From: Acetobacteraceae bacterium
GTDB taxonomy: Bacteria > Pseudomonadota > Alphaproteobacteria > Acetobacterales > Acetobacteraceae
Direction: 5' to 3'
NCBI GenBank assembly: GCA_035497095.1
Contig: DATJEA010000248.1
Coordinates: 1 to 45,938, forward strand
Length of the DNA: 45,938 bases
Part shown: piece by piece, positions 1 through 45,938 of the stretch
Numbering within the stretch: position 1 is the stretch's first letter
Layout: each line of letters begins with the position of its first letter
Notes under the pieces: generated by a model
The model's database searches: none
Told to the model about the DNA's origin: nothing
The model's input: the letters and a program-made list of their open reading frames with translations, nothing else
Translations under genes and position numbers: made by a program

Positions 1-15
1 TGCCGTCTTCGGGAC

Positions 16-1083
16 TCATGACATGGCCTCCTGCAGACGTGGATAGGTGCGGCGGGGGTTGTCGACCAGCACGCGGCGGCGCGCTGCTTCGGGAAAGCCG
101 GCGGGGAACGCCTCGGTGCCGTCGAACTGGGCGTGCGGGTAGTCGGTGGAGAACAGCAGCATATCGTCGCTGCCGATCTGCTCCAGCACCACCGCCATGT
201 CGGCGGGGTCCGGCGGCGCGTCGGTGGGTTGCAGGGTAAAGCGAATATGCTCGCGCATGATCTCGGCCGGCGGGCGGTCCACCCAGGGCACCTCGGCGCG
301 CACGCCGCGCCAGGTCTTGTTGGCCCGCCACATGAAATTCGGCAGCCAGGTGAAGCCGGTCTCGATGCCGACCACCTTCAGCGTGGGGAACTTGGCGAAC
401 ACGCCCTCGTGGATCAGGTTCAGGATCTGCGACTGGAAGGCCTGCGCGTTCAGCGCGTAGTCCTCCAGATGGTAGGAGGGCCAGCCGTTGCTGCTGGTGG
501 CGTGGCGCGCGGCGCTGCCGGCATGCACGCCGATCGCCAGGCCGTGCCGTTCGGCGGCGGCGTAGATCGGCCAGTAGTGCCGGCGGCCCAGCGGCGCGTC
601 GCCCATCGCCAGGAACAGCACCTGGACGAAGCGCTTATCGGCGGCCAGCCGCTCTATCTCGTCCACCGCGAGTTCGGCGTTCTCCACCGCGACGGTCATC
701 GAGGCGCGCAGCCGGGGCTCGCGGTCCAGCCATTCGGCGATCAGCCAGTCATTGATCGCCCGCGCCACCGCGGCGGCGAAATGGTCGTTGAACAGCGCCT
801 GCGCGCCATAGAGCGGGTTGCAGATCGCCAGCTGCGAGCCGAAGCCATCCAGCGCCTGGGCTTGGAGCATCTCCAGGCTGCTGCCCGGCTTGCCTTTTGC
901 CGGCCGCCAGTCGGCACGGCCATGCGCCGGCACGCGCGACGGGAAGCTGGCGAGATCGAGCCCGTCGATACCGCGGACGGTGATCTGTTCGCGCCAATAG
1001 GGCTCGAAATACGGCAGCAACGCCGTCAGGCCCGGCACCGCGGGATGCACGTCGCAATCGATGCCACCAACGGTCGCGCTCAT
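16..1083 (-). CDS. Amidohydrolase-2 family metal-dependent hydrolase/decarboxylase (ACMSD/PF04909-like)
   Basis: 355-aa ORF. It has the N-terminal IDCDVHP motif and the C-terminal STDYPH motif typical of the amidohydrolase_2 family. Codon use is GC3-rich. It lies 69 nt downstream of the RND pump gene on the same strand. Confidence 0.7.
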   Translation of the reverse strand: MSATVGGIDCDVHPAVPGLTALLPYFEPYWREQITVRGIDGLDLASFPSRVPAHGRADWRPAKGKPGSSLEMLQAQALDGFGSQLAICNPLYGAQALFNDHFAAAVARAINDWLIAEWLDREPRLRASMTVAVENAELAVDEIERLAADKRFVQVLFLAMGDAPLGRRHYWPIYAAAERHGLAIGVHAGSAARHATSSNGWPSYHLEDYALNAQAFQSQILNLIHEGVFAKFPTLKVVGIETGFTWLPNFMWRANKTWRGVRAEVPWVDRPPAEIMREHIRFTLQPTDAPPDPADMAVVLEQIGSDDMLLFSTDYPHAQFDGTEAFPAGFPEAARRRVLVDNPRRTYPRLQEAMS

Positions 1084-1152
1084 GAAACTTCCTTCCCGGA
1101 GCAGCGAGGCTACACGCCGGGCGAGACTGCGTCCACTGCCGCCCGACGCCGC

Positions 1153-4100
1153 CTAATCGGCCGCTGCGGTGCCCATTTTGTCGGCGAGCGTCGGCAGGGT
1201 GCGGCTGCGGGTGGGGGACAGCCAGTGTTGCAGGCGCTCCAGATACAGATAGATCACCGGGGTGGTGTAGAGCGTCAGCACCTGGCTCACCATCAGCCCG
1301 CCGACCATCGCGAAACCCAGCGGGCGGCGCAGTTCGGAGCCGGCGCCGGTGCCGAGCATCAACGGCAGGCCGCTGAACATCGCGGCGAAGGTGGTCATCA
1401 TGATCGGCCGGAAGCGCAGCAGGCAGGCCTGGCGGATGGCGGCCCCCGGGGTCTGGCCGTCGCGGCGCTCGGCGGTGATGGCGAAATCGACCATCATGAT
1501 ACCGTTCTTTTTCACGATGCCGATCAGCAGCAGGATGCCGATGATGGCGATCACCGACAGGTCGTAGTGGAACAGCATCAGCATCAACAGCGCGCCGACA
1601 CCGGCCGAGGGGATGGTGGACAGGATGGTCAGCGGCAGGATGTAGCTTTCGTACAACACGCCAAGGATGATGTAGACCGCAATGATCGCCGCGGCCAGCA
1701 GATAGGGCTGACTGGACAGCGAGGCCTGGAATGCCTGCGCGGTGCCCTGGAAGGTGGCTTGCAGCGAGACCGGCGTGCCGAGCTCGCGCATCGCCTTGTT
1801 GACCGCGGTGACCGCGTCGCCGAGCGCCGCACCCTGCGCCAGGTTGAACGACAAGGTAACGGCGGGGAATTGGCTCTGGTGGTTGATCGACAGCGGCGCC
1901 ACGGTGCCGGGATCCACCGTGACGAAGGTGGAAAGCGGCACCGCCTGTCCGCTGCTCGACCGCACGTAGAGCTGGCTCAGCACCGACAGGTCACGCTGTA
2001 GATGCGGCAGCACCTCCAGGATGACGCTGTAGGTGTTGACCTGGGTGAAATACTGGGTCACCGGGCGCTGGCCGAGCGCGTCGTACAATGTATCGTCGAT
2101 CGCCTGCGGCGAGATGCCGAAGCGGGCGGCGGCGTCGCGGTCGATCTTGAGTGTCGCCGTGGTGCCGCCGTCCTGCTGGTCGGTGGCGACGTCGCGCAGC
2201 ATCGGCACGCTGCGCAGCTTGGCCAGCACCTTGGGCGCCCAGGCATAGAGTTCATGCGCATCGGCGTCCTGCAGCGTGTACTGATACTGGGTTTTCGAGG
2301 CGCGGCCGCCGACCCGGATATCCTGCGAGGCCTGCAGGAACAGTTGCGCGCCCTCGATCCTGGCCAGCTTCGGCCGCAGCCGGGCGATCACCTGGTCGGC
2401 CGTGGCGGTGCGCTCGCTGAACGGCTTCAGCGCGATGAAGAAGCGACCCTCGTTGCCGGTGCGTCCACCGACACCGGACCCCATGCTGGAGGAATAGGCG
2501 GCGATCGCCGGGTCGCTGAGCAGCACCTGGCCGAGCGCATCCATCCGCTTCTCCATCTCCTGGAACGAGATGTCCTGCGCCATCTGCGAGGTGCCGATCA
2601 GCACGCCGGTGTCCTGCTGCGGGAAGAACCCCTTGGGGATGATGACGAACAGGAAGCCGGTGAGGCAGACGGTGGCAAGGAACACCATCAGCGTGATGAA
2701 ACTATGCTTCAGCGCCCGTTCCAGCGAGCGCCGATAGCCGTTCAGCGCCGCATTGAAAATGCCCTCGATCACCCGGTACGGCAGGCTGTGCGGCCCATGA
2801 TCCTGGCGCATGAAGCGCGAGCACATCATCGGTGTGAGGGTAAGCGAGACGATGCCGGAGACGACGACGGCGATCGACAGGGTCATCGCGAATTCGCGGA
2901 ACAGCCGGCCGATGATGCCGCTCATCAGCAACAGCGGGATGAACACCGCCACCAGCGAGCAGGTCATCGAGACGATGGTGAAGCCGATCTCGGACGCCCC
3001 TTTCAGGGCCGCCTCCATCGGTCGGTCGCCGGCCTCGATATGGCGGTAGATGTTCTCCAGCACCACGATCGCGTCGTCGACCACGAAGCCGACCGCGATG
3101 GTGAGCGCCATCAGCGAGATGTTGTCCAGGCTGTAGCCCATCACATACATCACCGCGAAGGTGCCGATCAGCGCAATCGGCACGGTGATGCTGGGGATGA
3201 CGGTGGCCCAGAAATTGCGCAAAAACAGGAAGATCACCATCACCACCAGGCAGATGGTCAGCAGCATGGTGAACTGCACATCATCGACCGAGGCGCGGAT
3301 GGTCTGGGTGCGGTCCATGATCTGCGAGACTTCGATCGATGGCGGGATCGAAGCCTTGAGCCGCGGTAATTCCGCCTCGATCCGCCCCACGGTATCGATC
3401 ACGTTGGCGTCCGGCTGCTTGAAGATCACCAGTTGCACGCCGCGCTTGCCGTTCTGGTAGCCGGCGACGCGCAGATTATCCGCCGCCTCCACCGCCTGCC
3501 CGACGTCGCGCACCCGCACCGGGGCGCCGTTGCGATAGGCGAGGATCAGGTTGTTGTAGTCGGACGGCTTGGTGATCTGGTCGTTGGCGTAGATGGTATA
3601 GCTCCGCTGGCTGCCGTCGATCGTCCCTTTCGGGCTGTTGGCGGTGGCCGTCGCGATGGTGCTGCGCGCATCCTCCAGCGTGAGCCCCATCGCCGCCAGC
3701 TTGGAGGGGTCGAGCTGCACCCGGATGGCGCGGTTCTGCTGGCCGCTGATGAACACCTGCGCCACGCCGCTGATCTGGCTGATCTGCTGCGCGAGGATGT
3801 TGTTGGCATAGTCGTTGACATCGATCAGCGGCATCTCGTCGGACTGCACCGCCAGAATCAGGATCGGGCTGTCGGACGGATTGGATTTCCAGAACGTCGG
3901 CGGGTTCGGCAGATTGCGCGGCAGCGAGCCGGCGGCCGCCGTGATCTTGGCCTGGATGTCGAGCGCCGCGGCATCGATGTTGCGGTTGAGGTCGAACTGC
4001 ACGGTAATCGCGGTCTGCCCGAGCACGCTCACCGAGGTCATCTGGTCGACGCCGGCAATCTGCGCGAAGCGGCGCTCCAGCGGCTGGGCGACCGCGGTCG

Positions 4101-4278
4101 CCATGGTCTCCGGGCTGGCGCCGGGGTAGCTCACCTGCACCTGGATGGTCGGAAAATCGACCTGCGGCAATGGCGCCACCGGCAGCAGCGGGTATGCCGC
4201 GATGCCTGCCAGCATGATCGCCGCCATCAGCAGCGAAGTCCCGACCGGGCGGCGAATGAAAGGGGCCGAAATGCTCAT
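1153..4278 (-). CDS. RND efflux pump inner-membrane permease (AcrB/MdtB/MdtC family)
   Basis: About 1040 aa. The N-terminus MSISAPFIRRPVGTSLLM is the canonical RND start, and two large periplasmic loops plus 12 TM-like segments are visible. I chose the ATG at 4278; the ORF track extends to a TTG at 4293. Confidence 0.9.
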   Translation of the reverse strand: MSISAPFIRRPVGTSLLMAAIMLAGIAAYPLLPVAPLPQVDFPTIQVQVSYPGASPETMATAVAQPLERRFAQIAGVDQMTSVSVLGQTAITVQFDLNRNIDAAALDIQAKITAAAGSLPRNLPNPPTFWKSNPSDSPILILAVQSDEMPLIDVNDYANNILAQQISQISGVAQVFISGQQNRAIRVQLDPSKLAAMGLTLEDARSTIATATANSPKGTIDGSQRSYTIYANDQITKPSDYNNLILAYRNGAPVRVRDVGQAVEAADNLRVAGYQNGKRGVQLVIFKQPDANVIDTVGRIEAELPRLKASIPPSIEVSQIMDRTQTIRASVDDVQFTMLLTICLVVMVIFLFLRNFWATVIPSITVPIALIGTFAVMYVMGYSLDNISLMALTIAVGFVVDDAIVVLENIYRHIEAGDRPMEAALKGASEIGFTIVSMTCSLVAVFIPLLLMSGIIGRLFREFAMTLSIAVVVSGIVSLTLTPMMCSRFMRQDHGPHSLPYRVIEGIFNAALNGYRRSLERALKHSFITLMVFLATVCLTGFLFVIIPKGFFPQQDTGVLIGTSQMAQDISFQEMEKRMDALGQVLLSDPAIAAYSSSMGSGVGGRTGNEGRFFIALKPFSERTATADQVIARLRPKLARIEGAQLFLQASQDIRVGGRASKTQYQYTLQDADAHELYAWAPKVLAKLRSVPMLRDVATDQQDGGTTATLKIDRDAAARFGISPQAIDDTLYDALGQRPVTQYFTQVNTYSVILEVLPHLQRDLSVLSQLYVRSSSGQAVPLSTFVTVDPGTVAPLSINHQSQFPAVTLSFNLAQGAALGDAVTAVNKAMRELGTPVSLQATFQGTAQAFQASLSSQPYLLAAAIIAVYIILGVLYESYILPLTILSTIPSAGVGALLMLMLFHYDLSVIAIIGILLLIGIVKKNGIMMVDFAITAERRDGQTPGAAIRQACLLRFRPIMMTTFAAMFSGLPLMLGTGAGSELRRPLGFAMVGGLMVSQVLTLYTTPVIYLYLERLQHWLSPTRSRTLPTLADKMGTAAAD

Positions 4279-4323
4279 GCTGTCTCGCAACAACCGAAGG
4301 GACGGATCAGGCGGCAGGCAGGC

Positions 4324-5496
4324 TCAACTGTTATTCTTGGTAGCGACAATGCTCACCCGGGTGCCCTGGCGCAGCCGCGACTGGCCATTGACCACCACTT
4401 TCGCGCCGGTTTCCAACCCCTTGGCAATCACCGCCACATGGCCGTCATCCTCGGCCAGCTCGACGGTTTGCGCCACCACCGTCGAATCCGGCTGCACCAG
4501 GTAGACGAAGCGCCGCCCCTGCGCATGCTGCACCGCAACCGACGGCACCGTCAGCACATTCTTGCGGGTGCCCACCAGCACCTCGGCATTGACGAACTGG
4601 CCGGGCCAGAGCTTGTCATCGGCGTTGTCGAACAGCGCCTTCAGCTTGATGGTGCCGCTGCTGGGGTCGATCGCATTATCCACCGTCAGCAGCGTGCCGG
4701 TGCTGAGCCTGGTGGTGTTGTCTGCGGCGAAAGCGGTCACCGGCACGCCGCCGCCGCCGGCCCGGCTTCGCGCCAGCGCCGCCTGGACGGCAGGCAACTG
4801 CTGCTGCGGCAGCGAGAACACCACGGCGATCGGGTGGATCTGGCTGATCGTGACGATGCCGACGCCCGAGGTGTCGGCGAAGCGGACCACCGTGCCCGGG
4901 TCCATCTGGCGCAGGCCCATCCGGCCGTCGAACGGCGCGCGAATGGTGCAGTAGTCGACATTCAGCTTGGCCGCATCAATCGCCGCCTGGTCGGATTTGA
5001 GCTGCGCGGTCAGTTGCGTCACCGTCGCCGCCTGGGTGTCCACCGTGGCCTGCGGCGCGAAGCTGCGCTGCGCCAGTTGGATCGAGCGATTGAGGATCCG
5101 CTTGGCATCCGCCAGTTGCGCCTGGTCGGCGGCCAGCTTGGCGTTGGCCTGCTCCAGCGCCGCCTGGTATGGCCGCGCGTCAAGCTGCACGATCGGGGTG
5201 CCGGCCTTCACCTCCTGGCCCTCGGTGAACAGGAGCTTTTCTATGATGCCGTCGACCCGCGTGCGGATCAGCACCGACTGGTTGGCCTGCACGGCGCCGA
5301 TATTGCGCAGCTCGATCGGCAGATCCTGGCGCACCGCCTCGGCAACGCTGACCGGCACGCCTTCCGCACCGCCCTGTGAACCACCTTGTGCCCGGGCCGT
5401 GGCCAAAGGAAATGCCGCCATCGTCGCCAATGGCAGCATCAATAGCGTCAGCATGCCGAGACGCGGCAGCTTTGGCCTGGAAAACAGACGGATCAA
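4324..5496 (-). CDS. RND efflux periplasmic adaptor (membrane-fusion protein, MdtA-like)
   Basis: 390-aa ORF with a signal or anchor sequence, coiled-coil hairpin segments (AKLAADQAQLADAKR, AQLKSDQAAIDAAKL) and a beta-barrel C-terminus. It lies 30 nt upstream of the RND permease. The start is uncertain: TTG at 5496 or ATG at 5454. Confidence 0.85.
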   Translation of the reverse strand: MIRLFSRPKLPRLGMLTLLMLPLATMAAFPLATARAQGGSQGGAEGVPVSVAEAVRQDLPIELRNIGAVQANQSVLIRTRVDGIIEKLLFTEGQEVKAGTPIVQLDARPYQAALEQANAKLAADQAQLADAKRILNRSIQLAQRSFAPQATVDTQAATVTQLTAQLKSDQAAIDAAKLNVDYCTIRAPFDGRMGLRQMDPGTVVRFADTSGVGIVTISQIHPIAVVFSLPQQQLPAVQAALARSRAGGGGVPVTAFAADNTTRLSTGTLLTVDNAIDPSSGTIKLKALFDNADDKLWPGQFVNAEVLVGTRKNVLTVPSVAVQHAQGRRFVYLVQPDSTVVAQTVELAEDDGHVAVIAKGLETGAKVVVNGQSRLRQGTRVSIVATKNNS

Positions 5497-5948
5497 GGGC
5501 GTGCGATCCTCATGGCCGGCAGGTTTTCATGAAAGCGCAGGGGCGACCGGGCAAGCCGACTGCATTGCCGCGCCGGGCCGCTGGCGGCGCGCTGTGGTGC
5601 GGCGCCGCTGCGATTGACCAGCCGTAAGGCAGACCGCGGCTATCACGATCGAATCACCTCATCGCACGTTTTCGTGGTATTCTGCAACGCCATCTTCACG
5701 GTGTTACGCGGATGAAACCCGCACCGCGGCGGCGCCATCGCCGGGACTCAGATCGCTTCAAGAATTTTACGATGTAGCTTTAATATCGAACAGCAATCCA
5801 TTGGCCGCCGCGGCAATATTGCGGTCAGATCAGCCGATCGCTCCCGATATCGGCACCCGGTTCATTCTGCGTTTGACGCCTCCGATCGCGATTGGATATG
5901 TTTCCGCTTCTGAACCGACCAGGAAACTATGGGCGGAAGGGGCATCGG

Positions 5949-6650
5949 ATGGGGAAATTTGTCCGCGGCTTGCTCGGTGTGCTGGGTTTCCTGATCGGCA
6001 TCGCGCTGATCGCCTGGGCCGGCCTGATGATCCAGGATTCACGCCATTTCCTGGCCACCGCCAAGACCACCACCGGCGTCGTCACCGATCTGCGGCTGGC
6101 CATCTCTCCCCGCTCCGCCCGTTTCTGCCCGATCGTGCGCTACACCGCCGAGGGCGCGGCGCATACCATCATCGGCCACGGCGGCAGCAATCCGCCGGCC
6201 TATTCGATCGGCGACGCGGTCGAGGTGATCTACCCGCCGGGCCACCCGCAGGCCGGCCGGCTCAGCGATTTCATCGATTTGTGGATGCTGCCGCTGATCC
6301 CCTGCGACCTCGGCCTGGTGCCGGTGCTGGCGACGCTGGGAACCGTGATCGCCACCCGCCGCCGCGGCCTCGCCAACAGCCCGCTGCACACCGGCCGGCG
6401 GATCGAGGCCAAGGTGACCGAGGTGGCCACCGACACCACCATGCAGCGCGACGGCATCCACCCGTTCCGCATCGAGGCTCAGTGGCTCGACCCCAGCATC
6501 AACCAGATCCGCCTGTTCAAGAGCGACCGCATCTGGTTCAACCCGACCGACTACATGCCGCCGGGCGGGAGAATCGGCGTGTTCATCGACCCGACCAACC
6601 CGAAGAAATATCACGTTGATATTTCGTTCATGCCCAAGCTGGCAACGTAA
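5949..6650 (+). CDS. DUF3592-like membrane protein with two beta-rich repeats separated by TM helices
   Basis: An N-terminal TM helix (LLGVLGFLIGIALIAWAGL) is followed by TTGVVTDL...CPIVRYTA...GDAVEVIYPP. A second TM region and a second similar beta-rich module (IEAKVTEV...IGVFIDPTNPKKY) follow. The ATG at 5949 is preceded by GGAAGGGG; the ORF track begins at TTG 5892. Confidence 0.6.
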   Translation: MGKFVRGLLGVLGFLIGIALIAWAGLMIQDSRHFLATAKTTTGVVTDLRLAISPRSARFCPIVRYTAEGAAHTIIGHGGSNPPAYSIGDAVEVIYPPGHPQAGRLSDFIDLWMLPLIPCDLGLVPVLATLGTVIATRRRGLANSPLHTGRRIEAKVTEVATDTTMQRDGIHPFRIEAQWLDPSINQIRLFKSDRIWFNPTDYMPPGGRIGVFIDPTNPKKYHVDISFMPKLAT

Positions 6651-6702
6651 GCAATATCCTGATCGTCTGAAGACCCGAAATCTGCCCGGTGTCGGCTTTC
6701 GC

Positions 6703-6807
6703 CAGGCAGGATTCACAACAAGACGTAGAGACTGAGAGCAGCAAGCGAAGAAGATTCTCTTCTTCTTCTTCCTCTTCGCCTCTACGTCTCTTTGTGAATC
6801 CTGCCTG
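6703..6807. repeat. 105-bp inverted repeat with 28-nt arms and a nested purine/pyrimidine hairpin in the loop
   Basis: CAGGCAGGATTCACAACAAGACGTAGAG (6703-6730) pairs with CTCTACGTCTCTTTGTGAATCCTGCCTG (6780-6807) with 2 mismatches. The loop contains GAAGAAGA-TTC-TCTTCTTC (6747-6765) and a pyrimidine-only run of about 23 nt. It lies between convergent genes. Confidence 0.8.
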
Positions 6808-6864
6808 CTTGCCCGCCATCAGCGAACCGCGCCGCCGATGGCAGACTTTCAGATTCTCAGTCGA

Positions 6865-6998
6865 ACAGAGTAAAGAGTCTTCCGCTTTCAAAAAGAAGCA
6901 AAAACTTCAATCCATGAAGTCGAGTCGCGGAGTCCCCGCACACCCCAACGAATAAAAAGTTTTTTTGCTTCTTTTTGTTCACAAAAAGAAGACCTTAC
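6865..6998 (-). repeat. MITE-like AT-rich nested-palindrome element, copy 1 (full length, left module degenerate)
   Basis: The right end is GTTTTTTTGCTTCTTTTTGTTCACAAAAAGAAGACCTTAC and abuts the TAA stop (6999-7001) of the TPP beta-subunit gene. The left end is GTCTTCCGCTTTCAAAAAGAAGCAAAAAC. The GC-rich centre is GTCGCGGAGTCCCCGC. Confidence 0.85.
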
Positions 6999-7610
6999 TT
7001 AACTCGGCGCGACCCCCAAAGCCGCCCGAAACCGCGTGGTAAGATACGCCCCGTCGCGCGGCGGCAGGAAGCGGGTCACGTCCTCGGGCGAGATGCGGAT
7101 GGTGGCGAACAGCGCCTCGCGGCGCAGCCGGGGGCGCAAAGCCTCGACGCTCGGCATGTCGGTGACGATTTCAGCGGCACTCCAGCCGCAGGCGCGCGCC
7201 ATTGCCGCCAGGTCGGCGCCGAGTGCGGTATGGCTGGACTGGTGGCCGGTCTCGGCGAACTGGCCGTTGTCCAGCACCGCGATCGACAGGTTCGGCCGTT
7301 TGGCGGCAGCGACGGTGGCCAGCGAACCGAGGCCCATCAGCATCTCGCCGTCGCCGGTGATCACCAGCACGCGGCGCTTCGGCTGCGCGATGGCAAGGCC
7401 GAGCCCGATCATCAGCGCGCCGCCCATCGCGCCCCACAGATAGAAGTTCTCCGGCCGATCGCCGGCGGCACCGGCGTCATAGGTGGTGGAGCCGAGGCCG
7501 GTGACTACCAGCAACTCGCCGCCCGGGGTATCGGCGGTGTCCCGCAGCAGGCTCGCCACCACCTGGCGGCGATCCAGCAATGCATTGGCAAGATTGTTCA
7601 TTTCACCCAC
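6999..7610 (-). CDS. Thiamine-diphosphate-dependent decarboxylase, beta subunit (ComE-like; sulfopyruvate/phosphonopyruvate decarboxylase family)
   Basis: 203 aa. It carries the canonical TPP-binding motif GDGEMLMGLGSLATVAAAKRPNLSIAVLDNG (GDG-N25-N). Its size matches split ComE-type subunits. It overlaps the upstream alpha-subunit gene by 13 nt. Confidence 0.75.
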   Translation of the reverse strand: MGEMNNLANALLDRRQVVASLLRDTADTPGGELLVVTGLGSTTYDAGAAGDRPENFYLWGAMGGALMIGLGLAIAQPKRRVLVITGDGEMLMGLGSLATVAAAKRPNLSIAVLDNGQFAETGHQSSHTALGADLAAMARACGWSAAEIVTDMPSVEALRPRLRREALFATIRISPEDVTRFLPPRDGAYLTTRFRAALGVAPS

Positions 7611-8116
7611 ACCTTGGCCCCGATCAGGCGTTGCGACAGCAGCACGGCCACCGGAATCGCGCAGTCATAGGCGAGCCTGGCGCTGGCGGCGACCAGTTCC
7701 ACCACCTCGTCGGCCCGCTCGGCGCGGCGGATATGCACGCCGGCGGCCTGCAACACCGGCCCGGTGCTGCTGCCCATCGGCACCTGCCACGGGTTGAACT
7801 CGCCCCATTCGCCGCGCATCGTCACCAGGGTGAACAGCGGCATGCGGCAATGGATCGGCAGCGACAGCATGTTGATGGTGTTGCCGACGCCGCTCGACTG
7901 CATCAGCAACACGGCGCGGCTGCCGCCGAGATGCGCGCCGGCAGCCATCGCGACGCCCTCCTCCTCGGTGGTGAGCACCACCGCGGTCATCTCCGGGTCG
8001 GCATGGCTGCGGTCGATCAGCCGGGAGTGGCCGGCATCGGGCACGTAGCCCACCTGCCGCACGCCGGCATCTTTCAGGGCGGCATAGACACCGTCCTGCC
8101 AAGGTTCAGTGGTCAT
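7598..8116 (-). CDS. Thiamine-diphosphate-dependent decarboxylase, alpha subunit (ComD-like, pyrimidine-binding domain)
   Basis: 172 aa. The TTEEEGVAMAAGAHLGG...LLMQSSGVGN pattern is typical of the N-terminal PYR domain of TPP enzymes. Its size matches ComD. It is translationally coupled to the beta subunit. Confidence 0.75.
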   Translation of the reverse strand: MTTEPWQDGVYAALKDAGVRQVGYVPDAGHSRLIDRSHADPEMTAVVLTTEEEGVAMAAGAHLGGSRAVLLMQSSGVGNTINMLSLPIHCRMPLFTLVTMRGEWGEFNPWQVPMGSSTGPVLQAAGVHIRRAERADEVVELVAASARLAYDCAIPVAVLLSQRLIGAKVWVK

Positions 8117-8129
8117 GAGGGTACTCCTT

Positions 8130-8149
8130 CTGCGGGCATCTTCCCGCAG
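8130..8149. promoter_or_regulatory. Perfect 7-bp inverted repeat CTGCGGG-N6-CCCGCAG in a divergent promoter region
   Basis: It lies in the 96-bp interval between the divergent TPP-alpha (start 8116) and acyl-CoA dehydrogenase (start 8213) genes. It sits immediately upstream of the alpha-subunit Shine-Dalgarno sequence on the minus strand. Confidence 0.25.
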
Positions 8150-8212
8150 CCTGCCTTGCGCGCAATCCCCCCCCGCCGTAATCCAGTGCGATCAGATGCT
8201 GCCGAGGACCGC

Positions 8213-9385
8213 ATGATGGATCACGCTCCCGCCCGACCGGACGAGCATGCCGAGATCCGTGAGGAGGTGGCCAAGCTCTGCGCCGGCTTCCCAGGCGAAT
8301 ACTGGCGCAAGCTGGACGAGGTGCGCGGCTACCCCACCGAATTCGTCAACGCGCTGACCGAATCCGGCTATCTGGCCGCGCTGATCCCCGAGGAATATGG
8401 CGGCGCCGGGCTGCCACTGTCCGGCGCCGCGGCGATCCTGGAGACGGTGCAGGCAACTGGCTGCAACGGTGCCGCCTGCCATGCGCAGATGTACATCATG
8501 GGCACCATCCTGCGGCACGGCAACGAGGCGCAGAAGCGCACCTATCTGCCGAAGATCGCCACCGGCGAGTTGCGCTTGCAGGCGTTCGGCGTCACCGAGC
8601 CGACCAGCGGCACCGACACCACCAGCCTGCGCACCTTCGCCAAGAAGGAGGGCGATAAGTATATCGTCAACGGCCAGAAGGTGTGGACCAGCCGGGTGGA
8701 ACATTCCGACCTGATGCTGTTGCTGGCGCGCACCACGCCGCGCGACCAGGTAAAGCGCAAGACCGAGGGGCTCTCGACCTTCATCGTCGACATGCGCACG
8801 GTGCTGGACAAGGGACTGACCATCCGGCCGATCCGCACCATGATGAACCACAACTCCTGCGAGGTGTTCTTCGACAATATGGAAGTGCCGGCCGAGAACC
8901 TGGTCGGCGTGGAAGGCAAGGGGTTCCGCTACATCCTCGACGGGATGAACGCCGAGCGACTGCTGATCGCCTCGGAATGTATCGGCGACGCCAAGTGGTT
9001 TACCGCAAAATCAACCGCCTACGCCAATGACCGCAAGGTGTTCGGCCGCCCGATCGGGCAGAACCAGGGCATTCAGTTCCCGATCGCCCGCGCCTATTCG
9101 CAGATGCGCGCCGCCGAGTTGCTGGTGCGCGAGGGTATCCGTAAATTCGATGCCGGCGAGCACTGTGGGGAGGAGGCCAACATGGGCAAGATGCTTGCCG
9201 CCGAGGCGAGTTGGGCCGCCGGCGAGGCCTGCATCCAGACCCATGGCGGCTTCGGATTCGCCGAGGAATACGACGTGGAACGCAAGTTCCGCGAAACCCG
9301 GCTGTACCAGGTGGCGCCGATCAGCACCAATCTGATCCTGTCCTACCTTGCCGAGCACGTGCTCGGCCTGCCCCGGAGTTACTAG
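8213..9385 (+). CDS. Acyl-CoA dehydrogenase family flavoprotein
   Basis: 390 aa counted from ATGATG at 8213; the longer ORF from 7580 overlaps the divergent genes and was trimmed. ACAD hallmarks seen: AFGVTEPTSGTD, NGQKVWTS, GKGFRYILDGMNAERL and a THGGFGFAEEYDVERKFRE C-terminus. Confidence 0.9.
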   Translation: MMDHAPARPDEHAEIREEVAKLCAGFPGEYWRKLDEVRGYPTEFVNALTESGYLAALIPEEYGGAGLPLSGAAAILETVQATGCNGAACHAQMYIMGTILRHGNEAQKRTYLPKIATGELRLQAFGVTEPTSGTDTTSLRTFAKKEGDKYIVNGQKVWTSRVEHSDLMLLLARTTPRDQVKRKTEGLSTFIVDMRTVLDKGLTIRPIRTMMNHNSCEVFFDNMEVPAENLVGVEGKGFRYILDGMNAERLLIASECIGDAKWFTAKSTAYANDRKVFGRPIGQNQGIQFPIARAYSQMRAAELLVREGIRKFDAGEHCGEEANMGKMLAAEASWAAGEACIQTHGGFGFAEEYDVERKFRETRLYQVAPISTNLILSYLAEHVLGLPRSY

Positions 9386-9386
9386 C

Positions 9387-10514
9387 ATGGGCCGCCCGCT
9401 GGAAGGGTTGCTGGTGCTGGCCATGGAGCAGGCGGTGGCGGCGCCGTACTGCTCGTCCCGCCTCGCCGATGCCGGCGCGCGGGTGATCAAGATCGAGCGG
9501 GCCGAGGGTGATTTCGCGCGCGGCTACGACCAGGCGGCGAAGGGCTCATCGAGCTACTTCGTCTGGCTCAACCGCGGCAAGCAGAGCCTGGTGGCGGATA
9601 TCAAGAACCCGGACGACCTCGCGTTGCTGCTGAGGATCGCCGTCAAGGCCGATGTTTTCATTCAAAACCTGGCCCCAGGCGCGGCAGCGCGCGCCGGGCT
9701 GGGCAGCGACGAGTTGCGGGCGGCCAACCCCCGCCTGATCACCGTCGATATCTCCGGCTACGGCGATACCGGGCCGTATGCGTCGATGAAAGCCTATGAC
9801 CTGCTGGTGCAGGCCGAATCCGGCATCGCCAGCATCACCGGCCACCCGGCCGGACCGGGCCGCATCGGCGTCTCGGCCTGCGACATCGCCTGCGGCATGG
9901 CGGCGCATGCCGGGGTGCTGGAGGCGCTGATCGAGCGCGGCATCACCGGCGTCGGCAAAGCCCTGAAGGTCAGCCTGTTCGACGGCATGGCGGACTGGAT
10001 GAACGTGCCGCTGCTGTTCTGGGAGGGCACCGGCCGCGCGCCCGAGCGGATGGGTCTGGCGCATCCGTCGATCTGCCCATACGGCGCTTTTGCCACCAAT
10101 GACGGCGCTCTGGTGCTGATTTCCATCCAAAATGAGCGCGAATGGGCCGATTTTTGCGCCAGATTCATGCTCGAACCGGCGCTGCCGCAGCGTCCCGGCT
10201 TCGAGACCAACGTGATCCGGGTGGGCAACCGGCCGGTGGTCGACGCGCATATCGCGGCGGTGTTCGCCACCCTGTCGCGCGACGAGGCCGCCGCCAGGCT
10301 GCGCGCCGCCAACACCGCCTATGGCTTCGTCAACGGCGTCGCCGAGTTCGCCCGCCACCCGGCGCTGCGGCGCATCGAGGTGCAGACGCCGGGCGGCAAG
10401 GTGGCAATCGCCGCACCGCCGGTGCTGACCGGGGACGGCCCGCCGACGCTCGGCCCGGTGCCGGCAATCGGCGCGCACAACGCGCTGATCCGCGCCGATT
10501 TCGCCGCGCCATGA
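9387..10514 (+). CDS. Family III CoA-transferase (CaiB/BaiF/Frc type)
   Basis: The N-terminus is GLLVLAMEQAVAAPYCSSRLADAGARVIKIER and the length is about 375 aa. The ATG lies 1 nt after the ACAD stop. Confidence 0.9.
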   Translation: MGRPLEGLLVLAMEQAVAAPYCSSRLADAGARVIKIERAEGDFARGYDQAAKGSSSYFVWLNRGKQSLVADIKNPDDLALLLRIAVKADVFIQNLAPGAAARAGLGSDELRAANPRLITVDISGYGDTGPYASMKAYDLLVQAESGIASITGHPAGPGRIGVSACDIACGMAAHAGVLEALIERGITGVGKALKVSLFDGMADWMNVPLLFWEGTGRAPERMGLAHPSICPYGAFATNDGALVLISIQNEREWADFCARFMLEPALPQRPGFETNVIRVGNRPVVDAHIAAVFATLSRDEAAARLRAANTAYGFVNGVAEFARHPALRRIEVQTPGGKVAIAAPPVLTGDGPPTLGPVPAIGAHNALIRADFAAP

Positions 10515-11503
10515 TCGGGAGAGTTCGTGTGATCCGCATCCTGTCACTGCTCGCCGTGCTGGCCGCCTTCGCTGTGCCGGCCGTGGCCCAGCCGGTCACC
10601 GGCCAGTTGACCCTCTACACCTCGCAACCGGACCGCGACGCCGCGCGCACCGTGGCGGCATTCCGCAAGGTGCAGCCCGGCGTGCAGGTGCAGATCTTCC
10701 GCTCCGGCACCACCGAGGTGATGAACAAGCTGCAGGCCGAGTTCACCGCCGGCGCGCCGCGCGCCGATGTGCTGCTGATCGCCGACGCGGTCAGCATGGA
10801 GCGGCTGAAGGCCGACCACCGGCTGAAGCCCGAACCGGGGCTCGACCTGTCGCATATCCCGGCCGGCGCCTATGACCAGGACCAGACCTATTTCGGCTCC
10901 AAGCTGATCACCACCGGCATCGTCTACAACATCGCCGCCAGCATGCAGCCGACCAGTTGGGCCGACCTGCTGAAGCCGGCCGCCAAAGGTCAGGTGGTGC
11001 TGCCCAGCCCGCTCTATTCCGGCGCCGCGGCGATCCATATGGCGGCGCTGCAATCGGCGCTCGGGCCGAACTATTACCAGGCGTTGGCGGCCAACGGCGC
11101 GGTGGCGATGAAGGGCAATGGCAGCATCATCACCGCGGTCGCCTCCGGCCAGGCGATGTATGGCTTCGTGGTCGACTTCATGGCGCTGAACGCCGAGGCC
11201 AAGGGCTCGCCGGTGCGCTTCGTGTTCCCCAAGGAAGGCGTCTCCGCGGTCACCGAGCCGGTGGCGGTGCTGGCCGGCACCAGGAACCCGGCCGCCGCGC
11301 GCGCCTTCGTCGCCTTCATCCTGTCCAAGGCCGGGCAGGATCTGGCGGTCAGCCAGGGCTATCTGCCGGTGCGCGACGATGTGGCGCCGCCGCACGGCTT
11401 CCCGAAGCTGGCCAGCGTGCATCTGCTGCCGCTCGACGTGCCGGCCGCGATCGCCGCCGATGCCGCCAACAAGAAGGCGTTCGCCGCGCTGTTCGGCGGC
11501 TGA
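10511..11503 (+). CDS. ABC importer periplasmic substrate-binding protein (FbpA/Fe3+-type family-1 solute-binding fold)
   Basis: A signal peptide (RILSLLAVLAAFAVPAVAQ) is followed by LTLYTSQPDRD...FRSGTTEVMNKLQAE, typical of the iron(III)/thiamine/2-AEP-type binding protein group. ATGA overlap with the CoA-transferase stop. Confidence 0.8.
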   Translation: MIGRVRVIRILSLLAVLAAFAVPAVAQPVTGQLTLYTSQPDRDAARTVAAFRKVQPGVQVQIFRSGTTEVMNKLQAEFTAGAPRADVLLIADAVSMERLKADHRLKPEPGLDLSHIPAGAYDQDQTYFGSKLITTGIVYNIAASMQPTSWADLLKPAAKGQVVLPSPLYSGAAAIHMAALQSALGPNYYQALAANGAVAMKGNGSIITAVASGQAMYGFVVDFMALNAEAKGSPVRFVFPKEGVSAVTEPVAVLAGTRNPAAARAFVAFILSKAGQDLAVSQGYLPVRDDVAPPHGFPKLASVHLLPLDVPAAIAADAANKKAFAALFGG

Positions 11504-13233
11504 TGTCCTCCGGCGCGGCCTTGGCGCCAGGCCGGGCCGCCGGCACCGGCGTGGATGGCGGCGAGCGCGCGGTGCGCCTGGGGCTGGCGGCGTTCGTGGC
11601 GCTGGTGGCGTTCTGGCCGGTGGCGCGGCTGCTGGCCGAGGCGGTGGCGCCCGGCGGTCATCCCGGATTGCTCGTGCTGGCGCAGACCTGGGCGGCACCC
11701 GCCACCCGCATCGCCCTCGGACACACGCTGGTCGCCAGTGGGCTGGGCACGATACTCGCAACCCTGCTCGGCGCCGGGCTGGCGCTGGTGGTGGCGCTGA
11801 CCGATATCCGCGGCAAGACGGCGATGGTGGTCACCTTCATGCTGCTGCTGATGGTCGCCCCGCAGGTGCTGGCGCTGGCCTGGGCGCAACTGGCCGGGCC
11901 GGGCAGCCCGCTGCTCGGGGCGCTCGGGCTGGCGCCGCGGCCGGGCAGCCGCAACCCGCTGTATTCGCCGGGCGGCGTGGTGCTGCTGTTCGGGCTGCAT
12001 CATGCGCCGCTGGTGTTCCTAGCGGTGCGCGCGGCATTGCGCCAGGTGCCGCGCGCGTTGCTGGAGGCGGCCCAGGTGTCCGGCGCCGGGGCGTGGCGCA
12101 GCCTGCTGACCATCGTGCTGCCGCTCGCCGGGCCGGCCATCGCCGCCGGCGCCGGGCTCGCCTTCGTTTCCTGCATCGGCAATTTCGGCATCCCGGCGCT
12201 GCTCGGCATCCCGGCCGGCTACAGCGTGCTGGTGACGCTGATCTACCAGCGGCTGTCCGGCTTCGGGCCTTCGGTGCTGCCGGAGGTCGCGGCCATCGCG
12301 CTGGGGCTCGGGCTGATCGCCGGGCTGGCGCTGGCGCTGCAAGGCTGGCTGCGCGGGCTGATGCAGGTGGGCGGGGCGGATGCCGGCCCGGCCGCCACCG
12401 GCTGGCAGCTGGGGCGCTGGCGGCCGGCCGCCGAGGCACTGATCTGGGCGCTGCTGCTGGCAGCCCTGGTGCTGCCGCTGGCAGCCCTGCTGGCGCAATC
12501 GCTGGTGCCGGCGATCGGCGTGCGGCTGTCGACGACCACCGCCACCCTGGCCAATTACACCTATGTGCTGGGCGAGGACGCCGCCGCCCGGCGCGCCTTC
12601 ACCAACAGCTTCCTGCTGGCCGGGACCGCCGCCGGCATCCTGCTGCTGCTGGCGGTGCCGCTGGCGGTGCTGGGCGAATGGCGCCGCAGCCGCGCCATCG
12701 CGCTGCTGTCGCTGGCCGCCGAACTGCCCTACGCGCTGCCCGGCGTGGTGCTGGCGATGGCGATGATCCTGGTGTTCCTGCGCCCGCTGCCGCTGATCGG
12801 GATTTCGCTCTACAGCACCCCCTGGATCATCCTGCTGGCCTATCTGGCCCGCTTCCTGACGCTGGCCTGGCGGCCGGTGACCGCCGGGCTGGCGCAGGTC
12901 GACCGGCATCTGGACGAGGCCGCCCAGGGTGCCGGCGCGGGCTTTCTCTACCGGCTGCGCACCGTGCTGTATCCGCTGCTCGCACCCGCCGCCGGCGCCG
13001 GGGCGATCCTGGTGTTCCTCACCGCATTCAATGAGTTGACCGTCTCGGCGCTGCTCTGGTCGTCCGGTTCGGAGACCGTCGGCGTCACCATCTTCAGCCT
13101 CGACCAGGGCGGCGAGAGCAGTGCCGCCGCGGCTGTCTCGGTGCTGAGCGTGCTGGCCACGCTGGCGCTGATCGGCCTCGCCTCGCTGCTGGCCCGCCGC
13201 CTGCCGCCGGGGGTGCTGCCGTGGCGCGCGTGA
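11503..13233 (+). CDS. ABC importer permease, internally duplicated (FbpB-like, two MetI-type domains)
   Basis: 576 aa, highly hydrophobic, with two repeated permease halves. The start overlaps the binding-protein stop (TGATG). Confidence 0.85.
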   Translation: MSSGAALAPGRAAGTGVDGGERAVRLGLAAFVALVAFWPVARLLAEAVAPGGHPGLLVLAQTWAAPATRIALGHTLVASGLGTILATLLGAGLALVVALTDIRGKTAMVVTFMLLLMVAPQVLALAWAQLAGPGSPLLGALGLAPRPGSRNPLYSPGGVVLLFGLHHAPLVFLAVRAALRQVPRALLEAAQVSGAGAWRSLLTIVLPLAGPAIAAGAGLAFVSCIGNFGIPALLGIPAGYSVLVTLIYQRLSGFGPSVLPEVAAIALGLGLIAGLALALQGWLRGLMQVGGADAGPAATGWQLGRWRPAAEALIWALLLAALVLPLAALLAQSLVPAIGVRLSTTTATLANYTYVLGEDAAARRAFTNSFLLAGTAAGILLLLAVPLAVLGEWRRSRAIALLSLAAELPYALPGVVLAMAMILVFLRPLPLIGISLYSTPWIILLAYLARFLTLAWRPVTAGLAQVDRHLDEAAQGAGAGFLYRLRTVLYPLLAPAAGAGAILVFLTAFNELTVSALLWSSGSETVGVTIFSLDQGGESSAAAAVSVLSVLATLALIGLASLLARRLPPGVLPWRA

Positions 13234-14282
13234 CCCTCGCCGGCGTCACCCGCCGCTTCACCGCCACCGGCGCGGCGGCGGTCGATGCCGTCGACCTCAC
13301 CGTCGCCGATGGCGGCTTCATCGCGCTGCTCGGCCCGTCCGGCTGCGGCAAGACCACGCTGCTGCGGCTGATCGCCGGCTTCGAGCGGCCCGACGCCGGC
13401 CGTATCACCATCGGTGACGACGCGGTGGCCGGGCCGGGCGGCTTCGTGCCGCCGGAGCGCCGGCAGGTCGGCATGGTGTTCCAGTCCTTCGCGCTGTGGC
13501 CGCATATGACGGTGGCCGGCAATGTCGGCTATCCGCTGCGGGTCGCCGGCATCCGCGGCGCGGACTACACAAGCAAGGTCGCCGAGGCGCTCGATGCCGT
13601 CAGCCTCGGCCCGCTTGCCGGCCGCCGACCGGCTGCCCTGTCCGGTGGCCAGCGCCAGCGCGTCGCCCTGGCCCGCTGCCTGGTGATGCGGCCGCGCGTG
13701 GTGCTGCTGGACGAACCGCTGGCCAGCCTGGACCCGCATCTGCGCACCGCCATGCAGGCCGAGTTCTCCCGCTTTCACGCCCTGACCCGAGCCACCATGA
13801 TCTACGTCACCCACGACCAGGCCGAGGCGCTGGCGCTGGCCGACCAGGTGGCGGTGATGCAGCACGGCCGCATCGCCCAGCTTGCCCCGCCGCGCGAGCT
13901 CTACCGCGCGCCGGCCAGCGAATTCGTCGCCCGCTTCGTCGGCGGCGGCGCGGTGGTACCGGCGACCGTGCTCTCGGCCTCCGGCGACACCGCCGAGGTG
14001 GAACTGCTCGGCCTGCGCCGCCTTCTGCGCGCCGCGCCCGGCCAGCGCCCCGGCCCGGCTTTGGCCTGCCTCCGGCCGGAAGACCTGCGGCTCGCGGCCG
14101 ATGGCGCGCCGGCGATCTTGCGGGCGGCGCGCTACCAGGGGGCGACGACCGAGGCGGAACTGGAGGTGAGCGGGCAGACGGTCTGGCTGCGGACGCAGGG
14201 GGAAACGATGGGGGACCGCTTGCGTCTCGACGTCGTCGATGGGTGGGTGATTCCGGCAAGCAAGGAAGCGGTTCTTTTTTGA
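13221..14282 (+). CDS. ABC importer ATP-binding protein (FbpC/PotA-like)
   Basis: Walker A GPSGCGKTT, signature LSGGQRQRVALARCL, Walker B VVLLDEPL, plus a C-terminal regulatory or OB-like domain. The last 7 codons and the TGA stop lie inside the repeat half-element. The start is GTG 13221 or GTG 13230. Confidence 0.9.
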   Translation: MARVTLAGVTRRFTATGAAAVDAVDLTVADGGFIALLGPSGCGKTTLLRLIAGFERPDAGRITIGDDAVAGPGGFVPPERRQVGMVFQSFALWPHMTVAGNVGYPLRVAGIRGADYTSKVAEALDAVSLGPLAGRRPAALSGGQRQRVALARCLVMRPRVVLLDEPLASLDPHLRTAMQAEFSRFHALTRATMIYVTHDQAEALALADQVAVMQHGRIAQLAPPRELYRAPASEFVARFVGGGAVVPATVLSASGDTAEVELLGLRRLLRAAPGQRPGPALACLRPEDLRLAADGAPAILRAARYQGATTEAELEVSGQTVWLRTQGETMGDRLRLDVVDGWVIPASKEAVLF

Positions 14283-14299
14283 AAAAAGAACCAAAACAC
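14260..14299 (-). repeat. MITE-like element, solo half copy (B-type terminal module)
   Basis: The sequence is GCAAGGAAGCGGTTCTTTTTTGAAAAAAGAACCAAAACAC, with a perfect 10-bp A/T-rich hairpin. It is wedged between the convergent stops of the ABC ATPase (TGA 14280-14282, in the hairpin loop) and the uracil-DNA glycosylase gene (TAA 14301-14303). Confidence 0.8.
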
Positions 14300-14300
14300 T

Positions 14301-14957
14301 TTAATCCTTAAGGCGTTGTACAAGGGTCTTTACGACCTCCTCGAACATCTCGGTGGTCAGGCGGCCGGTGTTGGTGTTGTAGCGGGAGACATGGTACGAA
14401 TTGGCCAGGATCAGGCCATCCGGCAATTCATGCATCGCGCCGTGGCGGAACCGGATCCTCGACGGCGGTATGCCGCACGCCTTCAGCACCGCGGCATGCG
14501 CCAGCACGCCCAGCGCCAGCACCGCCCGCACCGCCGCCAGCCCCTGCAACTCACCGGCGAGAAACTGGTTGCAGGTCCTCACCTCCGCCGGCTGCGGCAG
14601 ATTGGCCGGCGGCACGCAGCGCACCGCGTTGGTGATGCGGGCGCCGTGCAGCACCAGGCCGTCATCCGGCTCGGCCAGATACACCCCCTCGGCGAGCCCG
14701 AAGCGCAGCAGCGTCTGGTACAGCAGCATCCCGGCATGGTCGCCGGTGAACGGTCGGCCGGTGCGATTGGCGCCCTTCACGCCGGGCGCCATGCCGACCA
14801 CCAGCAACCTGGCGTCGAGCGGCCCGAAACTCGGCACCGGCGCGTTGAACCACTCGGAATGGGCAGCCTGGTTGGCGGCGCGGTAGGCGACCAGCCTGGG
14901 GCAGAGCTGGCAATCGGCGGCCGGCGCCGGCGGCGCGGCGATGGTGCTGGTTTTCAT
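14301..14957 (-). CDS. Uracil-DNA glycosylase superfamily protein, family 5 (UdgB)-like
   Basis: Motif A is VVGMAPGVKGANRTGRPFTGD and motif B is SYHVSRYNTNTGRLT. The N-terminal CxxCPRL resembles the Fe-S ligand region of family 4/5 enzymes. Confidence 0.75.
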   Translation of the reverse strand: MKTSTIAAPPAPAADCQLCPRLVAYRAANQAAHSEWFNAPVPSFGPLDARLLVVGMAPGVKGANRTGRPFTGDHAGMLLYQTLLRFGLAEGVYLAEPDDGLVLHGARITNAVRCVPPANLPQPAEVRTCNQFLAGELQGLAAVRAVLALGVLAHAAVLKACGIPPSRIRFRHGAMHELPDGLILANSYHVSRYNTNTGRLTTEMFEEVVKTLVQRLKD

Positions 14958-15005
14958 GCCCCGAGACTGCCGCAAGGCGGTGCAGAAATGCTTAAGCCGC
15001 CCGCC

Positions 15006-15611
15006 TCAGGCGTGATCGGTCGGATCAACGAACGGCTCGGCCGGGGTCTGCCGCAGGACCGGCCGCGTGGCCCGCGGCTCCATCTGGCGGCGGGTGAACT
15101 CCGGTGCGATATCAGCGAGTTCCATGAACTGGTCAGCCTGCCGGCGCAGCTCGTCGGCGACCATCGGCGGCGCGGTGCGAATCGACGAGACCACGGAAAC
15201 CCGAACCCCGCGCCGCTGCACCGCCTCCACCAGCCGGCGAAAATCCGAGTCGCCGCTGAACAGCACCGCGTGGTCGATCTTGTCGGCCAGTTCGAGCATG
15301 TCGATTGCCAGCTCGATGTCCATGTTGCCCTTCACCCGCCGCCGGCCGGTGGCGTCGGTGAACTCCTTGGCCGGCTTGGTAACCAGCGTATAACCATTAT
15401 ACGCCAGCCAATCGGTCAACGGCTTCAGCGGGGAATATTCCTCGGTTTCCAGCACCGCCGAGTAGTAATAGGCGCGGATGACATGCGCCTTTTTGCGAAA
15501 GAATTCGAGCAGATTGCGGTAATCGACATCGAATCCAAGGTTCCGCGACGCCGAATACAAATTGGCGCCATCGATAAACAGGGCCACCCGCTCGTTCGGT
15601 AGGAAATGCAT
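15006..15611 (-). CDS. NYN/LabA-like (DUF88) domain protein, putative RNase
   Basis: It has ALFIDGANLY near the N-terminus, GNMDIELAIDM, and FSGDSDFRRLVEAVQRRGVRV, the PIN-like acidic residues of the NYN/LabA fold. I chose the start at MHFLPNE. Confidence 0.8.
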   Translation of the reverse strand: MHFLPNERVALFIDGANLYSASRNLGFDVDYRNLLEFFRKKAHVIRAYYYSAVLETEEYSPLKPLTDWLAYNGYTLVTKPAKEFTDATGRRRVKGNMDIELAIDMLELADKIDHAVLFSGDSDFRRLVEAVQRRGVRVSVVSSIRTAPPMVADELRRQADQFMELADIAPEFTRRQMEPRATRPVLRQTPAEPFVDPTDHA

Positions 15612-15774
15612 GGCCGGCAACCTTTCGGGCTGTGATGCGCTGGCGGATCGGGTAAACACGCGGCCCCGGACCCTGGGTTTGAACGGTTTTATGAATTGCG
15701 GCGGTTTGCGCCGACAGTCAAGCAGATGTCGCAGTCAGGGCGGATATTTGCGTTACACAGCCAAGGAGGTGGCG

Positions 15775-16281
15775 TTGGACCCGATTTTGATCGCACTCGG
15801 CGCCAATCTGCCCGGGCCGCATGGCGAAATGCCGATCGCCACCCTGCGCGCGGCGATTGAGGCGCTGCGTGGCCTGCCCGGCCTGCGGCTGCACTCGGTC
15901 TCCCGCTGGTGGCGCACCGCGCCGATCCCGCCGTCCGGCCAGCCTGACTATATTAACGGCGTCGCGCGGCTGGAGGGCGAGGCCGAGCCGGCCGCGCTGC
16001 TCGCCCGGTTGCAGGCGATCGAGGCCGCCGCCGGGCGCCCGCCGCGCAGTGCCGGGCGGGTGGTGAACGCGGCGCGCTGCCTGGACCTCGACATCATCGC
16101 CATCGGCAGCCGGCAACGCGCCGCACCCGACCCGATCCTGCCGCATCCGCGCGCCCATCAGCGCGCTTTCGTGCTGGCGCCGCTGGCCGACGTGGCGCCG
16201 GGCTGGGTGCATCCGGTGCTGGGCGTCACGGTGGAGGCGCTGCTGCAGGGGCTGCGAGACCAGCAGGCAGCGCCGATCTGA
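15775..16281 (+). CDS. folK: 2-amino-4-hydroxy-6-hydroxymethyldihydropteridine diphosphokinase
   Basis: It has ILIALGANL..., SRWWRTAPIPPSGQPDYINGVARLE, LDLDII and PHPRAHQRAFVLAPLADV. The TTG or GTG start is 6-12 nt after AAGGAGG. The long N-terminal ORF extension was rejected. Confidence 0.85.
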   Translation: MDPILIALGANLPGPHGEMPIATLRAAIEALRGLPGLRLHSVSRWWRTAPIPPSGQPDYINGVARLEGEAEPAALLARLQAIEAAAGRPPRSAGRVVNAARCLDLDIIAIGSRQRAAPDPILPHPRAHQRAFVLAPLADVAPGWVHPVLGVTVEALLQGLRDQQAAPI

Positions 16282-16384
16282 GCGATCCCGCGCAACCTTG
16301 CTGCACTGCAACCCTTGCACCGCCCGGCCGCAGGCCCTACATAACCCCCTTGCCTGATTTTGCCCCTACCCGGAGGTTGAGCGC

Positions 16385-16789
16385 ATGGCGCGCGTCACCG
16401 TTGAAGACTGCGTGGAAAAAGTCCCCAACCGGTTCCGGCTGGTGTTGCTGGCTGCCCAGCGCGCCCGCAACCTGAGCCGCGGCGAGGAAATGACGATCGA
16501 CCGCGACGACGACAAGAACCCGGTCGTGGCGCTGCGCGAGATTGCCGAGGAGACCATCCCGCTCGAGCAGTTGGAGCAGGACCTGATCAAGTCGCTGTCC
16601 CGCGCGCCGGAGCCCGAGCCGGCCGACGAGGAGGTGCTCGACCTGATCCCGACCGACCAGAACATCTTCGGCCTGCAGGACGTGTCGGCCGAGGAAGAGA
16701 GCATGACGCTGCCGACTGACACCGACGAGGCTTCGCCCGGCGACCTGGAAGCCGCCATCGAGGCGGAGCTCGGCGGCCGGCGGCGCTGA
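16385..16789 (+). CDS. rpoZ: DNA-directed RNA polymerase subunit omega
   Basis: It begins [30 protein letters not shown] and has an acidic C-terminal extension as in alphaproteobacteria. A GGAGG lies 7 nt upstream. Confidence 0.95.
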
Positions 16790-16845
16790 TCGGTATGGCC
16801 CGCACGGATCGTATCGCTGATCCGCGCAACGCCGGCTGAGCCCGC

Positions 16846-19098
16846 ATGACCGATGGCGCGCCGATCCCCGGGGCCGCGCCGGTTTTGCGCCTGCCTGACG
16901 GGCGGCCGCTTGGCGAGGCTGGCGAGACCGTCGAGCGGCCGGTGGTCTCGATCGAGCCGCTGCTCGCCACTATCCGCAGCTACGAGCCCGATGCCGACCT
17001 GGCCAAGGTCACCCAGGCGTTCGAAGTGGCCAAAGCCGCGCATGCCGGTCAGCTGCGCGACGCCGGCGACCCCTACATCACCCATCCGGTCGCCGTGGCG
17101 GAGATTCTCGCCGGCTACCGGCTGGACACCGGCTCGATCGAGACCGCGCTGCTGCATGACGTGATCGAGGACACTGGCGTCACCCGCGAGACGCTGACCA
17201 GCAAGTTCGGCGCCGATGTGGCCGCCCTGGTCGACGGCGTGACCAAGCTGACCCGGCTGGAGCTCCAGTCCGACCGCACCAAGCAGGCGGAGAATTTCCG
17301 CAAGCTGGTGCTGGCGCTGTCGAAGGACATTCGCGTCCTGCTGGTCAAGCTGGCGGACCGGCTGCACAACATGCGCACCTTGTATTTCGTGCAAGACCCG
17401 GCCCGCCGCCTGCGCATCGCCCGCGAAACCATGGACATCTACGCGCCGCTGGCCGAACGCATCGGCATGGACGCGGTGAAGACCGAGTTGCAGACGCTGG
17501 CGTTCCAGCAGATCGAGCCGGAGGCGTTCGACACCATCCAGGCGCGGCTCAACTACCTGCGCGGCCAGGGCGCGGATGTGATCGAGGAGGTGCGCGCCGA
17601 GCTGGCGCATGTCTGCACCGGATACGGCGTCGCGGTGATCGAGGTCACCGGGCGCGAGAAATCACCGTATTCGATCTGGGAGAAGATGCAGCACCGCAAC
17701 GTGCAGTTCGAGCAGCTCTCCGACATCATGGCGTTCCGCATCGTGGTGCCGAGCCGCGAGGCCTGCTACGCGGCGCTGGGCGCGGTACACGCCGCCTATC
17801 CGGTGATCGCCGGCCGCTTCAAGGACTATATCTCGACGCCGAAGGCCAACGGCTACCAGTCGCTGCACACCGGCGTCACGCTGCGCGAGCCGCGCAACCA
17901 GAAGATCGAGGTGCAGATCCGCACGCCGGAGATGCACGCCATCGCCGAGAACGGCGTCGCCGCGCACTGGCTGTACAAGCAGCAGGAGGGCGAGCCGCAG
18001 CATTTCCGCTGGGTGCAGGATCTGCTGGAGATCCTGGAGAATTCGACGCCCGACGAGTTCCTTGAGAACACCAAGCTCGCGCTCTACCAGGACCAGGTGT
18101 TCTGCTTCACGCCGAAGGGCCAGCTGATCCAGTTGCCGCGCGGCGCCACGCCGGTGGATTTCGCCTATGCCGTGCACAGCCAGGTCGGCGACACCACGGT
18201 CGGCGCCAAGATCAATGGCCGGCTGATGCCGCTGCGCCACGAGTTGCAGAACGGCGACCAGGTGGAGATCATGACGGCGCGCGGCAACACGCCGAGCCCG
18301 CAATGGGAACGCTTCGTCGTCACCGGCAAGGCGCGCGCCCGCATCCGCCGCTTCGTGCAGGCCCAGCAGCGCCAGCATTACCGCGACATGGGGCGCACGG
18401 CGCTCGCCAAGGCATTCCGCGCCGAGGGGCTGGACGGCTCGGAGAAGGTGCTGGACGGCGCGCTGAAGCCGCTGAAGCAGCCGAGCCTGGACGATCTCTA
18501 TGTGGCGGTCGGCAACGGCAATGTCGGCCCGCGCGACGTGGTGACCGCGCTCTACCCCGAGCTTCGCCCGATGCCGCGCGCGCTGCCGATGCTGCCGGGC
18601 CGCACCACCCGGCCGGCCGGTGGTGGCGCGTTCGGCATGCCGATCAGCGGCCTGGTGCCGGGCATGGCGATCAACTACGCCGGCTGCTGCCATCCGCTGC
18701 CCGGCGACCGCATCGTCGGCATCGTCACCACCGGCAAGGGCGTCACCATCCACACCAAGGGTTGCGCCACGCTGGAGAACTTCGCCGCCACGCCGGAACG
18801 GTTCATCGACGTCGACTGGGAGCCCTCGGCGTTCGATACCATCCGGCCCAAGGGCGAGGGCCATACCGGACGCGTCAGCGTCACCGTCGACAACGATCCG
18901 GCGGCGCTGTCCAGCGTCACCACGATCATCTCCAAGCAGGGCGGCGAGGTGATGAACCTGCGCATCGTCAACCGCCAGAGCGAGTTCTGCGAGATGCTGA
19001 TCGATGTCGAGGTGCGCGACCTGCGCCAGTTAGTCGGCGTGATCGCCGGGCTGCGGGCGGCGCGCTACGTGCATCAGGCGGAACGGGCGAAGGCATGA
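16846..19098 (+). CDS. spoT: Bifunctional (p)ppGpp synthetase/hydrolase, RelA/SpoT homologue (Rsh)
   Basis: 750 aa. HD hydrolase motifs ([16 protein letters not shown]), synthetase motif ([19 protein letters not shown]), and TGS and C-terminal ACT-like regions are all visible. Confidence 0.95.
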
Positions 19099-19505
19099 TC
19101 ATCGGGCTCGGCAGCGACATCTGCGATATCCGCCGGGTGGAGCGCACGCTGGAACGGTTCGGCGAGCGCTTCACCGGCCGCGTATTCACCGAAACCGAGC
19201 AGCGCAAGGCCGAGCGCCGCAATGGCCGCAACCGCGCCGGCACCTACGCCAAGCGGTTCGCCGCCAAGGAAGCCTGCGCGAAGGCGCTCGGCACCGGCTT
19301 CGCCCGCGGCGTGTTCATGTCCGAGTTGGGCGTGGTCAACTTGCCCGGCGGGCAGCCGACGCTGCGCCTGGCCGGCGCCGCCGCCATCCGCCTCGCCGCG
19401 CTGACACCGCCAGGCATGCGCGCCCGCATCGACCTGTCGATGACCGACGAATATCCCTATGCCTACGCCCAGGTGATCATCTCGGCCGAGCCCGACGCCA
19501 CATGA
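19095..19505 (+). CDS. acpS: Holo-[acyl-carrier-protein] synthase
   Basis: It begins [16 protein letters not shown], contains [14 protein letters not shown], and is 136 aa long. ATGA overlap with the spoT stop. Confidence 0.9.
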
Positions 19506-19612
19506 CGCCCCTCTCCGCCCAGCCCCGGCGTTGCTTGACAGCAGGGGAGTCCGTGGGCTTCATCCGAGCCTGTTTTCGCTCGGAACCGTTATCATGATGG
19601 CACACCCCTCGC

Positions 19613-20350
19613 ATGGCTAAACGTTCGTCCGGCCTGGTCGAGAACATCAAGACGATCTTCTATGCCGGCCTCATCGCCGTCGGCATCCGCACCGTGGCGT
19701 TCGAGCCGTTCAACATCCCATCCGGTTCGATGATCCCGACGCTCCTGGTCGGCGACTACCTGTTCGTCTCGAAATACAGCTACGGCTATTCCCGCTTCTC
19801 GCTGCCGATGTCGCCGCCGCTGTTCACCGGGCGTATCTTCGGCCAACTGCCCAAGCGCGGCGACGTCGCGGTGTTCAAGCTGCCGCGCGACGACAGCACC
19901 GACTACATCAAGCGCATCGTCGGCCTGCCCGGCGATACCGTGCAGATGAAGGCCGGCGAACTGTATATCAACGATAAGCTGGTGCCGCGCATTCCCGAGG
20001 GCTACTACGTCACCGACGACACCGGCGTGCGCACCCAGGTCAGACGGTACCAGGAAGATCTGCCGGGTGGCAAAAAGCACGACATCATCAAGGAATACGA
20101 CCAGGGCGGGCTGAACGACACGCAGAAATTCGTGATCCCCGCTGGCCATGTGTTCGCCATGGGCGACAACCGCGACAACAGCTCGGACAGCCGCGACCCG
20201 AATGGCGGCGTCGGCTTCATCCCGCTGGAAAACCTGATCGGCCGCGCCGAATTCATCTTCTTCTCGGTCAACGCCACCTCGCCCTGGTACGAAGTCTGGG
20301 AGTGGCCGTTCGAAATCCGTTGGGGCCGGCTGTTTTCCGGCATCACCTGA
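19613..20350 (+). CDS. lepB: Signal peptidase I
   Basis: Catalytic Ser box PSGSMIPTL, Lys box YIKRIVGLPGD, and GDNRDNSSDSR box. Confidence 0.9.
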   Translation: MAKRSSGLVENIKTIFYAGLIAVGIRTVAFEPFNIPSGSMIPTLLVGDYLFVSKYSYGYSRFSLPMSPPLFTGRIFGQLPKRGDVAVFKLPRDDSTDYIKRIVGLPGDTVQMKAGELYINDKLVPRIPEGYYVTDDTGVRTQVRRYQEDLPGGKKHDIIKEYDQGGLNDTQKFVIPAGHVFAMGDNRDNSSDSRDPNGGVGFIPLENLIGRAEFIFFSVNATSPWYEVWEWPFEIRWGRLFSGIT

Positions 20351-20365
20351 CCCGATCGCCGCGTC

Positions 20366-21109
20366 ATGAAACCGGCCGCGCCGCCCGCCCGCGACGATAC
20401 CGACCAGGCCGCCGCCGACCTGCTGGGCCATCGCTTTGCCCGCCCCGCCCTGCTGCACGAGGCGCTGATGCACCGCTCGGCGCTGCAGGCCATGCAGCAC
20501 CGCCGCCCGCGCCACACCCGCTCCACTGGTGCCGGCTCCAACGAACGGCTGGAATTCATTGGCGACCGGGTGCTCGGCCTGATCGTCGCCGAATGGCTGT
20601 CCGAACGCTTCCCCGACGAGCAGGAGGGTCAGCTCGGGCCACGCCTGGCGCAACTGGTCTCGCAGCCGGTGCTGGCCGAGATCGCCGAGCGGGTCGGCCT
20701 GCCGGCGCTGCTCTGGGTCGGCAACAGCGAGGCCAAGGCCGGGGTTCGCCGCCGCGCCACCGTGCTGTCGGACGCGATGGAAGCGATGATCGGCGCACTC
20801 TACCTCGACGCCGGCCTCGCCCCGGCCCGCGCCTTCGTCCGCCGGGTATGGCAGGAGGCAATGACCAACCAGTCAGCGCCGCCAAAAGACGCCAAAAGCG
20901 GCCTGCAGGAATACCTGCTGGCCCGCGGTGCGGCGCTGCCGGAATACCGCATCGTCTCGCGCGAAGGCCCGCCGCACAACCCGGTGTTCGTGATCGCCGC
21001 GCACGGGCTCGGGCAGTCCGCCACCGGCACCGCCGGCAGCAAGCAGATGGCCGAACGGCTCGCCGCCGCAGCCCTGCTGGCTCAATTGCAACAGGACACA
21101 CCGTCATGA
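20366..21109 (+). CDS. rnc: Ribonuclease III
   Basis: RNase III signature NERLEFIGDRVLG plus a C-terminal dsRBD (KSGLQEYL...PEYRIV...GPPHNPVF). Confidence 0.9.
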   Translation: MKPAAPPARDDTDQAAADLLGHRFARPALLHEALMHRSALQAMQHRRPRHTRSTGAGSNERLEFIGDRVLGLIVAEWLSERFPDEQEGQLGPRLAQLVSQPVLAEIAERVGLPALLWVGNSEAKAGVRRRATVLSDAMEAMIGALYLDAGLAPARAFVRRVWQEAMTNQSAPPKDAKSGLQEYLLARGAALPEYRIVSREGPPHNPVFVIAAHGLGQSATGTAGSKQMAERLAAAALLAQLQQDTPS

Positions 21110-21999
21110 CCCGCTGCGGCTTCGTCGCCATCGTCGGCGCCCCCAATGCCGGCAAGTCGACGCTGCTGAACCGGCTCACCGGCGCCAAGCTTTCCATCGT
21201 CTCGCCCAAGGCGCAGACCACGCGCTTTCGCGTGCTCGGCATATTGATGCGCGGCGAGAGCCAGATCCTGCTGGTCGACACCCCCGGCATCTTCAAGCCG
21301 AAGCGCCGGCTGGACCGCGCCATGGTCCGCGCCGCCTGGACCGGCGCCGAGGATGCCGACCTGGTGCTGCTGCTGGTCGACGCCAAGACCGGCCTCACCC
21401 CCGCGGTGCGCGACATCGCCGAAAGCCTGGCCGCTCGCAACGGCAAAGCCTGGCTGGTGTTGAACAAGTCCGACCTGGTCCCGCCTGCCCGCCTGCTGCC
21501 GCTCACCGCCGAGCTCAACGCCATCGCCAGCTTCGAACACACCTACATGGTCAGCGCGGCGCACGGCGATGGCCTGGACGTGCTGCTCGACGCGCTGGCC
21601 GGCGCGGTGGCCGAGGGACCGCATCTCTACCCCGAGGACGATCTCACCGACCTGCCCGACCGCCTGCTCGCCGCCGAGATCGTGCGCGAGCAGATCTTCA
21701 TGCAGACCCACGAGGAAGTCCCCTACGCCGCCACCGTGGAAACCGAAGCCTTCCAGGAACGCCGCGACGGCTCGGTGCGGATCGAAGCCACCATCTACGT
21801 CGCCCGCGCCAGCCACAAGGCGATCCTGATCGGCGCCGGCGGCGCCCGCATCAAGGAAATCGGCGCCCGCGCCCGCGCCCAACTCGGCGACCTGCTGGAA
21901 CGCCGCGTGCACCTGTTCCTCAACGTCAAGGAACGCGCCGGCTGGGATGAGGAAGGCGCACGGCTGCGGGCGATCGGGTTGGATACCAGCGAAGAGTAG
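21106..21999 (+). CDS. era: GTPase Era
   Basis: G1 GAPNAGKST, G3 DTPG, G4 NKSD and a C-terminal KH domain. ATGA overlap with the rnc stop. The TAG stop lies at the edge of repeat copy 2. Confidence 0.95.
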   Translation: MTRCGFVAIVGAPNAGKSTLLNRLTGAKLSIVSPKAQTTRFRVLGILMRGESQILLVDTPGIFKPKRRLDRAMVRAAWTGAEDADLVLLLVDAKTGLTPAVRDIAESLAARNGKAWLVLNKSDLVPPARLLPLTAELNAIASFEHTYMVSAAHGDGLDVLLDALAGAVAEGPHLYPEDDLTDLPDRLLAAEIVREQIFMQTHEEVPYAATVETEAFQERRDGSVRIEATIYVARASHKAILIGAGGARIKEIGARARAQLGDLLERRVHLFLNVKERAGWDEEGARLRAIGLDTSEE

Positions 22000-22136
22000 G
22001 AAAGCAGTTCTTTTTTGCAAAAAAGAACCAAAAAAACTCTCATTCGCCTTGCACCACCGGAGCGCGGGGAACGCCGTACACTCCAATGGATAGAAAGTTT
22101 TTTTGCTTCTTTTTGTTCACAAAAAGAAGACCTTCC
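21996..22136 (-). repeat. MITE-like AT-rich nested-palindrome element, copy 2 (full)
   Basis: The left end is GTAGGAAAGCAGTTCTTTTTTGCAAAAAAGAACCAAAAAAAC. The GC-rich centre is GGAGCGCGGGGAACGCCGTACACTCC. The right end is GTTTTTTTGCTTCTTTTTGTTCACAAAAAGAAGACCTTCC. Confidence 0.9.
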
Positions 22137-22153
22137 CTTCCCTGGCCGCCGCG

Positions 22154-22405
22154 TCACCCCTCCGCGTCATCCTCGTCCGGCTGGTTGTAATACCAGTCCA
22201 GCACCTCGTCGTGGAAATCCGGGTCCTTCAGCAGCCGCATCGCCAGCGCCAGCACGATCTCGGGTGCCGCCGGCAACTCCTCGGCATCATCCGGCATTTC
22301 CACCCCGGCGACGACGCGAACCGACATCGAGCCGTCCTCCTCGCCGATGATCAGGGCGACTTCCGTCGCATCCAGTTCCACTTTCAGCGTCGATTCTGCC
22401 GACAT
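22154..22405 (-). CDS. Small, highly acidic hypothetical protein (83 aa)
   Basis: GC3-rich codon use, with GAAGGGA 8 nt upstream of the ATG. I count about 24 Asp/Glu against 4 Lys/Arg. I recognised no family. It is divergent from pqiA. Confidence 0.5.
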   Translation of the reverse strand: MSAESTLKVELDATEVALIIGEEDGSMSVRVVAGVEMPDDAEELPAAPEIVLALAMRLLKDPDFHDEVLDWYYNQPDEDDAEG

Positions 22406-22580
22406 CGCCGGATCCCTTCACGTTCCGGCGCCTGCTTAGAGGGGTTTGCGCCGGATTGGAACCGCTGCCGCCCAGCTTTCTCGCGCCCGGCATCGCGGTC
22501 GCCGCTGTCACATCTTCGGGACCGCCCGGAAAACCGGCCACGCTGTCCCAAATTCGCCCCGCTTGTGCGATAAGCCCCGC

Positions 22581-23870
22581 ATGATGGACACGACGCTGCC
22601 ATCCCCGGCCGCCGCGACGCCCGCCCACCCGGCGGCGCGCCAGCATGCCTGCCCGGATTGCGGCCTGTTCCTGCGCATTCCGCCGCTGCCGCGCGGCGCC
22701 ACCGCGCGCTGCCCGCGCTGCAACGCGCTGCTGCGCCGCCGTCGGGTCAACCCGCATGGCCGCGCGCTGGCGATGGCCATCACCGGCCTGCTGCTGTTCG
22801 CCATCGCCACCCAGATGCCGTTCATGGACATGGATCTGGGCGGCCGGGAACGCGCCACCACGCTGATCAGCGGCCCGGTGGAACTGGGCGACAGCGGGCT
22901 GTGGATTCTCGGCCTGGTGGTGCTGGCCACCACCATCGCCGCGCCGCTGCTGAAGCTGGCGGCCACTGCCTGGGTGCTGATCGCCATGCGCTTCAGCCAT
23001 CCACCCCGCCACCTGGTGGTGGTGTTCCGCTGGGTGGAGCGGCTGGCCCCCTGGTCGATGGTCGAAGTCTTCCTGCTCGGCGTGTTCGTCGCCTACACCA
23101 AGCTCACCGATCTCGCCCATGTCCAGGTTGGCCTCGCGGTCTACGCCATGGGCGGGCTGATGGTGGCGATGGCCGCTACCGACGTGGCGCTGGACGATGA
23201 GGGGGTGTGGAACACGCTGGAGCGCAAGGGCGTCACCGCAACCCCGATGCCGGCGGCACAGGGCCACGGCCCGCCGATCGCCTGCACCTGCTGCGGCCTG
23301 GTCAGCCGCCCGTTGCACAGCGGGCACCGGGCCAAGCCGCATTGCCCGCGCTGCGGCGCCAGGCTGCGCCACCGGCAGGAGAACAGCATCGCACGCAGTT
23401 GGGCGCTGCTGCTGGCCGCCGCCGTGCTGTACATCCCGGCCAACACGCTGCCGGTGATGACCGTGGTCAGCTTCGGCCATGGCGAGGCAGATACCATCTT
23501 TTCCGGCGTGGTCTCGCTGGCCAATTCCGGCATGTGGCCGCTCGCAGCTCTGGTGTTCTTCGCCTCGATCACCGTGCCGGTGATGAAATTGCTGAGCATG
23601 AGCCTGCTGCTGGCCACTACGCGGCGCGGTTCCAGGCGATGGCTGCGGCAGCGCACGGTGTTATATCGCATAACTGATTCGATTGGCCGCTGGTCGATGA
23701 TCGACGTGTTCATGATCTCCATCCTCACTGCCCTGGTCCGCATGGGGGCGATCGCCTCGGTGCATCCCGGCCCAGGCGTGCTGGCGTTCTGCGCGGTGGT
23801 GATCCTGACCATGCTGGGCGCCGAAGCGTTCGATCCGCGCCTGATGTGGGACGCGGCGCGGCGCAAATGA
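22581..23870 (+). CDS. pqiA: Paraquat-inducible protein A (two PqiA repeats, integral membrane)
   Basis: Two copies of a zinc-ribbon-like motif (CPDCG...CPRC and CTCCG...CPRCG), each followed by TM bundles, which is the PqiA duplication architecture. Confidence 0.85.
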   Translation: MMDTTLPSPAAATPAHPAARQHACPDCGLFLRIPPLPRGATARCPRCNALLRRRRVNPHGRALAMAITGLLLFAIATQMPFMDMDLGGRERATTLISGPVELGDSGLWILGLVVLATTIAAPLLKLAATAWVLIAMRFSHPPRHLVVVFRWVERLAPWSMVEVFLLGVFVAYTKLTDLAHVQVGLAVYAMGGLMVAMAATDVALDDEGVWNTLERKGVTATPMPAAQGHGPPIACTCCGLVSRPLHSGHRAKPHCPRCGARLRHRQENSIARSWALLLAAAVLYIPANTLPVMTVVSFGHGEADTIFSGVVSLANSGMWPLAALVFFASITVPVMKLLSMSLLLATTRRGSRRWLRQRTVLYRITDSIGRWSMIDVFMISILTALVRMGAIASVHPGPGVLAFCAVVILTMLGAEAFDPRLMWDAARRK

Positions 23871-25543
23871 CCCTGCCCCCCTCCCCGCCCGCACCCCCGC
23901 CGGCTGCGCCACCCCCGCCGCCACCGACTCCGCGCCCGCCGGACGATCAGACGGAGCAGGAGCTTCCCAGCGCAAATGTACGCGGCCGCCGGCTGTTGTC
24001 GCCGATCTGGGCGATCCCGATCGTCGCCGTACTGATCGCCGCCTTCCTCGGCTGGACCACGCTGGCGTCGCGCGGGCCGGTGATCACCGTCACCTTCAAC
24101 TCTGCCGACGGGCTGGTCGCCGGGCAGACCAAGGTGAAGCACAAATCGGTGGACATCGGCACCGTCACCGGCATCAGCCTCACGCCCGATCTGCGGGCAG
24201 TCCGGGTGCGGGTGCAGATGCGCCAGGAGGCGGCCGGCCGGATCTCCGATCACAGCCAGTTCTGGGTGGTCCGCCCGCGCCTGACGCCGGGCAATATCTC
24301 CGGCCTCGATACCCTGGTCTCCGGCGCCTATATCAGCATGGACCCCGGCGCGCCGGGCGGCCAGCCGAAGCTCGCTTTCACCGGCCTCGAAGAACCGCCG
24401 GCGATCCGCTCGGACGAGCCGGGCACCACCTTCCAGCTTAGGGCGCGGCGCCTCGGCTCGCTGGGCAGCGGCTCGCCGGTGATCTTCAACGACATCAAGG
24501 CCGGCGAGGTGCTCGGCTATGATCTCGGCCCGAACGGCGACAGCGTCACCCTGCATGTGTTCGTCGCCTCGCCGTATGACGCCTATGTGCACGAGGGCAC
24601 CCAGTTCTGGAACGCCTCCGGCATTTCCGTCGATCTCGGCGCCAATGGCGTGCAGATACGGCTGTCGAGCCTGCTCTCGGCGGTCACCGGCGGCATCGCC
24701 TTCAGCACCCCGGCCAACGGGCGCGATACCCCGCGCGCCCAACGCGACGCCAGCTTCACGCTATATCGTGACCGGGCGGCGGCGAAATCCGCTTCGTTCC
24801 ATGCCTCGCTGAAATTGGTCAGCTATTTCACCCAGTCGGTGCGCGGCCTGGCGGTCGGCGCGCCGGTGGAAATCTTCGGCCAGCAGGTCGGCACCGTCAC
24901 GGGTATCAGGCTGGATTTCGACCCGCTGGCCGGCCATCCCCGCGCCGCCGTCGAATACGTGGTGCAGCCGGAGCGGGTGTTCCCATTCGAGCAGGGCGAC
25001 GCCGTGCTGGGCAACGCCAAGGCGGTGACGCAGCGGCTGCTCGATCAGGGCATGCGGGTGCAACTGGCCAGCGCCAACCTGTTGACCGGGCAGCAGGTGC
25101 TGTCGCTCACCTTCGACGCCAATGCGCCCAAGGCCGAGGTGAGCGGGGTCGGTGGCCGGATGGTGCTGCCCAGCATCCCCGGCGGGCTGGACGAGCTGAT
25201 GGCCAGTGCCGGCGCCATCCTGGACAAGGTGAAGGCGCTGAAGCTCGATGAGGTGGTCTCCAACCTCAATGCCACGCTGGCCGCCGCCCACGGCCTGCTG
25301 AGCGGCAAGGCGGCCGAGCAACTGCCGGCGCTGACCAGCAGTCTGCAAACCGCGCTGAACCGCACCAACACGCTGCTGGCCTCCGCCGATGCCGGCTATG
25401 GCGCCAATTCGCCGTTCCATCGCGACATGGACCGGCTGCTGTCGCAGATCGGTGACGCGGCGCGCTCGGTGCGGCTGCTGGCCGACTACCTCAACCAGCA
25501 CCCGGACGCGCTGCTGCGCGGCCGCTCCGGTGGAAGGAACTGA
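23867..25543 (+). CDS. pqiB: Intermembrane transport protein PqiB (multi-MCE domain)
   Basis: ATGA overlap with the pqiA stop. It has a TM anchor (SPIWAIPIVAVLIAAFLGW), repeated MCE modules and a C-terminal helical region. The N-terminus is proline-rich. Confidence 0.85.
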   Translation: MTLPPSPPAPPPAAPPPPPPTPRPPDDQTEQELPSANVRGRRLLSPIWAIPIVAVLIAAFLGWTTLASRGPVITVTFNSADGLVAGQTKVKHKSVDIGTVTGISLTPDLRAVRVRVQMRQEAAGRISDHSQFWVVRPRLTPGNISGLDTLVSGAYISMDPGAPGGQPKLAFTGLEEPPAIRSDEPGTTFQLRARRLGSLGSGSPVIFNDIKAGEVLGYDLGPNGDSVTLHVFVASPYDAYVHEGTQFWNASGISVDLGANGVQIRLSSLLSAVTGGIAFSTPANGRDTPRAQRDASFTLYRDRAAAKSASFHASLKLVSYFTQSVRGLAVGAPVEIFGQQVGTVTGIRLDFDPLAGHPRAAVEYVVQPERVFPFEQGDAVLGNAKAVTQRLLDQGMRVQLASANLLTGQQVLSLTFDANAPKAEVSGVGGRMVLPSIPGGLDELMASAGAILDKVKALKLDEVVSNLNATLAAAHGLLSGKAAEQLPALTSSLQTALNRTNTLLASADAGYGANSPFHRDMDRLLSQIGDAARSVRLLADYLNQHPDALLRGRSGGRN

Positions 25544-25545
25544 CG

Positions 25546-26109
25546 ATGCGCATCACCACGCTGCTTCTGCTCGCCCTGCTGGCCGGCTGCGCCTCGCCGC
25601 CGCCACCGGCCCTGTTCACCCTCGCCGCGGTGCCGGGCGCCACGCTGCCGGCCAAGGCGGGTGGGATCGAGTTGCGCCAGGTCGGGCTGGCCGGCTACCT
25701 CGACCGCAACGACATCGTCCGCAGCGCCGCCGGCTACCAATTGTCACTCACCACCAACCAGCGCTGGGCCGAGCCGCTGGGCAAGATGCTGGACCGGGTG
25801 CTGGCCCAGGATCTGGCGCAGCGCCTGCCGAACAGCACGGTGTTCACCGAATCCGGCGCGATCCAGGGCAACGCGGCGCTGATCGTGGAAATCAACATCC
25901 AGCGCCTGGACGCCGACGCCGACGGCGCCGTGGTGCTGCAGGCCCAGGTGGGGCTGCGCCCGGACGGCCGCAAGCAATCACCGCGCACCGACAGCATCCG
26001 CCTCACCGCCAGACCCGCCGGCCCCGGCACGCCGGAATTGGTCGCGACGATGAGCGGGCTGCTCGGGCAGTTGGCGGACCGGGTGGCGGCGATGGTCGGG
26101 CAGAAGTAA
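25546..26109 (+). CDS. pqiC: PqiC/YmbA-like lipoprotein (ABC-type transport auxiliary component, DUF330)
   Basis: It has the lipobox LLAGC at residues 12-15, is 187 aa long, and lies 2 nt after pqiB, in the canonical pqiABC order. Confidence 0.75.
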   Translation: MRITTLLLLALLAGCASPPPPALFTLAAVPGATLPAKAGGIELRQVGLAGYLDRNDIVRSAAGYQLSLTTNQRWAEPLGKMLDRVLAQDLAQRLPNSTVFTESGAIQGNAALIVEINIQRLDADADGAVVLQAQVGLRPDGRKQSPRTDSIRLTARPAGPGTPELVATMSGLLGQLADRVAAMVGQK

Positions 26110-26116
26110 AATCGGT

Positions 26117-26710
26117 TTACCGCGTCTGCGCCAAAGCCCGCAAACCCCGCGCGCCGGCGGACTGGCCCATCAGCGTGACGCGGGCGGGGTCGCCGCCGAA
26201 CGCGGCGATGTTGGCCCGCGCCCAGCGCAGGGCGGCGATCATGTCCAGCAGCGCCATGTTGCCGTCCGCGACGCCGGGCAGATGCAGGAAGCCGAGCGCG
26301 CCGAGGCGGTAGTTGGCGGCGACGAACACCACATCGCCGTCGCGGGCGAGATGCGCGCCGTCATACCGGTCCAGCGAGCCGGTGCCGGTGAAATAGGCGC
26401 CGCCATGCCGCCAGACGATCACCGGCCTTGCGCCGCTGGTGGAAGGCGTGGCGATGGTGAGGGTGAGGCAGTCCTCCGAGTGCGGACGGTCGAAATCGCC
26501 CATCGCGGCGCGCAGGCGGGAGGGCGGTTGCGGGGCGATCGGGCCATGCGTGGTGGCGTCATGCAAGCCGGCCCAGGCAGCGGGCGGCTGCGGCGGGGCG
26601 AAGCGCAATTTGCCGGCCGGCGGTGCGGCGTAGCGGATGTTGCGGAAGTTCAGCACGCCATTGGCGGCAAAGCCCTGGAGGTCGCGTTGCAGTGTGTGGG
26701 CAATGGTCAT
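26117..26710 (-). pseudogene. Truncated type-B carboxylesterase paralogue (N-terminal 190 aa only)
   Basis: It aligns by eye with residues 1-190 of the upstream full-length esterase, for example NFRNIRYAAPPAGKLRFAPPQP, HGPIAPQ, EDCLTLTI, WRHGGAYFTG, ANYRLGALGFLHLPG and FGGDPARVTLMGQSAGA. It ends 10 codons after the GQSAG nucleophile elbow. The acid and His parts of the triad are missing. Confidence 0.75.
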
Positions 26711-28170
26711 CGGCGGCTGTCCATGCCGGCAGGGTCTCCGGCGACGCTAACGACGCGGTCCAGTTGCATGGTGAGGCGGCGTCCGGCGTCGTAGCGCGGC
26801 CAGGGCAGGCCGGGGAGCGAGGGGTCGCCGTGCTCGATGAAGGCGGCCCAGGCGGCGCGGATATGGGCGGAGAGCGCCTGCATCTCGCCGGCGCCGCCGC
26901 CGGCCAGCATGCCGGCATCGGGCCAGGAGGCGAAATTGCCGAACACGAAGGGCAGTTCGATGCAGTGGCAGGCGTGAAAGCGGCTGCCGGGCGGCGCCCA
27001 GTTGAACTGATAGCCGAAGACCGGGCCGGCGGCGGCCTCGGCCAGTTGCATGGCGGGCCAGAGGAAGGTGCGGTCGCTGGACAGGTCGGCCAGCAGGTCC
27101 ATCGGCGAGCCGGCCGGGCGGCGGCGGCGATAGGCCCCCTCGCTGGCGCCGAGCGCCTGGAAACGGGCGGCGACCTTGGCCGGGTCCAGGCTGGCCATGG
27201 CGGGGTTGGAGGCGAAGAAGGCGTGCACCTCTTCGCGCGTGGCGCCGATCAGCAGCGGCTTGCCCTCGGCGGCGGCGGCGATGGCGGCGATCAGTTCCGG
27301 CTGGGTGAGTGCGCCAGGCAGCGTCGGCATGAACGGCGGGTTGGTCTCGGCGAAGCGGGCACGGGCGGCGGCTAGCGCGACTTGCGCGTCGAGCAGCGCG
27401 GCCACGGGGACGGTGCGCATGCGGTCGCCGAGGTCGGGTGCGGCGGGGTCGAAGCCGAGATGGCCGAGGTAGTCGCCGGCGGTGGCGGCGGCCGCGCTGC
27501 GGGAGAGCGGCGGGCGGCCGAAGCTGCCGCTTTGCAGAATTGCGGCGCGGAACTGGCGGCAGGCGACAGGGTGCAGCAGCAGCCGGCCGATCGAGGCGGC
27601 GCCGGCCGACTGGCCGGCGACGGTGACACGGGCCGGGTCGCCGCCGAACGCCGCGATATTGGCCTGCACCCAGGCCAGCGCCGCCACCTGATCGAGCGTG
27701 CCGGGGTCGCCTTCCTCGGGGGTGACGCCGGGCAGATGCAGGTAGCCGAGCGCGCCAAGCCGGTAATTGACGCCGACCACGACGATGCCGGCCTCGCGCG
27801 CCAGCACGCTGCCGTCGTACCAGTCCAGCGAGGCGGCGCCGGACATCCAGGCGCCGCCATGCAGCCAGACCAGCACCGGACGCTTCGCGGTATCCGCGGC
27901 CGGCGTCCAGATGGTCAGCGTCAGGCAGTCCTCGTCCATCGGCTTGCGAAAATCGCCCATCGCCGGGGCGAGCCGGGTGGGGGTCTGCGGCGCGATCGGG
28001 CCGTGCGCGGTGGCGTCGCGCTGGCCAATCCAGGGGATGGCCGGCTGCGGTGCCGAGAAGCGCAGCCGGCCGGTCGGTGATGCGGCGTAGGGTACGGCGC
28101 GAAAGATGGCGATACCATCCTCGGTGCGGCCGGCGAGGTCCCCGCTTTGGCTGTGCGCGATGGCGGTCAT
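26707..28170 (-). CDS. Carboxylesterase type B (para-nitrobenzyl-esterase-like alpha/beta hydrolase)
   Basis: 487 aa from the ATG at 28170. Oxyanion HGGAW, nucleophile elbow GQSAGA, and the C-terminal His region CHCIELPFVFGN are present. The ORF-track N-terminal extension to 28350 was trimmed. Confidence 0.85.
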   Translation of the reverse strand: MTAIAHSQSGDLAGRTEDGIAIFRAVPYAASPTGRLRFSAPQPAIPWIGQRDATAHGPIAPQTPTRLAPAMGDFRKPMDEDCLTLTIWTPAADTAKRPVLVWLHGGAWMSGAASLDWYDGSVLAREAGIVVVGVNYRLGALGYLHLPGVTPEEGDPGTLDQVAALAWVQANIAAFGGDPARVTVAGQSAGAASIGRLLLHPVACRQFRAAILQSGSFGRPPLSRSAAAATAGDYLGHLGFDPAAPDLGDRMRTVPVAALLDAQVALAAARARFAETNPPFMPTLPGALTQPELIAAIAAAAEGKPLLIGATREEVHAFFASNPAMASLDPAKVAARFQALGASEGAYRRRRPAGSPMDLLADLSSDRTFLWPAMQLAEAAAGPVFGYQFNWAPPGSRFHACHCIELPFVFGNFASWPDAGMLAGGGAGEMQALSAHIRAAWAAFIEHGDPSLPGLPWPRYDAGRRLTMQLDRVVSVAGDPAGMDSRR

Positions 28171-28175
28171 GCCGG

Positions 28176-28495
28176 TCAGACTCCCAGATGGCGATGCGCC
28201 AGGGCGGGATCGAGCGCCGCGGCGGGGCCCCGCCAGACGGTGCGGCCCTTCTCGATGATGACGTGATGGTCGGCCAGACGCTTCAGCGCCGCAAGGTTCT
28301 TGTCGACCAGCAGGATGGCGAGGCCCTCGGATTTGAGCGCTTGCAGGCACTGCCAGATCTCGGCGCGGATCAGCGGCGCCAGACCCTCGGTGGCTTCGTC
28401 GAGGATCAGCAGGCTGGGATTGGTCATCAGCGCGCGGCCGATCGCCAGCATCTGCTGCTCACCGCCGGCCAGACCACCCAGGCGGCCGTGACGCC
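28176..28495 (-). pseudogene. LivF-type ABC ATPase remnant (C-terminal third only, no Walker A)
   Basis: The frame reads RLGGLAGGEQQMLAIGRALMTNPSLLILDEATEGLAP...LLVDKNL. This covers the signature, Walker B and H-loop region. No N-terminal half is present. Confidence 0.75.
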
Positions 28496-28765
28496 AGGAA
28501 TGAGGCCGAGAAACTGGCTGTCATCGGCGGCGTGGAAGGCCAGGATGCCGACGACATAGCCGCCGAGCCCGAAGAAGCCGGCATGGCCGAAACTCGGCAA
28601 CCCGGTACGGCCCAGCAGCAGATCGAGCGCCACCGCGGCGATGGCTAAGACGGTGACCTGGGTGGCAAGCGTTATGAAATCCGGCCGGTGCAGTGCCCAG
28701 GCGAGCAGCGGCATCAGCGCGAGCAGCGCCAGGATCAGCAATGTTACGTAGCGTTGGCGGATCAT
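28496..28765 (-). pseudogene. LivM-type permease remnant (N-terminal ~90 aa) fused out of frame to the livF remnant
   Basis: MIRQRYVTLLILALLALMPLL...LLLGRTGLPSFGHAGFFGLGGYVVGIL matches the N-terminus of LivM-family permeases; compare the intact copy at 44204-45169. The reading frame then runs into the livF signature region in another frame. Confidence 0.7.
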
Positions 28766-28766
28766 G

Positions 28767-28899
28767 GCAGGGAAGTCTTCTTTGTTTGAAAACAAAGAAG
28801 CAAAAAAACTTCATCCCCTGGAGTCACCGCTGGCGCGGTCCGATGGACAATGGATGGGGTTTTTTGGTTCTCTTTTGCAAAAAAGAACTGCTTCCTTGC
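28767..28899 (+). repeat. MITE-like AT-rich nested-palindrome element, copy 3 (full)
   Basis: The left end is GCAGGGAAGTCTTCTTTGTTTGAAAACAAAGAAGCAAAAAAAC. The centre is CCTGGAGTCACCGCTGGCGCGGTCCG. The right end is GTTTTTTGGTTCTCTTTTGCAAAAAAGAACTGCTTCCTTGC. It lies 1 nt from the livM-remnant ATG and 1 nt from the livH-remnant stop. Confidence 0.9.
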
Positions 28900-28900
28900 T

Positions 28901-29772
28901 TCACCCATGCGCCGGAAACAATCCGCGCGGGCGCAGCAGCAACACCAGCGCCATCAGGATGAAGATCGACATCGACGCCAACCCGGCCGCCACCGCGTCG
29001 GCGCTGGACACCAGCAACACGCGCGCAGCAGCGCCGGCAGGAAGGCGCGCGACAGCGTGTCCACCATGCCAACCAGCATCGCGCCGGCAAACGCGCACCG
29101 CACCGAGCCGAGCCCGCCGATCACGATGACCACGAAGGTGGTGATCAGGATGCGGTCGCCCATGCCGACCTGCACCGACGGCAGCGGCCCGGTCAGCACC
29201 CCGGCCAGCCCGGCCAGCAGCGCGCCGAGGGCGAAAATCGCCGTGGTCAGCTTGCCGATATCCACCCCTAGCGCCCGCACCATGTCCCGGTTGGTCGCCC
29301 CCCGCGCAGCAGCATGCCGAGCCTGGTATGGCCGATCAGCCAGCACAACCCGCCCGCCACCGCCAACCCCGCGACGATGATCGCCAGCCGGAACACCGGA
29401 TACGGCACGCCGACGGTGAGCGGCCGGCGGCCCAAGATCATCGCCATCGCCTCGTTGAAGAACAGGATCAGCCCGAAGGTCGCCACCACCTGGTCCAGAT
29501 GATCGCGCCCATACAGCCGCCGCAACACCACGATTTCCATCGCAACGCCGGCCGCGCCGGCAGCGGCCAGCCCGGCGAGCAGCCCGAGCAGAAACGAGCC
29601 GGTCTGCCCCTGCACCCAGGCCGCCGCGAAGGCGCCGATCATGAATAGCGAGCCATGCGCCATGGTTGATCAGCCCCATCACGCCGAACACCAGCGTGAG
29701 TCCGGCAGCCATCGGGAACAGCATCACGCCGAATTGCAGCCCGTTCAGCACTTGCTCGGCAAGCAGGGTCAA
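28901..29772 (-). pseudogene. LivH-type branched-chain amino acid ABC permease, disrupted by at least three frameshifts
   Basis: LivH-like sequence continues across three reading frames: (1) TLLAEQVLNGLQFG...LTLVFGVMGLIN; (2) MAHGSLFMIGAF...IGHTRLGMLLR; (3) ATNRDMVRALGVDIGK...MVDTLSRAFLPALL; (4) VLLVSSADAVAAGLASMSIFILMALVLLLRPRGLF. Confidence 0.75.
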
Positions 29773-29794
29773 GGCAGCGTGCGTCCCGCCCGGC

Positions 29795-30964
29795 TCAAAG
29801 CATGCAGTATTGCGCGTAGGCGTCGCCATGGTCCTTGAAGACCTGACTCTTGGTCACCAGCGCCAGCGCGCCGGACTTGTCCTTTTCCACCCGCAGCCCC
29901 CACCAGTCCTGAATCGGCTCCTGGTTGTTGCCGAATTTGAACTTGCCGCGCACCGACTCGAACTGCGCCGGCAGCATGGCGCTGCGGAATACCTCGGTAT
30001 CCTCCACCTTCCCCCTGGTCTGGAACAGCGCGGCGCCGATCGCCAGCCCGGTATCGTAGCCCTGGCTCGCGTAATAGGTTGGCATGCGGTGATATTTGGC
30101 CTGGAACTCAGGCACGAAATGGCGGTTGGCGACGTTGTCGAAATCGCTGTTCCAGTGCGCGCTGACATTGATGCCGATCGCCGCCTCGCCGACCGCCTGC
30201 AGGATCACCGCATCCATCGAGGGTGCCGCCAGCACCATCGGAATTTTGCCAAGCAGCCCGGCCTGCTGGTACTGCCGGATGAACGCGATGCCGAGCCCGC
30301 CAGGGTGGAACTGGAACACCGCATCCGGGTTGGCGGCGCGGATCTGCGCCATCTCGGCGGCATAGTCGGTCTGGGCGAGGCTGGTGTAGCTCTCGCCGAC
30401 GATCTGGCCCTTGAAATAGCGCTTGAAGCCGGTGATCGCATCCTTGCCGGCCTGGTAGTTCGGCGCCAGCACATACATCTTCTTGTGACCGAGCAGATTG
30501 GCGTTCTGCCCGGCGCTCTCGTGCAGCGAGTCGTTCTGCCAGGAGACTACGTAGTAGTTCGGGTTGCAGTTCTTGCCGGCGAGATTCGAAGGCGCCGCAT
30601 TCGGGCTGATATAGATGCCGCCGGCATCGAGGATATCGCCAACCACTGTGCCCAGCACATTGGAAAACACGATGCCGGTATACAGGCGAATCCCGTCGGT
30701 GTTGATGAAGCGGCTGACGATCTGCTTGGCATGCGCCGGCTTCAGCCCGTCATCCTCGATCACCAGTTCCACCGGCACGCCGCCCAGCTTGCCATCGGCC
30801 ATCGCGAGTAGGAACCCGTCGCGGATATCCGCCCCCAGATAGCCGCCCGGGCCGGACAGCGTAGTGACCATGCCGATCTTCAGTTTGCCGGTTTGGGCAC
30901 GCAGAACGGCGGGCATCGCCAGCGTGGCGGCGCCGGCGGCGAGCAGGGTGCGGCGGGGGACCAT
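29795..30964 (-). CDS. Liv-type (family 4, LivK/BraC-like) ABC substrate-binding protein, apparently intact
   Basis: 389 aa. A signal peptide (RRTLLAAGAATLAMPAVLRAQ) is followed by KIGMVTTLSGPGGYLGADIRDG, typical of Leu/Ile/Val-binding-protein-fold receptors. The ORF-track extension to 31474 was trimmed. Confidence 0.85.
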   Translation of the reverse strand: MVPRRTLLAAGAATLAMPAVLRAQTGKLKIGMVTTLSGPGGYLGADIRDGFLLAMADGKLGGVPVELVIEDDGLKPAHAKQIVSRFINTDGIRLYTGIVFSNVLGTVVGDILDAGGIYISPNAAPSNLAGKNCNPNYYVVSWQNDSLHESAGQNANLLGHKKMYVLAPNYQAGKDAITGFKRYFKGQIVGESYTSLAQTDYAAEMAQIRAANPDAVFQFHPGGLGIAFIRQYQQAGLLGKIPMVLAAPSMDAVILQAVGEAAIGINVSAHWNSDFDNVANRHFVPEFQAKYHRMPTYYASQGYDTGLAIGAALFQTRGKVEDTEVFRSAMLPAQFESVRGKFKFGNNQEPIQDWWGLRVEKDKSGALALVTKSQVFKDHGDAYAQYCML

Positions 30965-31004
30965 CGCGGGCTCCTTGACCAACGGAAACGGGGAATTGTC
31001 ATTT

Positions 31005-31474
31005 GCAATGTGCCGGAGCGGGCGGCGATGCCAATCTCCACCCGCTCGCTGATATGTTTGTAATACTGGTACAGCGTGTCGTCGCGGTCGCTGAGGAAAT
31101 GCAGCAGTGGCGCGGGCACGACGATGAAATCGGCGCCGATCGCCTGGGCGTGGTCGGCAAGTTCCAGCACCGTGCCCATGTTCTGGCCGGAGCACGACAT
31201 GATGGTGCCGGCGCGGCCACACAGCGCATCGGCAGCGATATCGAAGCTGCGTTTGCGTCGGGCCAGCGGCATCGAGAAAAACTCGCCCTGCTTGCCGGCG
31301 ACGAACACGCCGTCGATACCGAGCGGCCCGGTCCAGTACAGCAGGTTGCGGCGAAAGCCGGCCTCGTCGAACGCCAAATCCTCGGGGCGGAATGGCGCCA
31401 GGGCGGCGGCCCGGATACCACGCAGATGCGCGCGCGTAGGCCTTGGCGTCGGTGCGGCGGTAGGCCGGCATCAC
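31005..31474 (-). pseudogene. Dihydrodipicolinate synthase (DapA/NAL) family fragment, N-terminal ~140 aa, frameshifted and truncated
   Basis: LRGIRAAALAPFRPEDLAFDEAGFRRNLLYW...IDGVFVAGKQGEFFSMPLARRKR...ADFIVVPAP...YYKHISERVEIGIA matches the first third of class I aldolases of the DapA family. The upstream ATG is in another frame. The similarity stops about 40 nt before the binding-protein start. Confidence 0.6.
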
Positions 31475-31542
31475 GCCCCTCCCCTATTGGTGCGACCGCG
31501 CCAGCCTAGCCCAATTTTCCGTCGCTGGAAACGAATCCGCGC

Positions 31543-31944
31543 CTACCAGAGCGGTTTCATGTCGGTAGTGGAAACATGCGCCGCCACCACCCGCCAGCCC
31601 TCCGGGAAACGGACGAAGGTCTGGCTCTGGCGACCGATCAGGTCGTGGCCGCGCACCTTGAACTCCAGGTTGGTGGTGGCGAAATCGCGGCCGATGGTCA
31701 GGATTTCCAGCCGGATGCGCTTCTCCTTGCTGCCCGGCCCCGGCTTGCGGGCGACCCGGTGGGCGTGGATGGCATCGAACCCGTAGCCGTGCTCGTGCAT
31801 CGCATAGCGAATGGTGTGCGGACTGTTCCAGAACGTGTTGTCCAGCACATCGACATTCTTGTCGATCAACGCCTGCTCGTAGCGCTCGAAGATCTCGGTG
31901 ATCTCGGCCACCACCTCCGGGATATTCGGTGTCAGGTCGGTCAT
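31543..31944 (-). CDS. AtzH-like / NTF2-fold (DUF3225/HpxZ-like) small protein
   Basis: 133 aa from MTDLTPNIPEVVAEITEIFERYEQALIDKNVDVLDNTFW. It has an SnoaL/NTF2-like pattern. ATGA overlap with the stop of the upstream amidase. Confidence 0.6.
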   Translation of the reverse strand: MTDLTPNIPEVVAEITEIFERYEQALIDKNVDVLDNTFWNSPHTIRYAMHEHGYGFDAIHAHRVARKPGPGSKEKRIRLEILTIGRDFATTNLEFKVRGHDLIGRQSQTFVRFPEGWRVVAAHVSTTDMKPLW

Positions 31945-33107
31945 CGTGCGGCCTCCAGGGCGAGAGCAGTGGCGATCAGCGTGGTATCGGTGCCGCGGCC
32001 GCCGAGGATCGACAGGCCGACCGGCGCGCCACCCACCGTCGCGCCCGGCAGGTTCAGTTGCGGCACCCCGGTGAGGCCGCCATGCGCGCACAGGCAGGTG
32101 ATGCGGTCGCGCAGCGGGGTCAGCACCGGCAGTGGCAGGCCCTTTTTCGGCGCCGCAAACGGGGTGGTGGGCAGGCATAATATCGTGCCGGGCGGCAGCA
32201 AATAACGCAGCCGGGCGCGCGCCTCCTCACGCATCAGGCTGGCCCAGCCATGCTCGGCCGGCGTAATACTGGCGCCGGCCAGCAATCCGGCGGCGACGCT
32301 GAACGCCATGCGCGGATTGGCGGTTTCCACCCAGGGCCGGAACGTCGCCCACGCCTCCGCCGGTTGCAAGCGGCGCTGCGCCTGCGCCCAGACCGAAAGG
32401 CCCTGCGGCGCCAGCAGCACCTCGCGCGGCGGCCCGATGATCGCGGCCACTCTGGCCACCATCGGCTGCAATGCTGCGGCAACCTCAGGGTCGGCAAAAC
32501 CGAACGCGTCGGTGGCGATCAGCAAGCTGGTCGGCAGCGCGCTGGCTGGCGGCTCGCCGAGCAGCACGGCGGCAACACGCGCAAAAGTGGCTGCGTCGCG
32601 CGCGAACCACCCGGTGGTGTCCGAACTCGGCGCCTGCGGCAGCATGCCGGTGACATCGAGCCGGCCATGGGTCGGCCGCATGCCATACAACCCGCAGAAA
32701 CTGGATGGCACTCGCACCGAGCCGCCGGTATCGGTCCCCAGCGCGGTGTCGCACAGACCGGACGCCACGGCCGAGGCCGAACCCGACGACGACCCGCCAG
32801 GCACCCGGTCCGGCGCCGCCGGGTTCAGTGGCGTACCGTCGAACGGATTCTCGCCAAGAATGCCCAGCGACACCTCGTCGGTGACGGTCTTGCCGATCAG
32901 GCTGGCGCCGGCATCGAGCAGCGTCTGCACCGCCCAGGCATGCCGCGTCGGCACCTTGTTGTAGCGCGCCCAATCGTGATTGCCGCCGCCGGTGGGATGA
33001 CCGGCGATGTCAAACAAATCCTTCGCCGCGAAGGTCAGGCCGGCGAGCGGGCCGCTGGGCGCGCCGCGCAGATGCAGGCGGGGGCCGGGGATGAACGGGT
33101 CGGTCAT
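31941..33107 (-). CDS. Amidase-signature family amidohydrolase (short, AMI1-like)
   Basis: It has GLTFAAKDLFDIAG and the GGSSSGSASAV ... GTDTGGSVRVPSSFCG amidase signature (Ser-cisSer-Lys). It is 388 aa from MTDPFIPG. The ORF-track N-terminus MLLFVHKKKTLL is read-through into repeat copy 4. Confidence 0.85.
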   Translation of the reverse strand: MTDPFIPGPRLHLRGAPSGPLAGLTFAAKDLFDIAGHPTGGGNHDWARYNKVPTRHAWAVQTLLDAGASLIGKTVTDEVSLGILGENPFDGTPLNPAAPDRVPGGSSSGSASAVASGLCDTALGTDTGGSVRVPSSFCGLYGMRPTHGRLDVTGMLPQAPSSDTTGWFARDAATFARVAAVLLGEPPASALPTSLLIATDAFGFADPEVAAALQPMVARVAAIIGPPREVLLAPQGLSVWAQAQRRLQPAEAWATFRPWVETANPRMAFSVAAGLLAGASITPAEHGWASLMREEARARLRYLLPPGTILCLPTTPFAAPKKGLPLPVLTPLRDRITCLCAHGGLTGVPQLNLPGATVGGAPVGLSILGGRGTDTTLIATALALEAAR

Positions 33108-33121
33108 GGCGTGCGTTCCAA

Positions 33122-33251
33122 GCAAGGTCTTCTTTTTGTGAACAAAAAGAAGCAAAAAAACTTTTTATTCCCTGGAGTCCGGACCGCGGTCCGAGACTCC
33201 ACGGATGAAGTTTTTTGCGCGCTTTTCTTCAAAAAAGCGCTGCTTCCTTGC
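33122..33251 (+). repeat. MITE-like AT-rich nested-palindrome element, copy 4 (full)
   Basis: The left end is GCAAGGTCTTCTTTTTGTGAACAAAAAGAAGCAAAAAAAC. The centre is GGAGTCCGGACCGCGGTCCGAGACTCC. The right end is GTTTTTTGCGCGCTTTTCTTCAAAAAAGCGCTGCTTCCTTGC. It abuts the korB stop (33252-33254). Confidence 0.9.
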
Positions 33252-34307
33252 CTACCTAAGCGAAGCGTTGAGCTTGTCGAGCGCCGCCGACCCAGGCACC
33301 AGATCGCCATCCGTCAGCGCATTGAACGGCGTCGCCACAGTGTCGAGATAGCCGTGCAGGTCGTCCGCCTCGGGATCGACATAGAGCAGGCCGGTGACGA
33401 TCTCGCCGCGCGCGTGGTGGTGTTGCAGGTAGTTCATCGCGCTGGCGCGGTCGTTCGCGTTGTATTCGTCGTCCAGCTTGCGCAGCTTGAGCAGCGAGCC
33501 GTCGTGCTGGCGAACGATCTCCACCGAGCCAGGCGTGTAGTTGGTGACGATCTCGTCGCGGCCGGTGATGACGTCGAGAAAGTTCACCGCCTCGTTATGC
33601 TCACGCACGTAATCGAAACTCTTGGTGCTGCCGTCATGGTTGTTGAACGCGACGCAGGGGCTGATGCAGTCGATGAAGGCGGCGCCCTTGTGCTTCAGGG
33701 CGCCCTTGATCAGCGGCACCAGTTGCGTCTTGTCGCCGGAAAAGCCGCGCCCGACATAGGTGGCGCCGAGTTGCAGCGCCATGCCGATCATGTCGATCGG
33801 TTCGTCGAGATTGGGCACGCCGCGCTTGTTCTTGGCGCCCTTGTCGGCGGTGGCGGAAAACTGGCCCTTGGTCAACCCGTAGACGCCATTGTTCTCGACG
33901 ATATAGGTCATGTTGACGCCGCGCCGCATCGAATGCGCGAACTGCCCGAGGCCGATCGAGGCGCTGTCGCCATCGCCGGAAACGCCGAGATAGATCAGGT
34001 CGCGGTTGGCCAGGTTGGCGCCGGTCAACACGCTGGGCATCCGGCCATGCACCGAGTTGAAACCGTGCGAATTGCCGAGGAAATAGGTCGGCGTTTTCGA
34101 CGAACACCCGATGCCGGACAGCTTGGCGATGCGATGCGGCGGCAGATCGAGCTCGAAACAGGCGCGCACGATCGCCGCACTGATCGAATCATGCCCGCAC
34201 CCGGCGCAGAGCGTGGAGATTGCCCCCTCATAATCCCGCCGCGTGAACCCCAGCGCGTTCTTCGGCATATCCGGGTGATGCAGCTTCGGCTTCGGCAAAT
34301 AGGTCAT
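33252..34307 (-). CDS. korB: 2-oxoglutarate (2-oxoacid):ferredoxin oxidoreductase beta subunit
   Basis: 351 aa from MTYLPKP. It has a CAGCGHDSI cluster or TPP region and the GDGDSASIG TPP-binding motif. ATGA overlap with the korA stop. Confidence 0.9.
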   Translation of the reverse strand: MTYLPKPKLHHPDMPKNALGFTRRDYEGAISTLCAGCGHDSISAAIVRACFELDLPPHRIAKLSGIGCSSKTPTYFLGNSHGFNSVHGRMPSVLTGANLANRDLIYLGVSGDGDSASIGLGQFAHSMRRGVNMTYIVENNGVYGLTKGQFSATADKGAKNKRGVPNLDEPIDMIGMALQLGATYVGRGFSGDKTQLVPLIKGALKHKGAAFIDCISPCVAFNNHDGSTKSFDYVREHNEAVNFLDVITGRDEIVTNYTPGSVEIVRQHDGSLLKLRKLDDEYNANDRASAMNYLQHHHARGEIVTGLLYVDPEADDLHGYLDTVATPFNALTDGDLVPGSAALDKLNASLR

Positions 34308-36142
34308 TTCACGGCCTCGAGTTGCTGGACGGCGGGCGTAGGCGCGACGACATCGCCGATGGCGCCGGCGATGAAGCACGCGGTGATCGGCGAGCCGTCG
34401 AAATGCAGCACCTTGGTCAGGCGCTTCGGGTCGATCTCGCCCTCGTTGACCAGCAGGCTGCGCAACTGCGCATCGCGGTTCTGCTCGACGACGAATATCG
34501 TGTCATGCTCTGCGATGAACGCCATCACCTCATCGCCGAACGGGAAGCCGCGCACCCGCAGCGCATCCACGCCGATGCCGCGGGCCGCCAATATCTCCAC
34601 CGCCTCGTCCATCGCCGGGCTGGTGGAGCCGTAATAGATCGCCCCGATCCGCGTCGGCGCCGCCGCATCGCGGCGGATCGCCGATGGAACCAGCGTCTTC
34701 GCGGTCTCGAACTTGTGCAGCAGCCGCTCCATGTTGTCCTGATAGGCGTCGCCGGCTTCGGTATATTTCGCGAAACGGTCGCGCGAGGTGCCGCGGGTGA
34801 AGAAGCTGCCCTTGGTCGGGTGGGTGCCGGGATAGGTGCGATACGGAATCCCGTCGCCGTCCACGTCAAGATACCGCCCGAACACCCGCCCGGCCTCCAG
34901 TTCCTCCGCGGTCATCACCTTACCGCGGTCCAGCACCCTTCTGTCGTCCCAGTTGAACGGCGCGCAGAGCCGGTCGTTCATGCCGATATCGAGGTCGAGC
35001 AGCACGAACACCGGTGTCTGCAGCCTATCCGCCAGATCGAACGCCAGCGCGCCAAACTCGAAGCACTCATGCGGGTCTTCCGGGAACAGCAACACATGCT
35101 TGGTGTCGCCATGGCTGGCATAGGCGGCACTCAGCACGTCGCATTGCTGCGTCCGCGTCGGCATGCCGGTCGACGGCCCGGCCCGCTGCACGTCGAACAG
35201 CACCGCCGGAATCTCGGCAAAATACGCCAGCCCGATGAACTCCTGCATCAGCGAGATGCCTGGCCCCGACGTCGCGGTAAACGCCCGCGCCCCGTTCCAC
35301 GCCGCCCCGATCACCATGCCGATGGAGGCCAGCTCGTCCTCCGCCTGCACGATGGCGAACTTCTTGCGCCCGGTTTCCTTTTCCACCCGGAACCGATTGC
35401 AATAGCCGGTGAACGCCTCGGCCAGCGACGTGGACGGCGTGATCGGATACCAGGCGCACACCGTCGCCCCGCCATACACCGCCCCCAGCCCGGCCGCCGC
35501 ATTGCCTTCGATGAAGATGCGGTCGCCCACCTTGTCGGACGCCCGCACCCGAAGCCCGATCGGGCAGGCGAGATTGGCCAGCGCCCAGTCCCGCCCCAGA
35601 TGCAGCGCTTCCACATTGGCGCCGATCAGCTTCGCCTTGGAGCGGAACTGCTCGCCCAGCAGCGTCTCGATCACCTGCGGATCGATCTCCAGCAATGCCG
35701 AAAGCGCCCCGACATACATGATGTTCTTGAACAACTGCCGCTGCCGGCTGTCGCTGTACTGCGCGTTGCAGATCGCGGTAATCGGCACGCCGATCACGTT
35801 CACGTCGTCACGAAACTTCGACGCCGGCATCGGCTTGGTATTGTCGTAGAACAGGTAGCCGCCGGGCACGATCGACTTCACGTCCTGGTCCCAGGTCTGC
35901 GGATTCATCGCCACCATCAGATCGGTGCCGCCGCGCGCCCCCATATGGTTCGCCTCGGACACCCGCACCTCATACCAGGTCGGCAACCCCTGGATGTTCG
36001 ACGGAAAGATGTTGCGCGGCGTCGCCGGCACCCCCATCCGCAGGATCGACCGCGCGAACAGCTTGTTCGCCGAAGCCGAGCCGGAGCCGTTGACGTTGGC
36101 GAACTTCACCACAAAGTCATTAACCGCCTGCAAGGTCATCAT
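34304..36142 (-). CDS. korA: 2-oxoglutarate (2-oxoacid):ferredoxin oxidoreductase alpha subunit (fused alpha/gamma type)
   Basis: 612 aa from MMTLQAVNDFVVKFANVNGSGSASAN, which matches the KorA N-terminus. The pyruvate-flavodoxin/ferredoxin oxidoreductase core is visible (GNAAAGLGAVYGG...YPITPST). Confidence 0.9.
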   Translation of the reverse strand: MMTLQAVNDFVVKFANVNGSGSASANKLFARSILRMGVPATPRNIFPSNIQGLPTWYEVRVSEANHMGARGGTDLMVAMNPQTWDQDVKSIVPGGYLFYDNTKPMPASKFRDDVNVIGVPITAICNAQYSDSRQRQLFKNIMYVGALSALLEIDPQVIETLLGEQFRSKAKLIGANVEALHLGRDWALANLACPIGLRVRASDKVGDRIFIEGNAAAGLGAVYGGATVCAWYPITPSTSLAEAFTGYCNRFRVEKETGRKKFAIVQAEDELASIGMVIGAAWNGARAFTATSGPGISLMQEFIGLAYFAEIPAVLFDVQRAGPSTGMPTRTQQCDVLSAAYASHGDTKHVLLFPEDPHECFEFGALAFDLADRLQTPVFVLLDLDIGMNDRLCAPFNWDDRRVLDRGKVMTAEELEAGRVFGRYLDVDGDGIPYRTYPGTHPTKGSFFTRGTSRDRFAKYTEAGDAYQDNMERLLHKFETAKTLVPSAIRRDAAAPTRIGAIYYGSTSPAMDEAVEILAARGIGVDALRVRGFPFGDEVMAFIAEHDTIFVVEQNRDAQLRSLLVNEGEIDPKRLTKVLHFDGSPITACFIAGAIGDVVAPTPAVQQLEAVK

Positions 36143-37944
36143 GCCGGCACCTTCGCAGCACAGCCCGGCTGCACCTCCGCCATTTGCAGCAGAAAGCGCT
36201 GCATGTCCCACGCCCCGGTCGGGCAGCGCTCGGCGCACAACCCGCAATGCAGGCACACATCCTCGTCCTTGGCCATGATCCGCCCGGTCTTCAAGCCGTC
36301 CGCCACATACAGCGCCTGCTCCAGGTTCTCCGCCGGCGCATTCAGCCGGGCGCGCAACTCCGCCTCCTCGCCATCCTCGGTGAAGGTGATGCAGTCCACC
36401 GGGCAGATATCCACGCAGGCGTCGCACTCGATGCACAATTGCGGCGCGAACACTGTCTGCACATCGCAATTCAGGCAGCGCTGCGCCTCCTTGAACGCCA
36501 TCGCCCGGTCGAACCCCAGCTCCACCTCGGCGGTGATATCGGCCAGCGCCACCGCCTTCTCCTTGTGCGGCACCTTGAAGCGCAGGTCGATCGCCACGTC
36601 GTTGTCGTAGCTCCACTCATGGATGCCCATCTTCTGGCTCACCAGCGTGGTCAACGGCGGCGGCCGCACCGTCACGTCCTGGCCATGGCAGAACCGATCG
36701 ATCGAGATCGCCGCCTGATGCCCATGCGCCACCGCCCAGATGATGTTCTTCGGCCCGAACGCCGCATCGCCGCCGAAAAACACCCGCGGATTGCTCGACT
36801 GGAAGGTCTCGTCATTGACCTTCGGCATCCCCCAGCGATCGAACTCGATGCCGATATCATGCTCGATCCACGGAAACGCGTTCTCCTGCCCCACCGCCAC
36901 CAGCACGTCGTCGCACGGCATCAGCACGTCCGCAGCCCCGGTCGGCACCAGCTTCCGCCGCCCACCCGCGTCATATTCCGCCCGCACCACCTCGAACAGC
37001 ATGCCGGTAAGCCGGCCGTTCTTGTGCTCGAAGCTCTTCGGCACGTGGAAGTTGATGATCGGGATATCCTCGTTGATGGCGTCCTGCTTCTCCCACGGCG
37101 AGGCCTTCATCTCCTCGAAGCCGCTGCGCACCACCACGCGCACGTCCTCGCCGCCGAGCCGGCGCGCCGACCGGCAGCAATCCATCGCGGTGTTGCCGCC
37201 GCCCAGCACCAGCACCCGCCGCCCGATGCTGCTGACATGCCCGAACGACACCGAGGACAGCCAGTCGATGCCGATATGGATATTGGCCGCCGCCTCCCTG
37301 CGCCCCGGCAGATCGAGGTCGCGCCCGCGCGGCGCCCCGCAGCCCACGAACACCGCCGCGTAATCCTCGGCGAGCAGCGCCTTCAGCGAGCCGATGTACG
37401 AATTGTAGCGCATCTCCACGCCCAGCGCGGTGATATACCCCACCTCCTCGTCGATCACGCTCTCCGGCAGTCGGAATTTCGGGATCTGGCTGCGGATGAA
37501 CCCACCACCCTGCGCCTCGCTGTCATACACCACCACCTCATAGCCGGACGCCGCCAGGTCCCGCGCCGTCGCCAGACTGGCCGGCCCGGCGCCGACACAG
37601 GCGATGCGAAAGCCGTTGCGCTCGGCCGGCGGCGTCGGCATGCGATCGCTGACGTCGCCCTTGTAATCGGCCGCCACCCGCTTCAGCCGGCAGATCGCCA
37701 CCGGCTCCTCCTCCACTCGCCCGCGCCGGCAGGCCGGTTCGCACGGCCGGTCGCAGGTGCGCCCCAGAATCCCCGGGAACACGTTGGACTTCCAGTTAAC
37801 CATATAGGCATCGGCGTAGCGGCCATCGGCGATCAGCCGGATATACTCCGGCACCGGGGTATGCGACGGACAGGCCCACTGGCAGTCGACAACCTTATGG
37901 AAATAGGCGGGATCGGTGATGTCGGTCGACTTCAAGACGCTCAA
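36139..37944 (-). CDS. GltD-like NAD(P)H-dependent FAD oxidoreductase fused to a C-terminal 2x[4Fe-4S] ferredoxin domain (KorC-like)
   Basis: N-terminal Cys clusters of glutamate synthase small-subunit type (CQWACPSHTPVPEYI...GRTCDRPCEPAC). Dinucleotide folds (ACVGAGPASLATA, VLVLGGGNTAMDC). C-terminal CIECDACVDICP and CLHCGLCAERCP. The stop overlaps the korA start. The start is TTG 37944 or TTG 37935. Confidence 0.8.
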   Translation of the reverse strand: MSVLKSTDITDPAYFHKVVDCQWACPSHTPVPEYIRLIADGRYADAYMVNWKSNVFPGILGRTCDRPCEPACRRGRVEEEPVAICRLKRVAADYKGDVSDRMPTPPAERNGFRIACVGAGPASLATARDLAASGYEVVVYDSEAQGGGFIRSQIPKFRLPESVIDEEVGYITALGVEMRYNSYIGSLKALLAEDYAAVFVGCGAPRGRDLDLPGRREAAANIHIGIDWLSSVSFGHVSSIGRRVLVLGGGNTAMDCCRSARRLGGEDVRVVVRSGFEEMKASPWEKQDAINEDIPIINFHVPKSFEHKNGRLTGMLFEVVRAEYDAGGRRKLVPTGAADVLMPCDDVLVAVGQENAFPWIEHDIGIEFDRWGMPKVNDETFQSSNPRVFFGGDAAFGPKNIIWAVAHGHQAAISIDRFCHGQDVTVRPPPLTTLVSQKMGIHEWSYDNDVAIDLRFKVPHKEKAVALADITAEVELGFDRAMAFKEAQRCLNCDVQTVFAPQLCIECDACVDICPVDCITFTEDGEEAELRARLNAPAENLEQALYVADGLKTGRIMAKDEDVCLHCGLCAERCPTGAWDMQRFLLQMAEVQPGCAAKVPA

Positions 37945-38099
37945 CTCCCCTTGCCGTCCCGGCGCCGGCTGCGCCGCGTCGCCCCGGCATTTTCGCCTGG
38001 GGATAATTCAGTATGGCACCACCGCCGCCCCTCCGGTAGACCCCCCGCAACGCCGATCAGGGCTGGCGCCGCACCGCTTTTTGCCGCGATGATGCCGGT

Positions 38100-38951
38100 A
38101 TGCGCGCCCTCATCCTGCTGCTCACCCTGCTGCTGCCATTCCCCAGCGCGGCTGCCACCCTCAAGCTCACCACCTGGAACCTGGAATGGCTCACCGCCCG
38201 CCCGCAGGGCGACCCGGCGCTGCCGCGCGACGTGCAGCCGAAGGACCCCGAAGCGATCCACATCCTCAATCGCTACGCCGCCTTCCTGGCGCCCGACGTC
38301 GCCGCCCTGCAGGAAGTCGACGGCCCGGCCATGGCCGCCCGCATCTTCCCGCCCGACCGCTACCGGCTGCATTTCACCAACGACGACGTGGTCCAGCGCG
38401 TCGGCTTCGCAATCCGCCGCGGCCTGCGCTTCACCGCCAACCCCGACCTGGTCGGTCTCACCCTGCACCCCGGCAGCCGGCTGCGCAGCGGCGCCGACAT
38501 CACGCTGGAGCTGCCCTCCGGCCGCCTGCGCCTGCTGGCAGTCCACCTCAAGGCCGGCTGCCGCTCCGACCCGCTGGACCGCTCGCGCCGCCCGCAATGC
38601 GCCACGCTGCGCCAGCAAATCCCTGCCCTGCAAGGCTGGATCGCCCAGCGCCGCGCCGAGGGCGTGCCGTTCGTGCTGATGGGCGACTTCAACCGCTGGA
38701 TGGACGGCCACGACGATGTGTTCGCCGCGCTGTCCAAAACCGGCCCGCTCGCCCGCGCCGAAACCGGGCATTACAGCCCCTGCTGGGGCGGCGGCGGCTT
38801 CATCGACCACATCATCGCCGGCGGTGCCGCACGCGGCTGGATGCAGCCGGACACCCTGCGCGTGCTGGTGTTCCGCGAGCGCGGCCAGGACTGGAAGCGC
38901 CGCCTCACCGACCACTGCCCGGTCTCGGTGCAGTTCCAGGTGCCCGACTGA
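38100..38951 (+). CDS. Secreted endonuclease/exonuclease/phosphatase (EEP) family protein
   Basis: A signal peptide (MRALILLLTLLLPFPSAAA) is followed by TWNLEWL, LQEVD, MGDFN and TDHCPV, the EEP catalytic motifs. Confidence 0.8.
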   Translation: MRALILLLTLLLPFPSAAATLKLTTWNLEWLTARPQGDPALPRDVQPKDPEAIHILNRYAAFLAPDVAALQEVDGPAMAARIFPPDRYRLHFTNDDVVQRVGFAIRRGLRFTANPDLVGLTLHPGSRLRSGADITLELPSGRLRLLAVHLKAGCRSDPLDRSRRPQCATLRQQIPALQGWIAQRRAEGVPFVLMGDFNRWMDGHDDVFAALSKTGPLARAETGHYSPCWGGGGFIDHIIAGGAARGWMQPDTLRVLVFRERGQDWKRRLTDHCPVSVQFQVPD

Positions 38952-39004
38952 CGCTTCCCCCATCGCCTGCTATGCTGACCCGGCAAAACAGCGGAGCACC
39001 TGCA

Positions 39005-39757
39005 ATGAGCCTGACAGTCCTGGTCACCGGCGCCTCGGCCGGCTTTGGCGCGGCGATCGCGCGGCGCCTGGTGGCCGATGGCCATCGCGTCATCGCCGCC
39101 GCCCGCCGGCAGCAGCGGCTGGCCGCCCTGGCCGCCGAACTCGGCGACCGCCTGCTGCCGATCACGCTCGACGTCACCGACGCCGCCGCCGTCGCCGCCC
39201 TGCCCGCCAGCCTGCCGGAGGCGTGGCGAGCGGTCGATGTGCTGGTCAACAATGCCGGCCTCGGCCTCGGCCTCTCCCCGGCCTGGCAGGCCGATCTGGC
39301 GCAGTGGGACACCATGGTGGCAACCAACGTCACCGGCCTGATCCACATGACCCGCGCGCTGCTGCCCGGCATGGTGGAGCGCGACCGCGGCCATGTGATC
39401 AACATCTCCAGCACCGCGGCGATCTACCCCTATCCGGGCGGCCACGTGTATGGCGCCTCGAAAGCCTTCGTCACCCAGTTCAGCCTCAATTTGCGCGCCG
39501 ATCTGGTCGGCACCGGGGTGCGCGTCACCGACCTGGAGCCTGGTCTGGTCGGCGGTTCGGAATTCTCCCAGGTGCGCTTCGGCGACGCCGCCCGCGCCGC
39601 CGCGGTCTATGCCGGCACCACGCCGCTCAACCCGGAGAACATCGCCGAGGCGGTCGCCTGGGTGCTGGCGCTGCCGGCGCATATGAACGTCAATCGCATG
39701 GAACTGATGCCGACCTGCCAGGCGCCCTCGGCGCTGACCATCAAGCGCAAGACCTGA
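39005..39757 (+). CDS. Short-chain dehydrogenase/reductase, YdfG-like NADP-dependent 3-hydroxy acid dehydrogenase
   Basis: It has TGASAGFG, NNAG and YGASKAF (YxxxK), and is 250 aa long. Confidence 0.8.
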   Translation: MSLTVLVTGASAGFGAAIARRLVADGHRVIAAARRQQRLAALAAELGDRLLPITLDVTDAAAVAALPASLPEAWRAVDVLVNNAGLGLGLSPAWQADLAQWDTMVATNVTGLIHMTRALLPGMVERDRGHVINISSTAAIYPYPGGHVYGASKAFVTQFSLNLRADLVGTGVRVTDLEPGLVGGSEFSQVRFGDAARAAAVYAGTTPLNPENIAEAVAWVLALPAHMNVNRMELMPTCQAPSALTIKRKT

Positions 39758-39764
39758 ACCGCGG

Positions 39765-40997
39765 GTGCGCCACCCGCTCCTGCGCATCACCCTGCCGCTC
39801 TCCGGGGTCAACTTCCTGACCCAGGCAGCGCGCGCGGTGCTCTCGGTGGTCGGGCCGGTGCTGGCGGTGCAGTACGGGCTGTCGGCCAGCCAACTCGGCC
39901 TGCTCAGCGCGGTGATGTTCGCCGCCTACGGGCTGTGGCAATTGCCGGTCGGCCTGCTGCTCGACCTGTACGGGCCGCGCGCGGTGCAAACCTGCATGGC
40001 CGTGGTGGCCGCCGCCGGTTTCGCCGCCTTCGCGCTGGCCGATGGCATGACCGGCTTCATGCTGGCCCGCGCGCTGATGGGCGTCGGCGTCGCCTCCGGG
40101 CTGATGGCGGTGCTGAAGGCGCACAGCCTGTGGTTCCAGCGGCATCAGGTGGCGGCCGTCACCGGCATCGCCATGGTGGTGGCCGGCAGCGGCGGCCTCG
40201 CCGTCACCGCCCCGGCCGACGCGCTGCTGCCGCTGATCGGCTGGCGCGGCGTGTTCTGGGTGCTGGCCGCCCTCGGCCTGCTCAGCGCCGCCGCCTGCTG
40301 GCTGTCGGTGCGCGAACCGCCTCGCGCCGAAGCCGGCGGCCGGCGCCGCGATGGGCGCAAGGTCGCCGAGGCGGTCGCGGTGGTCGGCGCGATCTATTCC
40401 CACCCGGTGTTCTGGCGCTTCACCCCGTCGGTGATCCTGCTGACCATCATCAATTTCTCCTACCAGGCGCTGTGGGCCGGCCCCTGGCTGCGCGACGTCG
40501 CCGGGCTGGGCGGCAGCGCGCGGGCCAGCGTGCTGTTCTGCTACGCGCTGGGGCTGATGGCCGGCGCCTTCGTCACCGGCCAACTGGCCACGCGGATGCA
40601 GGCGCGCGGCTGGTCGCCGATGACCATCCCGTTCGCCTGCGCGTTCGGGGTGATGGCGGTGCAACTGGCGCTGCTCTGCGGCCCGACCGGCCATCTCACC
40701 GTCACCCTGCTCTGGGTGGCGCTGCCGTTCTTCGCCTCGGCCGGCCCGGCCGGCTATGCGGCGATCGCGCAGATCTTCCCGGTCGAGCAGATGGGCCGGG
40801 TCTCGACGGCGATCAACACCATCACCCTGGCCGGCGCCTTCGCGTTGCAGACGGCGATCGGCGCCATCCTGGACCTCTGGCCGCGCACCGCCAGCGGCGG
40901 CTGGGCCAGCGCCGGCTATGGCTGGGCGCTGGCGCTGTCGATCGCCCTGCAACTGGCCGCCCTGGTCTGGGCAGCGCTGCCCCGCCACCGGCGCTAG
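39765..40997 (+). CDS. MFS transporter
   Basis: 410 aa, about 12 hydrophobic segments, and a GLLLDLYGPR loop resembling MFS motif A. GTG start. Confidence 0.75.
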   Translation: MRHPLLRITLPLSGVNFLTQAARAVLSVVGPVLAVQYGLSASQLGLLSAVMFAAYGLWQLPVGLLLDLYGPRAVQTCMAVVAAAGFAAFALADGMTGFMLARALMGVGVASGLMAVLKAHSLWFQRHQVAAVTGIAMVVAGSGGLAVTAPADALLPLIGWRGVFWVLAALGLLSAAACWLSVREPPRAEAGGRRRDGRKVAEAVAVVGAIYSHPVFWRFTPSVILLTIINFSYQALWAGPWLRDVAGLGGSARASVLFCYALGLMAGAFVTGQLATRMQARGWSPMTIPFACAFGVMAVQLALLCGPTGHLTVTLLWVALPFFASAGPAGYAAIAQIFPVEQMGRVSTAINTITLAGAFALQTAIGAILDLWPRTASGGWASAGYGWALALSIALQLAALVWAALPRHRR

Positions 40998-41066
40998 CTT
41001 GCCCAGCAGCCCCCCGCTTGCCCAGCAGTCCGGGGCGCGGCAGGCTGGCGCAGGGGGAACCGAACC

Positions 41067-42023
41067 ATGCATCTGCTGTCCGGCCGCGACGTTGCCAGCC
41101 TGGTCGAGATCGCCGACCTGATCGCGCCGCTGGAAGCCGCGATGATCCAGGTTTCCGCCGGCAACGCCGAATTGCCGCTGCGCAGCATGGTGAAACTGCC
41201 AGGCGGCAACGCGATGGGCATCATGGGCGGCGCGCTCGGCGACCCGCCCGGTCATGGCATCAAGGTGCTGAGCCTGTTCCCCGACAACCCGCGCCACGGC
41301 CGCTCCTCGCATGCCGGGCTGATGCTGCTGTTCGACGCCGAAACCGGCCTGCCGCTGCTGTGCATGGATGCCGCCGTGCTGACCGCGATCCGCACCGCCG
41401 CCGCCAGCGCGGTCGCCACCAAGGCGCTGGCCCGGCCGGACGCCTCGGTGCTGGCGATCCTCGGCACCGGCGAACAGGCCGGCAGCCATGTCGCCGCCAT
41501 GCGCGCGGTCCGCCCGATCAGCCGCATCCTGGTCTGGGGCCGCGACCCGGCCAAAACCGCCGCCTTCGCCGCGCAACACGGCGCCGAGCCGGCCGCAAGC
41601 GTCGCCGCCGCGGTAGCGCCGGCCGATATCATCGTCACCGCCACCCCCGCCCGCACCCCGTTCCTGCTGGCCGAGATGCTGCGCCCCGGCCAGCACATCA
41701 ACGCGGTCGGCGCCAGCGTGGCCAGCATGCAGGAACTGGAAGCCGCCTGCCTGCAACGCGCCAGCCTGTTCACCGACTACATCCCCTCGATGGAACCGCA
41801 GGCCGCCGAACTGATCGCCGCCCGCCGCCAGGGTCTGATCGCACTGAACCATCCGATCACCGAAATCGGCGCGGTGCTGGCCGGCAGCCCCGGCCGCAAG
41901 GATGCCGGCGAGATCACCCTGTACCGCTCGCTCGGCATCGCCGCGCAAGACCTGGCGGCGGCGCATTTCATCCTGGCCCGCGCCCGTACCCGGGGTGTGG
42001 GGAGCGAGTTGGACATCACATGA
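41067..42023 (+). CDS. Ornithine cyclodeaminase / mu-crystallin family protein
   Basis: 318 aa. It has LTAIRTAAASAVATKALAR followed by the Rossmann motif ILGTGEQAGSH, typical of the OCD/mu-crystallin family. Confidence 0.85.
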   Translation: MHLLSGRDVASLVEIADLIAPLEAAMIQVSAGNAELPLRSMVKLPGGNAMGIMGGALGDPPGHGIKVLSLFPDNPRHGRSSHAGLMLLFDAETGLPLLCMDAAVLTAIRTAAASAVATKALARPDASVLAILGTGEQAGSHVAAMRAVRPISRILVWGRDPAKTAAFAAQHGAEPAASVAAAVAPADIIVTATPARTPFLLAEMLRPGQHINAVGASVASMQELEAACLQRASLFTDYIPSMEPQAAELIAARRQGLIALNHPITEIGAVLAGSPGRKDAGEITLYRSLGIAAQDLAAAHFILARARTRGVGSELDIT

Positions 42024-42042
42024 TCCGGGCCGACTGAAGCAA

Positions 42043-42082
42043 GCAAGGCCTTCTTTTTGTGAACAAAAGGAAGCAAAACAAC
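42043..42082 (+). repeat. MITE-like element, solo half copy (A-type terminal module)
   Basis: The sequence is GCAAGGCCTTCTTTTTGTGAACAAAAGGAAGCAAAACAAC. It lies 19 nt after the OCD stop and 24 nt before the SDR start. Confidence 0.8.
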
Positions 42083-42106
42083 TTTTCATGCAAAAGAGGA
42101 GACGAG

Positions 42107-42874
42107 ATGAGCGGGCTGGTGGAGGGCAAGGTGGCGCTGGTGACCGGGGGGGCGTCCGGCATCGGCCGGGCGGCGGCGCTGGCGTTCGCGCGCGAGGGAG
42201 CACTGGTGGCGGTGGCCGACCGGACCGAGGCAGCCGCGCAGGCGACGGTGGCGATGATCAACGCCACCGGCGGCCAGGCGATCGCCATCGCCGCCGACGT
42301 GACCCACGCGGAGGACGTCGCCGCCATGGTGGCGCGCACGCTGATCGCCTTCGGGCGGCTCGATTGCGCGTTCAACAACGCCGGCATCGCACCCTTCCAG
42401 GTGGGCTCGCTGGGGCAGAAACTGCACGAAACCGGCGAGGCATCCTGGGCGGCGGTGCTGGCGGTGAATCTCACCGGCGTGTTCCTGTGCATGAAGCACC
42501 AGGTGCCGGCCATGCTGCGCCAGGGCGGCGGCTCGATCGTCAACACCGCCTCGATCGCCGGCCTGGTCGGGCTGCCGACCTCCTCGGCCTATGTCGCCAG
42601 CAAGCATGCGGTGATCGGGATCACCAAGACCGCGGCGCTGGAATATGCGCTGGATCGTATCCGGGTGAACGCGGTGTGCCCGGGCTATATCCGCACGCCG
42701 ATGACCGATGCCTCGGTGGAACGCCGCGGCGAGGAGTTGATGAGCAAGATCCCGGTGCGGCGGATCGGCGAGCCGGATGATATCGCCGAGGCGGTGGTGT
42801 GGATGAGCTCCGACCGGGCGGGCTACATCACCGGCTCGGCCTATGCGGTTGATGGCGGCTATAGCGCCATGTAA
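42107..42874 (+). CDS. Short-chain dehydrogenase/reductase (classical SDR)
   Basis: It has VTGGASGIGRA, NNAG and SAYVASKHAV (YxxxK). GAGGAG lies upstream of the ATG at 42107. The ORF-track start at 42059 lies inside the repeat and was rejected. Confidence 0.85.
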   Translation: MSGLVEGKVALVTGGASGIGRAAALAFAREGALVAVADRTEAAAQATVAMINATGGQAIAIAADVTHAEDVAAMVARTLIAFGRLDCAFNNAGIAPFQVGSLGQKLHETGEASWAAVLAVNLTGVFLCMKHQVPAMLRQGGGSIVNTASIAGLVGLPTSSAYVASKHAVIGITKTAALEYALDRIRVNAVCPGYIRTPMTDASVERRGEELMSKIPVRRIGEPDDIAEAVVWMSSDRAGYITGSAYAVDGGYSAM

Positions 42875-42889
42875 TCCAGCGGGGCCAGG

Positions 42890-42910
42890 GAGGGGGACTT
42901 GGTCCCCCTC
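42890..42910. terminator. GC-rich hairpin between convergent genes (candidate bidirectional terminator)
   Basis: GAGGGGGAC-TTG-GTCCCCCTC, a perfect 9-bp stem. It lies 16 nt after the SDR stop and 13 nt after the minus-strand binding-protein stop. No strong U-run follows on either side. Confidence 0.45.
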
Positions 42911-42922
42911 TCGGGCGTTGCC

Positions 42923-44134
42923 TCAGGCGGCGAGAATTTCGCCGAACCGCGTCCAGGTTTTGCCGCTCCATTTGGCAAGCTGCATCTGCTGGATCGGGTG
43001 GAAGTCGGTCGGGCCGGTATCGACCAGGATGCCGGGCAGCAGCACCGGCACCACCTCATGCTTGAGGTTGGCCACCTGCTTCATGATGTTCTCGCGCGAG
43101 AAATCGGTCCCGCACTGTTTCAGCACCTGGTGCATTGTGGTGCAGGCGCCGAACGAGGCGATGTAGCCGCCATCGGTGAGGTCGCCGTTCGGGATGTATT
43201 TTTTCATGAACGCGCGCCAGGTGTTCATGCCCGGATCGTCCTTCCATTCCGGGTCGGTGGGGTCTTTCAGGTATTGCGAGGAGATCACCCCGATCGCCTT
43301 CTCCGGCCCGGCGGGCGTGATGGTGGCGCCGACCGAGGCCGAGACGTTGGTCATCAGGTGATTCGGCTTCCAGCCGATATCGTAGGCCTTGCGGATCACC
43401 TGGGCGGCGAATTTCGGGATCGCCGCGGTGACCAGCACATCGGCGCCGGAATCCTTCATCGTGATCACCTGGCTGTCGACCGTGGCGTCGCTCGACTCAT
43501 AGCTGACCACCTTGATCACCATCTTGTCCCAGGCCTTGCCGAGACCGTCCTTGAGGCCGATCAGGTAATCCTTCCCGAAATCGTCGTTCTGGTAGATCAT
43601 CGCGACCTTCCCGTTGGGGAAGTTCTTCAGGATGTATTTGGCGTAGATGCGCGCTTCCACCTGATAGCTGGGCTGCCAGCCGATGGTCCACGGGTAGTGC
43701 TTGTAGTCGCCCCATTTGTCCGCGCCGGTGGCAACGAAGAGTTGCGGGCATTTCTGGTGGTTGAGGTATTTGTGGATCGCGGTGTTGGTGGGCGTGCCGA
43801 GGGTATGGAACACGCAGGCAACCTGGTCCTGCTCGACCAGCTTGCGCACCATCTCGACCGTCTTGGGCGGGCTGTAGGCGTCGTCGTAGGAGATGAAATC
43901 GATCATGCGGCCACCGACGCCGCCCTGGTCGTTGACCATCTTCCAGTACGCCGCGTCGCCACGGCCGATCGGGCCATAGGACGAGGCGTTGCCGCTATAC
44001 GGCATGGTGTTGCCGATCTTGATCGTGGTCTTGGTCACGCCGACCGTTTTGGCCAGTGCCGGCCTGGCCAGACCGATACCGGCGCCGGCGGCGGCCACAC
44101 CGCCCATGGCGGTCAGGAATGTACGTCTTTTCAT
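42923..44134 (-). CDS. Liv-type (LivK/BraC-like) ABC substrate-binding protein
   Basis: 403 aa from MKRRTFLTAMGGVAAAGAGIGLARPALA, a Tat- or Sec-like signal. KIGNTMPYSGNASSYG follows, typical of the family. Confidence 0.85.
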   Translation of the reverse strand: MKRRTFLTAMGGVAAAGAGIGLARPALAKTVGVTKTTIKIGNTMPYSGNASSYGPIGRGDAAYWKMVNDQGGVGGRMIDFISYDDAYSPPKTVEMVRKLVEQDQVACVFHTLGTPTNTAIHKYLNHQKCPQLFVATGADKWGDYKHYPWTIGWQPSYQVEARIYAKYILKNFPNGKVAMIYQNDDFGKDYLIGLKDGLGKAWDKMVIKVVSYESSDATVDSQVITMKDSGADVLVTAAIPKFAAQVIRKAYDIGWKPNHLMTNVSASVGATITPAGPEKAIGVISSQYLKDPTDPEWKDDPGMNTWRAFMKKYIPNGDLTDGGYIASFGACTTMHQVLKQCGTDFSRENIMKQVANLKHEVVPVLLPGILVDTGPTDFHPIQQMQLAKWSGKTWTRFGEILAA

Positions 44135-44203
44135 GGTGTCTCCCCTTGATGTTTCGTTGTCGGTTGCGAGGCGGAGCGGTAGGCAACGCGTGGCAGGCAC
44201 GAT

Positions 44204-45169
44204 TCAGTCGGTTCGGGCCGGCGTTTTGCCGATCGACAGGTATTTGCGCACCAGGCTGGCGATGCCGCCGGGCGCGACGAACATCAGCACGATCAGGATC
44301 ACGCCGTAGACGGCGCCCGGAGCGGCCTTGGAGATATGGTCGGCGACGTTCGGTACGAACTGGATGAACAGGGCACCGAACACGGCGCCCGAGATGGAAG
44401 CGGCACCGCCGACCACCATGCCGACGAACAAAATAATCGATAACGTAACATTAAAGCTGTCCGGAGCGACAAACCCTACCGCCAGCGCCGCCAGCGAGCC
44501 GCCGACGCCGGTGAACACCGCGCTGACCGCGAAGGTGCGGGTTTTGACCTTGGCGAGGTTGATGCCCATCGCCTCGGCGGCCAGCGGCTGGTCGCGGATC
44601 GCCTTCATCGCGCGGCCGATGCGGCCGACGGCGAGGTTGCGCGCCAGGATGAACAGCACCAGCGCGACGGCGAAGCTGAACAGGTACAGCCACTGGTCGG
44701 GGGTAAGCGGCAGGCCGAATGGCGCGTCCGGCTTGAACACCGAGATGCCCTGCACGCCGCCGGTCCAGTCGGTAAAGGCATTGTATTTCAGCAGTTGCGG
44801 CACCGCGGCGGCCAGCGCCAGGGTGGTCAGCGCCAGATACAGGCCGGTGAACCGCAGCGCCGGCAGCCCGATCAGGAAGCCGGTGATGGCGCAGAGGATC
44901 GCGGCGACCGGGATGGTGGACCAGTACGGCAGGTCCCAATGGTCCATCATGATCGCGGTGGTATAGGCGCCGATGGCGTAGAACGCGCCATGGCCGAGCG
45001 AGATCTGGCCGTTATAGCCGGTGACCATGTTCATCCCCAGCACCGACAGCGCGTAGGATACCACCAGCGTGAACTGGAACAGCGTGTAGCCGCTGGCCGC
45101 GAACATCGGCACCACGCCGAGGGCGACCACCAGGATGATGAGCAGGATGCGTGAGACGGCGGGGTGCAT
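44204..45169 (-). CDS. LivM-family branched-chain amino acid ABC permease
   Basis: 321 aa, hydrophobic. It has the NGQISLGHGAFYAIGAYT motif characteristic of LivM. Confidence 0.85.
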   Translation of the reverse strand: MHPAVSRILLIILVVALGVVPMFAASGYTLFQFTLVVSYALSVLGMNMVTGYNGQISLGHGAFYAIGAYTTAIMMDHWDLPYWSTIPVAAILCAITGFLIGLPALRFTGLYLALTTLALAAAVPQLLKYNAFTDWTGGVQGISVFKPDAPFGLPLTPDQWLYLFSFAVALVLFILARNLAVGRIGRAMKAIRDQPLAAEAMGINLAKVKTRTFAVSAVFTGVGGSLAALAVGFVAPDSFNVTLSIILFVGMVVGGAASISGAVFGALFIQFVPNVADHISKAAPGAVYGVILIVLMFVAPGGIASLVRKYLSIGKTPARTD

Positions 45170-45173
45170 CGGC

Positions 45174-45938
45174 CTACACCCGGCTGGCGAGGGTTTTGCC
45201 GAACAGCCCGGCGGGTTTCAGGATCAGCACCGCGACGATGATGATCAGCGCCATCGACAGCTTGAGGCTGGTGCCGACGATATAGGCGCCGCCGAGGTTT
45301 TCGATGATGCCGACCATGAAGCCGCCGATCACCGCACCGAGCGGATTATTGATGCCGCCGAGCAGTGCGGCGGCGAAGGCGTAGAGCAGCACGCCGACCA
45401 TCATGTTCGGCTCCAGGAACACGATCGGCGCCACCATCATGCCGGCGATGGCGCCGATGGCCGCCGCCAGCCCCCAGCCGAGCACCAGCATGCGCGCCAC
45501 CGGAATGCCGACCAGCTGGCTGCTGACCGGGTTGAACGCGGCGGCGCGCATGGCGAGACCGAGCCGGGTGAAGCGGAAGAACGCCCACACCGACAGCAGC
45601 ACCACCAGCGTGACGCAGGTGGAGCCGAGCTCGTGCGGCGAGAACATGCCGAACAATACCGGGCCGCCGCTGCCGAACGGGCTGGGGAAGGACTTCAGCG
45701 TATAGGTGAACAGCCAGCCGGCGCTGTTGTTGAATATCAGCATCATGCCGATGAACACCGCGACCATCGCCAGCACCGGGGCGTTGGACAGCGGTTGCAG
45801 CAATACGCGCTGCAACACCGCGCCCATGGCGAACGAGATCACCAGCGTGGCGGCGAAGGCTGCCCAGTACGGCAGGCCCCAATGCATCAAGGTGAACGCG
45901 ATGTAGGTGGAGAACATCGCCATTTCGCCCTGGGCGAA
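45174..45938 (-). CDS. LivH-family branched-chain amino acid ABC permease (5' end beyond window edge)
   Basis: The reading frame is open to the window end. The edge reads FAQGEMAMFSTY, the conserved (N)FAxGE motif about 40 residues into LivH proteins, so the N-terminus lies outside the window. Confidence 0.85.
   Translation of the reverse strand, partial: FAQGEMAMFSTYIAFTLMHWGLPYWAAFAATLVISFAMGAVLQRVLLQPLSNAPVLAMVAVFIGMMLIFNNSAGWLFTYTLKSFPSPFGSGGPVLFGMFSPHELGSTCVTLVVLLSVWAFFRFTRLGLAMRAAAFNPVSSQLVGIPVARMLVLGWGLAAAIGAIAGMMVAPIVFLEPNMMVGVLLYAFAAALLGGINNPLGAVIGGFMVGIIENLGGAYIVGTSLKLSMALIIIVAVLILKPAGLFGKTLASRV

Follow-up and report, generated by a model that had tools for sequence, protein, structure and literature searches.

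A window of 45,938 nucleotides (the whole stretch of Acetobacteraceae DNA analysed here) contains several AT-rich, palindromic elements of about 130 bp, all of them close to gene ends. The question raised by this locus is what kind of repeat these elements represent, how they come to be dispersed, and why they lie where they do.

Copies in the window

An initial annotation had claimed six copies, four full and two solo ends, and all six were confirmed, with coordinates within a few bases of those first given (Table 1). An nhmmer search of the window with a profile of the ten ends that had been claimed recovered exactly ten terminal modules and no eleventh, with E-values of 2e-12 to 1e-5, the other profile matches being weak palindromic self-hits. 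A strict hairpin plus A-run pattern had four matches in the window versus 0.00 in 100 dinucleotide shuffles, and a control of 605 kb of unrelated metagenomic DNA, likewise GC-rich, contained no module. Against a genome GC content of 67.7%, the elements stand out as AT-rich islands.

The left module of copy 1 is degenerate (nhmmer E 9.7e-6); its right module, of the CTTC type defined below (E 2.2e-11), adjoins the TAA stop (6999-7001) of a minus-strand gene for a TPP enzyme. In copy 2, the left module overlaps the TAG stop of era (21997-21999) and the stop of a convergent 75-aa ORF lies 16 nt from the right module. Copy 3, in which the stem change of the left module is compensatory (CTTCTTTGTTT/AAACAAAGAAG), has on one side a permease gene that stops at 28954 and on the other a truncated permease ORF starting at 28765. 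Copy 4 is bounded by the TAG stop of a minus-strand TPP-enzyme gene (33252-34298) and the ATG of an amidase gene, also on the minus strand (33107). The first solo fills the gap between convergent genes for an ABC ATPase and uracil-DNA glycosylase, with the stop of the former in its hairpin loop (TGA, 14280-14282) and that of the latter also within the module (14301-14303); it is kept at the orthologous site in the related genome L129. The second solo, flanked by the stop of ornithine cyclodeaminase (42023) and the start of an SDR gene (42107), has a core collapsed to CTTTT-CATGC-AAAAG and was found in all nine of nine same-species metagenome contigs.

Table 1. Positions in the window of the repeat copies and of the parts of copy 4
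Feature	Positions	Strand	Description	Evidence
Full element, copy 1	6869-6998	.	left module 6869-6916, right module 6949-6998	
Full element, copy 2	21997-22137	.	GTTC-type left, CTTC-type right	profile match, sequence
Full element, copy 3	28767-28899	.	CTTC-type variant left, GTTC-type right	profile match, sequence
Full element, copy 4	33121-33251	.		profile match, sequence, RNA fold
Copy 4, outer motif	33120-33127		AAGCAAGG, precedes CTTC-type hairpin	
Copy 4, first terminal hairpin	33129-33152	.	CTTC type, CTTCTTTTTG-TGAA-CAAAAAGAAG	sequence, fold
Copy 4, core	33153-33217	.	C-A7-C, inner flank, GC-rich hairpin, inner flank, G-T6-G; putative bidirectional terminator	
Copy 4, GC-rich centre hairpin	33174-33200		GGAGTC...GACTCC	
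Copy 4, second terminal hairpin	33219-33240	.	GCGC variant of GTTC type	sequence, fold
Copy 4, inverted outer motif	33241-33251		TGCTTCCTTGC, after second hairpin	
Solo module, copy 5	14260-14309	+	GTTC type	profile match, sequence
Solo module	42042-42090	+	CTTC type	profile match, sequence

Architecture and folding

The whole unit consists of two inverted terminal modules of ~45 nt around a GC-rich central hairpin. The first module consists of a purine-rich (AAGN)n motif on the outside, a perfect hairpin rich in A and T, and an A6-7 run; after it come the centre hairpin, a T6-7 run, a second hairpin, usually of the other type, and the inverted outer motif. The terminus had been described as GCAAGG, an A/T-rich hairpin and C-A(5-7)-C, a layout that holds except that GCAAGG is only one form of the variable (AAGN)n motif. 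The inversion of termini and inner flanks is evident on inspection, as is the GC-rich centre, which takes the form GGAGTC...GACTCC in copies 3 and 4. The terminal hairpins are of two types, CTTC...GAAG and GTTC...GAAC, of which a full copy usually carries one each; the ends are heterotypic in 47 of 86 elements and of the same type in 15, versus 24.5 expected. The GCGC variant seen in copy 4 recurs downstream of the HPPK gene in L129.

Copy 4 is predicted to fold as RNA into an outer stem and three hairpins (-68.8 kcal/mol, z = -6.7); the two z values obtained for whole-element folds were -6.7 and -3.9. Across 148 modules, 85.5% of the cells in the terminal hairpin stems are paired, the stem covariation score is 0.208 as compared with 0.100 when shuffled (0 of 500 shuffles reach 0.208) and at most 0.124 in slid controls, and GC/CG swaps at the stem base number 68 versus 38. 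Such pairing and covariation indicate that the terminal hairpins are genuine, although covariation within a palindrome can stem from template-switch correction instead of selection.

Across genera, almost no variation is seen in the inner T-run/A-run of the hairpin or in the neighbouring CAAAAAAC, a degree of conservation that exceeds the needs of pairing alone. Together with the AT-richness of the islands and an architecture of two unit types that parallels BIMEs, this could point to a main role at the level of DNA, the palindromes and A-tracts serving gyrase, an IHF-like factor or a nucleoid-associated protein as binding or cruciform sites and the resemblance to a terminator being secondary; E. 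coli BIMEs are described as binding IHF and gyrase (PMC2817692). We consider such a role very unlikely, since the compensatory changes at the stem base fit a folded single strand better than two duplex half-sites and no candidate protein was found.

Distribution and turnover of the family

The family extends well beyond the window. One pattern scan detected it in more than 119 stretches of genomic DNA, nearly all from Acetobacteraceae (among them Acidiphilium, Gluconacetobacter, Roseomonas, Rhodovarius, Acidocella and many MAGs), and 103 viral stretches from IMG/VR also carry it, one of which is a genuine phage tail-gene cluster. Inward-facing pairs of modules number 88, with a modal length of 127-135 nt. 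No Rfam family matches the element and no description of it was found in the literature, in line with the initial annotation, which did not recognise a named repeat family; the repeat seems to have been undescribed until now.

Orthologous sites are not uniformly occupied, three of them holding the element in only some of the relatives. The era-nudix junction, the site of copy 2, carries it in the window and in L129 and L130 but not in L131, whose era and nudix genes overlap (GTGA); the 3' end of the HPPK gene carries it only in L129; and the junction of the acyl-CoA dehydrogenase and CoA-transferase genes has it in L077, the window showing an empty TAG-C-ATG there. The 'empty' HPPK site of the window retains sequence resembling the left end of the element, and the differences could in part be losses, not gains. 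Module density varies as well, with 8 in 21 kb of L129, 2 in L130 and none in L131. On chromosome OZ240673, two full copies, one at 2.33 Mb and the other at 0.59 Mb, share 95.5% identity, their centres being part of the comparison, and the mean identity of element pairs is 0.81 within the same genome versus 0.75 between genomes. These identities, like the prevalence of heterotypic ends, favour propagation of the element as a unit. Most 'solos' have a decayed second end beside them. Copies are gained and lost over species-level timescales and decay to solo ends, and some reside in phage genomes.

Relation to known mobile repeats

The element had been proposed to be MITE- or RIME-like, non-autonomous and dispersed. 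Dispersal is supported by the data above, and the three conditions under which the initial annotation would have been refuted (no further copies, uniformly filled orthologous sites, a catalogued match) all turned out in its favour. The window encodes no transposase, as had been stated, but neither target-site duplication nor a parent IS with matching ends, hallmarks of a MITE in the strict sense, was found. There was no excess of direct repeats flanking the elements, no target duplication of the YTAR or TNA type at the elements, and no IS-like configuration or transposase in ~1.9 Mb of element-rich DNA. Since these hallmarks were sought and not found, '-like' is the right word.

Among MITEs with regulatory cargo, the closest parallels are the Correia elements of Neisseria, the enterobacterial ERIC/IRU (imperfect palindromes of 127 bp) and the pneumococcal RUP and BOX elements, which are likewise non-coding, 100-150 bp long and bounded by terminal inverted repeats, occupy transcribed intergenic sites near genes, form long RNA hairpins and show filled and empty sites between relatives. 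Effects on termination, processing and mRNA stability have been reported for these families. Correia and ERIC, however, duplicate TA, whereas the Acetobacteraceae repeat has no detectable target-site duplication and no parent IS was found for it; its termini hold perfect hairpins of their own, and it spans a bacterial family, not one genus.

The repeat also resembles REP systems. As in REPINs (REP doublets) and E. coli BIMEs, short inverted palindromic units surround a spacer and the whole can fold into one long hairpin, and the two unit types of each element recall the Y and Z REPs of BIMEs. Also as in REP-RAYT systems, the repeat is extragenic and high-copy, lies at gene 3' ends, yields singlets by decay of doublets, lacks target-site duplications and has persisted vertically in its lineage. 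If it were a strict REPIN/BIME, with pairs of REP hairpins mobilised as single-stranded hairpins by a single-copy, vertically inherited RAYT (an HUH tyrosine transposase), its long persistence across the family and the lack of target-site duplications would be explained; the covarying stems and the existence of RAYT genes in Acetobacteraceae are also consistent with this reading. We nevertheless regard it as unlikely. Within a GC-rich genome, its units form perfect hairpins of AT-rich sequence and bear no GTAG/GTGG or CGTC head; the spacer between them forms a GC hairpin of its own, with an A run on one side and a T run on the other, and the elements show no preference for either strand with respect to GC skew. 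The link to a RAYT-like transposase suggested earlier also failed to find support: neither the window nor 0.9 Mb of viral loci contains a RAYT gene, and the only one detected, in L051 at 2587-3126 (192 bits to NF047646), has on either side GC-rich, GTAG-headed REPs of its own (GTAGGGTGGGGTGC, in inverted orientation at 2513 and 3157), which occur nowhere else in 234 loci.

Gene ends and the terminator-like core

Every copy was said to lie 0-24 nt from a stop or start codon, which is correct for at least one side of each copy but not for both, the left end of copy 1 being ~215 nt from the nearest gene and the right end of copy 3 ~54 nt from the permease stop. In the family, the neighbouring genes are convergent around 33 elements, tandem around 39 and divergent around only 5, with a stop-side distance mostly of -3 to +25 nt, and the space between convergent genes is often made up wholly of the element. 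The elements show no preferred orientation with respect to either transcription or GC skew. Other convergent junctions of the window have unrelated GC hairpins or nothing. Placement directly after upstream stops, similar length and imperfect palindromes are also features of integron attC sites, which are recognised as folded single strands, as the repeat may be. We rejected this identity: there are no RYYYAAC/GTTRRRY core sites and no integron or integrase context, the neighbours being housekeeping genes (era, HPPK, ABC transporters).

The core looks like a bidirectional intrinsic terminator, in which an A-tract, a GC-rich hairpin and a T-tract provide a hairpin plus U-run on both strands; the initial annotation did not remark on this likeness. 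The A-run always lies 5' and the T-run 3', with no example of the opposite order. Of 172 orientations of the core, 155 have a T-run of 5 or more and 104 pass a strict hairpin-plus-T-run test, and the minimum free energy of the core is -21.5 kcal/mol compared with -14.5 in shuffles. Copy 4 has a terminator-like match at 33189-33206 (+). No outward sigma-70-like promoter was detected. The location after stop codons and between convergent genes is likewise that of bidirectional Rho-independent terminators. Unlike the Acetobacteraceae repeat, however, ordinary terminators are not dispersed homologous copies and lack two flanking conserved AT-rich hairpins and an outer AAGN motif, and the repeat also sits within operons, including era-nudix and a phage tail operon. 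In all, 18 elements, the ones in these two operons among them, have a co-directional gene fewer than 60 nt downstream, and their centre hairpins are as strong as those between convergent genes. Strong hairpins at co-directional and intra-operon sites suggest that termination is partial, or that the role is in RNA processing or stabilisation.

These properties bear on whether the repeat moves at all. It might be the standard intergenic terminator or 3'-UTR cassette of the lineage, kept similar by selection and gene conversion, with apparent gains being recombinational replacements. The ends adjoining stops, the terminator-like core in both orientations, the failure to find hallmarks of transposition, and orthologous hairpins kept by compensatory change (GCTTC/GAAGA in the window, GTTTC/GAAAA in L129) all agree with such a cassette, which we still judge quite unlikely, because unlinked copies on OZ240673 are near-identical even in parts without an obvious terminator role, copies occur in tightly coupled gene pairs where a terminator is unexpected (the pairs that overlap in L131 or abut as TAG-C-ATG in the window) and in the phage tail operon, density is very unequal among L129, L130 and L131, and the convergent junctions of the window do not share one cassette.

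The repeat is probably a family-specific, non-coding and non-autonomous interspersed element of the REP/BIME/MITE kind that is propagated as a whole unit of ~130 bp. The AT-rich terminal hairpins and the outer motif would most likely be what the propagation machinery recognises, as hairpins of single-stranded DNA or of RNA. The core, judging from its sequence, which presents a hairpin and U-tract on both strands, would most likely act as a bidirectional intrinsic terminator and/or a stabiliser of RNA 3' ends, and we propose that it is because of this activity that the surviving copies lie directly after stop codons and often fill the spacers between convergent genes.

Copies of the repeat in the window

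A profile HMM built from ten ends of the repeat was run over the window with all filters off and recovered those ten modules, each of them one terminal end of an element, and no eleventh (E-values 2e-12 to 1e-5); its other matches came solely from the hairpins of these modules being read in reverse as palindromes. The six places at which the initial annotation had reported copies of a single element do show the sequences it described, as four full elements composed of two inverted modules and two solo modules, with coordinates that are refined here. A strict pattern (TTCTTTTT, 2-6 nt, AAAAAGAAS, CAAAAAA) occurs four times in the window and 0.00 times in 100 dinucleotide shuffles. Since the G+C content of the window is 67.7%, the elements are, as had been noted, AT-rich islands in a GC-rich background. 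No module was detected at E <= 1e-3 in 605 kb of GC-rich metagenomic DNA that had been fetched for an unrelated purpose. A metagenome scan with the neighbouring TPP-enzyme gene yielded only 72-79% relatives, none with modules, which are usable as a negative control; a strain-level empty site was not found among them.

Positions of repeat copies in the window (refined by profile HMM) and in a viral contig, with adjoining genes
Feature	Sequence	Position	Gene context
Copy 1, full element	window	6869-6998	adjoins TAA stop of TPP-enzyme gene
Copy 2, full element	window	21997-22137	overlaps TAG of era
Copy 3, full element	window	28767-28899	between permease gene and truncated permease ORF (its ATG 1 nt away)
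Copy 4, full element	window	33121-33251	between TPP-enzyme gene TAG (0 nt) and amidase gene ATG (13 nt)
Solo 5, single module	window	14260-14309	occupies the 18-nt gap that separates the convergent ABC-ATPase and uracil-DNA-glycosylase genes
Solo 6, single module	window	42042-42090	between co-directional ornithine cyclodeaminase and SDR genes
Full element	L183 (IMG/VR 3300049216_000612)	3129-3261	between co-directional tail genes
Full element	L183 (IMG/VR 3300049216_000612)	6333-6480	between co-directional tail genes
Full element	L183 (IMG/VR 3300049216_000612)	11665-11797	between co-directional tail genes

Gene calls in the window rest on codon-position GC, on Pfam and on gene tables from metagenome contigs that encode identical proteins; no transposase is encoded there, in agreement with the initial annotation. 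At solo 5, the stop of the ABC-ATPase gene is a TGA within the hairpin loop of the module.

Beside copy 3 lies what looks like a patch of gene remnants (26117-28350), of which the truncated permease ORF at 28427-28765 also forms part. Here a carboxylesterase gene is present twice, once as a truncated fragment (26117-26710) that matches the 515-position COesterase profile over positions 18-197 and once as an adjoining full-length paralogue (26707-28350); the two are 73-78% identical at the DNA level (repeats at 26151-26425 and 27599-27879). Between the DUF3592 gene and copy 1 there is a long inverted repeat (6703-6807; two 43-nt arms with 81% complementarity, separated by 19 nt, centre GAAGAAGATTCTCTTCTTCTTCTTCC) that is unrelated in sequence to the family; the surrounding stretch, 6640-6870, folds at -100.4 kcal/mol (z = -7.35). 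The convergent junction of the SDR and periplasmic-binding-protein genes (42875-42922) lacks the element and has instead a simple GC hairpin with no accompanying T-run (GAGGGGGAC-TTG-GTCCCCCTC), which shows that gene 3' ends in this genome also bear structures of other kinds.

Anatomy and folding

From outside to inside, each module consists of a purine-rich outer motif, a perfect AT-rich hairpin, C-A(5-7)-C and an inner flank, which is CTTTTGTCC or CTTCATCC. The start GCAAGG that had been given for the module is present as one form of the outer motif, whereas the motif in general is purine-rich and variable in length, with a 4-nt beat (examples are AAGCAAGG, GGAAGGAAGG and GAAAGCAAGC). The hairpins fall into two main types, one being CTTCTTTTT...AAAAAGAAG and the other (G)GTTCTTTTTT...AAAAAAGAAC(C), and copies 2, 3 and 4 have one end of each type apiece; the right end of copy 1 is of the CTTC-type (CTTC...GAAG) and its left end is decayed. 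The two inner flanks enclose a GC-rich hairpin, which in copies 3 and 4 reads GGAGTC...GACTCC. In the ViennaRNA fold of copy 4, the outer motif pairs with its inverted partner to form a stem that encloses three hairpins, a predicted 4-way junction (-68.8 kcal/mol, z = -6.7). Copy 2 adopts the same shape, with weaker stability (-51.2 kcal/mol, z = -3.9).

In an alignment of 148 distinct modules, 85.5% of the cells are paired over the 11-pair hairpin, and the covariation score of 0.208 compares with 0.100 in shuffles (none of 500 reaches the observed value) and with at most 0.124 when the 3' partners are slid. The stem base is G-C in 68 modules and C-G in 38, another stem position is U-A in 129, C-G in 10 and G-C in 5, and the loop-proximal pair is U-A in 106 and G-C in 16. 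A compensatory change also distinguishes orthologous era copies, with GCTTC/GAAGA in the window and GTTTC/GAAAA in L129, a relative with the orthologous era region. Such covariation favours a unit that would operate as a folded single strand, either RNA or ssDNA; template-switch correction in quasi-palindromes could produce the same covariation without selection.

Distribution in Acetobacteraceae and phages

The window derives from an uncultured soil/rhizosphere organism (JGI metagenomes), the nearest relatives of which, by Era protein identity, are 'Rhodospirillales bacterium 70-18' (94%) and Limobrevibacterium gyesilva (87%). A pattern scan of 185,579 species-representative genomes found further copies beyond the window, in at least 119 stretches; among the matches listed, almost all are from Acetobacteraceae, including the cultured Acidiphilium rubrum ATCC 35905, Roseomonas sp. 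GC11, Gluconacetobacter liquefaciens (DSM 5603), G. tumulicola, G. aggeris and Rhodovarius crocodyli (CCP-6), together with MAGs of Acidocella and Rhodovastum. The sequences OZ240673.1, OZ255625.1 and OZ255628.1 are also from carriers. The few matches in Bacteroidales and Clostridia MAGs are chance occurrences of an A/T-rich pattern in AT-rich genomes. In the loci among the matches listed, the profile detected at least 88 inward-facing module pairs, mostly 127-135 nt in length, and at least 114 unpaired modules. The architecture is identical in all genera, and because the centre motifs (CTGTCGCG...CGCGACAG and TGGAGTGCAC...CGCGACAG) recur across genomes, the homology involves the whole unit, beyond the ends alone. 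A plasmid BLAST search with copy 4 gave no match, for which low-complexity masking is probably responsible.

The pattern is also present in 103 IMG/VR stretches, with 244 modules. The genes of a 31-kb viral contig (3300049216_000612; loci L159, L183, L192 and L207) include those for baseplate wedge, tail fibre and tail-fibre assembly proteins, and full elements lie among its tail genes; related contigs from other samples (L136, L170) have full elements beside the same 418-aa gene. Irrespective of whether such contigs represent active phages or old prophages, late operons tolerate the element, and phages may serve to carry it between hosts. Two viral contigs that are about 91% identical differ by a 121-nt segment (L137 3925-4047, L138 4068-4069), which comprises a centre and one terminal module; a stop codon (TAAGGG) precedes the segment, and a resident element, with its first hairpin, comes after it. 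Either a half-element has been inserted here, or a deletion has taken place beside an existing copy.

Propagation and turnover

Two full-length copies located 1.7 Mb apart on a single chromosome, OZ240673 (L068, L056), are 95.5% identical, several other full-length pairs are 88-91% identical, and the mean identity of pairs is 0.81 within a genome versus 0.75 between genomes. Among 86 elements, 47 combine a GTTC-group (GTTC...GAAC) and a CTTC hairpin, and ends of the same type are found 15 times against 24.5 expected; an excess of unlike ends is expected from the copying of a defined unit.

Comparison with relatives revealed filled and empty orthologous sites at three junctions. The era-nudix junction contains the element in the window, in L129 (Era 96% identical) and in L130 (94%), and is empty in L131 (88%), where the genes overlap by GTGA. 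At the HPPK 3' end the element is present in L129 and absent from the window and L130. The acyl-CoA dehydrogenase/CoA-transferase junction reads TAG-C-ATG in the window and contains a full element with a new ribosome-binding site in L077, another of the genome loci. In addition, a copy lies at the PqiC 3' end in L129 and none in the window, the downstream gene being different. In these relatives, loci that were chosen independently of the element, module density ranges from 8 in 21 kb (L129) to 2 (L130) and 0 in 19 kb (L131). Most interior solo modules retain a recognisable centre and a decayed second end, which identifies the half copies as decay products. A megablast comparison among all loci for recent clean insertions returned complex differences only.

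In the close relatives L129 (11034-11691) and L130 (11019-11665) a nudix gene comes after the era element. This gene is missing from the window (22137-22154), where the deletion begins within a few bases of the right end of copy 2 (...CCTTCCCTG|GCCGCC); as a result, the era element now faces a convergent 75-aa ORF. Just upstream of the stop of the UDG gene, L130 has a 15-nt unit repeated in tandem (GCCCGCTTAGCCCAG, about four copies, 3060-3125) at the position taken by a solo module in the window and in L129.

Search for a mobility mechanism

No target-site duplication was detected, the longest direct repeats in the flanks being equal to those of mismatched-flank controls, a comparison that very short or eroded duplications could escape; ungapped local alignment of the flanks scored 4.70 versus 4.55 in controls. 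An IS5-type YTAR duplication was considered because it would have explained the stop-codon contacts, and it is unsupported, with YTAR on both sides of 5 of the 86 elements and identical in one. A 7-bp TGAAGAG repeat on either side of the L129 era copy is no more than chance would produce. Targeting of stop codons at a fixed distance was likewise rejected, as the gap between stop and hairpin varies between -13 and about +24 nt without peaking at any value. The orientation of the two end types is biased neither with respect to transcription nor with respect to local GC skew.

Module pairs enclosing a transposase were found nowhere in the loci, including the viral ones; five pairs spaced 300-3500 nt apart, three checked against Pfam and two by ORF listing, contain ordinary genes (LysE, glyoxalase) or short ORFs without a transposase match. 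A phmmer search of about 1.9 Mb, in 8-kb genome pieces, with E. coli RAYT and IS200 TnpA queries identified one RAYT (L051 2587-3126, NCBIfam NF047646, 192 bits), a coverage that a single-copy partner elsewhere in the genome could escape; the viral loci contain neither IS200-like nor RAYT genes. The single RAYT, from Acetobacteraceae MAG bog_908, is bracketed by inverted GC-rich REPs with a GTAG head (GTAGGGTGGGGTGC and GTAGGGTGGGGTGCTCTTCCGCACCCCACCC; L051 2513-3170), and no further copies of these REPs turned up in the loci. This RAYT thus belongs with a separate, classical REP family, and its link to the AT-rich modules, which are not the repeats that flank it, was rejected. The L051 genome is thus one in which a classical REP-RAYT pair coexists with the AT-rich family.

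A terminator-like core

The order of parts in the core is invariably A-run, GC hairpin, T-run, the only order that yields a hairpin-plus-U-tract on both strands; the reverse order would pair equally well. Of 172 orientations (86 full elements read in both directions), 155 have a T-run of five or more ahead of the outgoing hairpin, and 104 pass a strict test that demands such a T-run, a stem end at most 2 nt from it and a core of -10 kcal/mol or lower. The core folds at -21.5 kcal/mol, compared with -14.5 for mononucleotide shuffles. A stable GC-rich hairpin directly before a U-tract on both strands is the feature of bidirectional intrinsic terminators, and it is present in the repeat. The gene context is convergent for 33 elements, tandem for 39 and apparently divergent for 5, with stop-side distances mostly between -3 and +25 nt and larger start-side distances. 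On the strength of the fixed order, the T-runs and this context, we read the core as a putative bidirectional intrinsic terminator and/or 3'-end stabiliser.

Full termination efficiency is doubtful. Eighteen elements are followed within less than 60 nt by a co-directional gene, and their hairpins equal in strength those found between convergent genes; a weakening of the centre hairpin inside operons was not seen (p = 0.82), and no outward sigma-70-like promoter was detected. These observations suggest that termination would probably be partial. Alternatively, RNA processing or stability may be what the element mainly affects, a role classically ascribed to intercistronic REPs.

Relationship to known repeats and implications

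In layout and function the repeat is closest to REPINs and BIMEs, which have two REP types, are extragenic at 3' ends, give rise to singlets by decay and lack target duplications; its inward pairs of 127-135 nt and its folds match the inverted pairs and outer stem around hairpins of the REPIN/REP-RAYT system. REP sequences, however, have a GTAG/GTGG (or CGTC) head, whereas the repeat has a variable purine motif, (AAGN)n, without such a consensus, and a cognate RAYT is flanked by the same repeats, while about 1.9 Mb contained no such gene for this family. With neither a GTAG or CGTC head nor, in the DNA searched, a cognate RAYT, the repeat does not qualify as a demonstrated REPIN. According to a survey of REP superfamilies, CGTC REPs are missing in Acetobacteraceae (PMC3733652). 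Terminal inverted repeats, small size, absence of coding capacity and dispersed copies are all shared with MITEs, as are filled and empty orthologous sites, but neither a target-site duplication nor a related autonomous IS with the same ends was found, so that it is not a demonstrated MITE either. Regulatory MITEs such as Correia and ERIC, which are 100-150-bp nested palindromes in transcribed spacers, are also among its closest counterparts. Integron attC sites were discarded, given that the RYYYAAC/GTTRRRY cores are absent and the flanking genes are housekeeping ones, and CRISPR and tandem-repeat readings were dismissed from the sequence.

Rfam has no match to the window at gathering score and only chance-level matches to copy 4 at permissive thresholds (E >= 0.058). 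A literature search combining REP/MITE/REPIN terms with Acetobacteraceae genera, or using the literal hairpin sequences, found no description of the element. The view that it is not a catalogued repeat family therefore stands, and the further copies, the empty sites and the missing catalogue match all support its description as a dispersed, non-autonomous repeat. Being closest to REPINs, BIMEs and MITEs, lacking tested defining features and uncatalogued, it is best placed as an apparently undescribed variant within known kinds of repeat: a family-wide, AT-rich, three-hairpin element with an embedded terminator-like core.

We lean, with some reserve, towards a non-autonomous REP/BIME/MITE-like repeat with a core that serves as a bidirectional terminator or RNA stabiliser. 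An unlikely alternative is a self-propagating 'portable terminator' cassette, maintained across Acetobacteraceae and their phages by a dedicated, hitherto unrecognised enzyme of host or phage with no relationship to RAYTs or DDE transposases. This enzyme would recognise the folded single strands of the AT-rich hairpin and (AAGN)n ends, and would insert copies at the 3' ends of genes while leaving the target unduplicated.

If the family is merely one more REP/MITE family, of a kind that specialists expect in many lineages, it is an unsurprising yet useful catalogue entry. If the element with its functional core is as proposed, one small repeat would have rewritten many gene ends and operon junctions in the Acetobacteraceae, a large family of industrial and ecological importance (acetic acid bacteria, acidophiles, Roseomonas), bringing to each a ready-made two-way transcription stop or RNA-stabilising structure. 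Genome annotation would be affected, with ORFs that run into modules and stop codons inside them, as would operon prediction, and the repeat would be relevant to the design of synthetic-biology parts in these bacteria and as a lineage marker for binning metagenomic contigs. It would also represent a long-lived repeat family with no RAYT or IS partner in sight, the persistence of which could be approached experimentally in the cultured carriers.
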